A stretch of 64,000 nucleotides of DNA from Naegleria gruberi (taxonomy: Eukaryota). The position numbers were made by a program, and so were the translations under genes. The notes below the pieces were generated by a model. It saw only the letters and a list, made by a program, of their open reading frames with translations. It was not told where the DNA came from and did no database searches. The DNA is taken from NCBI GenBank assembly GCA_000004985.1, contig GG738853.1; one strand, given 5' to 3'. Positions 1-64,000 of the stretch are shown in pieces; position 1 is the first letter of the stretch; the number at the start of each line of letters is the position of its first letter.

Positions 1-311
1 CTTTTGATGATGTTGCTGTCAAGCTTTCATTATGGTGTATTGAAAACCAAATTGACCAACAATTTGAATTCCCATTACAAAAGATCTGGTTCTACTTCCC
101 ATTAGAACACGCTGAAGATGCAGAATTACAAGACATGTCATGCGAACTTTTTGGTAAACTCGTTGAAGAACATGAAGCTATGGCTCTTTTCAATAAGTAT
201 GCTATTAACCACAGAGAAGTCATTCAAAAGTTTGGAAGATTCCCATATAGAAATAAGGCCTTAGGAAGAGAAAGTACTCCAGAAGAAATTGAATATCTAG
301 AAAGTCAATAA
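1..311 (+). CDS. 3' end of a gene encoding a DUF924-family protein (C-terminal fragment, stop TAA 309-311)
   Basis: Frame 3 translation ...KYAINHREVIQKFGRFPYRNKALGRESTPEEIEYLESQ* carries the conserved DUF924 C-terminal motif FGRFPhRN..LGR.ST.EE..(F/Y)L. The 5' part lies outside the window. Confidence 0.5.
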   Translation, partial: FDDVAVKLSLWCIENQIDQQFEFPLQKIWFYFPLEHAEDAELQDMSCELFGKLVEEHEAMALFNKYAINHREVIQKFGRFPYRNKALGRESTPEEIEYLESQ

Positions 312-395
312 ATTATTATGAAGACATCGACGTGTCAAACACATGATCATTTAATTAATAATAAGATAGTGAACGGATATAAGTCAATAAATTAT

Positions 396-1408
396 TTAAT
401 GATTGGATTGTTTTTCGGTAGAGCCAACATAGGTTTCTGATAATAAAAGGACGCCAATCGCAACCATTCCTGGTAAGTAAACGTTGAACATGCTTCTCTT
501 TTCAGATTTTTCATCTACTTGGCTATAACTTTCCCATGAATATCTAGTGAAAAAGCTCAAACTTAAAAAGCTAATGTTTAACAACAATACCAACAAGCTA
601 AAATTTTGTTTTCTGGCAATTATCATTACTTTAGTAATGGAATAAACTGAAACAAGAGCAAGAGCAGCCCCATAAATACATTGTCTTTGTAAATAGTTCA
701 ATAAATTTTCAATATTCTATTTAATCCTTACCTAAATGTGTGATATCCAAATACAAAGGTATCCAACATGATAGCAACCCCAACCAATACGTATAAATAG
801 TAGAACGCCGTGGATTTCCAGTCATTCCATCCAACCATTTTGAGTAATATATAAAAAGCAAAGACTGAGAATAATATAAAATTGTAATGGCCAGAAACAG
901 AATTAGGATGAATATTACAAGTATGATCTCCAATATATAATTTCAAGAATATTACTACAGAATATGAGCAATAATACCATGATGAAAATTGTAAAATTGC
1001 TCTTAAAGTTTCTTTCCAATTTCTGCAATGAGTAGAAGGAGAGTATTGTTTCTTATATGAATAAATTAAAGTTATAACTATTCCGAATAATGTTAATACT
1101 AAGAAGGAAGGAAATAAAAAGGTCTTTTTCAAATAAATTGCATTTGAAACTACTTGTTCTTTTTTCTCAAATCTATCCACTAAACAAACATCCACATAAT
1201 CATTATTATATTCAACCATGGATAACAATCTGCAAATTATTGTTAAACTCAAAATCCATTTTCAAAACACAACATACAAACTAGATATAATTAAAAGTCC
1301 ACTCAGAACTGTCAATACGTAATCAACCATATTTGCAATGTTTTCTTGATGTTGTAATGTAGGAGATGAAGAAGAAACGTCAATATTTACTCTATCAGTA
1401 GAACTCAT
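396..1408 (-). CDS. Multi-pass membrane protein of unknown family, 3 exons: complement(1278..1408, 732..1229, 396..684), about 305 aa
   Basis: ATG at 1408 (MSSTDRVNID...). Donor TT|GTATGT with acceptor tttgcag (intron 1230..1277, 48 nt). Second donor AG|GTAAGG with acceptor caaag (intron 685..731, 47 nt). These splices join the three ORF-track pieces 728..1252 and 396..701 in frame. The product has about 6-7 hydrophobic helices and no family motif I recognise. Confidence 0.5.
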
Positions 1409-1936
1409 CCAAGAAGCAGGTGTATTTGCTATTTATCATCACCCAATGAATTATCATACGATAATAATAACATTTAAATTATTAATTATTGAAAAATTCA
1501 TCATCACACCATTCCGGAATATGTTGTTATCCAAATAATAATAATAATAACATCATCATCCACACATCATCATCAAACCAGCAAACTTACGCGCCAAATT
1601 ACGAAGTATTTTACTCTTCCGAAAATTCATTCAATTTCCACGTTATCACGTTGTGCTATTTTTTTTGAGATTTAAGAAAGGAAATTTTGTAAAAATAATT
1701 GTTATCGACATCCTTTTTAAAATAGATAACAATAAACTTTGAACAAATCAATGAAATTATTAATTTGAAATTTAAGAATTTTTTCATTCCGTACCTTTGA
1801 GGTATTATCATTAATCTAATTGGAACTTGGAACATGAATCATATCAATTATTTATACTCAACTTAAGGGCGATACAATAGTTAGTAAATAATGATTATTA
1901 TTTATTGATCAATTCTCACATAACGTGCTAGATGAT

Positions 1937-2875
1937 TTACAACTTCTTGCATGTCTTTCTCTTGATACAAATCTTCTTCAAGATTGACTTGCAACACTTC
2001 TTCTTTCCACCAACCAATTTGAATTTCTTACAAATCTTCTTTCCCTTAGAACGTTTCAAACACTTCTTATAATACTTCTTCTTGATACATCTTGGTGGAA
2101 TTGTAATTGACTTGGCACAATACTTCTTCTTATTATATTTGACACATTTGGAGAGAGTCTTCTTGTGCTTACAGAACTTGATGGTCTTATGCTTGGCACA
2201 GAAGAATTTCTTCTTAATGAGACAACACTTCTTGAAAGATTTTCTTTCCTTACAGTATTTAACCTTCTTATACTTGGCACATTTCTTAGCCCAGGAGACA
2301 ATCTTGCACTTTTTAACATATCTACATTTGGCGACCTTCTTATTGTAAGAATCAACAGTGTACTTGTCGCAGACCTTCTTCTTTTCACACTTCTTGATTG
2401 GAACCTTCTTGAATTTCTTGCAGACCTTCTTAACACCCTTCTTGACGCACTTGTTGACAATCTTGTGCTTGGCACAGAATTTCTTGAAACCCTTCTTGAC
2501 GCAAATCTTCTTAGTTCCATAAGAATCACAAACTTTCCAGTGCTTCTTCTTGGCACATCCAACAGTCTTGTATGCATGCAAGACACACTTCTTTGTTGCC
2601 TTACTATACTTGTCACACTTGGAATATTTCTTATGTTTGAGACATTTACCAGCACCGACAATGGCATATTGATCACAGACCTTCTTTTGACCAACGAGTT
2701 TGTGTTTCAAACACTTCTTAATCCACTTGTGCTTTAAACATTTTCTCTTGCAAACCTTTGGCTTGTGATACTTGTCAACTACTGGAGGTTTGGTTTGATA
2801 GCTGTCGCTTGCTTGAACTGAAAGGATTGCAATCAACAATAGAATTGCAATTGAAACGATTATATTTGTTTTCAT
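1937..2875 (-). CDS. Secreted Lys/Cys-rich low-complexity protein, paralog A (312 aa, signal peptide MKTNIIVSIAILLLIAILSVQA)
   Basis: Real ATG at 2875 and TAA at 1937. About 35% Lys and 13% Cys in a repeating C-x-K-x-K-K pattern. It is about 94% nt identical to the + strand gene at 62251..63222. Confidence 0.75.
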   Translation of the reverse strand: MKTNIIVSIAILLLIAILSVQASDSYQTKPPVVDKYHKPKVCKRKCLKHKWIKKCLKHKLVGQKKVCDQYAIVGAGKCLKHKKYSKCDKYSKATKKCVLHAYKTVGCAKKKHWKVCDSYGTKKICVKKGFKKFCAKHKIVNKCVKKGVKKVCKKFKKVPIKKCEKKKVCDKYTVDSYNKKVAKCRYVKKCKIVSWAKKCAKYKKVKYCKERKSFKKCCLIKKKFFCAKHKTIKFCKHKKTLSKCVKYNKKKYCAKSITIPPRCIKKKYYKKCLKRSKGKKICKKFKLVGGKKKCCKSILKKICIKRKTCKKL

Positions 2876-3136
2876 TTTTTCTGTTTTGTTGATCTTGTAG
2901 TTTCAGAAAACTGAAGACAATTTAAACCTTTCGAATACCATTTCATTAGGGATAAAACTCAAAATTAGAAACTTGTAAGGTTCCAAATATGGAAAGAAAT
3001 TTGATTCATAATTTGATAAAATTTGATCCCTCCATTCGCTGAATGAACCAAAGTTTACAATAATAAAGTGTTTTCTTGTAATAAACGTATTGTAAACTAT
3101 TAAAGTTCCTTGAGACATAACTCTCAGTTGAAAGTA

Positions 3137-4627
3137 TTAATATTTCAATTTTGTGATATGTTTCGTATTTAAGAGAGCATCTTTCCCTTCCTTATCCATG
3201 TATTCCGAGAAAATCCTAAGTTTTTTCAAGTTTTTCATTTTAGTGATTGCAATTATTCCTTCATCACCAAATTTGTTCTCATCAACTTGTAGTATAGTTA
3301 ATTGCATCATTTCACTAATGTACTTTGCACCTTCATTACCAAACTCATTGTTACGTGCATTTAGATCAGTCAATTTTTTCAACATACTAATCGATCTAAT
3401 ACCACGATCTCCAATGCTGTTGAACCCAACATCAAGTTTTGTTAAGTGTTCCATTCTGCTTAGTAATTCAGCTCCATTATCATTAATTTGATTTTCTGAA
3501 ATATCGAGCATTGTTAAATGTTTCAATTTACTTATAAACTCAAAGCCATCATTTCCAAGACCTACAACTCCAAATTCTAACTTTTTCAAATGGTCCATTT
3601 TACCAATCATTGAAAAACTCTCGATATTCAAATCATTTCCACCAATATTTAGTTTTGATAATTTTTTCATGTTGTAAATATCTTTCGCCACCTCCTCATC
3701 AACATCATTATAGCTAACATTTAAATAAATCAATTGTTGCAGGTCGCTTAAGTGTTTCACTCCTACATTAGATAAATAATTTACGGAAATATCAAGTTTG
3801 GTCAGTTGTTTCAATTGACCAATAGATTTAGCGCCTTCATCATCAATATTGTTTCCGCTTATATCAAGTTTAGTTAATTGCTTCAAATCTTCAATTTGGT
3901 TTGATGATGATTTTTCTAATTTGTTGTACTGCACTTTGAGTATTATTAATTGTTTCATCTCACATATAAATTTGAACCCTTTTGAACGAATAGAGTTGTG
4001 AGAAATATCGAGATTAGTCAATTGGCCCAATTTGCTAATAATTTTTGATCCTTCCTCACCCATTCGACAATATCTAACATCTAGTTCAGTCAATTGCTTT
4101 AATAAACCAATCGCCTCAACTCCTTTCATTATTGGGTTGTCACTAATATTGAGAATAGTTAATTGTTTAAATTTACCAATTGGTTCAATATCATTAAAAG
4201 TGTGTTTGCTCAATTTTAATTCAGTTAATTTTGGCATCAATCCCACTAACTTCCAAAATTCATCTATGTTTGAAATGTTCTTAAAGCTAACACTTCCAAT
4301 ACATGCAAGAAATTGATTTGTCATTATTTGTTCCAAATCTATTTCTTTTTTAAATTTGAGAGACAATTTTGAATATCTCATCACAACATTAAACCACTGT
4401 TTTGAAATTAGACAACAAGTCTTGAGAATGAAAACAACATCAATAAAAGATAATATTTCATAACAAATATCATCAATAAATAATTCTTGGTTGTCATCTA
4501 CACATATTTCCAATTACATATAATAGGAGTGGTGGATTTATTACTAACCTCTTCTTGATGTCGTCCTTTTCGAAAAGGGATGATAATCTGTCACATGATC
4601 CGAATCGTCCAATAATCGTTTGCTCAT
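3137..4627 (-). CDS. F-box / RNI-type leucine-rich-repeat protein, 2 exons: complement(4549..4627, 3137..4497), about 479 aa
   Basis: Exon 1 is ATG(4627) MSKRLLDDSDHVTDYHPFSKRTTSRR. Donor G|GTTAGT, 51-nt intron 4498..4548, acceptor tgtgtag. Exon 2 begins DDNQELFIDDICYEILSFIDVVFILKTCCLISKQWFNVV (F-box consensus), followed by more than 12 LRRs of RNI type (LxxLxxLDISxNxIxDEGAKxI). The ORF-track start for this entry is a TTG. Confidence 0.7.
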
Positions 4628-5297
4628 TTTTTTTAGATTTTTATTTAATCCTTCGAAGTTATTTTTTCAAAACATATAATTAAGGAAATATTGTAATATT
4701 GAGCCAACCACCTAGTGTACTAGTAAAAACAACCTCGATCAATAAATTGATTATTTCAAACTACTCTAACCTTCAATACTTGTTTGCCTTCTCTCTTATT
4801 TATTTACAAATATAGCAATTAATTATTATTAATACAACAATTTAAAAAAAATGAAAAACCTTAAAACCATCACCAGTACTTCGCTCACTTTTTCGTCATC
4901 ACTCTTGCAGAAGAAGCAACAGCAGCAAATGAATATCATGATTGGCTTGCAAAACAACCTCGGAACGAAGGTTACACTGCTCAAAACCAAATACTGTTGT
5001 TCCCTCCACACAGCTAGATTTGGAGCATTGAACGATAGCATCAATGCTGCTATTGCTGCTACTGAGCAAGATAATTTCAATCACAAGACACAATCATCTT
5101 TAATTTTCCATCAACAGGCTTATCATCATTCTCCGAAGAATTTTCCTACAGAAAAAAAATTCTCAAACTCTAATCGTCGTTATCATCGAGGACAAGTTGC
5201 CTTTGGATTGGATAATAGTAGTAGTGTAAATACCAAATATAATATTGGATTGATAAGTAATAGTAGTGGAGCATTTGTTAGTAGAAATTATTCAAAA

Positions 5298-7035
5298 ATG
5301 ATGGGAGAGAAGAGAAAAGTTGTCGGAGCTATTGATCAGGGAACTACTTCGACGAGATTTATGTTGTTCGATGCTAGTGATATGAAGGAAGTGGCCTCTT
5401 ATCAAATTTTACATGAAAATCATTTTCCTAAACCTGGATGGGTTGAACAGTAAGTTGTTGTGGAATGAATTTTTATTTGAAATGGTATAGAGATCCTATT
5501 GAAATTTATACAAATACACTTGAGTGCATGACTAATGCATGTGAAAAATTAGAAGGAGAGGATTATGAAATTATTGGTATTGGTGTGACTAATCAGAGAG
5601 AAACAACAGTGTTGTGGGATTCAGAAACTGGAAAACCACTTTGTAAATCAATTGGTATGTTTTATATTCTATAGAAATGATTAATGAAAATAGTTTGGAA
5701 CGATACAAGAACAAGAGATTTGGTCGATTCCATTTGTAAATCAAAAGCTGGAGGTGACTACTCCAAATTTAGAGAAGTTTGTGGTCTTCCACTTTCCACA
5801 TATTTCAGTGCAGTTAAACTGAGATGGATGATTGACCATTATGATGAGGTAAAAAAAGCAGTCGATAAAGGAACTTGTATGTTTGGAACTGTTGACAGTT
5901 GGTTGATTTGGGTATGTACTAATATTGGAATTTAATTTTGTAAACTTCATTTCAGAATTTAACAGGTGGCCTGAAGGGTGGTATTCACATTACAGATGTT
6001 ACCAATGCCAGTAGAACCATGTTAATGAACTTGAAGACACTTAAATGGGATGATGATATGCTCAATCTCTTTGAAATTCCATCAGGTGTTAAACTTCCAA
6101 CCATCAAGAGTAGTGCTGAAGTTTATTCAAGTATTTCTAAGGAAGTTGTACAAAATCACCCTCTTTTAAGTGGAGTAGCCATTTCTGGAGTAAGTACTCT
6201 AATATTCAAAGTATAATAATATTTATTTCATCATATTCATAATATACAGTGTATAGGAGATCAACAAAGTGCCACTATTGGCCAAAAGTGTTTTAAAATT
6301 GGAGATACAAAGAATACATATGGAACAGGATGTTTCTTACTTATGAATTGCGGACATGAAATTGTTAAATCCAATCACGGATTATTATCAACAGTTCAAT
6401 ATCAACTAGGACCAAATGCTGCTCCAGTCTATGCCTTGGAAGGTTCTGTTGCAGTTTGTGGATCTGGTATTTCATGGTTGGAACATAATTTAAAACTCAT
6501 AGAAAATCCAGCAGAATCTGAAACACTTGCCAGAACAGTTGAAGATACTGGAGGTGTAGTTTTTGTTCCTGCCTTCTCTGGATTATATTGTCCATATTGG
6601 AGATCTGATGCACGTGGTACTATTGTTGGTATTACTCACTATACAAACTCTGCCCACATTGTTAGAGCCATGTTAGAAGCTGTATGTTTCCAAACACAAG
6701 AAGTACTTGAATCCATGGTGAAAGATAGTGGACTTGCTGTTACAAACTTGATGGTTGATGGTGGTATGACCAAGAATCAATTATTAATGCAACTTCAATC
6801 TGATATCAGTAGAAAGAAAGTTAAAGTTCCATCCTATCCTGAAACAACAGTATTAGGAGCTGCAATTTGTGCTGCATTTGGCGTTGGACATTTCAAGGAA
6901 ATCAAGGATATTCCACCATCTCCAAAAGATAAGATGTTAATATTCACTCCTCACATCTCTGAGCAAGAAACTGAACTCAAAATGAAGAGATGGAAGAAGG
7001 CCATTGAAAAGTCATTAAATTGGCATGAAGAATAA
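5298..7035 (+). CDS. GK: Glycerol kinase (FGGY family), 5 exons: 5298..5449, 5491..5654, 5694..5911, 5956..6189, 6250..7035, about 517 aa
   Basis: Strong collinear similarity to eukaryotic glycerol kinase: [93 protein letters not shown]. Introns of 41, 39, 44 and 60 nt with GTAAGT/GTATGT donors keep the frame. The open frame also extends upstream to 4851 (149 extra residues, poly-Q/Ser-rich), so the true start is either 5298 ([10 protein letters not shown]) or further upstream. Confidence 0.85.
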
Positions 7036-7557
7036 AGGATAGATGTTCTATAAGAAAGATCTTGGAAGAAAAAAGAGTTGATGGTTCTTTATTGTGTCAT
7101 TTTCAAGGCGCGATGATTGTTCAAGATGTAGTATATCCTTCTGCAAGGAACAGAGTTGATTCGATGATAACAGTCGTCGTGGGTACCACACTATTCGTTT
7201 GCGATCCGATTGTTGTAGTGGCCACAGTGATAGTAGTGGTAGAGAACATTTTGATAATAGATTGATATTCTTCAGTTTTTTTAATTTTGTTTTTTAATGA
7301 TAGTCGGAAAGTCAATACTCAAGCTTGAAAATACGTGAACAGCCAAACTATTCAGACATTTGGCAGGTAAACCAGTCAGGACATTTTTTAAAACTATTTT
7401 TAAACGTGATTTCAAAAAAACTAGTCGTTACGAAATAAATTAAAAAAAAAGCAAAAACACTTTAAGCTTTGCCAGCGAAAGATGAATATGAGCTTGAGAA
7501 TTTATTCATCATCAATAAACAAGTAAATTATCGTCCATCAATAATCTACTCGCAGTA

Positions 7558-7938
7558 TCAATACTTGGAGGCGCTCGATGGTTCATTACCTCCATCAAAC
7601 TTGTTGCCAAAATCGCTTTCTGTCATTGGTGTAGCAAATTTTATACTTTCTACCTTTTGAATCGCAACGTGGTGGTCATTGCCTTTAACAGAAAAACACC
7701 ACAAACCATCAACAACAATGGTGTGAGTAGTATCATCTTCTTCAACTACTACTACTACACTATTATTTGGTGTAAAATTTTGATTGTTTGTTGAGTGGGT
7801 GTTCATATTCAAGCAAAGTGGTGTGTTATTTGGTTTTTTTGGATGACGATTTTCACACACAGCACCAAGCAAACTATTCTCATTTGCCTTGCTGTGCTTG
7901 TGGTGTGGGAAATGAACCTCAAGGGTTTCGTATTGCAA
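7558..7938 (-). CDS. Hypothetical ORF (TTG at track start; first ATG gives about 82 aa, MNTHSTNNQNF...SSASKY)
   Basis: Open frame only. It has no recognisable domain, uses unusually GC-rich codons for this genome, and no upstream exons were found. Confidence 0.15.
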   Translation of the reverse strand: MQYETLEVHFPHHKHSKANENSLLGAVCENRHPKKPNNTPLCLNMNTHSTNNQNFTPNNSVVVVVEEDDTTHTIVVDGLWCFSVKGNDHHVAIQKVESIKFATPMTESDFGNKFDGGNEPSSASKY

Positions 7939-8421
7939 GGATTACTATTGCATTGTGTCGCTTTCAAGTGCTTTTTAGTGTTGGAGGTCGATTTCTTTGG
8001 CGAAAGGCCTTTTCATTTTACCATTCTGATTCAGTGCGTCAATCAATGAGGATGAATTCAATACCTTATGAAATATTTGAAAGAAATTGCAGAGAATGAG
8101 TGGGAATAGTTCAGATTTTGAAGAAATATTGTTGGATGGTCATTTGTAAATATTCCATTTTTGAAACTTTTGCAATCTGAATATATCAAAAAAGAAGGTT
8201 GTTTAAAATTGGTTTTTGTGAACACTATAAAAATGAGAAAGTAGACGAAAAGTTTCCAAAGTTCGAGATCTCGGGAGATAAAAGTATTTTTGATTAATCC
8301 AATATGCATTATTTCACATCTTCTAGCCAGTACAATTACGTCGATCTATTTGTCAATCTTCAAATTGAAAACTGAAGATGCCAACAATAAACATCATATT
8401 GTGAATAAAATCAAAAGGAAT

Positions 8422-8494
8422 CGCCCACCGTGGGGGTCGAACCCACGACCACAAGGTTAAGAGCCTTGCGCTCTACCGACTGAGCTAGACGGGC
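8422..8494 (-). tRNA. tRNA-Lys(CUU): tRNA-Lys (anticodon CUU), 73 nt
   Basis: Reverse complement reads GCCCGTCTAGCTCAGTCGGTAGAGCGCAAGGCTCTTAACCTTGTGGTCGTGGGTTCGACCCCCACGGTGGGCG. It has a canonical cloverleaf, anticodon loop CTCTTAA, and an oligo-T run immediately 3' on the coding strand. Confidence 0.9.
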
Positions 8495-8586
8495 AGATAT
8501 TAAGGATTTTATGTCACACTAATCATTTTTCCCTTACAGATAATCTACCATTTCTTAATTATATAAATGAGGGAAAATATGTTTAT

Positions 8587-10065
8587 TTACAAAAGATTGA
8601 ACATGAGATACACCACAATGGTAAGAAGAATATACACAGGACCATTGTTGGTAAAAACACTATTTGACTCACTAACAAGAGCTCTTACATCTAATGTATT
8701 GTTTTCATCCATGTAGCCATCAAATTCCAAAACCATTTGATCCATTAAAGAATCAACATTTACAGATCTGGCCATCATTGTGGATAAACTAGCATCTGTA
8801 GTTACTCCATTCTTATCCACAACAATAGAAATTGGACAAGGCATATCGAGAATGCAACCACATTTCAATCCTTCCCAACTGTTCACAAATCTCTGAGCTA
8901 GGAATGTGAATAAATTATTGGCTACTCCAGTGTCAGGACTTGCATATTTCAGAGTGATAGACTTGTCGAGGAATATTCTGGCAGGTGCCACAACTGCGTA
9001 ATGTTTACAATAGAGACGAGTGGAAGCAAATGCAACACTGGAAACTTGTGGTTGAAAAACAGCAGCTCTGTACAAGTTGAGTTTTTCAAGGTTTGCTTGA
9101 TCATTGCTTCTTACCATTGGATTTCCTTTTGGAAGAAGAGCAATCGGTGCTTTTTGTTTCAATTTAGCATGAATCTCATCCAATGCCAATGACTGAGTCA
9201 ATTGACCATTATTGGCCAAATCAGGGGCCATGTATGGAGTGCAATTTAGAGCACGTGCCATTGCAACAGCTAACAATCTATTATCAGAACCATTTACCAA
9301 AGTTTGAGTTTGAGCAGTTCCTCCAAGGGCTTTCAAATTAGCTGCAGTATTTTGACAAGTTCTACCTGCCAATGTCTTGTTTGTACTAATGATATAGGAT
9401 GTAACAACGTTATCTGATTGATCCATGTCAACAATACCAAAATCTCTGACAGTCATACATGATTTTCCATCAAGTGCAGTGCCAAGTGCTGGAACTGGTG
9501 GATTAAAGAAGGAACCAGGATCATTGGTTGCTTTTTCCTTAATAATTTGACTGATTGATGTTTGAACAGCTTCAAAAAATTGCTTTCCATTGCATGAGGC
9601 GAATTGACCAAAAATATCATTTGCTCCATCAATACCATTGACACAATTACCTTGAGCAAGTGAATTACTGGAATCAATTAAAGTAAGAGAACCAGCATTT
9701 GTACCAAACCACAATCCAACAATTGCTGTTTTTGGAAAGACAGGAACAGTTGGTTTGATTGCTGGTTGAGTATTTTGAGTAATTACCAAAGGATTATAAA
9801 TCATGAAGGATCTTGTCTCTGGAACGAAAATAACACCCTCAACAAATGATTGTTGATCAGCAGCAGTCATGACACAAGGGCCATTGGCAGGATTGACAGC
9901 TCTCAAAATATAAGGAGTTGCCAATCCTTGAGGAGTGAGTGGATTTGGAGGAACAATAAGAGCACAATCAGGATTAGCACCCTTTACAATTCTGATATAA
10001 TGTACAAGAATAATGGCAAGACAAATACTTGTCTTGAGTGAGTTGGAAACGATCATGTTGAGCAT
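8587..10065 (-). CDS. Secreted Gly/Asn/Thr/Ala-rich protein with an N-terminal signal peptide and a C-terminal hydrophobic GPI-anchor-like tail (about 492 aa), family unknown
   Basis: First ATG in a good context is at 10065 (MLNMIVSNSLKTSICLAIILVHYIRIVKG is signal-like). The ORF-track start at 10215 is upstream read-through. The C-terminus ...SNSVFTNNGPVYILLTIVVYLMFNLL* is a short polar stretch followed by a hydrophobic end, as in a GPI signal. GC content is higher than in neighbouring genes. Confidence 0.6.
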   Translation of the reverse strand: MLNMIVSNSLKTSICLAIILVHYIRIVKGANPDCALIVPPNPLTPQGLATPYILRAVNPANGPCVMTAADQQSFVEGVIFVPETRSFMIYNPLVITQNTQPAIKPTVPVFPKTAIVGLWFGTNAGSLTLIDSSNSLAQGNCVNGIDGANDIFGQFASCNGKQFFEAVQTSISQIIKEKATNDPGSFFNPPVPALGTALDGKSCMTVRDFGIVDMDQSDNVVTSYIISTNKTLAGRTCQNTAANLKALGGTAQTQTLVNGSDNRLLAVAMARALNCTPYMAPDLANNGQLTQSLALDEIHAKLKQKAPIALLPKGNPMVRSNDQANLEKLNLYRAAVFQPQVSSVAFASTRLYCKHYAVVAPARIFLDKSITLKYASPDTGVANNLFTFLAQRFVNSWEGLKCGCILDMPCPISIVVDKNGVTTDASLSTMMARSVNVDSLMDQMVLEFDGYMDENNTLDVRALVSESNSVFTNNGPVYILLTIVVYLMFNLL

Positions 10066-10438
10066 TTGTGAATGGTATTCAATGGTTTGATTTGAATAAC
10101 AACAGTTTGTTTTTGTTTTTTTTTGATATTGTTCACTAGTCCAATAAAGTGCCGACAATTTAACAGAAATTGCACAAATCATGTATGTTATCAAAAAGGA
10201 AAAGTAGGTTCTCATAAAATTGAATGAAATAAAGGATGAAAGGTTGAGAGATATACGAATATTAACGAATGAGGAGTTTGGATAATGATCTATCGCGAAA
10301 AACTTTCTCTATCTTTATAATTGATTGATTTGGTACACACAGATCCATCATAAATCATTGCAAGTAATAAAAACCTAATTTTCATGTTGAATCTGCAATA
10401 AAACCGAAGATGCAAAAGAGAAAATAAAAAACATGAAT

Positions 10439-10511
10439 CGCCCACCGTGGGGGTCGAACCCACGACCACAAGGTTAAGAGCCTTGCGCTCTACCGACTGA
10501 GCTAGACGGGC
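10439..10511 (-). tRNA. tRNA-Lys(CUU): tRNA-Lys (anticodon CUU), second identical copy
   Basis: 73/73 identity to the 8422..8494 copy, in the same orientation, and followed by an oligo-T run. Only about 5 nt of flank on each side is shared between the copies. Confidence 0.9.
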
Positions 10512-10835
10512 TACATTCACCATACTTGTATTTACTTTATGAGCGAACACTTTCGTTTTCCATATTTTGGTTATGGAGAGTGGCAAAGTTTCTCTAAGGC
10601 AACCCAAGAAGAATTTGATAGTTTAAGCTTTTAAATTTTGAATTTCCAAAATAGCCTGGTCACTCCAAATAAACATTGGATATTGAAGAAAGTTCAATCC
10701 AACTTCTAAAAATGTGAAAATACCTTTTATAAAATTAGTCCTTGATAACATTCTTCAATTGTTAATTCTCTATTCTAATCTTTCATCTCTTGAAAACGAA
10801 ACACATTAAAATACAAATCGAAAAGAAACAAAAGA

Positions 10836-13015
10836 ATGTCCATAGGAGCCATCTCTGGTTATCAGTTCACTGATGTCGACAATCCACCATCTGAGAAAGA
10901 ACGTCATCACTTTCGTAAGAAATTTCATCGTAACAAGGAAACAGATGAAACTGTTTCAAGAACTTTCATTCCAGATACATTAGAACCCAAAGTAAATGTC
11001 CTATCTCATTGTTACATGTTCAAAATCTTTGGTTGGAATACATGGCTAATTGTCATTGGATGTATTGGTGCGATGGGATATGGTGTCATTCCAGTCATTT
11101 GTCAGTACCTTCTGGGATCTCTTATTGATACATTTGCTTCACCAACAGTGACTAGTGAAAGTGCTGGAAGAGCTGTAAACAAATTGAGTCTTCAATTGTT
11201 AATTCTAGCAATTAGTGGTAAGTTCTCTATTGTATATTAAACTAAACTTGTCAAAGGTGCCATTGCCTTTGCTATTCATCACTGTTTCATGCAATTGGCC
11301 AATGCAAGACTTGGTACTGCAATGAGAAAAGCTTACTTGGGTTCATTATCCAAACAAGAAATGAATTATTTCGACATTAAGAAAATTGGATCATTGACAG
11401 TTGTGTTGAGCGAAGATATTCCAAAAATTCAAGATGTTTATACGAATGAATTTTTTGCATTCATGCAAGAGATTATTCAGTTTGTGGTTGGCTTTATTCT
11501 TTCATTGACTGTGAATTATCAAATGGCTTTGATTTTATTTTCAACTGGTAAGTATTTCGATCACTTTCGTCCCATTTAGAATATATTTTGTAGCTCCCTT
11601 GACATTTTTTCTACATACCATTCTCTCAACTATTGCCACCCTTCTTACAAGGAAAATCAACAAGTGCACTGATAATTCAGCTGCCGCTGCCAATGAAATT
11701 TGTTCCTGCATGAAAACTATTCGAAGCATGGCTTCAGAAGAAAAGGAAGCAAAGAAATTTAGTAGGGATTTGAGAAAGATTGATACTTTGGGTTTTTATA
11801 TGGGAATTAATTATGCTACATTTCTTGGAATATCTGTTTTTGTAACATGGGCAACTATTTCACTTGGTTTTTGGTAAGTTTATTGTTTTAAAGTTTCCTA
11901 TAAAAGGAAAAAGGTACGGTGGACATCAAATTGTTGATCAAAAGTCAACTATTGGTTCTATTTTTAAAGTATTTGGAATGATGTTTCTTGGAATTGGTAA
12001 GTTGTTTATTGAAATTCTGTGAAAATTACAATTTTCGAATATAGTTGCTCTTATTCGTTCTGCAACTTTCTTTCCCAGATATGGTAAAGCATATGCTTCA
12101 GAAACTACTCTTCTAAAGGTACTATTAAGAAAACCTGCCATTCCATTCAAAGGTGGACAAAAACTTGATAAAGTTGAAGGTGAAATTGTACTAAAGGATG
12201 TTGAATTTGCCTATCCTTCTCGACCAAACATTAATGTCATGCAAGAATTCAATCTACACATCAAATCTGGACAAACTATTGCCTTGGTAGGACCATCAGG
12301 TTCTGGAAAATCAACTATTGTTGGTTTATTAGAAAGATTCTATACTCCAAATAAGGGAAATATCACAATTGACGGTGTTGACGTTTCAGAATTGGACCCA
12401 ATGTGGCTTCACCGTCATTGTTTAGGAATTGTATCTCAAGAACCTGTTCTCTTTGCTGGATCCATCAAATATAACATTGCCTATGCATTACTCGGACCTG
12501 ACGAAGACATGAATAGGTTTACATCAGTTTCCATGGAACAAATCGAAAGTGTAGCCAAGAGAGCAAACGCACACAACTTTATTATGGAACTGCCCGATAA
12601 ATATGACACTCTATTGGGTGAGAAGGGAGTTTCTCTTTCGGGAGGTCAGAAACAGAGAATTGCCATTGCACGAGCTCTACTGCAAGATCCCAAAATTTTA
12701 CTTTTGGACGAAGCAACTTCTGCACTTGATACAGAATCTGAAAGATTAGTCCAAACAGCCCTTGATGAATTGATGAAAGGCAGAACGAGCATTTGTATTG
12801 CTCACAGGTTGACTACCATTGTGAATGCAGATATGATTTGTGTGTTGGTGAGGGGAAAAATTGTTGAGAAGGGTACACATCAAGAATTAATTCAAATTAA
12901 GGATGGTGTGTATAGAAATTTAGCTCAAAAGCAAATGATGATTGGATCACAAACTGATGAAGAACAAGAAGGAATTTCAAGAGTAGAAAATATTGGAGAT
13001 GACAACGATGAGTAA
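10836..13015 (+). CDS. ABC transporter, ABCB (MDR/TAP-like) half-transporter (TMD then NBD), 5 exons: 10836..11217, 11257..11547, 11594..11873, 11914..11996, 12045..13015, about 668 aa
   Basis: The NBD has Walker A GPSGSGKST, Q-loop, ABC signature LSGGQKQRIAIARAL, Walker B ILLLDEATSALD and the H-loop. The upstream TMD has ABCB-type helices. Introns of 39, 46, 40 and 48 nt (GTAAGT donors) restore the frame across the four ORF-track fragments. Confidence 0.8.
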
Positions 13016-13415
13016 TAATTGTACCGTGTATGAATTCAAGCATGATTGGTAACTTATAAAGATCTTTTTATTAATGTTCAGTGTGTTCAAGTAATGATAA
13101 CAGTGCAACATCCTATTCGAAATGAGTTGAAATCACAAATCACACATAGTTAACGTATCCTAAATAGTGTAAATAGTGGAAAGTGTGGCTCGCAAGACAT
13201 GAAATTTCAATCTCATATATTGCAAATTTCTTGTCAAATCTTTGATGATGATTCAATTTAACACTTTCTCCGTAATTGATCACAAAACATGCTAATGAAC
13301 GCAAGTTTAACATGAAAGTCAAACCTTTGATTTTTTGATTATCTTGACATTCCAATCAAAATCCATTTCATTAAAAATCATTTATCTCAAATCACGTTTC
13401 TAATTTCAAAAAAAA

Positions 13416-14812
13416 ATGCAACACAACTCTTCCACAGATGACGACCACCATCAGCACAACAACATGGATGAAATTGGAACACCATCTACCAATTACATCA
13501 ATCTTTCCTCCGATCAATTAACTCCCACAGCCACCACTCAAGGTTTAGTCGAAAAGCAACAACCCCTAAATCCATTCTATTCACACGATGGTAGACGAAA
13601 GGCAGTTGGACACTGGTTGTGTCATAAATATGTCAGCTTGGGATTATCTATTTTCATATTCTTTGCAGCTCTTTCTCAACTTATTTGTGAAATTGCAGTT
13701 TATCCCTATACCAATAATTATGGAGTCAAAGTTGGACCAAGAGTTGCCATTTATATTCCATTGGCATTTTCCATCTTGTACTATGCCATTATGATATTTA
13801 GTTGTGGAACTTTCAAGTATTTGTGGAATAATATGAGTGTGAGTGAGATTTATAATTATATAGATATGATTACAAAGGTGAAACCTGTCATTGCAATGAG
13901 TGTTTCGTGTTATCATTATGAAACAAGAGTTGAACATTATACTGATTCACAGGGAAGATCACAAACGAGAACTACAACTGTTAGAGTGAATACTTATTCT
14001 GAAACTAGATTGTTTAATTATGAATTTTTCAGAGATTTATCAAGACCTTTTGTGTATGTGTTTATTATAAGAGATTTTAATTCAATAATTTTCATATATT
14101 TTATTCGAAACTTTTCAGTCTCGATGGAACTTCCAAAAAGTATATGAAACTCCAAGTAGCAAACGTAATATTCACCAATGATGAAACCACAAAAAAGTCC
14201 TTAGATACATCCAGACTTGCAATTCAAGTTGAAAATCGTTGGAGAGATGTTCACATGGATTATTCTGAAAATTGGACAGTTCCAGGATTCAAGAAACAAA
14301 TTCTTGCCAAAATGGAGGACAAGACATCAGCTACCTACTTTTTCAACATGTTCAGTTATATCCTATTCTCAATCTTTTTAATGAATAGTTTGTACAGAAT
14401 CATTTTTGATTATTATTGTGACACTCAGGAATATCAAGTAGTGAAAGAAATTTCAGTCTTGCCATTCCCTGAGGAGATGATCATTTTACAACCTTCATTA
14501 TGGATGAATTCAAATTATGGAAGTATGAGTTATGGAGAAGCTGTTTCATTTTCTTCACAATTACCAAAAGATTATATACCTCCACAAAATGGTCAACCAA
14601 CAATGAGTCAACCAGGTATTCCTTATCCTCAACAACAACAAGCAATGCCTATGCAAAATGGTCAACCAATTTATCAAGGTATTAGTGCTCAACCTTATCA
14701 ACCCTATCCAAACAATTCATACACACCACCACAAGTTTACCAAAATAGTCAATATATTCCACCACCAAATACTGTATTGGAACCTGTAACCATTCCAAAT
14801 CCAACAAATTAA
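13416..14812 (+). CDS. Multi-pass membrane protein with a C-terminal Q/P/Y-rich low-complexity tail, 2 exons: 13416..14053, 14119..14812, about 443 aa
   Basis: ATG at 13416. Donor GT|GTATGT and acceptor ttttcag (65-nt intron) join ORFs 13416..14147 and 14144..14812 in frame. There are four or more hydrophobic helices. The tail (PPQNGQPTMSQPGIPYPQQQQ...YTPPQVY...YIPPPN) carries PPxY-like motifs. Family not recognised. Confidence 0.6.
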
Positions 14813-14875
14813 ACATTTCACAAATTTAAAGAACACTGGACGAAACAAGAAGTTATTTTTCTATTTATTGGAAGA

Positions 14876-15271
14876 TTAGAGGACATATCTGTAAATTAAC
14901 CAAGATGAGAAAGAAATATCAAAAACTGCACAGAAAGGAACATAAAAATGTGGAACACTTTCATGCTTGTGGAAAAGTAAATCCCACAATGCATGAATTC
15001 CAATTCCAATTGCATTGGTCAACCAAGAACGATGCTCCAAAGCATACATTGCCAATCCAGTGTATAAAACAACTGCACCAATTTGTGTGAAAACATTCAT
15101 CTTGCCATTGGAAGCCAAAGCAAAACCCAAGTAAATAGCAGCAATGGTTGGGAGCATGAGAGCAACAAATGAGAATGCCAAACTCTCTGACATTAATTCA
15201 ATGTTTAGGATAGAGAAGAGTGCCAAACCTAATCCAACAAGGGAATCTCTAACTGAGGTATGTGAATGCAT
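14876..15271 (-). CDS. Small 4-TM membrane protein (131 aa), uncharacterised
   Basis: Real ATG at 15271, single exon, four hydrophobic segments. It contains a HALWDLLFHKH motif that I cannot assign to a family. Confidence 0.45.
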   Translation of the reverse strand: MHSHTSVRDSLVGLGLALFSILNIELMSESLAFSFVALMLPTIAAIYLGFALASNGKMNVFTQIGAVVLYTGLAMYALEHRSWLTNAIGIGIHALWDLLFHKHESVPHFYVPFCAVFDISFSSWLIYRYVL

Positions 15272-15493
15272 TTTATATTGTAGTTCAATTAGTTGTGCAT
15301 CAGGTGCAAGATTCTTTTAAAGGAATTTAATAATTGTACTATTGTTATCCAATCAAAATTAGCTACTTAAATGGAATCTATCGCGCAGTTGACCACAATT
15401 CTAAAGCATTTTGATTGAATGATTCGCAAACAATTTTCACCTCAAAGTAAAACAAACCAATGATCTAGTTCTTTGTTTAACATCCAATGTGAA

Positions 15494-15574
15494 GCAGGGG
15501 TTCCCGAGTGGTCAAAGGGGGTAGACTCAAGTTCTACTGCGCAAGCTTCGTGGGTTCAAATCCCTCCTTCTGCA
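15494..15574 (+). tRNA. tRNA-Leu(CAA): tRNA-Leu (anticodon CAA), class II with a long variable arm, 81 nt
   Basis: GCAGGGGTTCCCGAGTGGTCAAAGGGGGTAGACTCAAGTTCTAC...GTGGGTTCAAATCCCTCCTTCTGCA. It has a 3-bp D stem, anticodon loop CTCAAGT, and TTTT at 15577-15580. There is one U-U mismatch in the T stem (positions 50/64). Confidence 0.7.
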
Positions 15575-15785
15575 ACTTTTGCTTCTTTATCCCTTAATCT
15601 TTTTGATAAGACGACCATTTTCAAATATTTATTGTTAGTATGATGTCTAGTTTCTATGGTAAAATTTTTGTGCAACTCCAAATAGACTCTATAAAGATAA
15701 TCAATAAAGATAACGCTGACCTCAAATATTCCAGCTGAAATACCTTGAAGATTTGAAGAGCTACTAAAACATTTAATTTCCAAAA

Positions 15786-15903
15786 GACTACAGCACCACA
15801 GGTTCCCAAGTTGTCTCCAACCTCAGTACTGATGTGGCTCGACGATGCTTAACTTCTCAAATCGGACGGGATGAGGTGCATTCATCGTGATATGGCCGTA
15901 GCC
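15786..15903 (-). rRNA. 5S rRNA: 5S ribosomal RNA gene (118 nt), dispersed copy 1
   Basis: Reverse complement GGCTACGGCCATATCACGATGAATGCACCTCATCCCGTCCGATTTGAGAAGTTAAGCATCGTCGAGCCACATCAGTACTGAGGTTGGAGACAACTTGGGAACCTGTGGTGCTGTAGTC matches the universal 5S consensus (box A/C region, loop E). A T-run terminator follows (plus-strand caaaa at 15781-15785). Confidence 0.85.
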
Positions 15904-16224
15904 AATCATTATCCTAAAACCTTGAATATAACCATCACCAAAGAACCACATATACTATTTTTCTGACTAATGTCATTTTGAATATTAAAGTTAAGCCAAT
16001 TCAAATGCCAAATGATATATAAAAGAGAACTACACCAAAATTATCCCCACTATGGATTGATTTTACTATTGGTGTACCCCATCCTCCCTACTCAACGATG
16101 TTATTATGTTATCAAGCACAAATACAACACAATCTCCAACAGTAACTACCATCAATAAGGAGTTTCGTTTTTTAATTAGAATTTTGGTGTGTTGAATGAG
16201 GAAAGTATCAGTTAGTGTATTGGT

Positions 16225-16713
16225 TTATTTCTTTTTAGGTCTCTTTCTTGGTCTTCCAATCTTTCTCTTGACGATTTTATACCTATCCTTCATGGAATCA
16301 ATAGTTTCAATGTTGAATTTTCCACGATTAAATGATATAGAGATGTGTTTTCGTTTGGAAGATGGAATTTTCATGCCTTCACTTGCTGAAGATCTGTCAG
16401 AAGAATATTGGAGATTAGTTTCGTTTTTCGAATATGTTGATATTGATGAATAAACTTGTTGATCCTTTGAAGTTTCTATCACGTTAGTATCTGTACATGT
16501 TCTTAGAATTTCCAATAAGAGAAGCATCCTCTCCTCTGCACTATTTACATGTTCTGTCAATTCTATAAATTGTTTTAATCTAATGAAGTGAATTAAATGT
16601 TAATAAGTTGACTGAAATTTTTCAATAACATACGTTAAGCTTCCATTCACTAGTCCATCAATAATTGTCTTCCATTTTACATCATTAGATTGAGAAGGTT
16701 GTTGTTGACACAT
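16225..16713 (-). CDS. Small basic nuclear-type protein with a C-terminal AT-hook (KIGRPRKRPKKK), 2 exons: complement(16634..16713, 16225..16579), about 145 aa
   Basis: ATG at 16713 (MCQQQPSQSNDVKWK...). Donor AC|GTATGT, 54-nt intron 16580..16633, acceptor cattag. The splice continues in frame into ORF-track 16225..16560, whose listed start is a TTG. GRP-core AT-hook at the C-terminus. Confidence 0.35.
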
Positions 16714-17950
16714 TTTTTAATTGTTGGTTGAATTGAACGACTAGAAACCAATGGACTTTGAAAAGATTCCAATCTAACACACACCGGTGGATCTTATCCA
16801 CCCATTTGCAACTTCATGTTTGTTGAGATCTAAATTAACACAAATAGTGGTGAAAGTTGAAATATTTCAAATTTAAACGTCGTTATCTTTGAAGCGGTCT
16901 GTTAAAACTATGCGACCATTCATTGGTATTCGAAAGAGAAATTAGTGATATTTACGATATTTAGAAGGATAGTTGTTGAATTGTCAAATGCTACACTATT
17001 TGAATTCTTTCTTTATTTGTGATTCAGTTAGATGAGTGGTTCATCATCTAAGGCTTTTCATTTAATGTTGAACCGTTCAATGATTGTTACTCTTGGTTAA
17101 ATATCAAAGTATCTCACAACAGTCTACAGAAGAAACATTACTGCAAAAGAAGAGGTTTGTTTATCATTGTTTTTGCCACTTTCTTTGATTAAAAAGAAAA
17201 CGTTGTAAGTTTATTAGTGTACTTGAAAAGATTCTTGCGTATTTAGTACCTATATGTATCTATAACAGATCAATTAGAACAAATTCCTTATATATGTTAA
17301 AAATTGACCTATTTGGAATGCCCTGAACTGAATTAAGGCTAAAATCCTACATGGGAATCAAGTTTTTACGCTTCTGTTTCGTTAAATTCAAAAATGAAGC
17401 ATATACAGCAATGTAATGTTGGTCAAAAAATTTAAGAATAATGAACAGAAATTCGTTGATTGAGATACAGCTATTGGAATGGCACCTTAACGTCTTGTGT
17501 TTCTACCAACGTTCAAGCATTTGCCAATGCTTGTGATGACACCTATCAAAATTAGATCCAAATAATGCTAACTAATTTTTTGTTTAACAAAATTTGAAGT
17601 TTGACATACATGTTGAAGGATACAATGAGTTGGAAGAAATGTTATCTGAAACACAATTTTCTTGATATAAATAGATGTCATTACTCATATCAATTCATTA
17701 TTGAGAAAGGTGCAGCAATACCTTCAATAACCACACAGAATTAATTTCCTATTAAAATTCAGATTGGAGAACATTTAACAATTTCTCAGCCTTAATGTAT
17801 TCGTTTCACTAGTACTAACAAACAATAATTGGCCAATAATTTACATTAGGTGAAAGTGTGAAGTTGTTATGTGTTGCATTAATTTGGATGACAACCCTTT
17901 TTTTAACGGGTATTGTAATTTTTTTAAAATAATTAAAAAATTATAAAAAA

Positions 17951-18703
17951 ATGAGCGACGAAGATTTCTTTACCACACCTTCCAACGAAGAAACCCAACA
18001 ACCTGCTGACGAAATGTTCGGCGATCAACAACAACCACAAGAGTCCTTTGATTCTTTCGCTTCTGGTGATGATAATGGATTTGTTGCTGATGATCAAGGT
18101 TTCGATCAACAAGGTTATGTTGAAGAACAAGAACAAGAACAACAAGATTTTGAACAACAAGGTTACGTAGAAGAACAACCAATGACTGTCTATGAACAAC
18201 AACAACAAGAACAATACACCGAACCACCAAAGCAAGTGTCTGCCATCAGAGAATTCGAGGAAAAGAGATACAACGCCCTTATGGAAAAGGACAATGAAAG
18301 CAGAGTGCAACACGATAAAATTTTGGACGAAGCCAAGAATTATAAGGCCAAGTATATCAAGGATCGTGAAGAAAGAAAGGACACAAACTCCAAGAAGAAC
18401 AAGGATGATGAAGAAATCTTCCGTTCAACCATGGAAACTGTTCACGAAAATGTCTGGGAAAATGTTATGAAATATGTTGACTTGAACAAGGCAAAGTCTC
18501 AAAACAAGCTTGACAAGGAATTGGATGATATGGACGAACAAATTCTCGGTAAGAAGAAGAAGAAGAAGAACCAACAAAAGGAAGAAGAAAAGACCACAGT
18601 CAAGAAAGCCGACCAATTTGATCATCTTGAAGTTGAACAAAAGGATACCACTAGACTCAGAAAGATCCTTTTGGAATTAAAGGCAGAAGCTCCAGCTCAT
18701 TAA
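17951..18703 (+). CDS. Clathrin light chain-like protein (250 aa), acidic Q/E-rich N-terminus
   Basis: The C-terminal half (AIREFEEKRYNALMEKD...KDTTRLRKILLELKAEAPAH*) parallels the clathrin light chain conserved region and the characteristic ...SRMRSVLISLKQ-type C-terminus. Single exon, real ATG. Confidence 0.5.
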   Translation: MSDEDFFTTPSNEETQQPADEMFGDQQQPQESFDSFASGDDNGFVADDQGFDQQGYVEEQEQEQQDFEQQGYVEEQPMTVYEQQQQEQYTEPPKQVSAIREFEEKRYNALMEKDNESRVQHDKILDEAKNYKAKYIKDREERKDTNSKKNKDDEEIFRSTMETVHENVWENVMKYVDLNKAKSQNKLDKELDDMDEQILGKKKKKKNQQKEEEKTTVKKADQFDHLEVEQKDTTRLRKILLELKAEAPAH

Positions 18704-18809
18704 ATAAACTTTAAAAGCAATTTTTGTATAGTAATAATTATTTTCATTTAAAATATTACAAAAATATTAAAATAATTAAATTTGTATTAAATTTATACAA
18801 TTATTATTC

Positions 18810-19808
18810 TTAAGGTCTATTCACCAAGTTAACCAAACTTTGAGTACTCACAACTGCAGATGGGAATTGATTTTCCAATACAATCAATCTGTGAACTCTG
18901 GTTGCCTTCAATCTCTTTACGATAAGTTCCAATGTTGAATCTGGCTTACAATAAATATATGGATACTTTTCATTGACACTCTTTTGACGAACAGCAGATA
19001 AAAAGTCAATAACAGGTAAATCAAGGAGAGCAAATTCACCTTCAGAAACCATTTGAATATCTCTAGAACTTAAAACACTGATCAAATGTTTTTCTTCACT
19101 AACAATTGGCACAAAATTAACCTTATGTTCGGACATCATAACAAAAACATCAATAGTACGCATATTTTCATCAGCACAACATTTCAATTCACGTGATAAA
19201 TGTAATTCATGACAAGTAGCATTGAAAACAGTGTTTCCTTCATTTTCATCAATAATTTCTTTCATCAATTTGATAACATCGGAGTGTGATACAACATTAA
19301 TGATCATACCAGCTTCATCCTCAATAATAATACGCTTATTACCTAAAGCAAATTGTTGAATAGCATCCATAGCAGTGGCTGCTAAAGTAAGAGTTCCATG
19401 AGCATCCATTTTAGAGTAATTAGCAACTTTAATCACAGGTGTATCCAAAATAGCTTTAGCAACTTCTTGATTTTGGAGTAATTGAATTGTAATATTCTTT
19501 CTTGGTGATACTGGTGTATTATTAATATTGGCCATTTCAACAAGAGCTTGTCGGTAAGTATCAACCATGAAAGCAATAATATCACTAAAATCAATAAAGT
19601 GAACTTCTGAAGCTTTTTGAGTCTTTTCCTTGTGCGAATAAATTGGAGCAGAACGAACATCCCACTTCATAAGTTGTTGTATGGCATGAGAAATAGTTTC
19701 ATCTGCAGTAAAAGAGAGAAGGTTTTTCTTTTGACCAACAAGTTGTTCTATAGTGGTATTTTGGAATGTTTCCTTCAAAATTTGCTTAGCAACAGACGTT
19801 GAAGACAT
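18810..19808 (-). CDS. Protein with four tandem CBS domains (about 332 aa), Snf4/AMPK-gamma-like
   Basis: ATG at 19808 (MSSTSVAKQILKETFQNTTIEQL...). The ORF-track start at 19904 is upstream read-through. Four Bateman/CBS repeats (e.g. HRLIVLEN at the C-terminus). Size and architecture match yeast Snf4 (322 aa) and the AMPK gamma core. Confidence 0.7.
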   Translation of the reverse strand: MSSTSVAKQILKETFQNTTIEQLVGQKKNLLSFTADETISHAIQQLMKWDVRSAPIYSHKEKTQKASEVHFIDFSDIIAFMVDTYRQALVEMANINNTPVSPRKNITIQLLQNQEVAKAILDTPVIKVANYSKMDAHGTLTLAATAMDAIQQFALGNKRIIIEDEAGMIINVVSHSDVIKLMKEIIDENEGNTVFNATCHELHLSRELKCCADENMRTIDVFVMMSEHKVNFVPIVSEEKHLISVLSSRDIQMVSEGEFALLDLPVIDFLSAVRQKSVNEKYPYIYCKPDSTLELIVKRLKATRVHRLIVLENQFPSAVVSTQSLVNLVNRP

Positions 19809-20479
19809 GATGATGTGATGATGTAGTGGTGTATATGGAAGTAAATAGATCAAAACTTGTATATTCTTGAAGTGAGTGGCTTTAGTACTACAACAAGAAT
19901 TCAAAATAATAGCGCGAAACGGGAAAGATCAAGCTTTGATATTTTTTTAATAATTTATAATGTTGTTGTTTTTGGGTCTTATTGCTGATGGAACCATTTT
20001 CATCGAATCTTAGCCTTCGTTCATCGCCCAACGAGAATTGAAATAATTAACGAAGTACCCAAGGAAGATTTCAAGTGAGCATCAAAGATAAAATTAACCA
20101 TATTTCTTAACACTTGGTCCTCCAAAGTATACTCTGTTTTAAATGAAAATATGAAATAATATTTGATATCAATGAAGATATTGTTGTTGTTACTGTAGTT
20201 TAGTTTGTTTGGAATGATGTTGAAACTAATCAATAAGACCGGGTCCAAGTATGGTAATCATTAAAATTGTACAAAAGAGGAAAAAGTTGTGGCTCAATTG
20301 AGTAGAATTTTAAAGTAGGTACTCGGTTGTAAATAGCTTGTTTCAGTTCCTATTCGATATCTTGCCATTTCTTCAAATTTATTTATAATTATCATCATTC
20401 CTGTTGAATCAATTTACAATAAAGAGTTTAGAGTTGTTCGTTATTGGGATTCTTGTTTAACCAAATGCTATTAAACATA

Positions 20480-21007
20480 TTACAATTTTAATTCCTCCAA
20501 TTTAATGTCATGAGCATTGAAATGATACTCTTTGAATTTTGAAATTAGTAAACTTTTCATTTCATTTTCCAAATTATTCGAAATTGTAACACTTCCATCA
20601 ACAATTGCATTTCTCAAGACTGCATTTGCATACGATTCCATTGTAATATTATAATCTTTCCCTAATTTTCTGTAAGTATCATTTATATTATCCAATAAAG
20701 GTTCATACTTGACTGAATATCTAATATATTGATCCTTCTCTTTCGTAAAGTATAAAATATTGGAAATTCTTTGTGTTTTAACAGGAAAAAGAGTAGGTTT
20801 TTGAATGAAAGGAATTAAAAAGTGAGGACCCTGTTCTAAAGGTTCTTCAAATTGTGCAGATAACCTATTAAACACAACTCCTTTAAATCCAGGTTTAACA
20901 GAACAATATGATGCCTGGATTGCAATGGCAGTAAGACCTGCTCCGAGAATCCAAAATATTGGTGCCTTTCTTTGGTTGGACATTTTTTTTTGATAGAAGA
21001 TTCTCAT
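20480..21007 (-). CDS. Short SPFH/Band-7 domain protein, prohibitin-like N-terminus (about 175 aa)
   Basis: N-terminal anchor followed by VKPGFKGVVFNRLSAQFEEPLEQGPHFLIPFIQKP (compare prohibitin VDGGHRAVIFDRFRGVQ...GTHFLIPWVQKP) and GKDYNITMESYANAVLRNAIV (compare GEDYDERVLPSI). It lacks the C-terminal coiled coil of prohibitins. The alternative start at 20983 (MSNQRK...) is equally plausible. Confidence 0.55.
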   Translation of the reverse strand: MRIFYQKKMSNQRKAPIFWILGAGLTAIAIQASYCSVKPGFKGVVFNRLSAQFEEPLEQGPHFLIPFIQKPTLFPVKTQRISNILYFTKEKDQYIRYSVKYEPLLDNINDTYRKLGKDYNITMESYANAVLRNAIVDGSVTISNNLENEMKSLLISKFKEYHFNAHDIKLEELKL

Positions 21008-21427
21008 CAATGGTGATCATGTTGATCATTGAGAATCTTTATTGAAAATACTAAGCAGTAGATGAAATAGAAACGCCCATTATTATTGAGATATGAAAGA
21101 AAAGCACATGTATGGTTGGTATGTGAAGAGCTAATCAGTGGATCAGTTGTTTTGTTTCTAATTAAAATTCGAAAGCTCCTTAAAGAAAACAAGATAATGA
21201 TCATTATCAAATCATTAAATTTATCAATGATTTGAAAATGTCAAGTCTTGCAAATATTAATAAAAATAAGGAGCTTCACCATTTTTCACCTTCGTATTGT
21301 TGTCGTTTGAGCCAAGTTGTCAAACACAACAGACAACAATGGTAATACAAAGGGCGATGTAGAAAAAGATGAGAGAAAAAGTCGAAATCATGTCAGACTT
21401 GTCAAACGTTTAAAAAAACTAAAAAAA

Positions 21428-23233
21428 ATGCCAAAACATAAAAGAGTAGGAAAATATGAACTTTTTGAAAAACTAGGAGAAGGAAACTTTTCTAAAGTAA
21501 AACGAGCCATCGATACTGAAACACAAATTCAATATGCCATTAAAATTGTTGATATTTCAAGTGTGGCTAAAGAGGGAATGGAAAAACAAGTGAGAAATGA
21601 AATTTCGGTTTTAAAACAAATTAAACATCCAAACGTTGTACAATTGAAAGAAGTCCTAAAATCAGCAAATAACATTTACATTGTCATGGAATTGATTACT
21701 GGAGGTGAATTATTCGATAAAATTGTTGCTGCTCGTAAATTTACAGAAGATGTTGCTCGTCGTTATTTCCAACAACTTATTGATGGTATTGCCTATTGTC
21801 ATGCCAATAGAATTGCTCACAGAGATTTGAAACCAGAAAATTTATTGTTGGATTCTCATGATAATTTGAAAATTACAGATTTTGGATTGAGTGGTATGAT
21901 GAAACAAGGTGTCATGTTGGAAACTATTTGTGGTACACCTCACTATGTTGCTCCAGTAAGTATTCATCATCATTATCACCATTTATATATTTATATATTT
22001 CTAATTTCTATTTTGTTATTGTTGTATCATCATCATCATCATGTATTTGTATATATATATCTTTATAATAATAGGAAGTTTTGACTGGTAATTATGATGG
22101 TTTCAAAGCAGATATTTGGTCTTGTGGAATTATTCTGTAAGTAATGACAATATAGCAATTCATGAATAACACAATGGAAATTAAATAGTTTTGTCATGTT
22201 GTCGGGATGTCACCCTTTTGATGGTGAAACTGTCAATGATTTATTCAAGAGAATTGAAAATTTAGAATTTAAATATCCATCACACTTTTCAAAAGAAGTT
22301 CGTGCATTGTTAGATAAGATTATTGTTGTTGATCCGAATAATCGTGCTACAATTGCTGATATTCGATATGATCCATGGTTTAAAATTAATTATAATGGAA
22401 CACTTGATGCCATGCTGTCGAGTGTACCAAATACAAGTAATGACTTGGTTGGTGAGAGTGGTGTTATTCAAAATAATGTTACTCAACCAGCAGCTAGTAA
22501 CACAACAACAGATGCAAGTCAACAAGAAGGAAGCTCACAAACAAATGAAAATTCAGGTACAGAAACAACTCAAGTACCACTTCCTGCTAGAATTGTTGTG
22601 AATAATGAGGATTTGGAGAATGCAGTTCAAGATGTCGATATTAATGATGGTGAGGAGAGATTTGTTGTACAAGATCCAAATCAACAACGTGTTCCACGTG
22701 GAAATAGAGGTCAAAAAGTTGATCCATCACGTCGTCGTTTAATGACAGGAGGTACTAATGGAAGTAGTACTGAAAGAATGTCAATTCGTATGCAAAATAT
22801 GGAACAATTGAATGCTTTCGAATTGATTGCTGTCATGATGAGAGGTAAATTGAATCCTCTTGTATCAAAGCACTTTACTAGACGTGCCAATCGTTTCTCA
22901 ACTTGTGGACATCCAGATGATTTATATGATAGAATGATTCAATATTTACATGAAAAGAAATTTATTGTACGACCAAAGGAAACTGAATATGAATTCAAGG
23001 CAATTATTAAGAACAAATTGCATGAAATGAATTTTGCAGTTCAATTCTTTATTGTATCATTCGAAATGATCATTGTGGAGGTTATCAGGTTGAAAGGAAA
23101 CATTTTGAAATTCCAAGAAATTTTCCGTGAACTTCAATCACTATTCGATTATGAAGCTCAAAAGAAGATTCTCTCACGTCCAAATAACTCTATAATATCT
23201 GTAACTAGCAGTCATGATTCCAGTAAGCAATAA
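21428..23233 (+). CDS. Ser/Thr protein kinase, SNF1/AMPK-related (CAMKL) with a KA1-like C-terminal domain, 3 exons: 21428..21955, 22075..22136, 22189..23233, about 544 aa
   Basis: Kinase subdomains GEGNFSKVK, AIK, HRDLKPENLLLD, DFGLS, GTPHYVAPEVL, DIWSCGIIL. Introns of 118 nt (CAT-repeat-rich) and 52 nt with GTAAGT donors. The C-terminus (EYEFKAIIKNKLHEMNFAVQFFIVSFEMIIVEVIRLKGNILKFQEIFREL) resembles the AMPK-alpha/MARK KA1 fold. The ORF-track start at 21317 is a TTG, and the first in-frame ATG is at 21428. Confidence 0.8.
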
Positions 23234-23263
23234 TTATTTATTATCTTTTGTTGTATAAAAATA

Positions 23264-23552
23264 TTATTTATGTAAAATTCTAGTTTCTTCTGGCATTCTC
23301 AAATCAATCATTTCTTGCATTGAACTTGAATCGATAATATCCATATCATCTCCATTTCTTTGTATTCTTGATTCTATATTAACTTGATCAAAAGTTTGTT
23401 TGGGATTACCCATTTCTTCTTGGGTTTTATTGAATCGGTCAACTTGCTCCTAAAAGTGTTAACAAAATGAATTATTATTCGAAAGAGGTGCAATGCAACT
23501 TTACCTTACAAACAATGCTGTGCTTTGAGGTATTCTGAATAGTGTTGGACAT
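23264..23552 (-). CDS. Small acidic protein (about 77 aa), 2 exons: complement(23505..23552, 23264..23449). It was not in the ORF track because it is split by an intron
   Basis: ATG at 23552 (MSNTIQNTSKHSIVCK). Donor AAG|GTAAAG, 55-nt intron 23450..23504, acceptor cttttag. Exon 2 reads EQVDRFNKTQEEMGNPKQTFDQVNIESRIQRNGDDMDIIDSSSMQEMIDLRMPEETRILHK*. No family assigned. It converges on the kinase gene 3' end, 30 bp away. Confidence 0.3.
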
Positions 23553-23829
23553 TTTTTATTGAGAAATTAACTGTGTGAATCTTGGAAACTATTAATAAAT
23601 GATAATTTTTCGAAAATGGAAACTTGACTGATTTGAATTTTATACATGTTAGGATTCAATTCCCATTTCAAAAACTCTACTACTTGAAATAAGAGTTGAA
23701 ATCAAAACTTGACAATTTCATAGTTGTTGAAAAATTAAAATTTAAAATAAAATAAAAAAATTTAAAAAATTTGTTCCGAAAGTATTAATCTTCCTATTCT
23801 CTTATCCAGTATACTAGAGCATTCCTACC

Positions 23830-26697
23830 ATGTTCAACAATGAACAATTATTATTGATAATTTATTCATTGGCAATACTTGCTTTCATCATTATTATTTT
23901 GTGCTATTTAAAAAAAATGTCTACATCAGCTAAGCCTTCCGTTCAAGAAATTCAAAAGGTTTACGTCCTTGTTGATGAAAGAAAGGATGTGAATGCTCTT
24001 AAAGAATGTGATGCCATGTTGCAAAAGTATCCAGAGTCTAGTGTTTTTCTCTCATTCAAGGCTTTAATTTTGATGAATTTAGGAAAGAGAAAGGAATCTA
24101 TTCAACTTGTTGATGATGTTTTAGCACAAAAGAAGATGGAATTTCACGATTTTATTCTCCGAACATTGAGTATGGCTTTGGAAAAGGTACACGATTATAA
24201 GAGAATTGCAGAATTATATGAAAAAGTATATAATGCCATTCCGGCTCAAGCAATTACACAATATGAAGATGTGATTGAAAAGTATTTCTATAGTTTGGTA
24301 AGAAGTAATCAAACTGAAAAACAACAAACAACAGCTGCCAAACTTGCTCGTGCCTTCCCTGATAATCAACTTTATTCTTATTGGAATATTTGTAGTATGT
24401 TACTTATTGGAAAGGAAAAACCTCTTCTCTTCAAATTGGCATCTAAAATGTTAGAAAAGGAATTTTCACTTGAAAACAAAGATGTTAAAAAATTAGATGG
24501 TGTTATTTATTCGGAAAGATTGAGATTATACATTGAATCTGTATTGAATGCCACCAGTGATTATGAAGGTATTATCAAATTGATAATTAATGATGAACCA
24601 TGGGGAAAGGAACTTGAACCTCTTCCATTTGATAGAAAGGCAATTCTTGCTGGATATTGTTTAAAGGTTGAAAAGTATTATACTTTAGCCAATGGTATTT
24701 ATACTCATCTTTTGGAAAATGAAGATTCTGATGAATGGCCTTGGTGGTTGGGATTGATTCAAAGTACATTGTTGGCTATTCAAACAGGACAAAGTACTAC
24801 CTCTATGGAATGGGAAGGGAAAACATTGAATTGTCACACCTCTATTGAATCATTACATAATTTTATTAAATCTCACCAAAATAGCAAGGATAAGAGAGGT
24901 CCATACTTGGCAGAATTGGAATTAATGAAAGTTTTGAAACAAAAGCAAATGAATGACTACAAATTTGAAAAGGAGGCCAACGAATTAATTATCAACTATT
25001 TCAAGACATTTGGATCAAGAAAGATTTGCTACGACGATCTTAAGGTATACCTCGAACTGGTAGCCGATCTTAGTCAACTTTTGTCAAAAATTTATTCTTC
25101 AATTGATTCATTGAAAGTTAATCAAATTGACAAGATTGAATATCAAATTACCTTCTTCAAGATCCAAAGACATACAAAGCAAAATGTTTGCTGTGCAACA
25201 GAGGATGAATTGATTACCACCCTCGTTTCAAACTATGCCCAAGCCCTTCCTCTTGGTAAGAATTTACTTGAAACTGATAGTCAATATGGTGATGAGTTTT
25301 TATTGATTGCTGCTCACTATCTCTTGGATAGAAAGGAGTATACTTCAGCAGTTATTCTTTTGGAGCTTGCCTTGAAGAGATCCAAGTACAACTTCCACTT
25401 CAAGGTTCTTTTAATTAGAGTCTATGCAACCATGAGGTCATTATCATCACGAGCATTTACTATCTTTTTGAATGAATTGGATGTCAAGCATATCCAATAT
25501 GAAAGTATCAGCTATTTAATTTATCATGACTTGATGGGAGTTGGTGTTTGTGATAGAGGTGTTAAGGTTGCTGAAAAGATTCTCAAATTCTACGACTCTG
25601 AACATAGACTTTACACTTCACAATATCTTGCTCTTCCATATCAAAAACAAAGTTGGTCCAAGATTGAAGAAATGACAAAGTTCAACAGTAGAATCGATAA
25701 TTCTTACTCTATTGCTAAAGCTCAAATTGACAAACTTTATCTCAAGCTTGTTTTTGATGATGTTCGTTCAGCCAGAGATATTTCAGAACAATTGAATATG
25801 ACTGATTTGGATGATTACATTTATCACTCAGTCAAGTCTTCAGGAAAGTCTTTCTCACACAATGAAGATATCTCAATTCTTAAATATTTCGGTAATGAAG
25901 ATTTGAAGAATAATATTTTAATTCCAAAAGAGCTTGTTGAAAGACCATCATTGGACGAATCTTTCACAAAACTCAGAATTATTGAAATTATTTCTGACTT
26001 TGTAGCCAACAAGGAAATTTCAGTATCCAAACCACCTATCCAAATTATTAATCCAAAGAAGAAGAAATCAGAAAAGGAAAATCTTGAACATGCTGCTAAA
26101 GTTAAGGAACACGAAAGAAAGGTTGAAAATGCCAAGAAGGCTTTGATGAAACTCAAAGAAAAGGCAGAGAAATTATTGAAATCTATTGAAGGACTTAATT
26201 TACCGATCTATGTTTCTCAAATAATCAACTATATCATTTCTCTCGTTGGTGATGAAACCCCAAAGACTGACTTGTTGGACTCTTTCATTCAAACTTTTGG
26301 ATCGATAGACTTTTTGCAAAATAAGGATAACTTACACTTATTGACCCATGAAATCATTTGGGGACTTACATTCTTCCAATTTATTTATTCTCTCATCAAA
26401 GATTTGGGAGCCAAGTCAGACAAGACATATGCCTCTCTTCTTCTTAAATTCAAATCCACACTTTTACAAAAGGCCACACAAATTGATACATTCATCAGGG
26501 AGAGCAGAAAGAACATCACTACCCTCTCGGAGAATACCTCAATTTCTCACTTTTTCACTTCCCTATCATCCTATGATTGGGATGTTGTCTCCAAAGAAGT
26601 TTTATTGGACCTCAACAGTCAAGTTCATAAGGGTGGCTACTTGAACAATAAGATTGAACAAATTATCAGCAGTATGGTATTCCAATACAGTAAATAA
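23830..26697 (+). CDS. NAA25: TPR-like helical protein, probable N-terminal acetyltransferase B (NatB) auxiliary subunit (NAA25/Mdm20-like), about 955 aa (alternative ATG at 23917)
   Basis: The N-terminal region (LKECDAMLQKYPES...; YSYWNICSMLLIGK compared with YYFWSVMSLIMQ) parallels NAA25. Single long exon. The first 29 codons are hydrophobic and may be UTR. Confidence 0.5.
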   Translation: MFNNEQLLLIIYSLAILAFIIIILCYLKKMSTSAKPSVQEIQKVYVLVDERKDVNALKECDAMLQKYPESSVFLSFKALILMNLGKRKESIQLVDDVLAQKKMEFHDFILRTLSMALEKVHDYKRIAELYEKVYNAIPAQAITQYEDVIEKYFYSLVRSNQTEKQQTTAAKLARAFPDNQLYSYWNICSMLLIGKEKPLLFKLASKMLEKEFSLENKDVKKLDGVIYSERLRLYIESVLNATSDYEGIIKLIINDEPWGKELEPLPFDRKAILAGYCLKVEKYYTLANGIYTHLLENEDSDEWPWWLGLIQSTLLAIQTGQSTTSMEWEGKTLNCHTSIESLHNFIKSHQNSKDKRGPYLAELELMKVLKQKQMNDYKFEKEANELIINYFKTFGSRKICYDDLKVYLELVADLSQLLSKIYSSIDSLKVNQIDKIEYQITFFKIQRHTKQNVCCATEDELITTLVSNYAQALPLGKNLLETDSQYGDEFLLIAAHYLLDRKEYTSAVILLELALKRSKYNFHFKVLLIRVYATMRSLSSRAFTIFLNELDVKHIQYESISYLIYHDLMGVGVCDRGVKVAEKILKFYDSEHRLYTSQYLALPYQKQSWSKIEEMTKFNSRIDNSYSIAKAQIDKLYLKLVFDDVRSARDISEQLNMTDLDDYIYHSVKSSGKSFSHNEDISILKYFGNEDLKNNILIPKELVERPSLDESFTKLRIIEIISDFVANKEISVSKPPIQIINPKKKKSEKENLEHAAKVKEHERKVENAKKALMKLKEKAEKLLKSIEGLNLPIYVSQIINYIISLVGDETPKTDLLDSFIQTFGSIDFLQNKDNLHLLTHEIIWGLTFFQFIYSLIKDLGAKSDKTYASLLLKFKSTLLQKATQIDTFIRESRKNITTLSENTSISHFFTSLSSYDWDVVSKEVLLDLNSQVHKGGYLNNKIEQIISSMVFQYSK

Positions 26698-26788
26698 ATT
26701 TATCATGTTACCAACAGCTACTTGACAATCAACTTGATCTGTTGAATATTGGAGTGTTCTAAAGTATCAAACCCTTACGAGAAAAAAA

Positions 26789-29700
26789 ATGGTAGTTCTC
26801 TCCCTTAAAAAAACCAATGTAAGTTTTTGGTTTCATTGATCATGAGGATCATCATTGTTAAAAATAGGGCGTGGAGGACATGATCCTTCTAAGGAATGCA
26901 ACTGATAATGATATTGTTAATAATTTAAGAACAAGATACATTAATAATACTATTTACAGCTATATTTCTGATGTATTAATTAGTGTAAATCCATATGAAC
27001 CAATTCATGGATTATACAGCCACGAGCAAGTCGATATCTACAAGAATAGATATTTCAATGAGGTTCCTCCTCACTTGTATGCTATTGCCGAGAAGGCTTA
27101 CAGAAACTTACAAAGTAAGTTTATATTTATGAGAATTCAAATTAATCAAACTTTATATTAAGAACATTTAAAAAGTCAATGTATTATAATTTCAGGAGAA
27201 AGTGGAAGTGGAAAGGTTTGTTTATAAATTTCCTTCTTACTAATTTAAGTTTCAGACTGAGGCATGTAAAGAAATATTAAAATACGTTTCCATTGTGAGT
27301 GGAAATGATGAAGATGTTCTCCGAGTGAAGAATATTATTTCAGAGAGCAATCCATTGTTAGAAGCCTTTGGTAATGCTAAAACAACTCGAAACGACAATT
27401 CATCAAGATTTGGAAAATATTTTGAAATCATGTTTGATAGTATTGGAAAACCTTTAGGGGGTGAGATTACTATTTATTTGTTGGAAAAGAGTAGAATATG
27501 TAATGTACCAAAAGGAGAACGAAGCTTTCATATTTTCTATCAAATGATAAGAGGAATAGATTCAAAGATTAAGGATGCCTTGGGAATTTTAAATATTGAA
27601 GAGTATTACTTTCTAAATCATTCAAATTGTGATTCAATTTCTGGTGTGAACGATGCCGAAAGATTTCAAACAACAGTCGTAAGTTTCAGCACAAATATGC
27701 AATTTTAATTATTATCTAAATACAGAGAGCTATGACTTCAATGGGGATAGACCAAGAAAATCAGTTAAGAATTTTCAAATATCTTTCTGCTATCTTGTTA
27801 TTGGGTAATTTACAATTTTCTGAAAATGGAACATCAACAAAAGTTATCAATAGAAAGCATCTTTTAAAATGTGCCAGTTTGCTAAACATTGATGAAACTC
27901 TTCTTGAAGGAGCAATGACAAAGAGAATTATATACGCTGAAGGTCGTCCAATAGAAACTCTTCACAATTCTATTCAAGCCAAGAATACAAGAGATGCTCT
28001 TGCTAAACTGATTTATGAAAGAGTTTTCCATTTTGTTTTGAAAAATGTAAATAATGCCATGAAATGCTCAGACTTTGATTTGACTATTGATATTTTGGAC
28101 ATTTATGGATTTGAAGTGTTTGAATCAAATTCTTTTGAACAATTAATAAGCAACTATGTGAATGAAAAATTGCAAAACATATTCTCAGATATGGTTATAA
28201 AATCAGAAATTGATGAATATGAGGAGGAGGGAGTTCCACACAGTACTGGAAACCATGTCAGCAACAAACCTATTTGTGAGTTAATTGATGGTAACAATCC
28301 ACCAGGGATAATGGCTTTATTAGATAGCATTTGTGCATACTCAAGTGCAGAAGATTCCTATGAGGCTGATAAGAAGTTTTTGGAGGCCCTCTCAACGATC
28401 AACAATAAGAATTTCTCTAAGAGATCCAACAGCTTTATTGTTGAACACTATGCTGGTCCAGTTTCATACAATGGGTTTTCTTTTACAGAAAAGAATAAGG
28501 ATTCATTGTCGAGGGATGTTATCTCGTGTATTCAAAGTACAAATGATAATCTGCTGTATAGGTTCTTCCCTGACAATACAGACTCAAAGAAAAGACCACC
28601 AACTGCTTCTGCAAAGATCAGAAAGAGCATAGATGAGTTGATTCAATCTATCTCAATAAGAGAAACTCATTATATTAGATGTATAAAACCAAACGAGACA
28701 AAGCAACCAAGGCAATTAGATTTAAAGAAAGCACTTCACCAAGTTAAATATTTAGGATTATTGGAAAATGTAAAGTTAAGAAGGAATGGCTATTGTTACC
28801 GAGACAGTTTTGCAGAATTTTTCAACAAATATCGTGTTTTGTTTAGAAATACTGTAGACTGGAGTGGAAGTATTGAACAAGGAGCGCTTGCTATTTTATC
28901 TGATTGTGACATTCCTTCCACAGAGTATTTCATTGGAAAGTCAAAAATCTTCCTGAAATCACCTGCATCTGTGGCTGTCTTAGATGAATTAATGGATAGA
29001 TATTACCACAGCAAAGCTACAATTATTGCAAGAGCATTTAGAAGATACCAATTCAAAAAATACTTGCAAAGTTTGAAAGCCAAAGCATTAGATGTTTTGA
29101 GAGACAAGAAACAAAGAAGAAGAAATTCGGTTTGTAGAGAGTATCGAGGAGATTATTTGGACTTTTTTAATAATGCTCAATTATTAGAAATCATGCAACC
29201 TTACAAACATGAAGGTGGAGTTTTCTTTGCTGATCATTTCAAAAGACCAAAGGCAAAACTCTTCAAATCAGAACCAGCAATGGCTAGATTACAAGGAATA
29301 ATTACTCAAAAAGCAATCTACTTTATATCCAGATCAAAAGTGAAGGAAAGATTTTGTTTGTCCATCTACAAGAGAATCCCATTTTCTCAATTGGATTGTG
29401 TAATATTATCAAATCTTCCAGATAATTGGATGTGCATTAAGATTTTGGATGATTGTGCAATTTTCTGTCAGAGTGAACATAAGGTTGAATTCTTGACAAT
29501 ATTGGACGACTTGTACAAAAAGGAAATAGGTGGTGATCTTCACATATTATTTTCGAATGATTACGAATATGAATACAAGAAAAAGAAGTTCAAAAAGGTT
29601 GAATTCATTACAGATTATACTAACAGACACCGTGAATCTGTTATTCAATCAACAAAAACATTCAATTTCCAAATTACTGTTTCCAAAGGTCTCTCCTACG

Positions 29701-30203
29701 AGCAAGTTTGTGAAATTGCAAAGAAATCATTCTCCAAATTAACTAGTTCTCAAAAATCCCATAACTCATCATTTGGATTGGCTCTTGGAAGTTTGGGAAA
29801 TTGTCCTAAATTACCAGTTGTTGTAGAGCCTATTGCAAATGCTCTTCCCCCACCTCTTCCTAAAACAAAGCCAATTGTTATTGACTCAGATGATCAAATT
29901 AAGCTGCCTATTATTGAACAACCACCAACTATTGTTGAATCAAATCAAAATGATGATCCAATTGATGAAAATCAACCAACAAGACTATTAGTTCTGTACG
30001 ACTACCATGCTGCTCTTGAAGATGAGCTCACTCTGAAAGATGGAGATGTTGTTAATCTCATAAAAATGAATTCTGACGGCTGGGGATTGGGAGAGATTGT
30101 TGATCCTGGAGACAGAAAAAAGGTTGGATTTTTCCCGCTTAATTATTGTGTTGATGAAAACTCATTTCTCAATTTCTACTCAAATTCAGATACCTTGCAA
30201 TAA
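26789..30203 (+). CDS. Class I myosin, long-tailed (motor, IQ, TH1, Pro-rich TH2, C-terminal SH3), 5 exons: 26789..26818, 26868..27114, 27163..27215, 27256..27678, 27726..30203, about 1076 aa
   Basis: Exon 1 MVVLSLKKTN splices to GVEDMILL (the conserved myosin head start). P-loop SQCIIISGESGSGKTEACK spans a 53-nt micro-exon. Switch I NAKTTRNDNSSRFGKYFEI and switch II are present. The tail has LPPPLPKTKP and a terminal SH3 (LLVLYDYHAALEDELTLKDGDVVNL...GWGLGEI...GFFPLNYC). Introns are 49, 48, 40 and 47 nt. Confidence 0.85.
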
Positions 30204-31754
30204 TTAAATTATCACTTTGAATGCATTAATAAAGGCTGCTACAATATTAAGGATTAGAATAACCTTGAATGTGGATAGAATTCTTCTATATACTGTCTTC
30301 ACTCTTTCAATTTCTTCTTTAGAAGTTGTGAAATATTGTATGTAGTAAATGAAAAGAGTCTCATATATCTTGGCTCCATCTAAGAATTCGACAGGAGCCA
30401 AATTAAAAACTGCCAATCCAAGAGAAAGAGCTGCCGTATATTCTAACAACTTTTGAGCATAAAATGCCATACCAAGAGTCATAAATTTCGAAAATAGGTT
30501 AATAACCTTTACATCACTGACAACTACCTGACTGAAGAATTGTTCCAAAGTTCCCATATATAATAAGTCTTGTTTTCCTAATACAGATACACGCAATATA
30601 TGAATGGAAGAATCTGAATGAGGTAAAATACATTCGTGATCGTCTGGTTCTGGTACACCATTACACACTGAAAAGACTGTAGTTTGTCTTACATTCATGC
30701 AAACATCTTCCTTTCCTTTAAAACAAAGTAGACTATATCTTTCGTCATCGTTTTCATCAGTGCAACACTTATTATTGTACGATTGCCTTTGTTGTTCTAT
30801 GTGTTTTTTTGGTACCATGAATCCTCTTTTTGATTTCAATTCTTGAATAACCTCCATGAAATTATCCACCTTTGAAATTGAGAGGCCATTAATTGAAAGA
30901 ATATTGTCATACTGATTCAAGTCTCCATAGAGTGGATTTTCCGTATGAACATGCTTTACAAATACTCCATTTGCAGGTCTTTCCACAATCGACAAGAATG
31001 AAGTTGGATTGAAAAATAGAAATAATCCAAATCCAATAATAATACATAAAATAATATTATGCCATACACCTCCACAATAAACCATTAATCTTACAAAAAG
31101 TGGTCTCCTTTCTAAACTTTCAGTTTCAATAGCTACAAATGCACTCGGAAGGAAGTAGAATATTGAAAATCCAAATGATTCAACTTTAACATCATGATAA
31201 TCTGCTGCTATGGCATGTCCAAATTCGTGAACTATTAAACAAACCACCAAAGCAATTATCAGAAGGCTAACCTGATTTAGTGGAATATTAACACCAGGAA
31301 TTAACATCACCATATCCATTTTAGGTAATGTAGGAGCAGCTTCAACACTCTTAGGATGCATATATTCATTTGAAGGAATCAATCCAAACACAAAGTAAAA
31401 TAAATGAAATACCAAAAATGCAGCACAAATCACTAACATTATCATGCTTAAATAAACACCAATCATGAAACTAATCTTGAAAAATCGACTAGCAAGCACA
31501 TTCATCGAATTTCTCATTGCAAATAATTGTTTAGGTAAATATCTAGAAAATCCACTCCATTCGAAAGTAATAAATCCAAATCCATGTTCTGTAATATTAA
31601 ACATTGCACAAAACTCCGAATAGCCTGTCCCATCCGATTTGAAATATTTAATTCCGAAGGGAATCAACCACAATATCGACAATATACAAACAACACCAAT
31701 AAATAACCCGTACGATCCAACAACATCGCCCATCACATCAAGCAATTCTCCCAT
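30204..31754 (-). CDS. Site-2 protease (S2P/MBTPS2-like), M50 family intramembrane zinc metalloprotease with a PDZ and Cys-rich insert (516 aa)
   Basis: HEFGHA (HExxH) within a TM helix, a downstream LDGA motif, multiple TM segments, and a central Cys-rich luminal insert as in metazoan MBTPS2. Real ATG at 31754. Its stop codon directly abuts the myosin I stop codon. Confidence 0.75.
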   Translation of the reverse strand: MGELLDVMGDVVGSYGLFIGVVCILSILWLIPFGIKYFKSDGTGYSEFCAMFNITEHGFGFITFEWSGFSRYLPKQLFAMRNSMNVLASRFFKISFMIGVYLSMIMLVICAAFLVFHLFYFVFGLIPSNEYMHPKSVEAAPTLPKMDMVMLIPGVNIPLNQVSLLIIALVVCLIVHEFGHAIAADYHDVKVESFGFSIFYFLPSAFVAIETESLERRPLFVRLMVYCGGVWHNIILCIIIGFGLFLFFNPTSFLSIVERPANGVFVKHVHTENPLYGDLNQYDNILSINGLSISKVDNFMEVIQELKSKRGFMVPKKHIEQQRQSYNNKCCTDENDDERYSLLCFKGKEDVCMNVRQTTVFSVCNGVPEPDDHECILPHSDSSIHILRVSVLGKQDLLYMGTLEQFFSQVVVSDVKVINLFSKFMTLGMAFYAQKLLEYTAALSLGLAVFNLAPVEFLDGAKIYETLFIYYIQYFTTSKEEIERVKTVYRRILSTFKVILILNIVAAFINAFKVII

Positions 31755-32113
31755 TTTTTTTAAAACTTTAAAAATTAGAATATTTTACAATGATGTAATA
31801 CAAATTACAAAACACGTGTTTTCCATAGTTTATGAAACTGAACATTTAATAGTATTATGGAACAATATTATGAAAACTTCCATTAAAAATCTATTTTCTT
31901 AATAGGAATGACATTATACAATGTAATCGTAATCATCAAATTCCTTACAAAAAAAAATGAGCAGTCACGATGAGGGAAGAGTATTGTTTGTTTCAACAAG
32001 AGGGCAATTAACAAGGAAGTCTTCCACCACTTTGAGTCATACAAAGGAAATAAGTTTTAATAATTCGGAAGAGGTGGCTGTTATTTAAAAATCGAGAATT
32101 ATTTGGGAATGTT

Positions 32114-34336
32114 ATGTGGATGGTGTTGATTTCGTGTATTGTGATGTTTGTGTCGATGCAACAACTTCAGTCATTCAACAGTGTTGCTGCCGCCTCCGAC
32201 AATTCTACATTTAGTTGCAGTGTAATTGTAAATAATCAAGCGAATCAGAGTTTATCGGATAGGAATTGTTTGAATGGGGGTAAATGTGTTTTAGAGAAGG
32301 GAATTTGTAATTGTACAAGTGGATTTACAGGATCAAATTGCTCTATTACCATTGTTGCACCTATTCCTCAGAGCACCATTAATGAAACAACAAAAAACGA
32401 GACTAATTCAACCTCACTTGATAATACCAAGGATATTATCTCTAATACTACAAATAATAGCACAAATCCAGATAATAATATTGTCACTCCTCCAACTTGG
32501 AAATGTGTTCAAGGCGTGAATTGTATATTTGGAAATTGTACTTCAGATGGAAAATTTTGTAATTGTAGTATTGAGGCATTTACAGTGAAAAATGAAACCC
32601 TTGTAGATCCATTGGATATGGTTTATTGTAATTATAAGAACTGTCCAAATAATTGCTCAATGAATGGTGTTTGTGATTATAGTACTGGACAGTGCATATG
32701 CTCTGAGCCTTATTTCAGTAATGATTGTTCTCTAAAGAATTGTACGGTATCATGCGTGAAAGGACAAGGAGATTGTGACTTTAATACTGGAAAATGCAAA
32801 TGTAAAGACCCTTATTTTGGAAAAGATTGTTCCTCAATTCAGTGTGCAGATCCATCATGCAATTCTGTAGGAAGATGTAACCATAAGAAGGGATTGTGTG
32901 AATGTGATGCTGACCATTTTGGAGATGCTTGTCAATTTTGGCTTTGTAAGAATAACTGTACACAACATGGATTTTGTAACACCACAACTTCACTGTGTTC
33001 ATGTGTTGGAGCCTGGACAGAAAGAGATTGTGGAGTCAATTCAAACGTTGTGGAGATGGGAAAGATCAAAGAAAGCTCAAGAATTATCGGTACTTTATTT
33101 GTATTCCTCGTCCCAATATCATTAGTTATTGGCTCATATTATGTGACATATTCCTACTTTGGAGGCTATTTCTTTTTGATAGTGGAGATTTTCCAATTCA
33201 TTGGTATAACCAGTTTGATTGGAAGTAATAGCCCAGCTCTCTATTTGAAATATTCCTCGTTTTTTGAGTGGTCAAACTTTTTATTTAGCACTGCTGAATC
33301 TGCTGTTGTTCAATCTGCTGCAGTAGAAATTGGTGATATTGTTGTTCGATCAGTAGAAGAGGAACGATTGCTCCTCTACAAATTAATTGGTATTTCATTT
33401 ATTGATAACTTGTAAGTTTACTCTCATTGAAATATTAATCATCTATTTAGTGTATTGATTACAACCTCAATCGCTATTGCCATTATGATTTCAGTTTCAC
33501 TAATCCTTATCAAAGTTATTAGAGAAAAGTATTCCGTTTACAATAACCAAGATATTGATGTAATGAAGGACAGAATATTCATTGTTTCTATTAGGTTATC
33601 CTTGCTTGTTTATTCTGGTATTAGTTTGAGTACATTTTATCAAATCAAAATGACCTTGCTTTCACAAGCTCCTATTGTGACACTTTTTACTGCTCTCTCA
33701 ATATTTGTGGCATTTGTTCTTGGTTTTCCCTTCTTGGCAAGTGTTGTACTCAAAGCCAACAGTGACAAGATTTGTCAAAATACTACACACAAAGACTCTC
33801 CATTTACTCCTCTCCACAATGAATTCAAACCAGCAACATATCAATTCTTATTAATAGTCCTCATTAAGAAATGCGCATTCTCATTTGTTATTGGATTTTT
33901 TGAGGGTATTGAGTTATTGATTGGTCTATTGTGTCTCCAAGTTACTTATTTATTTATTATTCTGATTCTTAGACCATATACCCAACCTGGAAGAAACACC
34001 ATTCAAATCATGGTTGAAGCTGTCAATTTATTCAACATTGTTGTATTGGTTCTATTCAATGCCTTTCCATTTAACTCATTTGCCTCAAATCTCCTTACCA
34101 TCATTACAATTTTCCTTCACTGCTGTATTATTATCCTTGCTGTTGTCATTTGCATCTTTGAAAAGAAGAGAAATACTGAAACAAATTCTTCTGGCTACAG
34201 AGCTGGTCTTTTAACAGAAGAAGAACTTGAAATTCAAGGAACTCACACCATTTTTGAAAGTGATTCTGAAGATGAAAGAGTCAATAATTTAGATTTACGA
34301 TCTGATTTTCATGAAATTGACCTAGATAATAAATAA
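32114..34336 (+). CDS. Signal peptide + about 7 tenascin/laminin-type EGF-like Cys repeats + multi-pass (about 9 TM) membrane domain, 2 exons: 32114..33411, 33451..34336, about 727 aa
   Basis: Repeats of the form CxCxxGFTGSNC / CSxNGVCDYSTGQCICSEPYFSNDC, with N-glycosylation sequons. Then hydrophobic helices across a 39-nt intron (TT|GTAAGT...tttag). The acidic C-terminal tail is ESDSEDERV. It may be related to the EGF + DUF3522 (TMEM8/PGAP6-like) architecture, but that is unverified. Confidence 0.65.
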
Positions 34337-34401
34337 ATCTAAACAACAACAATAATAAATAATTGGAAAGTTTAAAAATATTTTTTGTTGAATAATAAAA
34401 A

Positions 34402-34893
34402 ATGTTTGAAAGAACTAGAGTTTGTTTAGGAGGTTTGGTTTGGAAGCAAAAGCGATTCAATCAACTTCGTAAGAGAAGAGCCAGAGAATATCAAAATAGA
34501 GTTTTCAATGTTGAGGTAAGCATTTTGTGATTCCGAGGAGAGGAGTACTTACCCGAAATTTATCAAATTGATTGGAAATTAATTTTATATTTTGGATGAT
34601 AATTATTATTATTTGGAATGGAAAATATGAAATAACAACAATAATAATTGGAATCATTTCGACAATAATACCTGATGATGATGACGAATACTTACTTTTA
34701 TTTGAACAACAATAATTAGGACGAACTTAAACATCCATATGCTAGCTTTGCCCCACTCCAAAGAGATAACGGAACTTTGGCCAACTTTAACATCAACAAT
34801 ACTGCTCACCAAAACGAAGTTATCAATCGTATCAACAATGCTTTGAATTCCTCCATTAATAATTTCACTTCAATCTTCCCACGTAAACAATAA
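34402..34893 (+). CDS. Small 2-exon gene (about 95 aa) with a basic N-terminus, family unknown: 34402..34515, 34720..34893
   Basis: MFERTRVCLGGLVWKQKRFNQLRKRRAREYQNRVFNVE | DELKHPYASFAPLQRDNGTLANFNINN...FPRKQ*. Donor GAG|GTAAGC, acceptor aattag, and a 204-nt intron, which is long for this locus. It was not in the ORF track. Confidence 0.3.
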
Positions 34894-35208
34894 AACCCAA
34901 CAAACTAAGTTACACTAATAAAAATTGTGGATAATTTACTACTTTATAAACGAGGATACGGTGTACTGTGATAATAACAAAAACAATACTTTTATAATTT
35001 AAAATTTAATATTAAAAAAACAAAAAAGATTCGCTTTGGTTTTTTTAAAGCCAAAACATTCCGAGCACAAGAACAACAATATCGACACTGTACATAGAGT
35101 ATTATGATTGTATAAATTCTTCAACAGATCAGAGAGTGGATTAATTTGTTTTTTAAAAACCTGTACAACATCAACATCACTTTCTTCTACATATTGATAA
35201 TAATTATA

Positions 35209-36975
35209 ATGGATAAATTATTTAAATTAACAAATGATGAGTTGGATAGTATTAATCTAGTACAATATAAAAAGAAACTTTATCAATTCTTTAATGTCCA
35301 ACAAAATCCTCATGAAAAATCAGCAATTGCTCTCCATATTGAAAGTGTAATATTACCAACCACACAAAATGTATTAAATTATCCTCCTAAACATATTGGA
35401 GAAATTATAACAGAAACACAATTGATAGATCTGTGGAAGAGAAGATTATTATGTTATTTGTATTTGTTTTATGTGGATAACATTCATCCATTACTGTTTC
35501 AGATTGTTCATCATTTGAATTTCTCTATGAATTATTCTTCATCAATGAGTTTGCAACAGATAATTTGGAGTGGAGCCCAACATTTTCCTCCAGAAAGAAG
35601 AAATTGCATTCTTATTGAACTTAATTTACTATTGAGATTAGTTTCCCTTTCATTTAATATCTCCTCCTCTTCTGAATATATAGCTCTCCATGAAATTTCT
35701 GAATATGTTTCAGAAATTAATCTAAATAATCCTGATATACAATGGTTGAAAAAAGCGACTCTAAATTCACTTTTCTCAAGAGAAAATAGTGATGAAGTGT
35801 ATCTTTTCCAACAAATTCAATTCTTGGCAACATCAACCCTTTTAGCCAAAGTTAATGAATTGAGATTACAACATGATTTATTTTCTCTGAAAGGGACAAA
35901 AAATCATGGATTATTCCCAAAGTTGCTTAATGATAAGCAATTTCCATCTCCTAGCAAGCCAACCTATTTCAATTCACCTCCCTTATCTAATTCATTAGTT
36001 GGATTTGAAGAATCTTTAAATAATACTATCACCATATCTCCACTTTCAAAGTTCGAGGCGAAATTTTATCGACCAACCCCACCACTTTTAGAATTTAATC
36101 CTGATTACGAATTTTTATGGATTAATGATGTCAATACATATTCCACCACTAGTTTCACTAATGAAATGAAACAAAACACTGCAGAATTTAAATTAGATCC
36201 TAAATTAGATATTGATAATACTCATCTATTCTGTCTGTATGAGCTAAACTCTACTAATAAGGGAGGGTTTATGAGCTCAAATCACCAACGAAGTCAGCAA
36301 CAATCATCAGTAAGCTCTTCCGAAACCTCTAATTCCTCACAATCTAGTAATGATGGTTTAGTACTAATGAAGCGAGGAAAGACTACTCAAGAAAACGAAA
36401 TGAACGAGCTGTTTTCCAAGGCTTTCAAACAACAGCTTCAACCAGTGCAGATCAAGTACTTGCTGCAAAACTTTGATAAGCTTACCATGTTAACAGATTT
36501 ACTGACTCCAAATAGACTTACAGATTTGGTAAAAAACAATAGAGAAGTTGCAAGCAAATGTCTTCAAGTATTGATACATTCGAATAATAAGCGTTTGGAT
36601 GAATATCTTTCTGTTCTAGTATCTATTCCAGTATCTCTACAATTATTGGAAGCTGTAAATAATCTGCTAAATAAGACAGACAAAATTACTACAGGGATTT
36701 TCACCAAAAATTTAGAAGATTCCAACAGCTCTTCATATTTACACATTCTTCTAAGGAATTGTATCACACACTGTAATCAATCCATGCAAGATCCTCCATC
36801 TCAAACAAGAAAAGTAAGATTAATTTGTGTTTTCGTTCAAAGGCTTATAAGAGAAGAAATTCTAGTTGTAAACCATGACGATTTCATATTTATGGAACTT
36901 CAAAGTTTCTGTATCGAGTTTATGAAAATTAAGGAAGCAGCAGATCTCTTCCAATTACTGAAAGAAAAGATCTAA
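35209..36975 (+). CDS. CNOT11: CCR4-NOT complex subunit 11 (CNOT11/C2orf29)-like protein, about 589 aa
   Basis: The C-terminal domain (YLHILLRNCITHCNQ...RKVRLICVFVQRLIREEILVVNHDDFIFMELQSFCIEFMKIKEAADLFQLLKE) parallels the CNOT11 DUF2363 region (HLYISNCISTCE...RLVRLVCVFLQSLIRNKII...[23 protein letters not shown]). First in-frame ATG at 35209. The ORF-track start at 35146 is a TTG. Confidence 0.55.
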   Translation: MDKLFKLTNDELDSINLVQYKKKLYQFFNVQQNPHEKSAIALHIESVILPTTQNVLNYPPKHIGEIITETQLIDLWKRRLLCYLYLFYVDNIHPLLFQIVHHLNFSMNYSSSMSLQQIIWSGAQHFPPERRNCILIELNLLLRLVSLSFNISSSSEYIALHEISEYVSEINLNNPDIQWLKKATLNSLFSRENSDEVYLFQQIQFLATSTLLAKVNELRLQHDLFSLKGTKNHGLFPKLLNDKQFPSPSKPTYFNSPPLSNSLVGFEESLNNTITISPLSKFEAKFYRPTPPLLEFNPDYEFLWINDVNTYSTTSFTNEMKQNTAEFKLDPKLDIDNTHLFCLYELNSTNKGGFMSSNHQRSQQQSSVSSSETSNSSQSSNDGLVLMKRGKTTQENEMNELFSKAFKQQLQPVQIKYLLQNFDKLTMLTDLLTPNRLTDLVKNNREVASKCLQVLIHSNNKRLDEYLSVLVSIPVSLQLLEAVNNLLNKTDKITTGIFTKNLEDSNSSSYLHILLRNCITHCNQSMQDPPSQTRKVRLICVFVQRLIREEILVVNHDDFIFMELQSFCIEFMKIKEAADLFQLLKEKI

Positions 36976-36994
36976 TAAAAATTTTCAGAACAAC

Positions 36995-37966
36995 CTAATC
37001 ACTTTCATAATCACTTTCAAAATCGCTGTCAAATTCACCACCAAAGTCATCATCAAAATCAGCAAAAATGTTATCTCTTTTAAGTGCAGATGGATGGGTA
37101 GCATTTCTACGATATTCCACTTTTCCTGAACCTGAAAATGTAGCTCCAATTATTGGTTGACAAGATTTGGATTTCCATTCACCAAGAGGCTTTTCTGAAC
37201 AAAATGCCCTATTCACATAGACAACAAATCTACTTCCCTTAAAATCATACCAAACACTGATAACTCCTCCTCCCATAAGAGGTGCTTGGCAACCATACAT
37301 TATGGAATCCTTAATATTAGTTTCTATCCAGATTACAATTTAAATTATTTTAATAAATCTTACCTGAAACAAATCCAATGTGGAACCCCTTTAAATTTCC
37401 TGTAATTTCAAATTCAAAATAATACCTGTGTGTATCAGATCCATAACTGGTTTGTGATGGCTTAATGGTAAAATCCAAAATTCCACTAGCAACATTACGA
37501 TATGGTCTGACAATAGTGGACTGAACAGTTCCAGACAGTTTTTCTTCATCCTTGAATTTCATAATAGAAAATTGCATATCCAAAAGATTATCAAATAAGT
37601 GTTGAAGGTTATAAAATTTTGCTTCCTCTTTAAATTCATCAATATTTTCCTCATCTCTAACTTTCTCGTAAAACAAGCAACAATCCAAAAAATCCAAGCT
37701 TTGAAATTTCAGATAGAATTTTTCACTAATTAAACTTACATGTATTGAAAAAAGTGGCTTTTTCTCTTTGGTATTTTAATAGTGTTCGTTTTAGAGTTGG
37801 AAAGCAAATTTTCAAAATATTCATAACCTTCAAACCATTCTCTGTTTGCTTCAAAGGTTTTTCCATCATCAAATACTATTTTGACTTGTTCGGAATTAGA
37901 GGATAACAAGTCATCATTCTTTCTCTTCTTGGATGTAGAATCATTAGATAAGGCCTTTCTTTTCAT
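36995..37966 (-). CDS. BTB/POZ (T1, K-channel-tetramerisation type) domain protein with an acidic C-terminal tail, 3 exons: complement(37740..37966, 37364..37698, 36995..37323), about 296 aa
   Basis: Exon a (VKIVFDDGKTFEANREWF...HFFQY) joins exon b via a 41-nt intron (...ILDFLDCCLFYEKVRDEENIDEFKEEAKFYNL), completing a BTB/T1 fold. Exon c follows a 40-nt intron and ends DFDDDFGGEFDSDFESDYESD*. The three ORF-track pieces are in different frames and are reconciled by GTAAGT/GTAAGA donors. Confidence 0.65.
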
Positions 37967-38116
37967 TTTTTTAATTCATATTCTGTAGGAAATTAACAAG
38001 GCACTATTTTGCTGAAAAATTTAGTGCTGATTAATTTCGTGAGAATTTAAATTTTAATTTTGTTTTTATTATGCCATTCTTGGAAATGGTATTTAAATAA
38101 ATAATCTAAAAATGAT

Positions 38117-39922
38117 TTAGTTTGAGACTACGTCATCAATCTTCAAAAGCATTCTAACTAACTCGGTAGATAAAGCGATAGCACTCAATGTTGTCAGTGT
38201 TGGTTGGATAACATTTTCTTCAACCATATCTGAAATCAAACCCTTCTTAACATTGATACCGGCATTCTTTTCACCGTGCATATGTCTATTTTTGAGTTCA
38301 GTAACAATCTTAATTGGTGACAGACCTGCGTTTTCAGCAAGAGTGGTTGGAATGACTTCCAAACTTTCACCGTATTCACGAACACAATATTGAATAGCAC
38401 CTCTGAGAGTCTTTGAGTATTCAACAAGTCCTAGAGAAATTTCAGTTTCTGGAGCAGAACCACCAGCAATGATACTCTTCTTCTTAACCAAACTTCTAAC
38501 AACGCACAAAGCATCATGGAGGGATCTTTCAGCTTCATCGAGCATCAACTTGTTTGAAGATCTAACCAAACAAGTGACAGTCTTACCTTGAGATGGAATA
38601 CCAGTAATCTTGACAATTCTACCATCACCAGTGTTAACTTCTTCAACTAATCCAGCAGATCCGAGCTTTTCCTTCTTGAATGAATCAATAGAAGAAATTG
38701 GCTTACAGTTCAAAGTCTTTGAAATGAATTCAACATCCTTTCTATCAATATCTTGAATGACCATAATACCCATCTTGGCCAAAAAGTGCAATGACATATC
38801 AGTGGTGGCATCTCTCAAAATAGACTTTTGAATCAAGAGAACATTACATCCTTCCTTCTTGATTTGCTTACAGAGATTGAGCAAATAAGCTCTTTCTTCT
38901 CTCAAAATTCTATCAATTTGTGTATAGTCAGTAATGACAACATTGTTTTCCATATCAGTCTTTGGTGGTGACAATTGGAATTGAATCAAACCAATCTTGG
39001 CATCCTTGATAGAAGTTGGACCACCAGCAGACTTTCTAGTACCTTGATCCAAAACCAAACCTTCAATCAATTCAGTTTCTTCAAGAAGACCTCCCAACTT
39101 TTTAACAATCTTGATATCGTTCAAATCTACATTGGATGCATCCTTTGATTCAACAACACGGAGAACAGCATCAACAGCTAATGGAGCCAAAACATCGGCA
39201 TATTGGTAAACAACCTTTGAACTCAAGGAAGTCTTAGCAGACTTAATCATATTTTCACGATCAGTTAAATCCACTTTAGTAGACATATTATCGAGAATTT
39301 CTTCAGCTTTATCCACACACAATTTGAAAGCATCAGAAATTGTAGTTGGGTGAATACCTCTATCGAGCAAGTTTTGACAAGCAGCAAGCAAAGCTCCAGC
39401 CATAACGACAACGGTAGTAGTACCATCACCAGCTTCAATATCTTGTGATTTTGACAAGGAAACTAACATTTTAGCAGCTGGGTGAGTTGGCTTCATCTTA
39501 TCCAAAATTGTTGCACCATCGTTGGTAATAATGACTTCATCTTTAGGGAGGACAATCATCTTATCCATACCCTTTGGTCCTAAACTAGTTCTGACGGAAT
39601 CAGCCAAAGCTATAATAATGTTGATAATAATGCAAAGTTTTCGGATTTGGATGATGATAATGTTGTTGTTGTTGTTAGTGATGATGCAATTCAATGATGA
39701 TGAATAATATCAAATAGATAAGACAAGTTAATCCATCAAACAATCAATCCACAAAAATACAAATGTATAATTAGTTTCAAAGTTATGATTTTGATTCTTA
39801 CCCTTGGCGGCTTCAATATTTGAGTAACGGACATCCTTTCCTCTTTCCTTTTCATTGACATTGGTTTCACCTTTACCTCTTTGGAAGTTTTGTGTTGGAG
39901 TGGCACCTTGTGTTTGAGACAT
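38117..39922 (-). CDS. CCT4: T-complex protein 1 (CCT/TRiC) subunit delta, 2 exons: complement(39802..39922, 38117..39609), about 537 aa
   Basis: Near-collinear identity to CCT4: [92 protein letters not shown]. Exon 1 MSQTQGAT...[14 protein letters not shown] (compare CCT4 RDKDKPAQIRFSNISAAK) splices across a 192-nt intron (G|GTAAGA ... ttattatag). Confidence 0.85.
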
Positions 39923-40478
39923 TTTTTGTATGTTGATGTATAAAGGCTCCCAGGTGTTGTGATTTGTTAAATTTTTTTAATTTTATTAAATGAGGTACGG
40001 AAGCTTGGCGGAAGTTTGTTGTAATTTGAGAGGTTTTGTATGATGAGTGTATTCAACTCAAGTTGTCTTGTATCGATATTTGCATAGGAAACAATATGGT
40101 TTTGTAGTACAAACACATTCAATGTATTTTGGAATGAGGTTTATTAATTTTGTATGATGAAATAATTTTTTTCTTTACTTTCAGCATTCAAGAATATTCA
40201 TTATTTCAAAGTTTTCTACTACCTTTAAATCAATAATGCTCGTTTAGGAATGTTGGGTAGGATATCAAATTATGGTGTGTTAGCCAAAATACATTCAAAT
40301 TTTTCTTCCTCATGGTCAAGTTGTCAACCATATTAATAACTATTGATAATTTTATGATTATTTACCATTCAGAACTATGAATGTTAGGTCTTGGATGTGG
40401 ACAGTTAGTGAGATTGAAAATAAAGAGATTTCATTCGGTTTGTATTGTTCACATTTAAATTGAGATTTATTGGAAAAT

Positions 40479-41234
40479 TTAGTTTTGATTTTCAAGCCAA
40501 GTTTCCTTGATAATCTTAATAGTATCATTGAAAGTCTTAACAGAGTGACCAACAGTACGTTCGTGTGAGAAAATTTCATAATCATTTCCACCTGGTGAAG
40601 TCTTATCACCAAAGAAGTGAATTTCATCGAAACTATCTTGAACGTATTGTAAGCAGAAAGTCTTATCCCATCCTTCTGGGAAAACATCAAAACTGATTTG
40701 ACCACCAATACTATATTTGAGATTGTAATCCTTAAACTTTTCTTGTAATTGTTGAACAAGTTTGGCTCTGATTTGATGTTGATGATCATACTTTTCATAG
40801 TCATCTCTTTCTTCTTGAGAACAATTTCTTCCGATTGGAGAAACATTGAACATTCCCTTTCTGAATTCAATAAAAGTTCCTCTCTTAACAGGAATATCAA
40901 TATCAGCAAGAGCTCTGAGTGTATAGTTTACAAATTCCTTAATTCTATCCTCTCCGAGATAATCCTTGATAGAAGTAACTTTAATAAGTTTACCTGATCC
41001 ATAAGCAACAAGTCCATTCTCAGAAAATACATAATCAAAATCATTCAAAATATTTTCTCCCATTTGTTCATATTGTTTGGCCAAATCGGAACCACCAACA
41101 ATACCAACAGCAACTCCAGATTGTTTTAATTTCATCAAGGTATCGTACATTTCGGTGGTGACTTTGTTTCTAGGAACAGTCAAGGTTCCATCAACATCGA
41201 ACAAGGCTAAGACTCTCTTGGACATTTTTTTCAT
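40479..41234 (-). CDS. PMM: Phosphomannomutase (eukaryotic PMM, HAD superfamily), 251 aa
   Basis: [17 protein letters not shown] (DxDx(T/V) HAD motif I), the full-length collinear PMM fold, and [16 protein letters not shown] (motif IV). Single exon, ATG at 41234. Confidence 0.9.
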
Positions 41235-41607
41235 TTGATTTTTTAATTGTCGTGTTCATTCGATAAGTTTTTAAACAGAAGTGGTAATAGAACAAGAATA
41301 ATAGAAAGACTCTTGTTAGATAAATACTCTCTAAATTCAAGAACACGATTTTCATATTATTTCCACGTGTTTGATATGTCTGATTGGAAGATGATGAATA
41401 CGTTTTCATACGTTGTTTAATTGACAAGCTTGAAGATTCGTGAGAAAGATATCTTATTATTATTGGGAGAACACGTGTGATTCTTAATAAGAATGTTATC
41501 ATCATCGGAAAACAATTAACAATGTATTTACATTTAAAATACCACAAAGATGGTGATGTTTGCTAAGTTTATGTACAAGACCCTATCTATTATTATTTAA
41601 AATTAAT

Positions 41608-41937
41608 TTACTTCTTAGTCTCCAAAGCCTTGGCCAACATGGACTTGAGTTCTTCAACTTCATTCTTCAACTTGGAAATGTCATCGACATTCTTCTTGTT
41701 GTGAGTTTCAAGTTCTTGCTTGACTTGTTTCTTGACTTCTTCAGTCTTGATATCCATCTTCTTTCCTTGTTGATCAGCCCACTTCAACAACAATTCATAG
41801 TCGTGCTTAGCAGCGTACTTTTCTTCTTCAGAAGTTTCCTTTTCATCAACAGACTTTCCTCTGACGATTGGAGTAGCACAGAATCTACCTCTTTGGACAA
41901 TGACGGCAGCTCTTCTAGTAAGATTAATCAAGGACAT
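41608..41937 (-). CDS. Mitochondrial F1-ATPase inhibitor protein (IF1)-like small coiled-coil protein, 109 aa
   Basis: N-terminal presequence-like MSLINLTRRAAVIVQRGRF. Then RGKSVDEKETSEEEKYAAKHD (compare IF1 FGKREQAEEERYFR) and a C-terminal Lys/Glu coiled coil. Real ATG. Confidence 0.45.
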   Translation of the reverse strand: MSLINLTRRAAVIVQRGRFCATPIVRGKSVDEKETSEEEKYAAKHDYELLLKWADQQGKKMDIKTEEVKKQVKQELETHNKKNVDDISKLKNEVEELKSMLAKALETKK

Positions 41938-42292
41938 TTTTTTTAATTTTTATTGTTGTAAAAATTAAAATTATTTGTGATGGCATAAAACATTAGTTTC
42001 AATTTTGGTACCTAATTATAAATAGTAGTATTATTTGAGTGTAATATTAACAATTATAAATTTATTTAATTGAGAAATTGTTAACAACTTTATTCAATAA
42101 ATTTGTAAAAATTCAAGTTCCAAGTAAGTACTAATTTTTCTAAAATATTATTTTAGAAATTATTGTTGTAATCTTGTTATTATAATAACTGATCAAATTG
42201 AAAAAGACAAAACGTGAGAGAAGAACACATTATCGATTGCACTGGTCGATCAAATATCTCCTCTTTTCAAACACAAATAAAATTACAAAAAA

Positions 42293-43501
42293 ATGTCTCT
42301 AACTAAAACCTCTGTAAATTTACCTTCGGTGTTTGCTATTCGACCTGAGGTTCGCGTAAAGTTTTTTGATCGTAAATATGAACTTGCCCAAAGGTATGGA
42401 GAAGATAATGTGGTAGAAATTTCGGATACACCAAGGACAAGTTCTCAGCAGTCTGTTGTCTACAACAACAAAATGTTTATTTTTGGAGGAAGAAGTGATT
42501 CGGATGATGTATTTATGTATGATATGAACGAGAATGTGATGGAACGTTTATATGTGAAGGGAACACCTCCAAAAATCAGATTGTATCATAGCATGAATCT
42601 TGATATTAGTAGAGATTGTTTCTATCTTTTTGGAGGAGTTTCTACAAAAAATTCATCTTTATATTTTGCTGATTTATTCAAATTTGATCTGCTTAAATTA
42701 TCTTGGGAAGAGATTAGACAGGATTGTACTTCATTTAAAAAAGATTCATTGGCACTTACTCAGCCAAATCTATACACACCTGTTACTGTTCTTGATTCTA
42801 GATCTGGGCATGTTGGTGCCTATAGAGAGTGTTCAGATACTCTTATAGTATTTGGTGGTTTGAAGAATGGAAACAAAACTAATGATCTTCACGTTTTTGC
42901 TTTTAGTGAGAAAAAGTGGTACAAATATACTCCGATCAATAATGATGTTGTTACTCCGAGATCCTATTGCAATGGACAATATTGCAAGGGAAGTGATGAA
43001 TTAATTGTGTTTGGTGGTGACACACCTTCCTCTCTTACTGGTGACACATTTATTTTGAATTTAACTACTCACTTTTGGACAAAACTTATTATTAATAATC
43101 CTTCTGATACAATGCATACATTCCCACCAGTATTTGGTCATACATCAATAATGGTAGATTTTAAAGGACCACCTTTCTTTTTGATTGCATATGGAGGAAC
43201 TTCAAAGAGCTCACTAAATATTTGTTACTTATTGGATATCACCAACAGAAAATGGACATGCCTTAATAGAGACGATATCAACTTTCCAAAATTGAATTGT
43301 TGCTGTTTAGGATTTCATGGAAATTCAATGTTTCTCTATGGTGGAAGAGATGAAAGTGGACAAAAAACCAATACTTTGCACTCTGTTGGTTTACATGTGC
43401 CAAGTGTAATTTTACGAATTTTCCCAAGAATGGACATAATTATAGAGAATCAATTCAAACTTCTGAGTGATATTACTATCAAATATGAGAGTTTATATTA
43501 A
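42293..43501 (+). CDS. Kelch-repeat (galactose-oxidase beta-propeller) protein, 402 aa
   Basis: Five to six kelch-type repeats (MFIFGGRS..., FYLFGGV..., LIVFGGL..., LIVFGGD..., MFLYGGRDESG). Single exon, real ATG. Confidence 0.7.
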   Translation: MSLTKTSVNLPSVFAIRPEVRVKFFDRKYELAQRYGEDNVVEISDTPRTSSQQSVVYNNKMFIFGGRSDSDDVFMYDMNENVMERLYVKGTPPKIRLYHSMNLDISRDCFYLFGGVSTKNSSLYFADLFKFDLLKLSWEEIRQDCTSFKKDSLALTQPNLYTPVTVLDSRSGHVGAYRECSDTLIVFGGLKNGNKTNDLHVFAFSEKKWYKYTPINNDVVTPRSYCNGQYCKGSDELIVFGGDTPSSLTGDTFILNLTTHFWTKLIINNPSDTMHTFPPVFGHTSIMVDFKGPPFFLIAYGGTSKSSLNICYLLDITNRKWTCLNRDDINFPKLNCCCLGFHGNSMFLYGGRDESGQKTNTLHSVGLHVPSVILRIFPRMDIIIENQFKLLSDITIKYESLY

Positions 43502-45058
43502 AAGTTCTTTCAAACATTCTTGAGCATCAACAACAAACTTTTCTTCAGTGTATCTATCAGCACTCTTTCTGGCATTTTCTTGAATTTCTTTCATTTCTTC
43601 AGTGTGATATCTTGACAAAATATCATTGATTGCTTGTGAGTATTCCTTTTCAGTTTCAGCCAAGAAACCAGTCTTGTTTGGAGTGACGATATCAGATTTT
43701 GGTCCTCCAGAATTGTGCGAAAGAGTTATCAAACCAGCAGCCATATATTCAACAACACAAATTCCAAAATGTTCATTCCACATTGAGTGAATTCCTATCA
43801 TAGATTCACCAAGCTTTTCTAATAATTGAGAGAATGGAGCGTTAGTGATAATTTCAAATTGGGATGATGGAATTTCCATATCTTGTGCAAGTTTTTTAAG
43901 ATAGTCAACTCTTGCACTATCTTCTTCATTTCTACAACCTCCCAACAGAATAAGTTTGACATCCTTTTTAGAAATTCTTGTACTTCCTCCCAAATCATAT
44001 TCTTCATTTTTTAAGAATGAAGAGAATGCTCTAACTTGCAGAGCATGATCCTTTTCAGGTCTAAATTGACCAACGGACAAAATGTATGGCTTTCTTGTTT
44101 CATGAGCTAATGGAACAGTTGTTAAATGATCAACATTGCATGGAGGATAGACAATTTCAATATTCAAACGAGATTTTTTGATCTTTCTATTTCTTAACCA
44201 CCACAATGATTTAACATGTCCATGAGTCCAAGTGGAATTTACCATAACCATATCACAGAAGTATCCAGCAAAGAAGCCATAGAGAGCTGAGAAAATCTTG
44301 TAATAAGTCAATTTAAGACTTGTTTTTAAAGTACTGTTAGTAACACTGTCATCATTATTGTAAGCTGTCACTCTTTTAACAACTCTTTCCAACATATCAG
44401 TACTAATGGTTGGATAATGAGTATAAGATCCAACCTTACATCCAGCCAATTTAGCAACAAAGTAAGTAAATGGCAATCCATGAGTATCAATGAAAACATC
44501 AGGTGTATAGGTGCTAACAGCTTCCCATCCTAACATGATACTTGCCAAGCTTTGTCCAATAAGTGTTAATCTTGCTTTTGAAGCTGCTTCCAATAAATCT
44601 CTATTATATAAAAACACAACTTGAACAGGTCTATCCAATTCAATATTAAAAATCTTTTTAACCTTATCAGTAAGAATTTTTTCATATTGTTCTTCAGTGA
44701 TATTTTGAAAAGTTCCATTTTCATTAAGAGGTTTTCCAGAAAAGAGAACAACATGAACATCATCTCTCAATTGTTGAAGTGCTTTAATTATCCACCACAA
44801 AACACGTTCTCCTCCGGCACATCCTTCACTATATGGATGCATAAAAGCAACAACAGTTTCATCTTTTGGTGTTCGGAATTTACTTCTACAAGCCTTCTTT
44901 ATCGATGGGAAATAATTTACTCTGAGATAAATAATCACAAAAATTAAACTGATCACACTCAACACTGATTGATACCACATCAAATGAAACAGTGATGATT
45001 TTAAAATAAAATCAGGAATAATTCCCGATAGAAAAGTCTCTGGTGAAAAGAAGGTCAT
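43493..45058 (-). CDS. ALG11: ALG11-type GT4 glycosyltransferase (GDP-Man:Man3GlcNAc2-PP-dolichol alpha-1,2-mannosyltransferase), 521 aa
   Basis: N-terminal TM, then VAFMHPYSEGCAGGERVLWWIIKAL (compare ALG11 [25 protein letters not shown]). The GT4 C-terminal domain has the EHFGI motif (NEHFGICVVEYMAAGL). The last two codons and the stop overlap the Kelch gene 3' end. Confidence 0.8.
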   Translation of the reverse strand: MTFFSPETFLSGIIPDFILKSSLFHLMWYQSVLSVISLIFVIIYLRVNYFPSIKKACRSKFRTPKDETVVAFMHPYSEGCAGGERVLWWIIKALQQLRDDVHVVLFSGKPLNENGTFQNITEEQYEKILTDKVKKIFNIELDRPVQVVFLYNRDLLEAASKARLTLIGQSLASIMLGWEAVSTYTPDVFIDTHGLPFTYFVAKLAGCKVGSYTHYPTISTDMLERVVKRVTAYNNDDSVTNSTLKTSLKLTYYKIFSALYGFFAGYFCDMVMVNSTWTHGHVKSLWWLRNRKIKKSRLNIEIVYPPCNVDHLTTVPLAHETRKPYILSVGQFRPEKDHALQVRAFSSFLKNEEYDLGGSTRISKKDVKLILLGGCRNEEDSARVDYLKKLAQDMEIPSSQFEIITNAPFSQLLEKLGESMIGIHSMWNEHFGICVVEYMAAGLITLSHNSGGPKSDIVTPNKTGFLAETEKEYSQAINDILSRYHTEEMKEIQENARKSADRYTEEKFVVDAQECLKELLI

Positions 45059-45487
45059 TTTTTTTGATGTTTCTAATTAATTTAAGATTTGAAAATTTGG
45101 AGATGTATTTAACATAATTTTAGTGGCACGTGTTTGAATGAAAAACACGAATATCAAGATTTTTGTTTTGTTACAGGTGTTTGTGTTGTTGTTCCTTGTT
45201 ATTCCTCACGATGAGGAGATTATTAGCCAATCTTTATGGCTTGACCTTTATCGAACTTTTTTATCAAAAACTCTCAAATTCCAATCAGACCACTCTAGAC
45301 GCTCTACTGCACTCAATCTTAACCCAAATCCTTCAAATGTTGCACAGAGTCCTTAATTGCCTAAAAGTGTGGTCTCAGGTCGTTATTGATACAAGATACT
45401 TTGATAAACTTACACCTTTTATAATCGAAACCTTTCTCTCACCGTTCAACAGACACCAAGTTTAAATTTCGAAGGTTATTATCGTAA

Positions 45488-45559
45488 GGGACCATGGTCT
45501 AGTGGTATGATTCTCGCTTTGGGTGCGAGAGGCCGTGGGTTCGATTCCCACTGGTCCCC
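45488..45559 (+). tRNA. tRNA-Pro(UGG): tRNA-Pro (anticodon UGG), 72 nt
   Basis: GGGACCATGGTCTAGTGGTATGATTCTCGCTTTGGGTGCGAGAGGCCGTGGGTTCGATTCCCACTGGTCCCC. The D-arm and anticodon arm are identical to canonical eukaryotic tRNA-Pro, with anticodon loop TTTGGGT. Confidence 0.85.
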
Positions 45560-45716
45560 TTTCCTTTCATGTAACTTTGAAAATTCCAACTTTAATATGT
45601 TTTGCTTATTGGAATTTTGTATAAAATTCGTGTTATTGCCTTAGTTCAATAAATTTAGTTTAAGGTTTAAATTGAGTTTTTTGGGTACCTCCAATAAAAT
45701 TAATTGTAAAACAATC

Positions 45717-45782
45717 CTCCCATGCCGGGAATTGACCCTCCTGGGTGAAAGCCAGGTATCCTAGCCATTGGACTACACGGGA
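45717..45782 (-). pseudogene. tRNA-Glu(UUC) pseudogene: 66 nt, with a 6-nt deletion removing the 5' half of the T stem
   Basis: Identical to the intact tRNA-Glu at 63313..63384 except that ACCCGG is missing (GGGAATTGA-CCCTCCTGG against GGGAATTGAACCCGGACCTCCTGG). About 45 bp of 5' flank, including a TATA-like element, is also shared. Confidence 0.6.
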
Positions 45783-45809
45783 TCTCATTCACAATGAGAA
45801 TATTCTCAT

Positions 45810-45822
45810 TTTATAGATAAAT
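45810..45822 (-). promoter_or_regulatory. TATA-like upstream element (TTTATCTATAAAA on the tRNA strand) about 30-40 nt 5' of the tRNA-Glu pseudogene
   Basis: The same element (TTTTATCTATGAAA) sits at the same distance upstream of the intact tRNA-Glu at 63414..63424. The conserved 5' flank suggests an upstream Pol III promoter element. Confidence 0.3.
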
Positions 45823-45991
45823 GCTGAAAACTCTCAGATTTTAGAAAACCTCGAGTTCCCCTCTCAAAATAAGACTCAAAAGCCTTAAAAGAATGGTTAT
45901 ACGATCTTGGTACCTGGTAATAAGTACCATCACTGATATTTATCGAAGTGATGAAAATTTGGGTGTACCCAAACGCCTTAATAAAACAAAA

Positions 45992-46109
45992 GACTACAGC
46001 ACCACAGGTTCCCAAGTTGTCTCCAACCTCAGTACTGATGTGGCTCGACGATGCTTAACTTCTCAAATCGGACGGGATGAGGTGCATTCATCGTGATATG
46101 GCCGTAGCC
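45992..46109 (-). rRNA. 5S rRNA: 5S ribosomal RNA gene (118 nt), dispersed copy 2
   Basis: 118/118 identical to the copy at 15786..15903. Its flanking sequence is unrelated, and a T-run terminator follows. Confidence 0.85.
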
Positions 46110-46202
46110 ATTGATAATATCAAAATCTTAATACTGAATAAGAAACCGAATCTTGTACATTAAACATTAATAAGAATAGCGAACTGTTAATTTACGTAAG
46201 CA

Positions 46203-46268
46203 AAAAAGGAGTAGCAAATCTAGGTTTCGATCCTAGGACCTATGGGTTATGAGCCCATCGCGCTGCGC
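46203..46268 (-). pseudogene. Initiator-type tRNA-Met (CAU)-like gene with a truncated D-arm (66 nt); probable pseudogene
   Basis: Reverse complement AGCAAATTGGCGCAGCGCGATGGGCTCATAACCCATAGGTCCTAGGATCGAAACCTAGATTTGCTA. Initiator hallmarks are present: a perfect 7-bp acceptor stem, a GGG/CCC anticodon stem, the CAU anticodon, and an A54/A60 T-loop (GATCGAAAC). But only 3 nt lie between the D-stem halves, so about 6 nt of the D-loop are missing. Confidence 0.5.
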
Positions 46269-46860
46269 CAATTTGCTTTTCATTTACCTATTAAAATTTA
46301 GTCCAACTTTCAAGCGGTTTAACATGGCCTTTGAGACTTGATCATATTTCTGATTTGTAAGTGTTTCTATATCCATAGTTATCCAATTACATTATTCAAC
46401 ATTCTATCAATCCTCTCTAATCCTAAACAATCACTTCGAATATTAGTTGACTGCCAAGCTCGAATTTGATTCTTAGTCAACAAAATCAATTTGACCGGTT
46501 TAAAAAGTATTTTCCGGTCCTCTCTTCCACCAATCACTCTCTTTACTGACTCGAAAGACGACGTACCTCACAGTTCATACAGTCAAAGACTGTAGCGGGA
46601 CAGTCGCCATATTCCTGGCAGGCTTCCCGTCTAGTAAAATTAATTGAAAAGTTTCAAATTGTTGTAAATCACAACTACACTGTAAATTTGATTCTTTATT
46701 GTTTTAAAGTTGTGCATTTGAAACTCGTTCTTTACAAAGAAGGAATTCTAATATTAAGGTAAAACTAACTTTAAATAATATTTTCAAATACTATACACTT
46801 AATTAAATTTGAAAATATTATTTATATAAATAATAATGAAAAAAAATAAACAATTGGTAT

Positions 46861-48240
46861 TTACATATTTACAGTTTGTTGATTGACTCGTTGTTGAGCT
46901 TGAATTCTTGTTGAGAAACCGTTGAGTCCTCTCTGTTCAACTCTAAATGAAGTGGCACTACAAGCTAATTTCACACTTTCAAATACTTGTTCGCTTGAAA
47001 ATGAAAGTTTGTTGGAAGTATTTGCTGTTGAATTCCTCACAAGTAACTCAGCAACAAAACAAGATAGAAAAGTATCACCAGCTCCAGTTTCGTCCAAAAC
47101 TCTAACTGGTTTGTAGGAAGAGAAATATTTAACAATTGGTGTTGAACTATTTGATCTCAACCTAGGCAAAGACAATTGAATATTTTCTCCTTCGCAAGCA
47201 CAAACACAACCAGATGATCCCATTGTAACTGTTACAATTGGAAATCCATAATTCTTTTGAATATGGTATGCACATTCTTCAGGTGTCATTTCAGAGCTAT
47301 TTGGAATACATTTCTTTGCTTCATCATGATCTAATTTAATGACTGAAATAATCTTACTCAAAGTTTCCAACACTTCCTCTAAATATTCGATAGTATTATG
47401 AGAAACTTGACCACTTTCTGTATCAATTTTTCTCAAATAACCCTGAATATCAGTACAAACTAGAAAATCTGACTGAATTTCTTTAAAAACCTGATTTGTA
47501 AAAGCATTCACAAAGTGATGATCAAACTCTGCAGCTACTGGAACAAAGAGCAATGCTCTAACTTGATGTAATTCTCTAATCATTAAATTAATTGATTCAT
47601 CTTGTTTGAAAATACTTCCTCTATCTCTACAATTCAAGCTTCTACTGTTAGAAGCATTTTCAAGTGAATCAAATGGAGGATATAATAATTCATATTGAGT
47701 TAATTTAGATGATTGATCTTCCTCAACAAGAATCATGTCAAACATTTTCATTCTTTTTAAATGTTTGGCTTCTGACAGATCAGGTTGGAATGTCTTGTGA
47801 AATTGCTTATTAATTATTGGAGATTCACATGCAACCATTGTTATTGAATCATCTTCATTAGCAGCATGTTCCAACCCATTGAAAAACTGACTCAAAATCA
47901 TCACATCATGTTTTCCAATTTTAGTCAATATTTTAGGATGAATTTTAAAATGTTGATTATTAGAATAATACATTTGATTATCAATATTCTTCATATAATG
48001 TTGAAAGGCTAAACATCCAAACATGACTGATCCTCCGAGTGATTTGTTGACTATTTTTCTATATCCTTGATAATGAATTGAATTAGCATCTTCATCGGAA
48101 TTTAATTCTTGTTCAATGTGATGATGTTGTGATGATGAAATACCATTCGGAGTATGTTGGTGATGATCTTTCTCAAAGGTAATAATTGTATCTTGAGTGA
48201 TATTACCAACGAATATTACTTGTTTTTCATTCAACATCAT
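46861..48240 (-). CDS. pfkB-family carbohydrate kinase (ribokinase-like fold) with large insertions, 459 aa
   Basis: N-terminal VIFVGNITQDTII and the C-terminal pfkB signature VLDETGAGDTFLSCFVAEL. Single exon, ATG at 48240. Confidence 0.65.
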   Translation of the reverse strand: MMLNEKQVIFVGNITQDTIITFEKDHHQHTPNGISSSQHHHIEQELNSDEDANSIHYQGYRKIVNKSLGGSVMFGCLAFQHYMKNIDNQMYYSNNQHFKIHPKILTKIGKHDVMILSQFFNGLEHAANEDDSITMVACESPIINKQFHKTFQPDLSEAKHLKRMKMFDMILVEEDQSSKLTQYELLYPPFDSLENASNSRSLNCRDRGSIFKQDESINLMIRELHQVRALLFVPVAAEFDHHFVNAFTNQVFKEIQSDFLVCTDIQGYLRKIDTESGQVSHNTIEYLEEVLETLSKIISVIKLDHDEAKKCIPNSSEMTPEECAYHIQKNYGFPIVTVTMGSSGCVCACEGENIQLSLPRLRSNSSTPIVKYFSSYKPVRVLDETGAGDTFLSCFVAELLVRNSTANTSNKLSFSSEQVFESVKLACSATSFRVEQRGLNGFSTRIQAQQRVNQQTVNM

Positions 48241-48731
48241 TTTGGAATATTGACTTGCACCACTTGTTCTTTTTTGATTTAAACGAAGGCAATTTGTTTC
48301 ACTGTGTTTACTTGTTGTCGTTTGCTTCTAGTTTTGGTTTTTTTCTATTAATTACCAATATTCAGTTAAGCGTTTTATATTTATTATTGAGGGACTTTTT
48401 CGTGTACCATAAAATAAGAGGGAGCAACAAGTTTGAACTTTGCAACCGATTTTTCAAATGTTCATCAAGGTTTTCTCAAAGTGTGATTGTGGGCCTAGTA
48501 ACTTGTATCTCTTCAATATGAAATAATGTTGGAAGAAGGTTGTTTAGCTATTGAGATCTATTCTTAACTCAATTAGAATCTAATTCTTATTTTATATTTA
48601 TGATAATAATAGGAGTATTGAAGTGTCAGTGTAAAGGCAGAGAAAGAAAGTTTACAATAATTTATACAATAGCTATTCCATTTACTAATCCAATTTTTGA
48701 CAAAATTTTAGAAATTTAATAATCAAAATAA

Positions 48732-49565
48732 ATGAAATTTATTAAAAAAATGTCTGAAAATAATCTGTTGATTGTTCACGCCTTGAGGAAGACTAATAGC
48801 AGCAGCGATAATGCTACTGTAGAATATACACAAGAGGAAATTTTAGAACAAGTGATCGGGATTGATAATTTTGTGAAGGAGAATAATATTAAATTAAAAT
48901 TACAAACTAAATATTATAGTGCTGATATTAATATACATTTTTGGAATGTTGAAAAGGAGAGTGTTTGTCCTTTTGATTGGAAAAGTTCTTCCGTGCAAGT
49001 GATTGTTGGTATTCCTGATTATCAATCGGATATGGTTTTGGAAGCAATTTTAAAATATAGTAATGAGATTGAATCTGGTTTTATTTATCATTTAGAACAA
49101 CCAAATGAAAAACTGGCAAAAGAATCACAATCTTGGTGTGTTGATAACAATTTTGAAATGGTTGTGAAAAATTTTACTGAAGAAAAAACTGATAATGGAA
49201 TTATTGAGGAGAAACAAGGTATTAAACGATTGATGGAAGCTATTGAATGTACAATGTGGCCAGCAATGAATAGAATTGATCCAAAGGCAGTAAAGGCTCA
49301 ACAAGAATCTTCCAAGAAAGAAGAGAAGCCAATCGAACAAATCAAAGATGCTAAAGAATTATTAGGCAGTGAAGCTGAAATTGTGGAAGAGGATGAAAAA
49401 GAAATTGAATCATTCGAACGTCTAATGCATGAAATTCTCAATATTAGAAAGGATAGTAAAACTATTGGAGATGATGAAAGAAAGAAGAGAGCTGAATTGG
49501 CCACCCTCAAACTCTTGTCAATGATGGGAGATGAAGATGAGTATTTATCTGATGAGGATTATTAA
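48732..49565 (+). CDS. Hypothetical acidic protein (277 aa); possibly alpha/gamma-adaptin-binding protein p34 (AAGAB)-like
   Basis: Real ATG, single exon. N-terminal LLIVHAL segment, a central ...GIKRLMEAIECTMWPAM motif, and an acidic C-terminus (DEDEYLSDEDY*). The family assignment is tentative. Confidence 0.5.
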   Translation: MKFIKKMSENNLLIVHALRKTNSSSDNATVEYTQEEILEQVIGIDNFVKENNIKLKLQTKYYSADINIHFWNVEKESVCPFDWKSSSVQVIVGIPDYQSDMVLEAILKYSNEIESGFIYHLEQPNEKLAKESQSWCVDNNFEMVVKNFTEEKTDNGIIEEKQGIKRLMEAIECTMWPAMNRIDPKAVKAQQESSKKEEKPIEQIKDAKELLGSEAEIVEEDEKEIESFERLMHEILNIRKDSKTIGDDERKKRAELATLKLLSMMGDEDEYLSDEDY

Positions 49566-49644
49566 ACTACTAAAAGTGTAAATAAAGACTTGTCAGTTGA
49601 CTTTCAAGAATGAAAATTGTTTTGAATATAAATTAATTATTTGT

Positions 49645-51483
49645 TTATCTCATATTTCCCATACCACCCATCATTTGTTGTTGTCTTTGTTGATCGTGTT
49701 GATTTTGTTCACTTTCTGGATTCTTGACAGTTTCATCAACTGACAGAACGAGAGTAGCAGCTTCGATCGAGGAAACGAGAGCATTTCTCTTAATGAGAGA
49801 TGGTTCCCAAACAAAGTTGTTAAAATTATCAGCAACATCTTCAGTCTTCATGTCAACACCATACCAAACACCATCCTTGTCTTGATGCTTCTTTCTCAGC
49901 TTATTCAAAATATTTGTAGCATCAAAACCAGCATTTTCAGATAATTGTCTTGGAATAATTTCAAGAGCTTTAGCGAAGGCCAAAATGATTAATTGAGATT
50001 TACCCTTAATACTTCTAGCATGGCTCTTCAAGTGAGCACTGATATCCATTTCAACAGCACCACCACCAGCAACAATTGATGTATTCTTCAAAGTTCTTCT
50101 GACGACCATGATAGCATCGTGCAATGATCTTTCAGCTTCAGCAATGAATTGTTCAGCACCACCACGCAAAACAACAGTAGCAGTCTTGGAGTGAGCACAT
50201 TCAGTGAAAATGTTAAATCTTTCATTACCAACTTGTCTTTCTTCAAAGAGTCCACAAACACCCAAATCAGAATCATTAACCTTTGAGACAGTAGTCAAAA
50301 TCTTAGAACCAGTAGCCTTTGTGACACGGAGCAAATCATCTTCAGCAACACGACCAGCACAGAAAAGTCCTCTATCAGCAAAGTATTGAGTAGCAAGATC
50401 ACCAATGGCCTTCTTGGAAAGGACAATCTTAGCACCACTAGCAACAATCTTTTCCAATTTATCATAAATAATCTTCCATTCAGCATCAACAATAGATTGA
50501 TATTGTTCTGGGTTATTCAACTTGATTTCAGCGTTATCCTTTTCAGCCTTCAATTCAAGTTCAATATTGAGAGTAATAATTTTAGGAGAAATAAACTTCT
50601 TAGGTTGTTGTTCAAAACCAGCATATGAGAAACTCTTCTTGAAAGCAACACCCTTAACGAGGAAAGATTCTTGCATAGAACCACCTGGAACTTGTTTAAC
50701 ACCAATTAAATCAATATCCAAATCATCATCCAATGAAAGAACAGAATCAACAACCATTTCAGAGAAGTGATCGGATTCAATACCACCAATCAATTTAGAT
50801 GAAAGTGATGTTCTGGCAATCTTTCTAAGAAGGTCTCTAGTCTTGTTATTGTCGGTTTTATCAATTTGTACAGCAATTTCTTCCAATCTCTTCAATGCAA
50901 TTCTAAGAGCTTCTCTATAGGCTTTAATGATGAGTTGTGGATGGACACCTTCTTGTATAAATTGTTTGGCTTCCTTCAAGAATTCACCTGCCAAAATTGT
51001 TGTTGTTGTTGTACCATCACCAACTTCACTATCTTGTGATTTAGCAATATCTACTAAAAGTTTAGCTGCTGGATGGACAACATCCAACAATTTAAGAATA
51101 GTGGCACCGTCGTTTGAGATTGTAGCACGACGACCATCGTGTATAAGTTTATCCATTCCTCTAGGACCAAGAGTGGTCTTAATAACATCAACAATAGCAT
51201 AACAAGCGTCAATGTTTGATAAGAGTTGTCCAACACCTTGTGAGGTATCTGTACCATCCTTCAAGAGGATTATGCTAGGTTGCTATAATAATATTCCAAT
51301 ATTATCAATTTGTTGTTGTTGTATATCGAATGATGATGATGAATCCAACAGTTGTTTTCAAAAGAGTTCAAGAAAGTCATCAAAAGTTTTACATTAAAGT
51401 GAGTGTATAAAATCCGTAACATTAATAGGATGAATATTTGTTAACAACTACTCATTCTTCTAACATACCATCATATGAGACAT
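49645..51483 (-). CDS. CCT7: T-complex protein 1 (CCT/TRiC) subunit eta, 2 exons: complement(51469..51483, 49645..51282), about 550 aa
   Basis: Collinear with CCT7: [149 protein letters not shown] 5-codon exon 1 (MSHMM, ATG at 51483, donor ATG|GTATGT) joins [12 protein letters not shown] (compare CCT7 MMPTPVILLKEGTD) across a 186-nt intron. Confidence 0.8.
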
Positions 51484-52129
51484 TTTGTATTCCTAATCTT
51501 TTTGTTGTTGTATCGATTGTACAAAAGGTAGTACTCTGGAGGTTAATAGCAGGGTACTTATTTTTTTCGGATTTGTTTTCCGTGTTTCTTACAAAAATGA
51601 AGGCAAGATGATGAGAGAACATCAACCTACAAAATGTATGACAAGTTAGTTGTTTGTATTATTATTATTAAATAATAGAATAGGCTTGTATTTTGTATGG
51701 TTGAGTTCAACAAGCATATAATCATGTAGGAGAAATTTTGAAGAGGTTAATGGACACTGTAGGATTAGATGATTTTGAATATTATTATGATGACAATTAT
51801 TGTATTTTAAAATCATATTGTTGTTCTTAATAATAGCTGATCTCTTATTGATAATTTTGAGAACATATAAAATTGTTTAAAAAGATGAAGGTCTTTGATC
51901 AATCATATTTAATATTTATTGCTCTATCGTAAAGGTGATGGAAATAAAATCATCTAATTGTCATCACACAATAAAATCTAATTTAAAAAAAAATTATTGT
52001 GATAAAGACAAGAAAATCATCAACAGTTTGTGAGTGTTTATTGCCGATAAAGAGTTGATCATCACATTGTCATCACATCATCATCAGAACAGAATTGAAA
52101 TTATTTATTATTATTAAAAATAGAAGATA

Positions 52130-55100
52130 ATGGATCAATATCAAATTGAATGGAGAACAGCACCCGTTCCTGTTATTGCTCTTGTAAAAAACAAGAGACT
52201 TCATGATGGATTGATTACATGTATTCAAAATAATATTTCTAGAAAGATTAAAATACTTAGCCTCGAGAATGAAAATGAAATAATCAAACCAAAATCAATT
52301 ACTTCCAAATCAAATATTAATTTGTTTGAAAACTTGAGTATGAACTCAATTTTAATATCAAGTAATGTTACTGCTAATTCCGTTATGAATAGTAGTAGTA
52401 GTAATAATAACCAAATATCGTCACCAGTAGTATTAACAAGTCCACCACCTTTACAACCATCATTATCAAGTTCTTCTATCACTTCATCTTCATCATCTAC
52501 ATCTAAAGATTTACCACCACTTCCTTCACATTTGTTAAATAATAATCCTACTAATAGATTTGAAGGAACTAAACCTGCAGGTATATTTAAACGTGGCTGG
52601 TTTAAAAAACATCAAGAATTGATACCAAGTGTTTGTGTAATTATTGTTCATTGGAAATCAGATGAACATTCTACTTGGCGTGCACAAGAAAGTGAAATTG
52701 CTAAAAAAATCTTAGCTGTAAAGGAAACAAGAACAGGAAAAAACACAAAATTTGTTGCAATAATTGTAACAAAGAAATCAACTCCTGTGAGTGAAGTTCA
52801 AGTTGATCCAAACACTTACATGTCAACTGATGATTTTATTTATAATGTCAGAAAAGCAGCTAATTTGGATAGTAAGAATATTATTTTAATGAAAGAATCT
52901 GAAATTAGTGATGATCAATCTTTTAAAACAAAGCTTACAAAACCTATAAAGGAATCTATTGTAAATTACTATAAGGAACAAATGAATATGGTTAAAAAGT
53001 TTAAGAGTGATATTAACAAAACTACTCAACCATATTATTTTGTAAGACATAGAATGAAAGTGGCATTTTACTATGACATTTTGATGAATAGTGGTTTAAC
53101 TACTCAATCGTCTATTCAAAAGATGATTAAATATCTTACACAGGCATATACAGCACTGCAAAATGTGTCAACTACAGATTTTCTTGTAGAGGAAATCAAA
53201 ACTTTGGGAGATATGCTTAATTTTAAACTTTGTTTTATCAAATTATCAGATAAGAAAATTGATATGGCTGTAAAACAATTTTTGAAACACATTTCATGGT
53301 ACAAATTAATTCATGAGGAGGATTATTCATCTAGCTCTATCGATCAATTTAAATTCCATGCAAGAGTTTATTTGCAATACAGAATGATGGGAGAAATTCT
53401 TGAAAGAATTCCACCAAATTTACTTTCACCTGATCAAAGATATCAAAATCCAGGATTTTATTATCAAGCAGCAGCTACACATGCCAAATATAGAAAAACA
53501 TATGCTTCCAATGTATGTGACCTTCACAAGGAATTGGTAGATTCCATATTTGCAGGCAATGAAGAATTGTTAACAAAAATCAAAATTGAAGATTATCACT
53601 ACTTGACTGGATATTATGGTAAAGTGATTGAAATGCCAGAACTTTCAGAAAAATTGAAGGGAAATACTAACGGTATTAATATTAGAAATATCAGAGATAT
53701 TGCTCGTGAGCTAATTCTTGCTAAACATTCAGAAACTATAATTCAAATGTTAACCAATGCTTACAATCACTTCAATGTTAAAAAAGATTCTCAACTTAAA
53801 AGAATGATGTACTATATTGCAAGCAGTATTGCTAGTGAACATTACGAGTCTGGAAACTATGAGAAGAGTAAAGTTTTCTTTGACAAGATTGCCAAACACT
53901 ACAGAAAAGAACAATGGTATGAACTGTTGACAGTAGTGTTACAGAGATCACTGGAATGTTCAAAACAATTGAAACTTTCAAAACAATTTGTTTTACACGC
54001 TCTTGAATTAATTTCAACTTGTAAGTTTAAATGATATAATACTTTTTAACACTAAAATTTCACAGTAATGACAAATCCACTTCAAGAAAAACATCAACAT
54101 TTGAATGATTTATTATTATTTATTAACACACCTGATCAAGTTATTTTACCTCCATTGTCCTCTCCTGTTGTTATAGATATGGACTCTAAAAATGTTTTAT
54201 TCCAACTTAAAACACAATTCAGTGTTCCTTTTGCATCTGTCTACCAACCAATTCAATTTTCAGTTCAAATCACTTCTTATATTCCTTCTGATTTGAGAAT
54301 TTCATCCTTGACAATTTTGTTCAGTGACAAGGAGTATAATATTCATATTCAAGATGGGCAACCAATTCCAATTCCAACATTACCTGATGCTAAAGTGAAA
54401 GAGAGTAATGGTGTTCAACAAGTTAATGAATCAGCTAGTCAATCTGGTGAACCTTTGGATTTGGTTTTGAAGGCAAACTGTCAACCATGTACTTTTAATT
54501 TCCCACTCATAATTAAGCAAAGACAAGATCTTCAATGTTTAGGAGTTTCACTTTCTCTTAAAGGACCAGTTCCAAACCAAGAAATTAGATTCCAGTGGAA
54601 ATTCTTAGATAATGAATATTTCCTAACACTTTTGAAGAGTTACGATTATAGACTTTTCTACTCTGAGGGATTGTTTGTTGAGAGACCTGTTGTGATTATT
54701 ACAGAACCAGAACCTAATCTTTCTCTTTCGTTTGCTCACTTACCTCCAGCTCTTGTAAATGAATATTATAGTATCAGTAAGTTTTCAAGAATTTGAATTA
54801 TTTTTATTAATCCTTGTAAAGAAATAACATTACATTCCAACGATGATCACGTAACTGAAGGAAGGTTGGTCATTGATAACATTCCATCTGTAGAGATTAC
54901 TCACATCTATCAAGATGAATTGGTTCCACTAACAAGCGAGGGTATCAAAGTGCCAGAAATTGTTGCTAATGGAAGTTACAGCGTTATCATTTTCTTGAAA
55001 TGTGAAAAGCCAGGAATCAACAAACTACAGTGTAGAGTCTCTTACGGAACTAAACTTTATCCACAATTAGAAAGAAGTACATCGTTTGATGTTTCTTGTC

Positions 55101-56065
55101 AATATCCATTTGATTCACATTTCCACTTTATGGCTACCAGACAAGCTGAGAGCAAAATTGTAAGAGATGAACAAAGGGATATTGTACTCAATGAGAATGA
55201 AATGATGTTCAGACTCTTACCATCTCAAAGAGTATCATTCTACCAAAAAATTATTAGTAATGTTAGTCAAAATATTTCAGTCTCAGATCCATTTGCCAAG
55301 GACAAGACACAATCAGGATTTTCTTATTTGGAAGGTTTTTCAGTTCTGCAAGCCATTGCTCTTCAAACTTCTCTCAAATGTACTACTCCTTATTCTGTAA
55401 ATTTGGAAGAAGTATCAATTGATTCCTCTGATAAGTTTATGTGTATGACTTCAACTGATTATACCTCTACTCTCTATGCAAACTCTTACAAGACCTATCT
55501 TGAAGATAAGGATGAACATAGTTCTTGTTTTGTAATTGTTCCAAGAGAGATTGGAAAGAATGTTCCTGTTGGAAATATTCGTATTGCACTTAAAAGAGCT
55601 GAACCAATTAATATTGATGAGATTGATCCAATACTTGTAGAGAAATTTAATTTAGCGAGAATTGAATATTCAACTCAACTTCCTCCTCTCAATATTATTG
55701 ATCCAGGTGTTACAGTAAGCTTTTGCTCACCTTTCGAAGCTTTTGTTGGTACTTCTATCAAATGTAGTTTAATTGTTGAGAACAATACACCACAAGTACA
55801 ACAAGTTCAATTATTCGTATCAGAAAATCCAACCTATCAACCATTCTTCTACTCTGGTACTACCAATTTGAGATTTTCTATTTTACCTTATCAAAGTAGA
55901 GAATTGGTTTATAATTTTGTTCCTATCATGACAGGATTAATTGAATTCCCAAAGTTTTCATTAGGAAATTTGAAAAAACAAGTTCACATCCTCAATGATG
56001 ATGAGAAATGGACAATCTACATTCATGAAAAGAATACATTGCCTGAAACTTTTAACATGCAATAA
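52130..56065 (+). CDS. TRAPPC11: Trafficking protein particle complex subunit 11 (TRAPPC11/Foie-gras/Gryzun), 3 exons: 52130..54020, 54066..54776, 54822..56065, about 1281 aa
   Basis: KRGWFKKHQELIPSVCVIIVHW...KNTKFVAIIVTKKSTP (compare TRAPPC11 [22 protein letters not shown]...RNTKVAVVLIQKKTP); NPGFYYQAAATHAKYRK (compare NPGFYYQQAAYYAQERK); and the C-terminal Gryzun region LVYNFVPIMTGLIEFPKFSLGNL (compare LYNFYPLMAGYQQLPSLNI). Two 45-nt introns (T|GTAAGT...cacag; A|GTAAGT...gtaaag) link the three ORF-track pieces in phase 1. N-terminal poly-Ser/Asn insert. Confidence 0.8.
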
Positions 56066-56121
56066 ACCATCAATCATTTTGACCTTTAATTTAAAATCAA
56101 AAAAAAAGAAACTGAAAAAGA

Positions 56122-57423
56122 ATGAACACTCATTTCAATGATCTTTCCATTGTTTTTGATCAATCATCATCGGAATGTTTTCATTCAATTGACAATAATC
56201 AATTATTATCATCACCATCCACCACCAACTATGAAATGTTAAAAATCAAGATGAAACAAACAAAATATGAAACATTGGAAAATCAAGTAACAAATCTCTT
56301 TGAACAAAAAGAAATTGTCAAACAATTTTGGAAATTGGAAAGAGAATTTAAATATCTATCTCCCAAGGTACCCAATTATCGATCAATTTTATTACAGGTC
56401 ATTAATAGAAGTTCTGGAATGGTATTACAATATGCAACTAATGAATTGAAGAATGATATTCAGGTGGTGACAAGTGCCTTTATGAAAACTGCTCGTTCTA
56501 TTCAATTTGTTTCGAATAAGTATATTGTAATGAAACTTATAAAAGGGACAAGCTATGCTCCACACCGTTTACAATATTTAAGTGAAGAAATGGCAAGAGA
56601 TGATGAAATTATTCTTGCACTTATTTCACTTTCAAAAATTGGAACTGAAAAATTTATTGAACAACTAAAATTGGATTTTCACACAAATTTCAGAATTAAT
56701 CCAAATGTAATAATGAAATGTTTTTTACAATGCCATTGGATGATTAAATTTGCAGATGAATCACTAAGGGACAATGAAGAATTCATGCTAAAGGCAATGG
56801 AAACCTATCCTAAAACATTATACTACATTTCAGATAGATTGAAACTAAACAAGTCATTTATTCTCAAAGCTGTTAACACAAATGGAAGAGTTTATAATTT
56901 TCTTTCTCCTGAATTTCAAAATGATACTGAAATTATTTCAACAGCTGTGAAACGAAATGGATTTATTTTTGCCTCAATACCAAGAAAATTTCACTCCAAT
57001 AAGGAAATTTTATTGAGTGCCTTCATTGATGGATGTGACAGATATAATGGAAACAATTTTTACACAGTCAATGGTCAATATCGATTCATTTTTAAACAAG
57101 TTCCAAAGGCACTGAAAAGCGATAGAGAACTTGCATTGTCACTTGTTCAAAGATTTGGATATTCTATTTATTATTTGAGCAGAGATTTGATTAATGACAG
57201 AGAAATTGTGTTAAAAGCCATTGAAAATTGTTATTTCTCTATTATGGTAGTTTACAAACATATCTTTGTGTATAGAGATGATGAAATTATGAAATTGGCA
57301 GCAAGACAATATCAACCATCGTCATCATTATCACTACAACTTGATAGGAAATTAAGACGAGAAATTGAGGATGAAAAATATTCTAAACGATCTTCATTTT
57401 CATGGAACAAGTATCAGTACTAA
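56122..57423 (+). CDS. DUF4116-repeat protein, 433 aa
   Basis: Five or more tandem repeats of about 35 aa of the DUF4116 type (LQYATNELKNDIQVV..., DNEEFMLKAMET..., LNKSFILKAVNTNGRVYNFLSPEFQNDTEIISTAVKRNG..., SNKEILLSAF..., DRELALSLVQRFGYSIYYLSRDLINDREIVLKAIEN). Real ATG at 56122, 56 bp after the TRAPPC11 stop. Confidence 0.65.
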   Translation: MNTHFNDLSIVFDQSSSECFHSIDNNQLLSSPSTTNYEMLKIKMKQTKYETLENQVTNLFEQKEIVKQFWKLEREFKYLSPKVPNYRSILLQVINRSSGMVLQYATNELKNDIQVVTSAFMKTARSIQFVSNKYIVMKLIKGTSYAPHRLQYLSEEMARDDEIILALISLSKIGTEKFIEQLKLDFHTNFRINPNVIMKCFLQCHWMIKFADESLRDNEEFMLKAMETYPKTLYYISDRLKLNKSFILKAVNTNGRVYNFLSPEFQNDTEIISTAVKRNGFIFASIPRKFHSNKEILLSAFIDGCDRYNGNNFYTVNGQYRFIFKQVPKALKSDRELALSLVQRFGYSIYYLSRDLINDREIVLKAIENCYFSIMVVYKHIFVYRDDEIMKLAARQYQPSSSLSLQLDRKLRREIEDEKYSKRSSFSWNKYQY

Positions 57424-57548
57424 GTGAAAATTCGCAATTTATACTTTTTCATAGATTTTTCATAGAGAATGAATCTATGTTATTAATGAGGTAGAAAATC
57501 TCAATAATAAAAAATCCAATTTTTCAATTATTTTTTCTTTAAAAAAAA

Positions 57549-58127
57549 ATGTCAAAACATCGATGGAAATGTGATTTACTTTTGTTATTGTTTATTATTG
57601 TAATTATTGTTATTGGATTGAGTTCAATTCCGATGTGGATTTTTTATTCGAAAGTTGATTCTCAAGCAATGAAAATTCTAAATGATGAAAATTTGTTAAT
57701 TGATGCACTAGTTGAAAATGGAACATTTAATTGTGGAATGGATGTGAATTTATTGGAATATTGCTTTCCACTTGTTAGAATGAATAATTTATTTCCTTTT
57801 CGAATTTCTAATAATTTATTAGAATCTAATTATACCATATTGAGAAGTACTACATTTTACACCTATAAAATACCTCAAAATGGACAATTAATTCAATTAT
57901 ATATTGATAGTAATTCAACGCCTGCAACTTCATTATTTATTACATTTGATAAGAGTGAAAATTTCACAAGTTTACAATTATTTCAAATTTACAATTCTCT
58001 AAAATGGGAAGGAAATGTTTTATTTTTTATTGCATGCATTGCTTGTCTGATTGCATTTGTTGGTTGTTGTGGAGGAAGTGTATGGACTATTTATTATTGT
58101 TGTAATTTGAGAGGTCAATTAAGTTAA
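57549..58127 (+). CDS. Hypothetical membrane protein (192 aa): N-terminal signal anchor and C-terminal TM with a Cys cluster (CCGGSVWTIYYCCN)
   Basis: Real ATG, single exon, and typical local codon usage. No family recognised. Confidence 0.45.
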   Translation: MSKHRWKCDLLLLLFIIVIIVIGLSSIPMWIFYSKVDSQAMKILNDENLLIDALVENGTFNCGMDVNLLEYCFPLVRMNNLFPFRISNNLLESNYTILRSTTFYTYKIPQNGQLIQLYIDSNSTPATSLFITFDKSENFTSLQLFQIYNSLKWEGNVLFFIACIACLIAFVGCCGGSVWTIYYCCNLRGQLS

Positions 58128-58352
58128 TATTGATTTAATGAGTTTGATTATACTTTGAAAATCCAGTGGAAGTTTCCGTTCAAGAAGATCAAAATTCTTG
58201 ACAGACCTTGTAGCTATTTCAAGTCGAATGTGATCGATACAGATGATAATTATCAATTTTATTAAGGAATGGTTGACAACTCTTTAACAGAAAATAAATA
58301 ATTAGTAAGCTAGGACCTTAGTGCTTCATATTTTTTGATCATCTTTCAAGAA

Positions 58353-58423
58353 GCATTAGTAGTGTAACGGTATCATACCAGCCTTCCAAGCTGGTGACCC
58401 GGGTTCGACTCCCGGCTAATGCA
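58353..58423 (+). tRNA. tRNA-Gly(UCC): tRNA-Gly (anticodon UCC), 71 nt
   Basis: GCATTAGTAGTGTAACGGTATCATACCAGCCTTCCAAGCTGGTGACCCGGGTTCGACTCCCGGCTAATGCA. Anticodon loop CTTCCAA. Close to canonical eukaryotic tRNA-Gly-UCC. T-run at 58431-58434. Confidence 0.85.
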
Positions 58424-58616
58424 ATTCAATTTTACAGTTGATAGAAATAAGTTTTTCTCTTTTTTCATTAATTAAAACCTTAAACAGCAGTTCAAAATGA
58501 AATTAATAAAGTGCAAATTGAATAAATTGCTATTATTTGATCCTTTGAAAATTGTAACTGCTCAGAACCACTTGTAGATTCCAAAGTTCATTAAATAATT
58601 AACAGAATTGACTTGT

Positions 58617-58652
58617 TGAGATTTCTTGTTCTCTAACCAACAAGAAATCTCA
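58617..58652. repeat. Perfect 14-bp inverted repeat / hairpin (TGAGATTTCTTGTT - 8-nt loop - AACAAGAAATCTCA) midway between the convergent tRNA-Gly genes
   Basis: Read directly from the sequence. The stem has 14/14 complementarity. Confidence 0.6.
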
Positions 58653-59027
58653 GCTACTTAATCTTCACAAAAGAAGAATAAGAAGAATAAGAAAATTATG
58701 AAGGAATTTGTGAGAAAAAACATGTAAACAAATGGTTTCATCTATTGACGAGGATGAGTATGAACAATATTCAATCAATTCTAAATTCTAAATATTTAAT
58801 AAATTGTTTAACGAAATGGATTGATTGTCTGTTGATGGTTTTTGGAGTGCATGAGAGGATTTACACCAGCTGAGCTCTATCTATCTCTTGGATTATTAAG
58901 GCGAGGAATCTACTAACCAATACCCTCAGAAATGGTTTCCAACAACTTGTAAAAAGCACTAATCAATCTTCAAGAAACGGTGCCATTCTTAAAGACATGT
59001 TGATATCAGCTAAACTAAAATTGAATT

Positions 59028-59098
59028 GCATTAGCCGGGAGTCGAACCCGGGTCACCAGCTTGGAAGGCTGGTATGATACCGTTACACTACTAATGCT
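59028..59098 (-). tRNA. tRNA-Gly(UCC): tRNA-Gly (anticodon UCC), inverted identical copy
   Basis: Exact reverse complement of the 58353..58423 gene. About 28 bp of 5' flank (CATATTTTTTGATCATCTT(T/A)CAAGAA) and about 15 bp of 3' flank are duplicated as well. Confidence 0.85.
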
Positions 59099-60229
59099 TC
59101 TTGTAAGATGATCAAAAAATATGAACCACCAAGTGGTAGCCATGATAATTTTCATGGAAACAATTATATTTTTTGGTAATTAATTCGATATCCAATACTT
59201 GAACATAGAAATGCGTATGGAACTAATAATTATAATTAATGTTTCAATAAAATATACTTGCTTCCGTATAACATGTCAGATTCCTTTGTTGTCACAGATC
59301 TAACATGTAAAGAAAGATACAAGCAGAGCTGAAAATTACCTTTTTTGTTGTTCTTTCAAAGCGTACAAATGAAATTGAAACTTCATGGGTGAAAAAATTT
59401 TACTGTTTTGCATTCATTCTTTGTTCTAACAGTAAAGATTCCAATAGGTAAATTAACATGTCAATATTGTTGCAATGTGTTGTTATCACCTGGCATAACA
59501 ATATCTGATATTAAATCCATTCTTATGACCATGTTCGTGATGTAAGCTTCAAATGTCATTGTACAAAATTAATCTTGTCATTCCAATTCCAACCATTGAA
59601 CCATATCATGTAAGTTTTAGTTGATTCACAACCTCCCAAAACGAAAGAAATCTCCAAATAATGTTCCATCGCCATTGACAAAAATAGAGCTATTTCGAAG
59701 AGCTTGAAAGATTACTCTCATACAGTTTCGAATAGGATTGCTGCACAGCAAAACTATTGCACAACAAACTTCTTTGCAAAAAAGTATGACTAATAAGCAC
59801 ACAACCAACAACTCTTCTGATTCTCAATTATTTTCCTCATCAATCCCACCTATTCACTTCATTCCACCTACTACTACTGTCATCATTAATACAACTAATG
59901 TAATAACAAACGCAGCGAATGTGAATAATAATAATATGGTAAATGTTGATTTGCTTCTTTCTAATGAGAGTGCCACCAGAAACATTGGTAATTTAGTTCC
60001 GCATGAATTAAATAATTTTTTTCCAATGTGATGATTAATTATGATGACCAATGGAGTCCAGCCTTGCCAATCACATCTGAAAGCCTTGAAGCATACAGAC
60101 AAATGTAAATGTGTATATTATAGGATGCGTGAGAATATCGTACGCATATGTTTCTGCTTTTTTGAATACTAATAATATTCATCAAATGTTAAATTTCTTC
60201 TCGAGATGATGGAAGATAAAACTCCCTTT

Positions 60230-60405
60230 GTAATATTACTCTCTCAACATGTACTTCTAATAAAGTAAACCAAATTACTTTAAACTCTTCAATGTAGTAG
60301 ATCCCAAACATCTTGTTGTACAACTTTTAATATTACACACTCTCTCAACATGTATTTCTAATAAAGTAAAAAACCAAATTACTTTAAACTCTTCAATGTA
60401 GTAGA
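60230..60405. repeat. Two direct copies of an approximately 73-bp unit (TAATATTAC..CTCTCAACATGTA(C/T)TTCTAATAAAGTAAA..CCAAATTACTTTAAACTCTTCAATGTAGTAGA) about 99 bp apart
   Basis: Seen directly in intergenic DNA. Copies differ by one substitution and a 3-nt indel. Confidence 0.6.
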
Positions 60406-60774
60406 GGTAATAGTTAATTACTGGCATTCAACTTATAGTAGTAGATGAATGGTATTATGATGATACTGGAGAGGGTTAGAATCGGTTAGTAGAGAGAATT
60501 GCATTTTGAATAGATTCTATCAAAAATGATAACATAACATGTTTACATTTTGTTTGAATTTTTTTGTCGTCCCAAAACGTCCTGAAAAATATTTTAATGA
60601 AACGTTTACAATTGAATTTCTGTTCCAATTTGGACTATGTGTTTCCAAATCTATTAATAAAATCATATTGTAAAAATCTAGAATACTGTATTGTAATAGT
60701 ACTCTTAACAAATTCCTTAACTTTCTTTAAATAGAGTGAAATAAAAAGATGAATTAAGATTTTTCTAAAAAAAA

Positions 60775-61432
60775 ATGCTCAACAATTCATCATCAGCATT
60801 GTCATCATTAAATTTATCAAGGCTTCTTTTAATAATAGGATTTGCAAGTTTTTATTGCTTGTTTGTTTATTGTGATTTTCCCGTTGATGTTAAAGAATTA
60901 AATATTAAAAATATATATGCAGATGATTCAGTGGATTGTAACGAATTTGATTATTATTATTTCAATGTTCCGAAGGATTTTAAAGTACAACGATTTTATT
61001 TATCATTCCGTTTTACAAATGATGATGAAGATAAGAGTGATAAACCTGCTCTAGCAATTTATTTTAAAATAGGAAAATTAGCAAATGAAACTGATTATGA
61101 TGCAATGACAAATTCACCTGATATTCCAATTGCTTTTGATAAAATTCCACCTGATACTAATTGTTATTTAACTATTGCAGGTAAAGGAATGTGTAAACAA
61201 GGATTTGAAACTACGAATCATTATTATTTTAAAGGATATTTGGATAAACAAGGACCTATTCCAGAGTAAGTTTTTTTTAATGAGAATTAATGAAAAATTG
61301 AAATGTGAAAGTTGGGCATTATTTGTAATTATTATTGGAGGTTCAATTATACTTTGCATTTCTTTGGTTGCTTGTGTATCTGCCTATAGATATTATCAAT
61401 TTAAGAGAAGACATTATGAAGTTTTGGAATAA
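60775..61432 (+). CDS. Type I membrane protein: signal peptide, about 140-aa ectodomain, single TM, short basic cytoplasmic tail. 2 exons: 60775..61265, 61312..61432, about 203 aa
   Basis: ATG at 60775 (signal-like MLNNSSSALSSLNLSRLLLIIGFASFYCLFVYC). Donor GA|GTAAGT, 46-nt intron, acceptor gtgaaag. This joins to DWALFVIIIGGSIILCISLVACVSAYRYYQFKRRHYEVLE*. Family unknown. Confidence 0.5.
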
Positions 61433-62250
61433 GAATTATTGAAAAATATAATTGAGGATTCTAAATGAGAGCGAGCTGTTGTTTACAAGATGTGATGTTG
61501 TGAAACTAAAAGAGTAAAGTTTATTGACATTAAGCCAACATTATTATTACATACTTTGTTGATCTACCATCAGTTGCAAATTGTAAAAAATCGTAGTGGA
61601 AAATAGTCTGCAGAAACACAAAAAAAAACGAACGTACGAATATATTGATGAACATTCTTACAACACCATCAGTAACGTGGAGATAAATAATAGTTTAAAC
61701 ACCAAACATAAGAAGGGCAATAAGTAAACAACTGGTGGTCCAAAACACCCATTTTTTTATCTGACTAAAGGGGAGATGGATGCAATTAGTAAAGCTGTGG
61801 ATAGTGAAAAGCAGAAGTTGTATCAACAAACAACATTTTAAAATGTAACAACGATAGAAGGATCCACAAGTTTATCAATCATTAAAAGAAATCATCCAAA
61901 TCTCTGTCCTCCCTTTCTTGTTCTTAATCACTATTTTTTTACAAACGAGTTTAGTCTAGACTGCAAAAACCAGACTGCCAATTGGTCACAAAACATTTAA
62001 CAGTATTCTCTCATGAAATTCGAATACATGAATTAAATGAAATGGTTCAGAAAGATATGAATGAAATGATTGATAATGAGAATACTTTGGAAAGCTGAGT
62101 TGATATTTGAATAGTAAATTGAATCAGTTTTCTATCCAAATTTGGAACCTTACATCCAACTATTTTCAGCTTGTCCCAAATGAAAAACAATTCGAAATGG
62201 TTTAAATTAGCACCATCTGGTTGAACTATCCAATCCAACAAAAACAAAAA

Positions 62251-63222
62251 ATGAAAGCAAATCTAATCTTTTCAATTGCAATTCTACTCTTGCTTGCAAT
62301 CCTCTCAGTTCAAGCAAGTGATAGCTATCAAACTAAACCTCCAGTTGTCGTAGTTGACAAGTATCACAAGCCAAAGGTTTGTAAGAGAAAATGCTTAAAG
62401 CATAAGTGGATTAAGAAGTGTTTGAAACATAAACTCGTTGGTCAAAAGAAGGTCTGTGATCAATATGCAATTGTCGGTGCTGGCAAATGTCTCAAACATA
62501 AGAAATATTCCAAATGTGACAAGTACAGTAAGCCAACAAAGAAGTGTGTCTTGCATGCATACAAGATTGTTGGATGTGCCAAGAAGAAGTACTGGAAAGT
62601 TTGCGATTCTTATGGAACTAAGAAGATTTGCATCAAGAAGGGTTTCAAGAAGTTCTGTGCCAAGTACAAGATTATCAACAAGTGTTTCAAGAAGGGTTTC
62701 AAGAAGGTCTGTAAGAAATTCAAGAAGGTTCCAATCAAGAAGTGTGAAAAGAAGAAGATCTGTGACAAGTACACTGTTGATTCTTACAATAAGAAGGTTG
62801 CCAAATGTAGATATGTTAAAAAGTGCAAGATTGTCTCCTGGGCAAAGAAATGTGCCAAGTATAAGAAGGTTAAATACTGTAAGGAAAGAAAATCTTTCAA
62901 GAAGTGTTGTCTCATTAAGAAGAAATTCTTCTGTGCCAAGCATAAGACCATCAAGTTCTGTAAACACAAGAAGACTCTCTCCAAATGTGTCAAATATAAC
63001 AAGAAGAAGTATTGTGCCAAGTCAATTGTCATTCCACCAAGATGTATCAAGAAGAAGTATTATAAGAAGTGTGTGAAACGTTCAAAGGGAAAGAAGATTT
63101 GTAAGAAATTCAAATTAGTTGGTGGAAAGAAGAAGTGTTGCAAGTCAATTAAGAAGAAGATTTGTATCAAGAGAAAGACATGTAAGAAGCCAACAAAACC
63201 AATCGTCAAACCATCCTTGTAA
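62251..63222 (+). CDS. Secreted Lys/Cys-rich low-complexity protein, paralog B (323 aa)
   Basis: ATG at 62251 (MKANLIFSIAILLLLAILSVQA). The ORF-track start at 62221 is a TTG. About 94% nt identity to the complement(1937..2875) gene, including about 100 bp of promoter (TTCGAAA(T)GGTTTAAATT...CAACAAAA(A)CA(G)AAAAATG). The C-terminus differs (KKPTKPIVKPSL* against KKL*). Confidence 0.75.
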   Translation: MKANLIFSIAILLLLAILSVQASDSYQTKPPVVVVDKYHKPKVCKRKCLKHKWIKKCLKHKLVGQKKVCDQYAIVGAGKCLKHKKYSKCDKYSKPTKKCVLHAYKIVGCAKKKYWKVCDSYGTKKICIKKGFKKFCAKYKIINKCFKKGFKKVCKKFKKVPIKKCEKKKICDKYTVDSYNKKVAKCRYVKKCKIVSWAKKCAKYKKVKYCKERKSFKKCCLIKKKFFCAKHKTIKFCKHKKTLSKCVKYNKKKYCAKSIVIPPRCIKKKYYKKCVKRSKGKKICKKFKLVGGKKKCCKSIKKKICIKRKTCKKPTKPIVKPSL

Positions 63223-63312
63223 AATAGTTGACAAATTTTTCTCTAATTACCTGTAAAATAACAAGAGAATTAATAAAGTATTGAACTTTAACAAAATTCA
63301 ATGCAAAATATC

Positions 63313-63384
63313 CTCCCATGCCGGGAATTGAACCCGGACCTCCTGGGTGAAAGCCAGGTATCCTAGCCATTGGACTACACGGGA
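63313..63384 (-). tRNA. tRNA-Glu(UUC): tRNA-Glu (anticodon UUC), 72 nt
   Basis: Reverse complement TCCCGTGTAGTCCAATGGCTAGGATACCTGGCTTTCACCCAGGAGGTCCGGGTTCAATTCCCGGCATGGGAG. A 7-bp acceptor stem (one G-U pair), anticodon loop CTTTCAC, and a T stem-loop CCGGG-TTCAATT-CCCGG. Confidence 0.85.
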
Positions 63385-63837
63385 TCTCATTCATGATGAA
63401 AACATTCCCATTTCATAGATAAAACACACAAATTGACCATAATCTGTTGGCACTTGCAGTGAACAACCACTCCCAGTTGCCATCAAGACTGGTTGTAGTT
63501 TCCACTTGATTTTAAATCTTGTTCTCTTAGTATTTACGTTGTACATCGGAGCCTTCATACACGCTCTTTATGTTATTTTAATGAAGGATTAAATAAATTG
63601 ATTTTATTAACATCTAGACTTGTCCCTAGTTGTAAAATGATATACGAGTTAGGCATAGGGCAAGGTTGTGAACATTGTTATGTCCGTGATGATTCGGTCC
63701 TTTTTATTAGATCCGTCATCAAAATAACCATGTCAATAACCATCTTTTTGACATGTTCAAGTTGTTGGTTGGTTACAAACACACACTCATTTAGTCAGTT
63801 TTCAGCAATCAATGAAAAACTATCATCTTTAAAAAAA

Positions 63838-64000
63838 ATGAAAGATAATACTTGGTTCACAACAAGTCTTATCATTCAACTCTTTATATTGTTATTAATA
63901 TGTGTCAGTAGTAGTGATGTAATAACATCAGTCAATGGTCAAACAATTCAAGATGATATTTATATTGTTCCAATTCCAAAAGTAGTAACACCTGAATATG
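63838..64000 (+). CDS. 5' end of a gene encoding a secreted protein (signal-peptide-like MKDNTWFTTSLIIQLFILLLICVSSS...), continuing beyond the window
   Basis: ATG at 63838 with an open frame to the window end and a hydrophobic N-terminus. Too short to classify. Confidence 0.3.
   Translation, partial: MKDNTWFTTSLIIQLFILLLICVSSSDVITSVNGQTIQDDIYIVPIPKVVTPEY

Follow-up and report, generated by a model that had tools for sequence, protein, structure and literature searches.

The window, a stretch of 64,000 nucleotides of Naegleria gruberi nuclear DNA, holds two intact, intronless genes in inverted orientation, copy A and copy B (Table 1), whose open reading frames lie exactly where an earlier note on this DNA had placed them. 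The ORF of copy B is listed from an upstream TTG at 62221, and its 323 residues are counted from the ATG. Both products begin with a hydrophobic segment that, by inspection, resembles a signal peptide, as the earlier note had proposed; in copy A, basic residues at the N-terminus precede a hydrophobic core of 16 residues, and V-Q-A stands ahead of the predicted cleavage site. The mature region is continuous, with 290–301 residues (~35 kDa), and polycationic (pI ~10; 113 Lys and Arg among 301 mature residues). Lys makes up 36% of it, in line with the roughly 35% given before, while Cys accounts for 10.6–11.0% rather than 13%. The preference for AAG reported previously is real (AAG:AAA is 83:22 in copy A and 83:25 in copy B), and the codon preferences of the copies (AAG 0.78, TTC 0.91–1.0, GAG 0, CAG 0) fit the codon choice of well-expressed genes in the window, such as those for CCT subunits and clathrin light chain. 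The remaining genes of the window are eukaryotic housekeeping genes, and the ORF for CCT-eta matches its N. gruberi protein at 100% identity. The tRNA-Glu(TTC) gene noticed earlier is located at 63313-63384 (-), 3' of copy B only.

Table 1. Coordinates of features of the two gene copies within the window
Feature	Position	Strand	Details
Copy A CDS	1937..2875	(-)	312 aa + stop, intronless; ORF, end-to-end alignment with N. gruberi paralogue P0003
Copy A predicted signal peptide	2810..2875	(-)	residues 1-22, MKTNIIVSIAILLLIAILSVQA/SD; by inspection
Copy A predicted N-terminal strand	2369..2752	(-)	residues 42-169, 15 Cys; transferred by alignment with copy B
Copy A predicted hairpin tip	2327..2368	(-)	residues 170-183, DKYTVDSYNKKVAK; 15-residue gap from Cys169 to Cys184, symmetry centre
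Copy A predicted C-terminal strand	1949..2326	(-)	residues 184-309, 17 Cys including two CC doublets
Copy A upstream region aligning with copy B	2876..3015	(-)	~140 bp, 65-80% identity; conserved block TTCCATATTTGGAACCTTACA
+1-frame ORF inside copy A	2056..2694	(-)	sense strand, Arg/Ser-rich
Antisense ORF inside copy A	2165..2737	(+)	Leu/Phe-rich
Copy B CDS	62251..63222	(+)	323 aa + stop from ATG, intronless; ORF
Copy B predicted signal peptide	62251..62316	(+)	residues 1-22; by inspection; AF2 helix 3-18
Copy B predicted N-terminal strand	62380..62763	(+)	residues 44-171, 15 Cys
Copy B predicted hairpin tip	62764..62805	(+)	residues 172-185; low pLDDT, non-strand 175-182
Copy B predicted C-terminal strand	62806..63183	(+)	residues 186-311, 17 Cys; CC doublets 219/220, 296/297
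Copy B upstream region aligning with copy A	62111..62250	(+)	conserved block ATCCAAATTTGGAACCTTACA
6-nt Val-Val indel	62344..62349	(+)	GTTGTC; in B, absent from A
27-nt in-frame segment PTKPIVKPS	63190..63216	(+)	in B and N. gruberi P0002, missing from A
+1-frame ORF inside copy B	62438..63076	(+)	sense strand; twin of 2056..2694
Antisense ORF inside copy B	62395..62967	(-)	twin of 2165..2737

The duplicated unit spans ~1.1 kb, comprising the CDS and ~140 bp upstream, and similarity drops to background past about -140 and directly 3' of the stop codon. The repeat finder recovers it as two pairs of inverted arms, one of 840 nt at 96% identity (1943-2782/62350-63189) and one of 125 nt at 84% (2778-2902/62224-62348), summing to ~965 nt, and detects no further long inverted repeat joining both ends of the 64-kb window. 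The duplication had been said to stop just past the stop codon, and the 3' flanks are indeed unrelated; an identity of ~94% had been given for CDS and promoter alike, which holds for the former (95.0%) but not for the latter. The conserved upstream block contains a CC(A/T)6GG sequence (2983-2992 in copy A, 62136-62145 in copy B) and also precedes a 74%-identical orthologue (L002), the rest of whose upstream region is unalignable.

Codon alignment of the two copies over 312 codons gives 95.0% nucleotide and 94.9% amino acid identity, and 28 of the differences are synonymous and 19 non-synonymous (dS 0.187, dN 0.025). The dN/dS of 0.135 (Fisher P = 7e-11) and the conservation of 32/32 Cys bear out the purifying selection proposed earlier, and the 6-nt indel described at that time is real, being present in copy B only. 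The C-termini differ as well, although the ‘divergent last residues’ of the earlier description come down to one clean 27-nt in-frame indel; since the N. gruberi homologue P0002 has a tail like that of copy B, the deletion happened in copy A.

As the copies lie inverted near both ends of the window, with several frames open on both strands, the loci might also delimit a large inverted duplication, be an assembly artefact, or consist of non-coding, low-complexity AAG-rich repeats with accidental ORFs. Any of these is extremely improbable. The large inverted segmental duplication considered earlier would have the copies as its arms, which they are not, because the flanks and the intervening 59 kb are unique; the 47 substitutions and two in-frame indels argue against a collapsed or duplicated assembly; and non-coding repeats would not be expected to have protein homologues in three Naegleria species or just one stop-free frame with an omega of 0.12. 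The three versions are thus refuted by the short arms, the divergence, the homologues and the single coding frame. Regarding the four ORFs inside the genes, all previously described as antisense, 2165..2737 and 62395..62967 are so, but 2056..2694 and 62438..63076 share the coding strand of the gene. When the copies are compared, the sense +1 frame contains 6 stops (omega 0.69) and the antisense frames also contain stops (omega 0.22–3.6); the annotated sense frame is the sole stop-free frame and has the lowest dN/dS (0.116), all others having stops and omega values of 0.22–3.6. The other frames are open as a by-product of sequence composition. The two loci are dispersed inverted paralogues, both protein-coding and under purifying selection.

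Sequence comparison places the product in a small unnamed Naegleria-centred family, whose members are annotated as ‘hypothetical’. A HMMER profile search yielded only 17 family hits among 1.84 billion representative proteins, with homologues at 25–77% identity in N. gruberi, N. fowleri, N. lovaniensis and environmental contigs (E-values of 1e-139 for P0003, 5e-21 for P0007 from N. lovaniensis, and 1e-20 for P0008 from N. fowleri). The family includes NAEGRDRAFT_67458, NAEGRDRAFT_66117, NAEGRDRAFT_57793 and NAEGRDRAFT_76199 (C-terminal half only) from N. gruberi, FDP41_004030 from N. fowleri, and C9374_009239 from N. lovaniensis. In N. gruberi, near-identical copies number at least three, namely A, B and P0002. 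The earlier note had been unable to name a family, and profile searches of Pfam and PDB agree: at E<=0.01 Pfam returned 0 families for either copy, and at E<=10 it returned 0 for copy B, P0003, P0007, P0008, P0020 and P0014, with two sub-threshold chance matches only for P0021, and the PDB sequence profile search gave 0 matches. Despite this, the product is not an orphan, given its homologues in three Naegleria species. The literature search found no mention of family members and no expression, localisation or biochemical data for them. The window copies share with the family a signal-peptide-like N-terminus (equivalent, by inspection, in all full-length members), a basic pI (9.2–10.8), D-x-Y motifs, and conserved Cys columns nine residues apart with a palindromic ladder layout. 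However, they are the most Lys-rich (33–36% versus 13–25%), have the shortest hairpin tip, lack the additional N-terminal Cys/Pro-rich repeat region of a subfamily of 707–742 aa and, unlike the listed members, are absent from the protein collection as annotated products.

The main feature newly recognised here, missed in the earlier reading, is a palindromic nine-residue Cys period. The C-x-K(H/Y)KK pattern described before does not capture the true repeat, a nine-residue unit with one Cys at its end ([A/K/L/I/V]-K-[K/Y/H]-[K/G]-x-x-K-[K/aromatic/aliphatic]-C), of which the mature protein holds ~30. Nine is the most frequent Cys spacing in all family members, the autocorrelation of Cys has its maxima at lags 9, 18, 27 and 36, and ~27 Cys columns are invariant in seven aligned sequences at just 27–51% identity. 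The spacing is, moreover, mirror-symmetric around a central 15-residue gap, reading outward 6,11,9,9,9,9,9,10,10,9,11,12,9,4 on one side and 6,9,9,9,9,9,9,9,10,9,10,12,9,6 on the other. The match of the two sides has a permutation P of 7e-5 (shuffled spacing order, independent of AF2), although the predominance of 9 makes some of this symmetry trivial, so that the signal is carried by ~6 irregular spacings. In copy B, 15 Cys pairs are in register (i+j 353–357); its ladder score of 13.8 exceeds the null of 8.4 +/- 1.2 (0/150 shuffles reach it), and the N. fowleri P0008 scores 12.8 against 6.6–8.0 (0/150 shuffles), both the choice of the counted Cys per doublet and the scoring procedure having been fitted to the data.

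Changes between family members are also mirrored. Between copy B and P0003, the interval 57-69 shortens from 12 to 9 alongside 284-296 (12 to 9), and 69-80 from 11 to 9 alongside 274-284 (10 to 9), while Cys44 and its predicted partner Cys311 are lost jointly. Irregular units containing Pro or Gly oppose each other, and 13–16 in-register rungs are found in 10/10 members analysed (14–15 in three Naegleria species). Cys residues outside the ladder number two to four in members of the short subfamily (copy B, P0003, P0008, P0142) and seven to nine in more divergent ones, and, as a point against the proposed ladder, P0007 and P0020 have an odd mature Cys count with the signal-peptide cut chosen by inspection. 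Such a strict palindromic period implies an antiparallel cystine ladder.

A hairpin of this kind is also what AF2 predicts. With a 17-sequence alignment, the copy B model (mean pLDDT 79.9, 106 residues >=90, but a pTM of only 0.26) is one antiparallel beta-hairpin with ~124 residues per strand, in which the C-terminal strands (186-261, 265-277, 281-290, 293-308) mirror the N-terminal ones (48-63, 66-75, 80-92, 96-171) at i+j ~356–357 around a loop at 172-185. The biggest indels of the family map to the predicted tip, where the gap is 15 residues in copy B and P0003 and 37–41 in NAEGRDRAFT_66117 and the homologues from N. fowleri and N. lovaniensis, and D-x-Y-(K/P) motifs are found at both ends of the predicted rod. 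Pattern and model together suggest a single long two-stranded ribbon with ~15 evenly spaced disulfide rungs. On the other hand, the protein could be a secreted, mostly disordered polycation whose Cys are chiefly intermolecular or bind other partners to form a gel or coacervate, the AlphaFold hairpin being an artefact of the repeats. The pLDDT of 40 obtained by AF2 with 4 sequences in the first run points in this direction, as do the extremely low sequence complexity, the cross-strand residue classes, which favour the proposed register no more than shifted ones, and the search for solved structures, which found none resembling the model. Random intermolecular cross-linking, however, predicts neither mirror-symmetric Cys spacing nor mirrored indels and Cys losses, and leaves the large indels exactly at the symmetry centre unexplained; this explanation is consequently regarded as unlikely. 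An antiparallel domain-swapped dimer would also fit the mirror symmetry.

In the proposed explanation, which is given about an even chance of being right, the product is a secreted polycationic cystine-ladder rod, the likeliest role of which would be to build or cross-link a wall or matrix of polyanionic material. The N-terminal half would pair antiparallel with the C-terminal half in a two-stranded beta-ribbon of roughly 40 nm, which ~15 cross-strand disulfides, one per 9 residues, would clamp into a ladder, leaving outside it two spare Cys, the second members of the CC doublets. Exported in bulk, the stiff rod would bind polyanionic extracellular material, be covalently joined to its neighbours via the spare Cys, and possibly via Tyr, and give structure or cross-links to a coat, a wall or an adhesive matrix, most likely in the cyst wall or cyst-wall plugs. 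We infer secretion, disulfides, ligand, site and role alike; purifying rather than diversifying selection, a stable ladder length and the at least three N. gruberi copies are taken to favour a structural role indirectly. Such a rod would be an architecture without a solved counterpart, in an uncharacterised family.

The same ladder could, with rather low probability, be an antimicrobial or bacteria-binding effector, phagosomal or secreted, a giant form of a cationic disulfide-braced hairpin peptide that binds or permeabilises anionic bacterial envelopes. Naegleria eats bacteria, and cationic hairpins with cystine bracing include tachyplesin, protegrin and theta-defensin, to which the basic composition of the protein and its predicted beta-hairpin with cross-strand Cys pairs would correspond; several gene copies and a codon bias typical of abundant products are likewise compatible with this function. 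Nevertheless, the mature protein is some 15x longer than any hairpin antimicrobial peptide, it shows no clear amphipathic face, because the odd nine-residue period flips faces with each unit, and no release sites for short peptides or repeated cleavage motifs are evident in the mature region. In addition, a dN/dS of 0.13 and a constant rung count point to a scaffold more than to an effector in an arms race. Of the antimicrobial-like, matrix-like and spore-coat-like roles that the earlier note had thought conceivable, one in a matrix or wall is favoured on indirect grounds, although none of the analyses discriminates between it and an antimicrobial role.

Among known systems, a metallothionein-like nature was considered and rejected. 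Metallothionein-like proteins are cytosolic, without signal peptide, and hold ~30% Cys in clustered C-x-C, C-x-x-C and C-C motifs, whereas here Cys amounts to 11%, as single residues 9 apart with two CC doublets only, behind a signal-peptide-like N-terminus. The predicted ribbon would share two antiparallel strands and parallel cross-strand disulfides with cationic beta-hairpin antimicrobial peptides and with the cyclic cystine ladder, and the net charge is strongly positive in all of them. However, tachyplesin, protegrin, arenicin and theta-defensins are Arg-rich, amphipathic peptides of 17–21 residues with 1–3 disulfides, cut from precursors, while the Naegleria protein is Lys-rich, has ~250 structured residues and ~15 predicted rungs, lacks sequence similarity to them, and has a mature region far above the ~25 residues of a short mature peptide. 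The antifreeze protein of Tenebrio molitor, a disulfide-braced beta-solenoid of 12-residue coils with a Cys every 6, resembles the predicted rod in its very short tandem units, periodic Cys, internal disulfide ladder and elongated all-beta shape. Finally, Cryptosporidium oocyst wall proteins, EcmA/EcmB and spore-coat proteins from Dictyostelium, the Giardia CWP2, with its basic tail, and the Lys/Cys-rich Balbiani-ring silk proteins of Chironomus are secreted in bulk, Cys-periodic, and covalently cross-linked into extracellular walls or fibres, and several of these proteins are basic. Their repeats are longer (~24–80 aa), with several Cys each, and adopt other folds, and no oocyst wall protein, EGF/Fol-type spore-coat or chitin-binding domain was matched in Pfam (E<=0.01 for copies A and B; E<=10 for copy B and five homologues).

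The two open reading frames that the earlier note had described near the ends of the window are both present as described, and represent two intact paralogues, maintained under selection, of a basic, Cys-periodic protein family specific to Naegleria. In an alignment of 312 codons, copies A and B are 95.0% identical at the nucleotide level and 94.9% at the amino acid level, with 28 synonymous and 19 non-synonymous differences (dS 0.187, dN 0.025, dN/dS 0.135; Fisher P = 7e-11), which bears out the purifying selection proposed for both copies, and all of their Cys are conserved (32/32). The 6-nt indel reported earlier was recovered as an in-frame difference. The C-terminal residues, which had been called divergent, do differ between the copies, but the cause is a single clean 27-nt segment. 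Since the tail of the N. gruberi homologue P0002 (NAEGRDRAFT_76199) is B-like, the deletion is in copy A.

Upstream, the similarity between the copies reaches to about -140, with 65-80% identity, and drops to background beyond this point; downstream, it ends at the stop codon, with the tRNA-Glu behind copy B only, both as noted from the sequence before. The duplicated unit is thus of ~1.1 kb, comprising the promoter and the CDS. The repeat finder detected no repeat joining the two ends of the window other than the two pairs of arms listed in the table, and the 59 kb separating the copies is unique. With only the promoter and the CDS shared, the pair is a dispersed inverted gene duplicate, and the alternative of a large inverted segmental duplication, with the genes as arms of a large palindrome, was rejected. 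An assembly artefact was also considered and rejected.

Features of the two gene copies and of the predicted protein (window positions, unless residues of copy B or L002 positions are indicated)
Feature	Position	Description	Source
Copy A CDS	complement(1937..2875)	312 aa	ORF listing
Copy B CDS	62251..63222	323 aa from its ATG	ORF listing
Inverted arms	1943-2782 / 62350-63189	840 nt, 96%	repeat finder
Inverted arms	2778-2902 / 62224-62348	125 nt, 84%	repeat finder
6-nt indel	62344-62349	Val-Val, B only, in-frame	
27-nt indel	63190-63216	PTKPIVKPS, B only, in-frame	
tRNA-Glu(TTC)	63313-63384	3' of copy B only	
+1-frame ORFs	2056..2694 (-), 62438..63076 (+)	gene's own strand	
Antisense ORFs	2165..2737 (+), 62395..62967 (-)		
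CArG-like CC(A/T)6GG palindrome, TTCCAWATTTGGRA box	2983-2992 (A), 62136-62145 (B), about 205-214 (L002)		
Strands, N-terminal half of B	residues 48-63, 66-75, 80-92, 96-171	predicted	AF2
Central segment of B	residues 172-185	low confidence	AF2
Strands, C-terminal half of B	residues 186-261, 265-277, 281-290, 293-308	predicted	AF2

Of the six frames of the 840-nt block aligned without gaps, the sense frame alone is free of stops, and it exhibits the lowest omega (0.116), while the other five carry 5-35 stops, with omega values of 0.22-3.6; an antisense gene was rejected. Of the four overlapping ORFs that had all been taken as antisense, two are indeed so, but the other two lie on the gene's own strand in the +1 frame. 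These alternative frames are open because stop triplets are absent there from the AAG-rich DNA, and the automatic gene calls of two environmental homologues (P0011 and P0019) extend into such frames.

The encoded protein holds a signal-peptide-like N-terminus (MK-hydrophobic16-VQA|SD), and its mature portion contains 36% Lys, 11% Cys and 5-6% Tyr, with a pI of about 10.1 and 113 K+R against 9 D+E. Cutting after each Cys yields ~30 units, 14 of which comprise exactly 9 residues and follow the consensus [A/K/L/I/V]-K-[K/Y/H]-[K/G]-x-x-K-[K/V/F/Y/I]-C, and the autocorrelation of Cys has its maxima at lags 9, 18, 27, and 36. When copy B was compared with itself by BLASTP, no internal duplication was detected, whether or not composition correction was applied. 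A metallothionein and a histone-like nuclear protein were considered and rejected. In agreement with the AAG preference pointed out earlier, 77-79% of the Lys codons of the copies are AAG; in addition, TTC reaches 0.91-1.0, and GAG and CAG are avoided. The window's CCT and clathrin light chain genes exhibit the same preference, which is missing from most of its other ORFs. This likeness in codon usage suggests that copies A and B are highly expressed. Two tRNA-Lys(CTT) genes in direct orientation (8403-8494 and 10420-10511), 2 kb apart, bracket the ORF 8587-10215; this tRNA decodes AAG, the main Lys codon of the Lys-rich genes, which is probably a coincidence.

The window itself is ordinary Naegleria nuclear DNA, with ~32% GC, which also encodes myosin I, a NatB subunit, ALG11, CNOT11, and clathrin light chain, as well as Kelch, EGF, LRR, and DUF4116 proteins. 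Two CCT (TCP-1) subunit genes lie 10 kb apart on one strand (38117-39694 and 49645-51264, -), the second of which, CCT-eta (ORF 49645-51261), is 100% identical to an N. gruberi protein, 90% to that of N. lovaniensis, and 83% to that of Willaertia. Dispersed 5S rRNA genes (15785-15903 and 45991-46109), enclosed in a 143-nt repeat of 95% identity, adjoin tRNA genes in the clusters 15494-15923, with tRNA-Leu(CAA), and 45488-46277, with tRNA-Pro(TGG), a weak tRNA-like match and tRNA-Met. Both groups have the appearance of small clusters of Pol III genes. The window contains another tRNA-Glu-like element, probably degenerate, at 45717-45782 (Rfam 38.9 bits; missed by ARAGORN), and 45717-45821 matches 63313-63423 with 93% identity over 85 nt, including ~40 nt of flank of the tRNA-Glu beside copy B. 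At 58317-58434 and 59016-59133 there are two tRNA-Gly(TCC) genes in inverted orientation, with 581 nt between them.

Among 1.84 billion representative proteins, a profile search recovered only 17 hits, to which a second such search added 3. All hits that carry a name are 'hypothetical proteins' of Naegleria, namely NAEGRDRAFT_67458, NAEGRDRAFT_66117, NAEGRDRAFT_57793, and NAEGRDRAFT_76199 from N. gruberi, FDP41_004030 from N. fowleri, and C9374_009239 from N. lovaniensis, the remaining hits being short environmental contigs. The family has no match in Pfam, even at E<=10, apart from two sub-threshold chance matches for one long member (P0021), nor in a PDB sequence profile search at E<=10; no relative was detected in the metagenome contigs scanned with the family alignment, and literature searches yielded nothing relevant and no mention of any family gene. 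About 27 Cys columns are invariant across seven full-length members at 27-51% identity, and the modal Cys spacing is 9 throughout the family, whose members have pI values of 9.2-10.8, whereas Lys amounts to 13-25% in the other members compared to 33-36% in the window copies. A long subfamily of 707-742 aa (P0144, which is NAEGRDRAFT_57793, together with P0143, P0015, and P0021) holds ~380 Cys/Pro-rich repeat residues, roughly C-P-x5-8-C-x15-25-C-x4-C and without a Pfam match, ahead of the 9-residue ladder module.

With copy B as the query, the only N. gruberi proteins retrieved were P0002 and P0003 (NAEGRDRAFT_67458), a 46%-identical paralogue. P0002, encoded on a 39.8-kb contig, has a SAM+PB1 N-terminus fused to ~140 C-terminal residues closely matching copy B. 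Since the SAM/PB1 part is absent from the window, P0002 represents a locus additional to those of A and B, and its gene model is probably a mis-annotated chimera that includes part of a third near-identical copy. An exact-product look-up found no record of copies A and B as annotated products, and they are apparently missing from the N. gruberi reference protein set; look-ups of this kind for A, B, P0002, P0003, and two further ORFs of the window matched no contig. An environmental orthologue, L002 (290-1267), from the Logan assembly of SRR32051688, matches copy B at 74.5% identity along its full length and contains one in-frame stop (between SYKIN and CSKKK), which could reflect a pseudogene, read-through, or an assembly error.

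L002 may also bear on regulation. A block TTCCA(T/A)ATTTGG(A/G)A..TACA, holding a CArG-like palindrome, is conserved in copies A and B, where it precedes the ATG by ~110 bp, and recurs ~80 bp before that of L002; as the upstream sequence of L002 is otherwise unalignable to the copies, the block represents a candidate cis-regulatory element. The N. fowleri homologue lacks the box in its upstream sequence, and CC(A/T)6GG has 7 matches in the window compared to 4.8 expected.

AlphaFold2 (AF2) was uninformative with a 4-sequence alignment (pLDDT 40), and gave with 17 sequences an all-beta model with a mean pLDDT of 79.9 and 106 residues >=90. Its strand segments pair as mirror images (i+j about 356-357), and the unbroken 76-residue strands can only pair with each other, resulting in one giant antiparallel hairpin of ~124 residues per strand. 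At roughly 0.33 nm per residue, the mature protein is predicted to be a disulfide-laddered beta-ribbon rod ~40 nm long. The 15-residue gap between residues 171 and 186 forms the centre of a palindrome of Cys positions, with 15 in-register pairs (i+j 353-357) and outward spacings of 6,11,9,9,9,9,9,10,10,9,11,12,9,4 on one side and 6,9,9,9,9,9,9,9,10,9,10,12,9,6 on the opposite one. This mirroring has a P of 7e-5 upon permutation of the spacing order, a signal that rests on a few irregular units because most spacings are 9. The ladder score is 13.8 for copy B, compared to 8.4 +/- 1.2 for shuffled spacings, and 12.8 for the N. fowleri homologue (P0008), compared to 6.6-8.0, each reached by 0/150 shuffles.

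Changes in length are also mirrored. Relative to copy B, P0003 has segment 57-69 and its predicted partner 284-296 each shortened from 12 to 9, and a length of 9 in place of 11 at 69-80 and in place of 10 at 274-284; the pair Cys44 and Cys311, predicted to form the outermost rung, is missing from it. Gly/Pro units stand opposite each other at the strand breaks of the model (LVGQKK and LVGGKK; SKPTKK and SIVIPPR), and the predicted tip is the site of the largest insertions in the family. The Cys symmetry and the mirrored indels support the predicted hairpin independently of AF2, although an antiparallel domain-swapped dimer would fit too, matching this symmetry equally well. Cross-strand residue classes did not favour the register proposed for the hairpin over shifted ones. 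The Foldseek near-misses, all of them pore-forming toxins or phage tails with very long beta-hairpins, were rejected as homologues (E>0.1, TM<0.12). Each short-subfamily member (B, P0003, P0008, and P0142) holds 2-4 off-ladder Cys; mostly these are the second Cys of a CC doublet, and their positions differ among members.

A hairpin rod of this type would be exported by the secretory pathway and would bind polyanionic extracellular material through its Lys, and the off-ladder Cys would link rods covalently into a network, in which D-x-Y-(K/P) motifs may also participate. These motifs cluster at the two ends of the rod, the N-terminus (DSY, DKY) and the tip (DKYTVDSY), and the N. fowleri homologue holds C-terminal (I/V)D(S/T)YKP repeats. 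In Naegleria, the polycationic rod would serve as a molecular strut or ruler; spare Cys and terminal D-x-Y motifs would connect such rods at their ends or along their sides, giving rise to an extracellular lattice that makes up the cyst wall or its plugs, and the conserved CArG-like box would control the N. gruberi copies. The likeliest sites would be the cyst wall or plugs, or a surface or adhesive matrix. To our knowledge, no Naegleria cyst-wall or matrix proteins have been characterised, and literature searches found none. A bulk structural or cross-linking role is more likely than an antimicrobial one driven by an arms race, as judged from the purifying selection, the steady ladder length (13-16 rungs in all members analysed), the multiple gene copies, and the expression-type codon bias. 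The complete proposal, combining a previously undescribed core-less ladder architecture (~40 nm, ~15 rungs, 9-residue pitch), a strut or ruler role in a lattice, and CArG-box control, is advanced tentatively, as possible rather than probable.

If the architecture holds true, it would represent the longest natural cystine ladder by far, a core-less, highly charged rod in which the number of 9-residue units sets the length, relevant to protein-fold space and a possible model for the design of stiff polycationic nanorods. For the biology of Naegleria, it would point to an abundant secreted component common to the genus, including the pathogen N. fowleri. The closest relatives of the protein are, by sequence, unnamed hypothetical proteins, and it belongs to none of the families with which it may be compared. 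In working principle it would be like the theta-defensin cystine ladder and the tachyplesin/protegrin-type hairpins, although ~15-fold larger, and like disulfide-braced short-repeat beta-rods, for example insect antifreeze proteins, while in its likely use it would resemble the periodic-Cys wall proteins of other protists.

Follow-up and report, generated by a model that had tools for sequence, protein, structure and literature searches.

A predicted surface-protein gene of likely lateral origin between two identical tRNA-Lys(CUU) genes of Naegleria gruberi

Results

Gene content of the tRNA-Lys(CUU) interval

Two tRNA-Lys(CUU) genes with one protein-coding gene between them lie on the same strand of a 64-kb stretch of the Naegleria gruberi genome, which was analyzed at its full length and is called the window below. 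The features of the locus are as follows.

8413..8416, minus strand: putative Pol III terminator of copy 1, TTTT, 5 nt beyond the tRNA 3' end (read from the sequence)
8422..8494, minus strand: tRNA-Lys(CUU), downstream copy (ARAGORN; Rfam RF00005, 66.4 bits)
8587..10065, minus strand: predicted CDS, 492 aa, intron-less, for a secreted Cys-rich protein with a hydrophobic (GPI-like) C-terminal tail (ORF; homology)
8590..8637, minus strand: hydrophobic GPI-signal-like tail, codons 477-492, VYILLTIVVYLMFNLL (by eye and hydropathy)
8776..9978, minus strand: conserved extracellular domain, codons 30-430 (homolog alignment)
9979..10065, minus strand: signal-peptide-like N-terminus, codons 1-29, MLNMIVSNSLKTSICLAIILVHYIRIVKG (hydropathy; outside the region conserved with bacterial homologs)
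10107..10288, minus strand: conserved promoter-proximal or 5' UTR block (62% over 184 nt versus the related locus L001)
10426..10431, minus strand: putative Pol III terminator of copy 2, TTTTTT, 7 nt beyond the tRNA 3' end (read from the sequence)
10439..10511, minus strand: tRNA-Lys(CUU), upstream copy (ARAGORN; Rfam, 66.4 bits)

As a preliminary description of this DNA had held, the two tRNA-Lys genes are 73 nt each, 100% identical and co-oriented, and ARAGORN, Rfam and an alignment agree on this; their starts are 2017 bp apart, and the score of either copy compares with a Rfam gathering score of 29 bits for tRNA. The gene on the complement of 8587..10065 is the only long ORF between them, which was also the earlier reading. 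The downstream tRNA-Lys begins 92 nt past the stop codon of this gene (a spacer of 91 nt), and the upstream one ends 374 nt 5' of its ATG (a spacer of 373 nt). Both copies contain an internal A box TAGCTCAGTCGG and B box GGTTCGACCCC, are predicted to form a cloverleaf and have a T-run no more than 12 nt from the 3' end, as predicted for functional tRNA genes. Ahead of each T-run is an ATTC trailer (8418-8421 in copy 1 and 10435-10438 in copy 2), and on the tRNA strand these 4 nt at the 3' side are the only flank common to both copies; a comparison of the 5' flanks found no common sequence. Because the 5' flanks are unrelated, neither the tRNA-Lys copies nor the region can be regarded as recently duplicated, in agreement with the initial view that the small amount of shared flank speaks against a simple tandem duplication.

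Rfam detects 11 Pol III genes within the 64-kb window, some of them in small clusters, and at this density one would expect some intergenic spacers that follow each other to contain Pol III genes. Identical copies are the rule among the Pol III genes of the window, which also include two identical tRNA-Gly(UCC) genes and, at a distance of 30 kb from each other, two identical 5S rRNA genes; there are a tRNA-Glu gene and a tRNA-Glu pseudogene as well. The copies within the Gly and Glu families have 33-40 nt of 5' flank in common, whereas the Lys pair has none. Two of the eight pairs of neighboring tRNAs in the window carry the same anticodon, more than would be produced by random shuffling of isoacceptors (~1 in 30-40 per pair, by a rough binomial estimate). 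This excess suggests that tRNA genes are in some cases copied locally, and the Lys pair could have arisen in this way long ago.

We searched the interval between the tRNAs for integrase, transposase or other recombinase domains (ORFs and Pfam) and positions 7000-12500 for further repeats, LTRs or target-site duplications, and neither search returned any. Nor does the locus have the layout of a tRNA with a partial 3' att repeat, both tRNA-Lys copies being full-length. The interval is adjoined by the genes for an FGGY kinase, which is split by an intron, and an ABC transporter; like these, the other neighbors are eukaryotic (LRR, clathrin light chain, CCT and myosin genes), and no other virus-like gene was seen among the neighboring genes in the window. 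We reject an assembly artefact or contamination in view of the contiguous eukaryotic context of the gene over 64 kb, together with the 38% GC.

Composition and codon usage

Comparison with the 27 other ORFs of the window shows that the gene, which had been described as visibly less AT-rich than its neighbors in codon composition, is so in total GC (0.379 versus 0.336 ± 0.027; rank 3 of 28) but not at the third codon position, where it is average (GC3 of 0.256 versus a mean of 0.258; rank 14 of 28). Its relative synonymous codon usage (RSCU) correlates with that of the other ORFs at r = 0.925 (rank 7 of 28). The gene is thus no outlier in either respect, and its synonymous codon usage is native relative to the window ORFs. 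It is codon positions 1 and 2 that carry the excess GC (0.409 at position 2, rank 2 of 28), as they do in the two CCT genes, and the excess can therefore be explained by amino-acid composition and not by codon bias linked to expression. High expression, as in the CCT genes, had been proposed as an alternative cause, and this proposal comes nearer to the result than the cassette does; the GC shift is indeed of the size found in CCT, but amino-acid composition accounts for it.

The encoded protein

The 492-aa ORF aligns without gaps to the N. gruberi predicted protein P0001, with 484 of 492 residues identical (98%). In its conserved domain of ~400 aa, 8 Cys and the motif D213-x-D-Q-S-D-N219 are invariant, and the AF2 pLDDT of this domain is 75. 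Profile searches of Pfam, NCBIfam and PHROG gave no family match, and no PDB or fold match was found for the domain. It is therefore still correct to call the family unrecognized; homologs exist, yet they are unnamed, and our literature search found no description of the family.

A signal-peptide-like start and a GPI-like tail had been noticed before, and both can be made out by eye and by hydropathy and are conserved in the ortholog P0002 and the eukaryotic transcript P0008; the GPI-like tail is found as well in a second eukaryotic transcript (P0003) and in two viral proteins (P0241 and P0244). The tail has 16 residues with a KD mean of 2.31 and lies behind S/N/G-rich small and polar spacer residues. 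On the bacterial side of the tree a C-terminal hydrophobic tail is present in only 1% of proteins, and, as far as the sequences indicate, the combination of signal peptide and C-terminal tail is specific to the eukaryote/virus side. The protein resembles GPI-anchored surface glycoproteins of protists in its signal-like N-terminus, its Cys-rich body with N-x-S/T sites, and its ending, in which a small-residue stretch and a polar spacer are followed by the 16-residue hydrophobic end with no cytoplasmic tail; it differs in that none of the known families of anchored proteins is related to its domain. These features suggest that the protein is probably GPI-anchored, and the DxDQSDN domain may possibly serve in extracellular, Ca2+-dependent binding.

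Distribution and phylogeny of the family

A homology search with the 492-aa protein, which the preliminary description had recommended, recovered homologs in Ktedonobacteria, giant-virus contigs and eukaryotes. The family comprises 1051 representatives of clusters at 50% identity. In GTDB genomes it occupies at least 545 loci, mostly in Ktedonobacteria, and it is also found in Acidobacteriota, actinomycetes, phage-like contigs, giant-virus contigs and eukaryotes. The bacterial members belong to several phyla, with multiple paralogs per genome, and their gene neighborhoods vary from genome to genome (PLD, PolB, PurH, kinase, S9 peptidase). On a phage-like contig (L110), the family member is embedded in an array of 27 tRNAs. 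The giant-virus-type carriers are an 814-kb contig, on which Pox_VLTF3, ankyrin and chitin synthase genes are also present, a second contig of 306 kb, and GVMAG contigs of IMG/VR. Among eukaryotes, members are found in the chytrid Physocladia obscura and in poly(A)-tailed transcripts (L082 and L084), and one eukaryotic copy (L113) has introns; among the matches listed there is no named homolog from the many well-sequenced eukaryotic groups.

Once the Naegleria-type sequences and P0008 are set aside, Ktedonobacteria supply the best matches, at 50-52% identity, whereas identity to the viral members is 38-42%. A scan of metagenomes for closer Naegleria loci returned homologs at 44-51% only, which is the bacterial range. 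In neighbor-joining (NJ) trees with 100 bootstraps, the window protein groups with P0001, these two with P0002, and these three with P0008, each time with 100% support. The sister of the Naegleria and P0008 clade is a group rich in giant viruses in 49 of 100 bootstraps (Dayhoff-6 recoding), and bacteria are excluded from the subtree nearer to this clade in 87-92 of 100. Profile affinity does not discriminate between the two sides, with 527 bits for a bacterial HMM and 522 bits for a eukaryote/virus HMM. The signals for a donor thus differ: raw identity favors Ktedonobacteria, and the NJ trees favor the giant-virus-rich sister group.

It is also evident that the nearest relatives beyond the gene's own lineage are non-eukaryotic and that its distribution in eukaryotes is patchy, and on these sequence comparisons lateral transfer of the gene is likely. 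We reject a recent transfer from Ktedonobacteria in view of the native codons, the ortholog of 75% identity and the eukaryotic sister P0008 with its 100% support. Because the gene is fully ameliorated and common to at least two to three related eukaryotic lineages, transfer was not recent, and we infer that any transfer is old and unconnected with the tRNA flanks. The suspicion that the gene is foreign is accordingly upheld in part, in that its family is centered on Ktedonobacteria and occurs in giant viruses too, but any foreign origin would be an old one, separate from the tRNAs around it.

A related locus without flanking tRNA-Lys genes

Comparison with a related locus was made on one short contig of 2.8 kb (L001), which bears an ortholog with 75% amino-acid and 81.5% nucleotide identity to the window gene. 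In the 1002 bp before and the 312 bp after this ortholog, ARAGORN and Rfam find no tRNA-Lys; at this one locus the gene is therefore present without tRNA-Lys flanks. Upstream of the gene, the promoter-proximal block has a core at 10221-10260 with 85% identity to L001, and homology stops ~150 bp short of the upstream tRNA-Lys; a low-stringency comparison of the outer flanks gave no match outside the 184-nt block. Rfam detects a tRNA T-arm-like relic on L001 at 363 bp upstream of the ATG, and the window tRNA is at 374 bp, which suggests that this spacer may long have hosted tRNA genes. Intron-containing tRNAs called on L001 by ARAGORN under relaxed settings are spurious, with 'introns' of 138-336 nt, and Rfam sees only the T-arm-like fragment there. 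Two further eukaryotic copies (L112 and L113) also have no flanking tRNAs.

Discussion

We consider it most likely, with a probability of roughly 0.75, that the locus is ordinary N. gruberi chromosome, in which a surface-protein gene with native codons and an old lateral origin lies between separately placed copies of tRNA-Lys(CUU). Each tRNA-Lys would be a complete Pol III unit and a separately placed member of a multi-copy tRNA-Lys(CUU) family, whose 100% identity would come from purifying selection, and probably gene conversion, acting on all isoacceptor copies. Lateral transfer would have brought the gene into the heterolobosean lineage at a time when N. gruberi and the organisms of L001 and P0008 had not yet separated, and the gene would since have taken on the codon usage of its host along with a signal peptide of eukaryotic type and a C-terminal anchor signal. 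Signal peptide and membrane-anchor tail are gained repeatedly on the eukaryote/virus side of the family, and the tRNAs appear to be independent of the gene's arrival. Dispersed tRNA and 5S genes of Saccharomyces and Dictyostelium are likewise present as identical isoacceptor copies in intergenic spacers, and the window resembles them in its complete genes with A and B boxes and T-runs, in identical copies with unrelated flanks, and in having several Pol III genes per 64 kb with small clusters and pseudogene relics. It differs in that no retroelement is seen beside the window tRNAs, and in that its Gly and Glu families share a 5' flank of 33-40 nt, a feature that the Lys pair does not have.

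The same arrangement could be read as a mobile or excisable unit with the tRNA-Lys genes as its ends, produced by tRNA-linked integration or subject to pop-out or duplication driven by the direct repeats, and we regard this as very unlikely. The repeats are indeed direct, identical and co-oriented with the gene at a distance of 2017 bp, the gene's family is mainly bacterial and viral, and one member sits within the tRNA array of a phage-like contig; moreover, the absence of tRNA-Lys flanks from the L001 ortholog means that the flanks have changed since divergence. In prokaryotic tRNA-linked islands, an integrase inserts at the 3' end of a tRNA gene and leaves attL/attR direct repeats, and the window is similar to these in having tRNA direct repeats on either side of a gene whose family is mostly bacterial, but it has a eukaryotic host, two full tRNAs, no integrase, native codons and an ortholog without the repeats. 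Both repeats are whole tRNA genes with their own terminators and unrelated 5' flanks, and at 73 nt they are short for use as substrates of homologous recombination. Furthermore, neither LTR nor target-site duplication nor transposase accompanies the locus, GC3 and RSCU are native, and the gene is older than the split from the L001 organism, where it is present without the tRNAs. The proposal of an insertion or excision cassette, or of a recombination hotspot, had been the favored reading of the preliminary description, and these results do not support it: the two tRNAs are complete, no recombinase, LTR or target-site duplication was found, the codons are native, and the ortholog lacks tRNA-Lys.

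The origin of the gene itself can be viewed in other ways. Capture from, or exchange with, a giant virus of Naegleria-like amoebae, by which the gene would be either a viral surface-protein gene that was domesticated or the one from which the viral copies came, seems unlikely to us, even with family members on giant-virus-type contigs (814 kb, 306 kb and GVMAG) whose proteins have a eukaryote-type signal peptide and hydrophobic tail. The NJ trees point the same way, with a virus-rich nearest subtree (49/100) and no bacteria in the nearer subtree (92/100), but support for this sister relationship is modest and distance trees are prone to long-branch and compositional attraction; identity is lower to the viral proteins (38-42%) than to Ktedonobacteria (50-52%), the profile scores are equal between the groups (527 versus 522 bits), and no further virus-like gene is nearby in the window. 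Giant viruses are known to infect Naegleria, and 3.1% of the genes of Naegleriavirus are shared with its host, but endogenized viral genomes have not been seen in this amoeba (PMC11043551). The gene is comparable with lateral genes of amoebae and with Naegleriavirus-host sharing (PMC11043551) in its patchy occurrence across bacteria, giant viruses and protists, its lack of introns in Naegleria and its high similarity to soil bacteria; it differs from these in being fully ameliorated and in being found in at least two to three related eukaryotic lineages. An ancestral eukaryotic gene, inherited vertically with many losses and passed from eukaryotes to bacteria and viruses, appears highly improbable. 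Members do exist in two distant supergroups, Discoba (Naegleria) and Opisthokonta (Physocladia), and in several more eukaryotes, one of them with introns, but the family is far more diverse in bacteria (at least 545 loci, several phyla, multiple paralogs per genome), the matches listed include no named homolog from well-sequenced eukaryotic groups, and 50-52% identity between Naegleria and Ktedonobacteria would be very high for an extracellular protein that has been diverging since the origin of eukaryotes.

It is conceivable, though rather doubtful, that several of these elements are combined, so that a surface gene exchanged between virus and amoeba lies in a spacer with turnover of Pol III genes, tRNA-Lys here and the relic of a different tRNA at L001. 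Dispersed tRNA genes in gene-dense unicellular eukaryotes often mark rearrangement breakpoints or landing sites of retroelements. If such an exchange is true, the locus would be a first case in which a gene related to giant viruses has become fixed in a chromosome of Naegleria, the tRNAs would mark an insertion site prone to rearrangement, and the gene would give an entry to an uncharacterized extracellular fold of Ktedonobacteria, phages, giant viruses, chytrids and heteroloboseans.

With the locus read as ordinary chromosome, the tRNA bracket itself matters little, except that it shows how dispersed identical Pol III genes, in a protist with a compact genome, can look like the termini of a mobile element. 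The gene has some interest of its own as a member of a large family (more than 1000 clusters at 50% identity) that is unnamed and has no solved structure or fold relative, and that spans bacteria, phage-like contigs, giant viruses and several eukaryotic lineages. The family could add to the few documented heterolobosean cases of gene exchange between amoebae and bacteria or giant viruses, and its domain is a widespread surface domain of soil microbes and a candidate for functional assignment.

Two complete tRNA-Lys genes flank a single coding region

The tRNA-Lys(CUU) pair reported in the preliminary description was recovered at the same coordinates, with identical 73-nt copies, both on the minus strand, and one long ORF between them:

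8422-8494, minus strand: tRNA-Lys(CUU), ARAGORN and Rfam, 66.4 bits (gathering score 29)
8587-10065, minus strand, complement(8587..10065): the single long ORF between the copies, 492 aa
10439-10511, minus strand: tRNA-Lys(CUU), ARAGORN and Rfam, 66.4 bits (gathering score 29)

The tRNA genes are spaced 2017 bp start to start and lie 374 and 92 nt from the CDS. Each is followed a few bases downstream by its own T-run (TTTT and TTTTTT), and, as far as sequence can tell, both are shown to be complete and each to be a transcription unit in its own right. The only common flank is a 4-nt trailer, ATTC (tRNA strand), and the 5' flanks are unrelated, in agreement with the earlier view that this is not a simple tandem duplication.

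That description further proposed a tRNA-flanked insertion or excision unit, or a tRNA-mediated recombination hotspot. This is not supported. No recombinase or transposase domain, LTR, target-site duplication, or repeat other than the tRNAs was found in the interval between the tRNA-Lys genes; both repeats are whole, separately terminated tRNA genes, unlike the full tRNA and incomplete 3' repeat that integrative elements leave; the composition is native; and an ortholog exists without tRNA-Lys. Of the four features that define tRNA-linked integrative islands, three are absent. The arrangement functions as dispersed tRNA genes do in other compact eukaryotic genomes. It is ordinary, even if 73-nt direct repeats could in principle allow rare deletion of the gene between them.

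Other Pol III genes in the window

The 64 kb hold 9 tRNA-type and 2 5S genes, grouped in small clusters, and Pol III genes are thus expected to turn up in one intergenic spacer after another. Identical copies are the norm within the window. The genes include:

15785-15903, minus strand: 5S rRNA
45717-45782, minus strand: tRNA-Glu(UUC) copy with a 6-nt T-arm deletion, probably a pseudogene
45991-46109, minus strand: 5S rRNA, identical to the first and 30 kb from it
46211-46277, minus strand: tRNA-Met with an initiator-type T loop (GATCGAAAC)
58353-58423, plus strand: tRNA-Gly(UCC)
59027-59097, minus strand: tRNA-Gly(UCC), identical to and convergent with the former, 600 bp apart
63313-63384, minus strand: intact tRNA-Glu, 17.6 kb from the Glu pseudogene

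Four of the Pol III genes (Pro, Glu pseudogene, 5S and Met) cluster within 800 bp. The flanks of the 5S copies are unrelated, and each copy adjoins tRNA genes (Leu in one case; Pro, the Glu pseudogene and Met in the other). Because the two lie far apart beside tRNA genes, the 5S genes of this genome are scattered and intermingled with tRNA genes.

Same-anticodon neighbours make up 2 of 8 neighbour pairs, above random assortment (by a rough estimate, 1 in 30-40 per pair), and local tRNA gene copying therefore does occur. The Gly copies have in common about 33 nt of near-identical 5' flank and the trailer ATTCAATTTTA. The Glu pseudogene and the intact tRNA-Glu share about 40 nt of 5' flank at about 80% identity, which suggests either a family-specific upstream sequence or a copying unit including a leader of about 40 nt. 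The Lys pair shares no 5' flank, whereas the Gly and Glu pairs share 33-40 nt, so the Lys copies are not recent duplicates of one another. Identity of the tRNA copies would be kept up by selection and gene conversion, and the tRNA-Lys genes would be independent of the arrival of the 492-aa gene.

Composition and genomic setting

A contaminant origin of the region was considered and rejected in favor of a native chromosomal region from N. gruberi or a strain very close to it, because the 492-aa protein matches an N. gruberi predicted protein at 484 of 492 residues without gaps and the window's remaining ORFs are typically eukaryotic: an LRR protein, an intron-split FGGY kinase, an ABC transporter, TMEM151, clathrin light chain, two CCT subunits, myosin I, NatB, ALG11 and CNOT11.

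The window is about 32% GC. Compared with its 27 other long ORFs (ranks out of 28), the 492-aa ORF is less AT-rich in total GC (0.379 vs 0.336 ± 0.027; rank 3), as had been claimed, but its GC3 is average (0.256 vs 0.258; rank 14), and its relative synonymous codon usage correlates with that of the pooled other ORFs at r = 0.925 (rank 7). The excess sits in the second codon position (0.409, rank 2) and the first, so it reflects amino-acid composition. The suggested parallel with the CCT genes is real for total GC (0.375 and 0.370), not as an account of the shift. GC, GC3 and codon usage relative to these ORFs give no compositional sign of recent foreign origin.

A predicted secreted protein of an unnamed family

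The 492-aa protein has no match among Pfam, NCBIfam, PHROG or PDB sequences, which bears out its designation as a protein of unrecognised family; a literature search also found no paper describing the family. Its conserved domain (residues ~30-430) contains eight invariant cysteines and an invariant D-x-D-Q-S-D-N motif. Judged from its sequence, the product has the features expected of a surface protein that is secreted, rich in disulfides and anchored at its C-terminus; the earlier "secreted GPI-type" label would fit as regards secretion and anchoring, and GPI would be the form of the anchor. An extracellular binding or enzymatic role may be envisaged, in which the acidic DxDQSDN loop may bind metal.

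Ahead of the annotated ATG the reading frame continues without a stop for 50 codons (10066-10215, minus strand), up to an ATG at 10215. The 492-aa model is preferred to this longer one, because in L001 a stop closely precedes the ortholog's start codon and because the extension would take the signal-like segment away from the N-terminus.

The family comprises 1051 cluster representatives (50% identity clusters, E ≤ 1e-3). GTDB genomes hold at least 545 loci, mostly in Ktedonobacteria (Thermogemmatispora, Ktedonobacter, Dictyobacter), often as several paralogues, and the remainder in Acidobacteriota, actinomycetes and one Gloeobacterales MAG. Eukaryotic members are proved by two poly(A)-tailed transcripts (L082 and L084), by two proteins of the chytrid Physocladia obscura and by an intron-bearing copy. 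The last, at 8061-9392 in contig L113 (Logan SRR32476547; 45.6% GC), is split into three exons by two introns and has RRM, WD40 and UBD neighbours; in at least one eukaryote, therefore, the family has been resident for enough time to acquire introns.

Several GVMAGs in IMG/VR carry members, as do contigs L085 (ENA contig_9784, 814 kb) and L086 (JGI Ga0485806_000012, 306 kb), which look like giant-virus genomes from their content: they are intron-less, gene-dense and 24-28% GC, and the neighbours of their family members include Pox_VLTF3, ankyrin-repeat, chitin synthase (these three in L085), HSP90, Ras-like GTPase and SNF2 helicase genes.

A short signal-like segment at the N-terminus is typical of members from eukaryotes and viruses, 26% of which end in a hydrophobic C-terminus. 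Among proteins of the bacterial side only 1% have such a tail, and most carry a longer charged N-terminus ahead of the membrane segment. Two tandem domains of ~400 aa per polypeptide occur in several eukaryotic members, including Physocladia obscura, and in one high-GC bacterial member (P0003-P0006, P0009, P0128; P0007).

In the 58% GC phage-like contig L110 (IMG/VR UViG_3300021404_000006; terminase-like ORF at 7101-8771), a 496-aa member (4686-6176) lies within 27 co-oriented tRNA genes, 23 upstream and 4 downstream (1048-6926). This second, independent tRNA-flanked case is probably a coincidence.

A related locus and the origin of the gene

An ortholog on Logan contig L001 (2772 bp, 37% GC) shows 75% amino-acid and 81.5% nucleotide identity across the CDS, and a promoter-proximal block is conserved (window 10107-10288 vs L001 807-972; 40-nt core at 85%). 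No tRNA-Lys is present in L001 in the 1002 bp before or the 312 bp after the ortholog. The gene with its promoter is therefore older than the split between the two organisms, and the flanking spacers have since changed in tRNA content. A T-arm-like fragment in L001 (~565-640, plus strand; GGGGGTTCGATTCCCCC, then TTTT) precedes the ortholog's ATG by 363 bp, near the 374 bp of the window's upstream tRNA-Lys; it is not Lys-like, has no recognisable 5' half, and may be what is left of another tRNA gene that occupied this spacer. The eukaryotic copies in L112 and L113 have no adjacent tRNA.

In NJ trees (393-398 columns, 100 bootstraps; amino acids or Dayhoff-6 recoding), the window protein groups with its N. 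gruberi match, then with the L001 ortholog, then with P0008, a homologue from a eukaryotic transcript, each with 100% support. Bacteria are absent from the subtree nearer to this clade in 87/100 amino-acid bootstraps and 92/100 Dayhoff-6 bootstraps, and that subtree is a giant-virus-rich group in 49/100. By contrast, raw identity of the Naegleria protein is highest to Ktedonobacteria (50-52%, vs 38-42% to viruses), and it scores equally with HMMs of the bacterial group (527 bits) and the eukaryote/virus group (522 bits). An old lateral transfer into the heterolobosean lineage, from a bacterium or a giant virus, thus appears likely. The gene resembles both other laterally acquired amoebal genes and genes shared between viruses and hosts, and is a new example, from an unnamed family, of a patchily distributed surface-protein gene that was probably acquired by lateral transfer.

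Follow-up and report, generated by a model that had tools for sequence, protein, structure and literature searches.

Three neighbouring genes of Naegleria gruberi: an AMPK-gamma/Snf4-like protein, a truncated prohibitin-like protein and a putative CIPK-type kinase

The locus described here lies within a 64,000-nucleotide stretch of Naegleria gruberi DNA, which was analysed as a whole and is referred to as the window. It comprises three genes, encoding a protein with four CBS stretches, a short prohibitin-like SPFH protein and a protein kinase (Table 1). All three were confirmed at the positions originally predicted by exact matches to NCBI proteins, as each translation is identical from end to end with a protein of N. 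gruberi NEG-M (XP_002680434 for the kinase, to which the spliced product of 544 residues is 100% identical; the other two matches are given in Table 1). The predicted starts had to be replaced, since the open reading frames used in the original prediction begin at TTG codons that are not the true starts, and the kinase gene model, although describing a real gene, missed the second, short exon.

Table 1. Positions of the genes and gene parts in the window
Feature	Position	Strand	Remarks
Clathrin light chain gene, its 3' end facing that of the gamma gene	17951..18703	+	Pfam Clathrin_lg_ch
AMPK-gamma/Snf4-like gene	18810..19808	-	332 aa, single exon; = XP_002680581 / D2V5Q2
Intergenic region, 671 bp, SPFH stop codon to CBS start codon	19809..20479	.	
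Short prohibitin-like SPFH gene	20480..20983	-	167 aa; = XP_002680582 / D2V5Q3
Intergenic region, 444 bp, separating the SPFH gene from the divergently oriented kinase gene	20984..21427	.	From gene models
Kinase exon 1, with the start codon and the larger part of the catalytic domain, to ...GTPHYVAP	21428..21955	+	
Kinase intron 1	21956..22074	+	119 nt, GTAAGT...AG
Kinase exon 2	22075..22136	+	62 nt, EVLTGNYDGFKADIWSCGIIL
Kinase intron 2	22137..22188	+	52 nt, GTAAGT...AG
Kinase exon 3: end of catalytic domain, linker, NAF motif, C-terminal regulatory domain, stop codon	22189..23233	+	
Putative CIPK-type regulatory region (NAF + phosphatase-interaction-like, KA1-like domain)	22781..23173	+	~aa 395-525
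N-A-F tripeptide, inside LNAFELIAVMMRGKLNPLVS	22811..22819	+	aa 405-407; translation

The CBS protein had been predicted to be gamma/Snf4-like, and this assignment is supported by both its sequence profile and its predicted fold. The 332 residues contain four CBS stretches, i.e. two Bateman modules (Pfam PF00571, 60.7 bits). A profile of the protein and its orthologues matches human gamma-1 in the PDB at E 2e-21, Snf4 at E 1.7e-10 and the S. pombe gamma subunit at E 2e-10, and positions 5-310 of its 313 positions align with gamma-1 residues 26-322, from end to end. The best CBS protein outside AMPK is MJ1225, with a partial match over two CBS motifs (E 4.7e-7). When an AF2 model (pLDDT 87.9, pTM 0.85) was compared with the PDB by Foldseek, ranks 1-41 were all occupied by AMPK-gamma, Snf4 or S. 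pombe gamma (E down to 2.6e-20, TM 0.64-0.76). In addition, the Acrasis orthologue is annotated as AMPK subunit gamma. Nucleotides are contacted in mammalian gamma-1 by R70, H151, R152, K170, H298 and R299, and by Asp residues in CBS1, CBS3 and CBS4. Conserved residues of the N. gruberi protein include R52, K158-R159, H306-R307 and the aspartates D76 (CBS1, in the phmmer register), D177 (CBS2) and D250 (CBS3). Of the human gamma-1 residues, R70, R152, H298 and R299 have been kept, whereas Lys takes the place of H151 and Ser that of K170 and K243. CBS4 carries S324 where gamma-1 has D317, and the CBS4 Asp is missing in all of the heterolobosean sequences (10/10). In view of these replacements, the protein may not use the same nucleotide sites as gamma-1.

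The middle gene encodes, as had been proposed, a short prohibitin-like protein that is cut off after the SPFH core. It is recognized by Pfam Band_7 (PF01145) with 43.3 bits (cut-off 23.6), and a hydrophobic N-terminal anchor can be read from the sequence at about residues 9-25, with the stretch IFWILGAGLTAIAIQA at residues 9-24. The best PDB matches are prohibitins (E 3e-12), as are the named database matches, and the best non-self match among 1.84e9 representatives has 30% identity (53.7 bits). Full-length prohibitins could be aligned by tblastn over about residues 11-182 only (window 20486-20956), and the protein ends at the equivalent of about residue 176-182 of these prohibitins, before the coiled coil. 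The C-terminal ~90 residues of prohibitins were not matched anywhere in the 64-kb window in the same tblastn comparison, and three-frame translation of 19809..20479 revealed neither a prohibitin C-terminus nor a plausible downstream exon. The truncation is real. The gene was not found at the syntenic loci of three other Naegleria genomes (L001, L003 and L004), and on these sequence comparisons its presence at this locus is confined to N. gruberi. The protein is very divergent.

Whether this open reading frame is a non-functional relic, i.e. a decaying prohibitin duplicate whose frame is still open, is a question with evidence on both sides, and we rate the relic at somewhat less than an even chance. 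Its absence even from the syntenic site in the other Naegleria genomes, its extreme divergence and the loss of the coiled coil, through which the subunits of prohibitin complexes make their strongest contacts (PMC11991916), are all as expected of a decaying copy. However, the chance persistence of a 167-codon frame at ~30% GC would have a probability of ~1e-6, as estimated from ~0.076 stops per codon, the SPFH score exceeds the Pfam cut-off, the hydrophobic anchor is kept, and the GC3 of the gene is similar to that of the neighbouring genes.

The kinase was originally described as AMPK/SNF1-like, but in the phylogeny it groups with the CIPKs. It matches Pfam Pkinase with 262.8 bits, its catalytic motifs are all intact, and a T-loop threonine is present in the alignment with its PDB matches. 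The phmmer scores against the PDB are highest for CIPK24 (307 bits) and CIPK23 (286), followed by Ssp2 (262), Snf1 (256), AMPK-alpha2 (236) and MARK (~226). The kinase domain shares 50-59% identity with protist CIPKs, versus 45-48% with AMPK-alpha2, Snf1 and SnRK1. It is only 57% identical to both NgrCIPK1 and NgrCIPK2, which are on the published list of N. gruberi CIPKs (Beckmann et al. 2016, PMC4990929); the present kinase is not on that list, and N. gruberi also encodes a CBL according to the same publication. A neighbour-joining (not maximum-likelihood) tree of 34 kinase domains, based on 253 columns, placed the kinase among the CIPKs; support for their clade is moderate (72%), and the full split between CIPKs and non-CIPKs has 43-64%. 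A clade of AMPK, Snf1 and SnRK1 (human alpha2, Snf1, Ssp2 and SnRK1.1/1.2) was found without the kinase in 500/500 bootstraps and with it in 0/500. The orthologues from Naegleria, Willaertia and Acrasis form a heterolobosean orthogroup with 100% bootstrap support.

C-terminal to the kinase domain, and separated from it by a low-complexity linker of ~140 residues, the segment LNAFELIAV (aa 404-412) contains the invariant Asn-Ala-Phe of the NAF motif, the site of CBL binding in CIPKs. This motif is kept in the orthologues of N. lovaniensis, Willaertia and Acrasis, as it is in the reference CIPKs. It was not found in the references for SnRK1 and SnRK2; those for AMPK, Snf1, Ssp2 and MARK2 consist of kinase domains only and are uninformative on its presence. 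According to PMC4990929, the NAF domain defines the CIPKs and is unique to them. The Pfam NAF model PF03822 scores the kinase at 13.9 bits (E 0.063; cut-off 25), the accepted NgrCIPK1 at 13.5 and the experimentally validated TvaCIPK at 21.8, and gives no score for NgrCIPK2. This model is insensitive to protist CIPKs, as judged from the scores below cut-off of NgrCIPK1 and TvaCIPK.

Among solved structures, the strong matches of a profile of the C-terminus are exclusively CIPK regulatory domains: CIPK23 (E 3.1e-18), 2ehb_D, which is the regulatory domain of CIPK24 (E 3.9e-18), and 2zfd_B, a regulatory fragment of a CIPK (E 2.4e-6). The first match beyond the CIPKs is the KA1 domain of Chk1 (E 5e-4), and no AMPK-alpha or MARK chain was matched at E<=10 in the PDB set, which includes full-length AMPK-alpha chains. 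An HMM of the C-terminus built solely from the orthologues matches CIPKs of Anaeramoeba, Pythium and Trichomonas, as well as NgrCIPK1 (E 1e-10 to 4e-4). In a Pfam scan of the full kinase (E<=10), the families matched beyond the NAF model were kinase families only, with no AMPK-alpha autoinhibitory or C-terminal domain family. The region previously described as a KA1-like C-terminus resembling AMPK-alpha/SNF1 is, by these profile matches, a CIPK NAF/regulatory domain. Taken together, tree, NAF motif and C-terminal profile identify the protein as a predicted CIPK/SnRK3-type kinase; next to the published NgrCIPK1 and NgrCIPK2, it would be a separate, third CIPK paralogue of the heteroloboseans. 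AMPK-alpha, as a candidate identity, was rejected on the placement in the CIPK clade and outside that of AMPK, the NAF motif and the CIPK regulatory domain. Of the two proteins proposed as partners, the kinase thus groups with CIPKs and the CBS protein with AMPK-gamma; the refuting test set out with the original prediction went against its kinase part, but not against its CBS part.

Comparison of gene order in relatives showed that the gamma and kinase genes are adjacent in four Naegleria genomes, three of which lack the SPFH gene at this site, and unlinked in the two genera compared outside Naegleria, Willaertia and Acrasis, where each lies on a contig of its own. In the assemblies of N. lovaniensis and two further Naegleria the two genes are divergent with no SPFH gene between them, their start codons are 0.5-1.3 kb apart and the protein identities are 81-85%; in N. 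gruberi the SPFH gene separates them. The clathrin light chain gene adjoins the gamma gene at loci L001, L003, L004 and L005 and at the Willaertia locus L006 (tblastn), an adjacency that is retained more deeply than that of gamma and kinase. Intergenic conservation among the Naegleria loci was not detectable by blastn, and nucleotide conservation with the relatives starts only at ~21414-21423, just 5' of the kinase ATG. The retention of the gamma-kinase pair in four Naegleria genomes is compatible with some shared regulation, without requiring it.

The divergent orientation and spacing kept in the three other Naegleria genomes could be read as a bidirectional promoter, by which a head-to-head gamma and CIPK gene, and with them energy sensing and calcium signalling, would be co-regulated in Naegleria. 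We consider this improbable, as the third gene in N. gruberi leaves no single common intergenic region, the intergenic sequence is not conserved, neither Willaertia nor Acrasis has the two genes linked, and the clathrin light chain gene, which is unrelated, has stayed next to gamma equally stably and for longer; on the first three of these points, the originally suggested co-regulation from shared intergenic regions is not supported either. Less probable still, and already largely refuted, is the reading of the kinase as an AMPK-alpha/SNF1 catalytic subunit clustered with its own gamma as an energy-sensor pair: the identity and PDB scores with AMPK-alpha2, Snf1 and their relatives (45-48%, 236-262 bits), the T-loop threonine and a truly gamma-like neighbour are in its favour, but CIPKs give higher scores and identities, every bootstrap leaves the kinase outside the AMPK clade, the C-terminus is of CIPK type with AMPK-alpha chains and the corresponding Pfam families unmatched, and Willaertia and Acrasis do not show the linkage. 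The predicted physical linkage of alpha and gamma is accordingly withdrawn, because the kinase is assigned to the CIPKs and not to AMPK-alpha.

Most probably, then, the locus is an ordinary gene-dense stretch with three functionally unrelated neighbours: a gamma orthologue, a CIPK kinase and a truncated prohibitin paralogue. The head-to-head order of gamma and kinase looks like microsynteny inherited within the genus Naegleria, and not like a functional cluster. Inherited gene order is preferred over an energy-sensor cluster because the kinase appears to be of CIPK type rather than an AMPK catalytic subunit, and simple microsynteny suffices for the pair because of the comparably stable and older clathrin linkage.

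We propose that the CBS gene encodes the heterolobosean AMPK-gamma/Snf4 orthologue, a four-CBS subunit that would bind adenine nucleotides and assemble with alpha and beta subunits assumed to be encoded elsewhere. The kinase would have an active CAMKL-like catalytic domain. If it works like the CIPKs of plants and Trichomonas, its regulatory domain would be autoinhibitory, and binding of a Ca2+-loaded CBL sensor to the NAF helix would release and target the kinase. Since this CBL/NAF mode is taken over from those systems, the kinase is proposed to read calcium and not adenylate charge. The SPFH protein may represent a fast-evolving, truncated prohibitin paralogue that has kept the membrane anchor and SPFH core; without the coiled coil, by which prohibitin rings are held together, it would be a copy in decay or else a protein whose role has changed.

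PHB1 and PHB2 belong to the SPFH family and form ring complexes of the mitochondrial inner membrane. The N. gruberi protein shares with them the N-terminal hydrophobic anchor and the SPFH/PHB core, but is without their ring-forming C-terminal coiled-coil helices and has only ~30% identity to any known protein. The CBS protein resembles gamma-1, Snf4 and S. pombe Cbs2 in size, in its four CBS motifs and in colinear full-length similarity; its predicted fold is also theirs (TM 0.69-0.76), and the ribose-binding Asp residues of CBS1 and CBS3 are shared with gamma-1. Identity with human gamma-1 is only ~18%, however, and CBS2 has D177 where gamma-1 has Arg171. In AMPK-alpha, the C-terminal domain binds beta and gamma. 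The kinase belongs with AMPK-alpha, Snf1 and SnRK1 to the same broad SNF1-related/CAMKL group and has the T-loop threonine, yet it falls outside their clade, and a putative NAF regulatory domain replaces the UBA-like/autoinhibitory and alpha C-terminal domains. It differs from the known CIPKs in its separate heterolobosean orthogroup, the long low-complexity linker and the sub-cut-off Pfam NAF score. With Arabidopsis CIPK24/SOS2 and CIPK23, Trichomonas TvCIPK and NgrCIPK1/2 it shares N-A-F in an [LM]NAF[ED]LI context, and, as in CIPKs, a basic xRF motif follows the NAF motif and precedes a regulatory domain homologous to that of CIPK23 and CIPK24.

Three genes lie within 18810–23233 of the window, which is AT-rich and eukaryotic (GC content about 32%), as had been described in the original prediction, and their products are identical over the whole length to Naegleria gruberi NEG-M proteins at NCBI. 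The expected Pfam domains were found in each of them, i.e. four CBS stretches in the CBS protein, a Band_7/SPFH domain in the SPFH protein and a protein kinase domain in the kinase. The two introns of the kinase gene had been incompletely resolved. The observation of these three genes is thus confirmed. Their interpretation as an AMPK/SNF1-like kinase clustered with an Snf4-like and a prohibitin-like gene is partly supported, in that the CBS protein is correctly read as gamma-like and the SPFH protein as a truncated prohibitin, whereas an AMPK-alpha identity and functional clustering are unsupported. All three are new additions to known families: the kinase is a CIPK paralogue absent from the published list, the CBS protein a divergent gamma subunit and the SPFH protein a short orphan prohibitin.

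Features of the N. gruberi window and of related loci (positions refer to the window unless a locus is named)
Feature	Position	Strand	Remarks
Clathrin light chain gene	17951-18703	+	tail-to-tail with gamma
CBS (gamma-like) gene	18810-19808	-	ORF; 332 aa from first ATG; XP_002680581 ('predicted protein')
SPFH gene	20480-20983	-	ORF, 167 aa; XP_002680582 (UniProt name 'Prohibitin')
Kinase gene	21428-21955 + 22075-22136 + 22189-23233	+	spliced; 544 aa; XP_002680434 ('serine/threonine protein kinase')
Kinase introns	21956-22074, 22137-22188	+	GTAAGT...AG
NatB/MDM20 auxiliary subunit gene	23830-26697		
Class-I myosin gene	27732-30203		TH1 and SH3 domains
M50 site-2 protease gene	30204-31754	-	
EGF-repeat protein gene; TRP-like channel fragment			also in 23830-34336
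Clathrin light chain gene beside gamma, Naegleria locus L001	6129-6848		
Clathrin light chain gene beside gamma, Naegleria locus L003	2711-3427		
Clathrin light chain gene beside gamma, Naegleria locus L004	2440-3177		
Clathrin light chain gene beside gamma, Willaertia locus L006	9025-9789		
DYRK-like kinase gene, Willaertia locus L006	4424-7612	+	1062 aa; upstream of gamma orthologue

As judged from its sequence, the kinase is a CIPK and not an AMPK-alpha, and four lines agree on this: the ranking of solved structures, the named relatives, the phylogeny and the C-terminal region. The best-scoring solved structures are CIPK24/SOS2 (307 bits) and CIPK23 (286 bits), followed by S. pombe Ssp2 (262 bits), Snf1 (256 bits) and AMPK-alpha2 (236 bits), with SIK3 and MARK ranking next at about 226–233 bits. 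Named relatives retrieved from 5.8 billion proteins are CBL-interacting kinases of Diplonema, Andalucia, Anaeramoeba and plants. The references for a neighbour-joining tree (253 kinase-domain columns) came from the supplement to Beckmann et al. 2016 (PMC4990929), and were extended by the kinase domains of AMPK-alpha2 and MARK2 (each verified to be 100% identical to PDB chains) and by Snf1 and Ssp2 sequences from PDB alignments. In this tree, the kinase forms an orthogroup with proteins of N. lovaniensis, Willaertia magna and Acrasis kona (100% support), which is nested within the CIPK clade (72% support), and the AMPK/Snf1/SnRK1 clade was recovered without the kinase in 500/500 bootstraps and with it in 0/500. 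The two N. gruberi CIPKs of that study, NgrCIPK1 and NgrCIPK2, are distinct from this kinase and share only about 57% identity with it in the kinase domain; it thus belongs to a third CIPK lineage of Heterolobosea.

The NAF motif, a defining and unique feature of CIPKs (PMC4990929), is found at residue 405 of the kinase (LNAFELIAVMMRGKLNPLVS; N-A-F at 22811–22819), is kept in all three orthologues, and is a near-match to the motif of NgrCIPK1 (LNAFDLASMLMMGSMNPLMS). It is not present in the SnRK1 and SnRK2 references; the AMPK, Snf1, Ssp2 and MARK2 references comprise the kinase domain only and cannot be scored for it. The motif begins at about residue 294–345 in those reference CIPKs that were inspected, in contrast to residue 405 here. 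Kinase domain and NAF motif are separated by a low-complexity linker of about 140 residues (aa about 265–395, about 22391–22780), in which N, Q, T and S are abundant. In kinetoplastid and diplonemid relatives, D-A-F replaces N-A-F.

When searched against the PDB, a profile of the C-terminal region matched CIPK23 (E 3e-18), the CIPK24 regulatory domain crystallised with SOS3 (3.9e-18) and a CIPK regulatory fragment (2.4e-6), the sole further match under E 0.01 being the Chk1 KA1 domain (5e-4); no AMPK-alpha or MARK chains were matched. Similarly, no AMPK-alpha autoinhibitory or C-terminal domain was detectable in the kinase by Pfam or with this profile against the PDB, and an HMM built from the four kinase orthologues alone still retrieves other CIPKs. 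The 'KA1-like C-terminus' of the original prediction is therefore the CIPK regulatory domain. Together with the NAF motif and the phylogeny, this contradicts the proposed AMPK-alpha/SNF1-like identity. The Pfam NAF model (PF03822) scores only 13.9 bits on the kinase (aa 395–460, about 22781–22980), against a cut-off of 25, but accepted protist CIPKs also remain below this cut-off (NgrCIPK1 13.5 bits, NgrCIPK2 no score, and the experimentally validated TvaCIPK of Trichomonas 21.8 bits). The low score thus reflects a weakness of the model rather than of the assignment, and implies that screens relying on HMM thresholds under-count protist CIPKs. The third heterolobosean lineage is one that escapes a Pfam-NAF screen, and is a modestly useful addition to what is known of CBL-CIPK signalling outside plants.

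The domain architectures of the kinase and the CBS protein match those of the CIPK and gamma families, on the basis of sequence, motif, profile and fold results. By analogy with other CIPKs, the kinase would be autoinhibited by its own NAF/regulatory region, and would become activated once a Ca2+-bound CBL binds the NAF helix. One CBL is reported for N. gruberi (PMC4990929).

As the kinase is a CIPK and not AMPK-alpha, there is no physically linked alpha-gamma pair, whatever the gene order; a clustering of AMPK catalytic subunit and gamma, unusual for a eukaryote if real, does not exist here, and little changes for wider biology. The gamma and kinase genes lie directly next to each other, head to head and 0.5–1.3 kb apart, in N. 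lovaniensis and two other Naegleria assemblies, where the SPFH gene is missing between them. Their orthologues in W. magna and A. kona are on separate contigs with unrelated neighbours. On the other side of gamma, an unrelated clathrin light chain gene is positioned tail-to-tail with gamma in every Naegleria locus and in Willaertia, a linkage that is conserved more deeply than that of gamma and kinase. The convergent spacer between these two genes in the window is 106 bp long, with 9% GC. No conserved intergenic sequence was found between N. gruberi and four related loci (blastn, word size 7), conservation beginning at the coding regions; this, and the deeper retention of clathrin light chain beside gamma, speak against the suggested co-regulation from shared intergenic regions. 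Synteny between N. gruberi and N. lovaniensis stops directly downstream of the kinase gene, and the genes that follow (23830–34336) are unrelated housekeeping or signalling genes.

In Willaertia, the gene upstream of the gamma orthologue encodes a kinase with long N-/Q-rich tails, which was rejected as an AMPK-alpha candidate as its activation loop (YIQSRFYRAPE) and CMGC-like sequence are DYRK-like. A kinase next to gamma therefore also arises there by coincidence. Such a gene order is as expected from microsynteny inherited in a compact genome, and provides no evidence for a functional cluster. We consider it very improbable that the gamma and third CIPK genes are held head to head in Naegleria through co-regulation or joint action, as a link between calcium and energy signalling, and that, separately, the heterolobosean gamma has shifted nucleotide sites, of which CBS2 would be competent but CBS4 would not.

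The best solved relatives of the SPFH protein are prohibitins (E 3e-12 to 2e-7), and full-length prohibitins align with it only to about residue 176–182, in agreement with the predicted truncation after the SPFH core. The C-terminal helices, through which prohibitin subunits contact each other most strongly and which make up the top of the bell (PMC11991916), had no match anywhere in the window (tblastn, five full-length prohibitins). A downstream exon encoding this C-terminus was also sought by three-frame translation of 19905–20520 (minus strand), yielding nothing. Three other Naegleria genomes have no orthologue at the syntenic position, and a word-indexed search for homologues returned only the protein itself. 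When 1.84 billion representatives were scanned exhaustively with HMMER, the best non-self match reached 53.7 bits at 30% identity, and the named top matches were prohibitins. The single-sequence AlphaFold model (pLDDT 41.8) was too poor for use. Taken together, the prohibitin matches, missing C-terminus, lack of syntenic orthologues and low identity indicate a lineage-specific, very divergent, truncated prohibitin paralogue. A search for insertion signatures around the gene gave no more than short AT-rich repeats of low identity, both direct and inverted, which are compatible with chance. That a frame of 167 codons is intact in AT-rich DNA speaks against a pseudogene that died long ago. The absence of orthologues and the loss of the assembly domain, in turn, speak for decay or an altered role. 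An in-frame ATG at 21005–21007 (minus strand), eight codons upstream of the annotated start (MRIFYQKK-MSNQ...), leaves the N-terminus uncertain by eight residues. An orphan prohibitin without coiled coil in N. gruberi is a modestly useful by-product.

The CBS protein is AMPK-gamma-like according to both its sequence profile and its predicted fold, and the Snf4-like reading is upheld. Its best solved relatives in a single-sequence search are gamma-1 (E 1e-10), S. pombe gamma and Snf4. The relatives found in a large database number only ten and are all heterolobosean; among them, the Acrasis protein is annotated as 'AMP-activated protein kinase subunit gamma'. The ten-sequence profile aligns with gamma-1 over the full length (E 2e-21), with other CBS proteins far behind, and an AlphaFold model built on this alignment (pLDDT 87.9, pTM 0.85) retrieved exclusively AMPK-gamma, Snf4 or S. 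pombe gamma chains at Foldseek PDB ranks 1–41. Nothing specific was found in the literature on the AMPK-alpha, beta or gamma inventory of N. gruberi. By analogy with known gamma subunits, the protein may bind adenine nucleotides and form part of an AMPK-type heterotrimer, with alpha and beta partners presumably encoded elsewhere.

Residues R70, R152, H298 and R299 of human gamma-1 are the same in the CBS protein, whereas H151 is replaced by Lys, and K170 and K243 by Ser. In the alignment of ten heterolobosean gamma-like proteins, the ribose-binding Asp of the [ST]xxD motif is present in all ten in CBS1 (D76), CBS2 (D177) and CBS3 (D250), the CBS1 site being less certain as its register shifts by three residues between two alignment methods. 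In CBS4 the Asp is lacking in 10/10, with S324 here and S, N, Q or H across the set. Human gamma-1 has R171 in CBS2 and D317 in CBS4 at the positions matching D177 and S324. In mammalian gamma-1 the ribose-binding Asp residues are those of CBS1, CBS3 and CBS4. The heterolobosean pattern suggests that the set of usable nucleotide sites may differ from that of mammals, and could be of interest for comparisons of nucleotide-site usage between AMPK complexes.

Follow-up and report, generated by a model that had tools for sequence, protein, structure and literature searches.

The 64-kb window of Naegleria gruberi DNA (the whole stretch that was analysed) is gene-dense, with a GC content of about 32%, and contains nine tRNA or tRNA-like genes and two 5S rRNA genes. 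Four of these are found in a 790-bp Pol III island (45488-46277), in which Rfam identifies a tRNA-Pro, a tRNA-Glu-like element, a 5S rRNA and an initiator tRNA-Met-like element, ARAGORN calling the first and the last of these. The island lies in a 1.8-kb spacer between the stop codon of a PfkB-domain gene (46861) and the start codon of ALG11 (45058). The open reading frame at 46864-48240 (minus strand) is an exact match to N. gruberi XP_002680588, and the ALG11 and clathrin-light-chain reading frames have 100% identity to N. gruberi entries. All four island elements score above their Rfam gathering thresholds, and those listed in a preliminary description of this DNA were all found again with Rfam and Infernal alignments. 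The features of the island and the related copies elsewhere in the window are as follows.

15494-15574, convergent with the second 5S gene: tRNA-Leu(CAA), 210 nt from that gene
15785-15903, minus strand: second 5S rRNA gene, 119/119 identical to the island copy
45488-45559, plus strand: tRNA-Pro(UGG), intact cloverleaf (ARAGORN; Rfam tRNA 62.4 bits; A box 10/11, B box 11/11)
45717-45782, minus strand: tRNA-Glu(UUC)-derived copy, 66 nt (Rfam tRNA 38.9 bits, gathering score 29)
45983-45990, minus strand: Pol III terminator of the 5S gene, read from the sequence as the last U of the gene followed by TTT, G and TTTT (TTTT-G-TTTT)
45991-46109, minus strand: 5S rRNA gene, full length (Rfam 5S_rRNA 105.4 bits, model positions 1-120)
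46202-46207, minus strand: T6 Pol III terminator of the initiator tRNA-Met-like gene, 4 nt past its 3' end, read from the sequence
46212-46277, minus strand: initiator tRNA-Met-like copy, 66 nt (Rfam tRNA 53.3 bits; ARAGORN Met(CAT) at 46211-46277)
63313-63384, minus strand: intact tRNA-Glu(UUC) paralogue, the reference for the short copy (ARAGORN; Rfam 67.0 bits)
45693-45821 and 63290-63423, minus strand: duplication common to both Glu loci (blastn 85.9% over 135 columns)

With the exception of the tRNA-Pro, the Pol III genes of the window are all followed within 10 nt by a T4-T6 run. On the 3' side of the tRNA-Pro(UGG) (45560-45605), the first T4 run is about 40 nt away and is preceded by TTTCCTTTC; a long 3' trailer or a terminator of a non-canonical type is possible for this gene. 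A permissive Rfam scan (E<=0.5) across the whole window found no further decayed Pol III relics, and the island spacers showed no mobile-element signatures or structured repeats, only short repeats at chance level. Near the island, an imperfect 53-nt palindrome with a 20-nt perfect core is present just downstream of the PfkB stop codon (46772-46835). On the opposite strand over the 5' end of ALG11 (44985-45078, plus strand), weak matches to the C/D-box snoRNAs SNORD77, snR77 and snoR31 were recorded (21-23 bits, E 0.9-4.8), which are far below the gathering scores and probably due to chance.

The 5S gene of the island is full length, scoring above the gathering score and ending in a T-run terminator, with the initiator-like gene 102 nt upstream and the Glu-like copy 208 nt downstream. 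The second 5S gene lies 30.2 kb away, and the earlier figure of 118/118 identical positions at 15786-15903 was essentially right. Homology between the two copies is confined to 148 columns around the gene, the flanks being unrelated past about 20 nt upstream and 4 nt downstream. As both copies have a tRNA-type gene within a few hundred bp, the dispersed and tRNA-linked arrangement previously proposed for 5S genes holds for the two copies of the window, two being the number on which it is based. The distance to the tRNA-Leu, given before as about 210 bp, was measured as 210 nt; the tRNA-type gene that follows the 3' end of a 5S gene is thus 210 nt away in one case (15575-15784) and 208 nt in the other (45783-45990), with unrelated intervening sequences and different tRNA orientations. 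These nearly equal distances could be due to chance or to nucleosome-scale spacing. There is no tRNA-like sequence upstream of the 5S copy at 15785-15903, and therefore the 5S gene is independent of an upstream element.

The initiator tRNA-Met-like copy has the sequence AGCAAAU-UG-GCGCAGCGC-G-AUGGG-CUCAUAA-CCCAU-AGGUC-CUAGG-AUCGAAA-CCUAG-AUUUGCU-A, in which all the initiator hallmarks are present. These include A1:U72, the three pairs G29-G31:C39-C41, the anticodon CAU and the T-loop GAUCGAAAC with A54 and A60. The three remaining stems are fully paired (7/7, 5/5 and 5/5). As previously noted for the T-loop and the anticodon stem, these initiator features, read from the sequence, are combined with a D-loop of only 3 nt: the Infernal alignment leaves six model positions of the D-loop empty, corresponding to the G18/G19 segment (GNGGNA). 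The D-arm consists of a stem of at most 3 bp and a 3-nt loop, instead of the canonical loop of 7-8 nt with G18 and G19, and a complete four-arm cloverleaf is not formed. The tRNA elbow is built by the pairing of G18 and G19 with psi55 and C56, and loss of these two G residues removes the D-loop/T-loop contacts used by processing enzymes.

For comparison, initiator genes were collected from metagenome contigs with the pattern TGGCGCA N{0,7} GCGNGNTGGGCTCATAACCCANAGGTC, which accepts any D-loop insert of 0-7 nt. In the 120 loci returned, all 123 initiator-type genes carry an insert of 6 nt (86 genes) or 7 nt (37 genes) with the form GNGG(N)NA; a shorter insert was not found in any of these 123 metagenome genes, none of which is from Naegleria. 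An exact 39-mer from the 3' part of the initiator had no matches in the metagenome contigs. The nearest metagenome initiators have only compensated stem-pair differences from the Naegleria copy, with GCGGAA or GUGGAA as the insert. With the Rfam model applied to the Naegleria copy, intact initiators used as controls reach 63.6-68.2 bits, which is 10-15 bits more than the 53.3 bits of that copy. The loss in the D-loop is aberrant, because all 123 comparable genes keep the insert and the intact ones score higher. The commonest insert is GCGGAA, which is also carried by the closest relatives; if the parent gene had this insert, a 3-nt direct repeat (GCG) would lie on both sides of the deletion, which would fit slippage or repair mediated by microhomology. 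An otherwise perfect copy, with its stems and T6 terminator preserved, fits recent damage, and intact initiator genes elsewhere in N. gruberi would make this one redundant. The initiator-like copy is probably a pseudogene, possibly still transcribed.

The Glu-like element was not called by ARAGORN. In the Infernal alignment it has lost the 5' strand of the T stem and one U of the T-loop, three T-stem pairs being broken, so that the residual T arm has a 3-bp stem and a 6-nt loop and, here too, the four-arm cloverleaf is incomplete. The preliminary description attributed this to the absence of ACCCGG from the T stem; the 5' strand is indeed gone, but not through a clean 6-nt deletion, since aligning the copy with the intact paralogue leaves two gaps, of 5 nt and 1 nt, inside 9 nt; a 6-nt deletion with one substitution accounts for the difference equally well. 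GG flanks the 5-nt gap, constituting a microhomology. The match to the intact gene at 63313-63384, located 17.6 kb from the short copy, proved to be exact over the remaining body, with 0/66 substitutions. The similarity continues into the flanks. On the 5' side, 33/39 positions are identical and a TATAAAA/TATGAAA motif is included; on the 3' side, the homology covers about 24 nt and contains a T4 run (45708-45711). The shared unit of about 130 bp thus includes flanking sequence, and therefore the copy originated by duplication at the DNA level and not by retroposition of a mature tRNA. The flanks have diverged by about 15%, and the adjacent 5' flank has 8/41 mismatches versus none in the 66 positions of the body (Fisher p=3e-4). 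An unsubstituted body beside a diverged flank suggests that the damage is recent; it is also possible that constraint or gene conversion acted until very recently, or that constraint continues. The Glu-like copy is probably a pseudogene.

Other tRNA genes of the window also occur within repeats. Two identical tRNA-Gly(UCC) genes are part of a 118-nt inverted repeat with 97% identity (58317-58434 and 59016-59133, with 581 nt between the arms), which looks like a recent local inverted duplication including flanks. Similarly, tRNA-Lys(CUU) is present as a direct repeat of two identical genes, separated by 2 kb (8403-8494 and 10420-10511) and bracketing an open reading frame (8587-10215), and both pairs look like short local duplications. 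Additionally, the window has a large inverted repeat with arms 59 kb apart (1943-2902 and 62224-63189), composed of 840 nt at 96% identity and an adjoining 125 nt at 84%. Each arm has an open reading frame lacking a Pfam match (1937-2875, minus strand, and 62221-63222, plus strand). The intact tRNA-Glu is located 124 nt outside the right arm, whose left counterpart lacks a mirrored Glu copy on its outer side.

The two short genes score above the threshold of Rfam tRNA, yet their alignments confirm that arms are missing, as the preliminary description had judged. They are the only defective genes among the nine tRNA-type genes in 64 kb, and both lie inside the same 0.6 kb; the other seven are intact. 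By simple consensus scoring, each short gene has 9/11 matches for both the A box and the B box, the intact neighbours having 8-11/11. The idea that the deletions kill the internal promoters was rejected on these scores. The earlier statement that the deletions destroy a stem-loop is accordingly correct for the RNA fold and does not extend to the internal promoters, which are not clearly destroyed. Binding of TFIIIC by the short genes is plausible from these box matches, and the genes may still be bound and transcribed; the clear damage is to the RNA fold. The view of the locus as a Pol III cluster in decay is borne out by structure-breaking microdeletions in two of the four genes, with the remaining stems paired, terminators present and the paralogue of the Glu copy preserved in the same window.

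To compare the region with relatives, ten loci (L121-L130) were fetched through the orthologues of ALG11, PfkB and clathrin light chain from N. fowleri, N. lovaniensis, Willaertia magna and other relatives. Neither the island nor any 5S gene is present in these ten loci, and a blastn search of the island against them gave only one chance-level match of 34 nt. The ALG11-Kelch gene pair is kept in N. fowleri (L121) and in a Naegleria relative with 74% identity (L122). In L122, the 1.46 kb upstream of ALG11 has no Pol III gene and instead contains coding sequence unrelated to PfkB; the upstream neighbour of ALG11 thus differs, and the break in synteny falls exactly at the island. The PfkB loci of N. 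lovaniensis (L123), N. fowleri (L124, L125), W. magna (L126) and a metagenomic relative (L127) are also without the island. The only Pol III gene there is a tRNA-Val(AAC) upstream of the PfkB orthologue, in the two loci showing it (9735-9808, plus strand, in L123 of N. lovaniensis; 1469-1542, minus strand, in L125 of N. fowleri). Its orientation relative to PfkB is opposite in the two species, which suggests a small inversion of the tRNA gene. No Pol III gene was found in the three clathrin-light-chain loci (L128-L130), the counterpart of the second 5S/tRNA-Leu site. Altogether, 126.8 kb from the relatives contain two orthologous tRNA genes and no 5S gene, compared with nine tRNA-type and two 5S genes in 64 kb of N. 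gruberi. Because the island is missing from these loci and synteny is broken there, the short genes have no orthologue with which they can be compared. It was within the N. gruberi lineage that this region gained its Pol III genes, by a DNA-level duplication of about 130 bp in the sole case that can be tested, that of the tRNA-Glu. This points to Pol III genes that arise and die rapidly in this lineage, the island having been built up by such insertions where synteny is broken.

N. gruberi is reported to have 924 tDNAs, about tenfold more than the 91 and 65 of kinetoplastids (Bermudez-Santana et al. 2010, PMC2888827), and with this number gene death and redundancy are to be expected. As in other expanded eukaryotic tDNA families (PMC2888827), the window contains copies from local duplication, some of them with disabling lesions, and its tDNAs cluster. 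Unlike in those families, the lesions in N. gruberi are single short deletions in otherwise perfect copies, at a very early point of decay, and strike the two loops that form the elbow.

A dispersed, tRNA-linked organisation of 5S genes is of an already known kind. In Leishmania, the 5S genes are scattered outside tandem arrays and adjoin tRNA genes (review PMC6562600), and Naegleria, which like Leishmania belongs to the Discoba, resembles it in having dispersed 5S genes adjacent to tRNA genes. However, Leishmania has 9-11 5S copies and about 91 tDNAs versus about 924 tDNAs in N. gruberi (PMC2888827), and the 5S-tRNA linkage of the N. gruberi window is not conserved in the retrieved sister-species loci. 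Dispersed 5S genes have also been described for Yarrowia, S. pombe and Acanthamoeba. In Yarrowia, the 5S follows a tRNA gene after 4-7 nt, without a terminator between them, and the two are co-transcribed (PMC2566860). The N. gruberi island is similar to Yarrowia in its dispersed 5S and in the tRNA-type gene just upstream on the same strand, and differs in the 102-nt spacer with a T6 run, which makes them separate units. In the literature searched, no description of the nuclear 5S or initiator tRNA genes of Naegleria was found.

An initiator tRNA gene 30-140 nt from a 5S gene is also found in arrays of marine eukaryote metagenome contigs (L066, L067, L071 and others). These arrays differ from the Naegleria island, which has four genes in a protein-coding region, in that every few kb of them accommodate dozens of intact tRNA genes, along with U2, U6, SRP RNA and rDNA. 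Such very dense non-coding RNA arrays, with 230 Rfam matches in 46 kb, were observed in ten contigs (L019, L020, L037, L040, L066, L067, L068, L071, L087 and L102), which consist mostly of tRNA genes tens of nt apart with 5S, U2, U6, SRP RNA, tRNA-Sec and an rDNA unit.

Here it is proposed, as the explanation that is most likely and in our view quite probable, that two young pseudogenes form part of a Pol III cluster specific to the N. gruberi lineage. In the spacer that separates the PfkB-domain gene from ALG11, this lineage would have acquired four independently terminated Pol III genes. The tRNA-Pro(UGG) and the 5S would be working genes, and the tRNA-Glu(UUC) and initiator tRNA-Met would be redundant copies of paralogues, each recently struck by a short deletion. 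In one of them the D-loop has lost its G18/G19 part, and in the other the T stem has lost its 5' strand; these are the two partners of the elbow. With both elbow partners hit, the transcripts should misfold and be discarded, leaving the copies as young pseudogenes. This is ordinary turnover within a very large tRNA gene family, and no new kind of element. Some observations fit this explanation less well. Random decay does not explain why both defective genes lie within 0.6 kb, the perfect Glu body with diverged flanks could reflect continuing constraint or gene conversion instead of recency, and the A and B boxes and T-run terminators kept in both short genes may allow binding and transcription.

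Alternatively, the truncated tRNA-like genes would have been retained for the recruitment of TFIIIC, and possibly TFIIIB, as ETC-like sites, boundaries or elements of nucleosome phasing beside the 5S, or for the production of non-canonical small RNAs; a use as boundary, condensin or TFIIIC sites had been raised in the preliminary description. Such retention is unlikely. It would agree with the 9/11 matches of both boxes and the terminators of the two short genes, with the unsubstituted Glu body beside a flank diverged by about 15%, and with the position of the defective copies on either side of the 5S, 102 nt upstream and 208 nt downstream. However, the island is missing beside the orthologues of both flanking genes in every retrieved locus of the relatives, and this lack of conservation speaks against a chromosomal role under selection at this site. 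Furthermore, a tRNA-like flank of this kind is missing upstream of the other, identical 5S gene, and retained boxes are indistinguishable from those of a young pseudogene that has not yet lost them. As at yeast ETC sites and tDNA boundaries, the short elements with a B box could bind TFIIIC without making a useful RNA, but ETC sites have only the B box, whereas the short N. gruberi genes keep A boxes and terminators and have no positional conservation. That the elbow-less genes are alive, being bound by TFIIIC/TFIIIB and transcribed, and that they insulate or phase the 5S or yield stable 66-nt tRNA-like RNAs, is quite improbable; if true, the tDNA complement of N. gruberi would include a functional class of truncated nuclear tRNA-like genes. 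It is very improbable that the gene with the short D-loop is a genuine, functional and lineage-specific non-canonical initiator of N. gruberi, as might be thought from its perfect identity elements outside the D-loop and its strong T6 terminator. The G18/G19 segment is kept in all 123 initiator-type genes from diverse eukaryotes, the D-loop/T-loop contacts are lost, and we know of 3-nt D-loops only in some organellar tRNAs.

The two 6-nt gaps might instead have arisen as artefacts during cloning or assembly, at GC-rich hairpins, or might be confined to one haplotype of a polyploid strain, as both are within GC-rich tRNA arms that form strong hairpins. This is decidedly unlikely, given that the seven other tRNA genes of the window are intact despite equally GC-rich arms, that the Glu lesion is a compound of 5 and 1 nt and no simple dropout, and that two independent artefacts inside 0.6 kb are not to be expected. 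There is hardly any likelihood that the initiator-like gene and the 5S form a dicistronic unit of the Yarrowia type, with the tRNA promoter driving the 5S. The two genes share a strand, and the tRNA-like one precedes the 5S, but their spacer is far from the 4-7 nt of Yarrowia (PMC2566860), a T6 terminator follows 4 nt after the tRNA-like gene, and the identical 5S at 15785 has no upstream tRNA. A fusion of the Yarrowia type is excluded by the 102-nt spacer and the T6 run within it, which separates the initiator-like gene from the 5S.

The explanation of the locus as a young Pol III cluster with two pseudogenes has as its loose ends the co-location of the only two defective copies, their possible TFIIIC binding and the perfect Glu body. 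For annotation, it implies that both short genes are to be labelled as pseudogenes, and not as tRNA-Met and tRNA-Glu. For the biology of N. gruberi, the island would present two Pol III copies caught at the first step of decay, and at least these two of its 5S genes are dispersed single genes beside tRNA genes, as in Leishmania.
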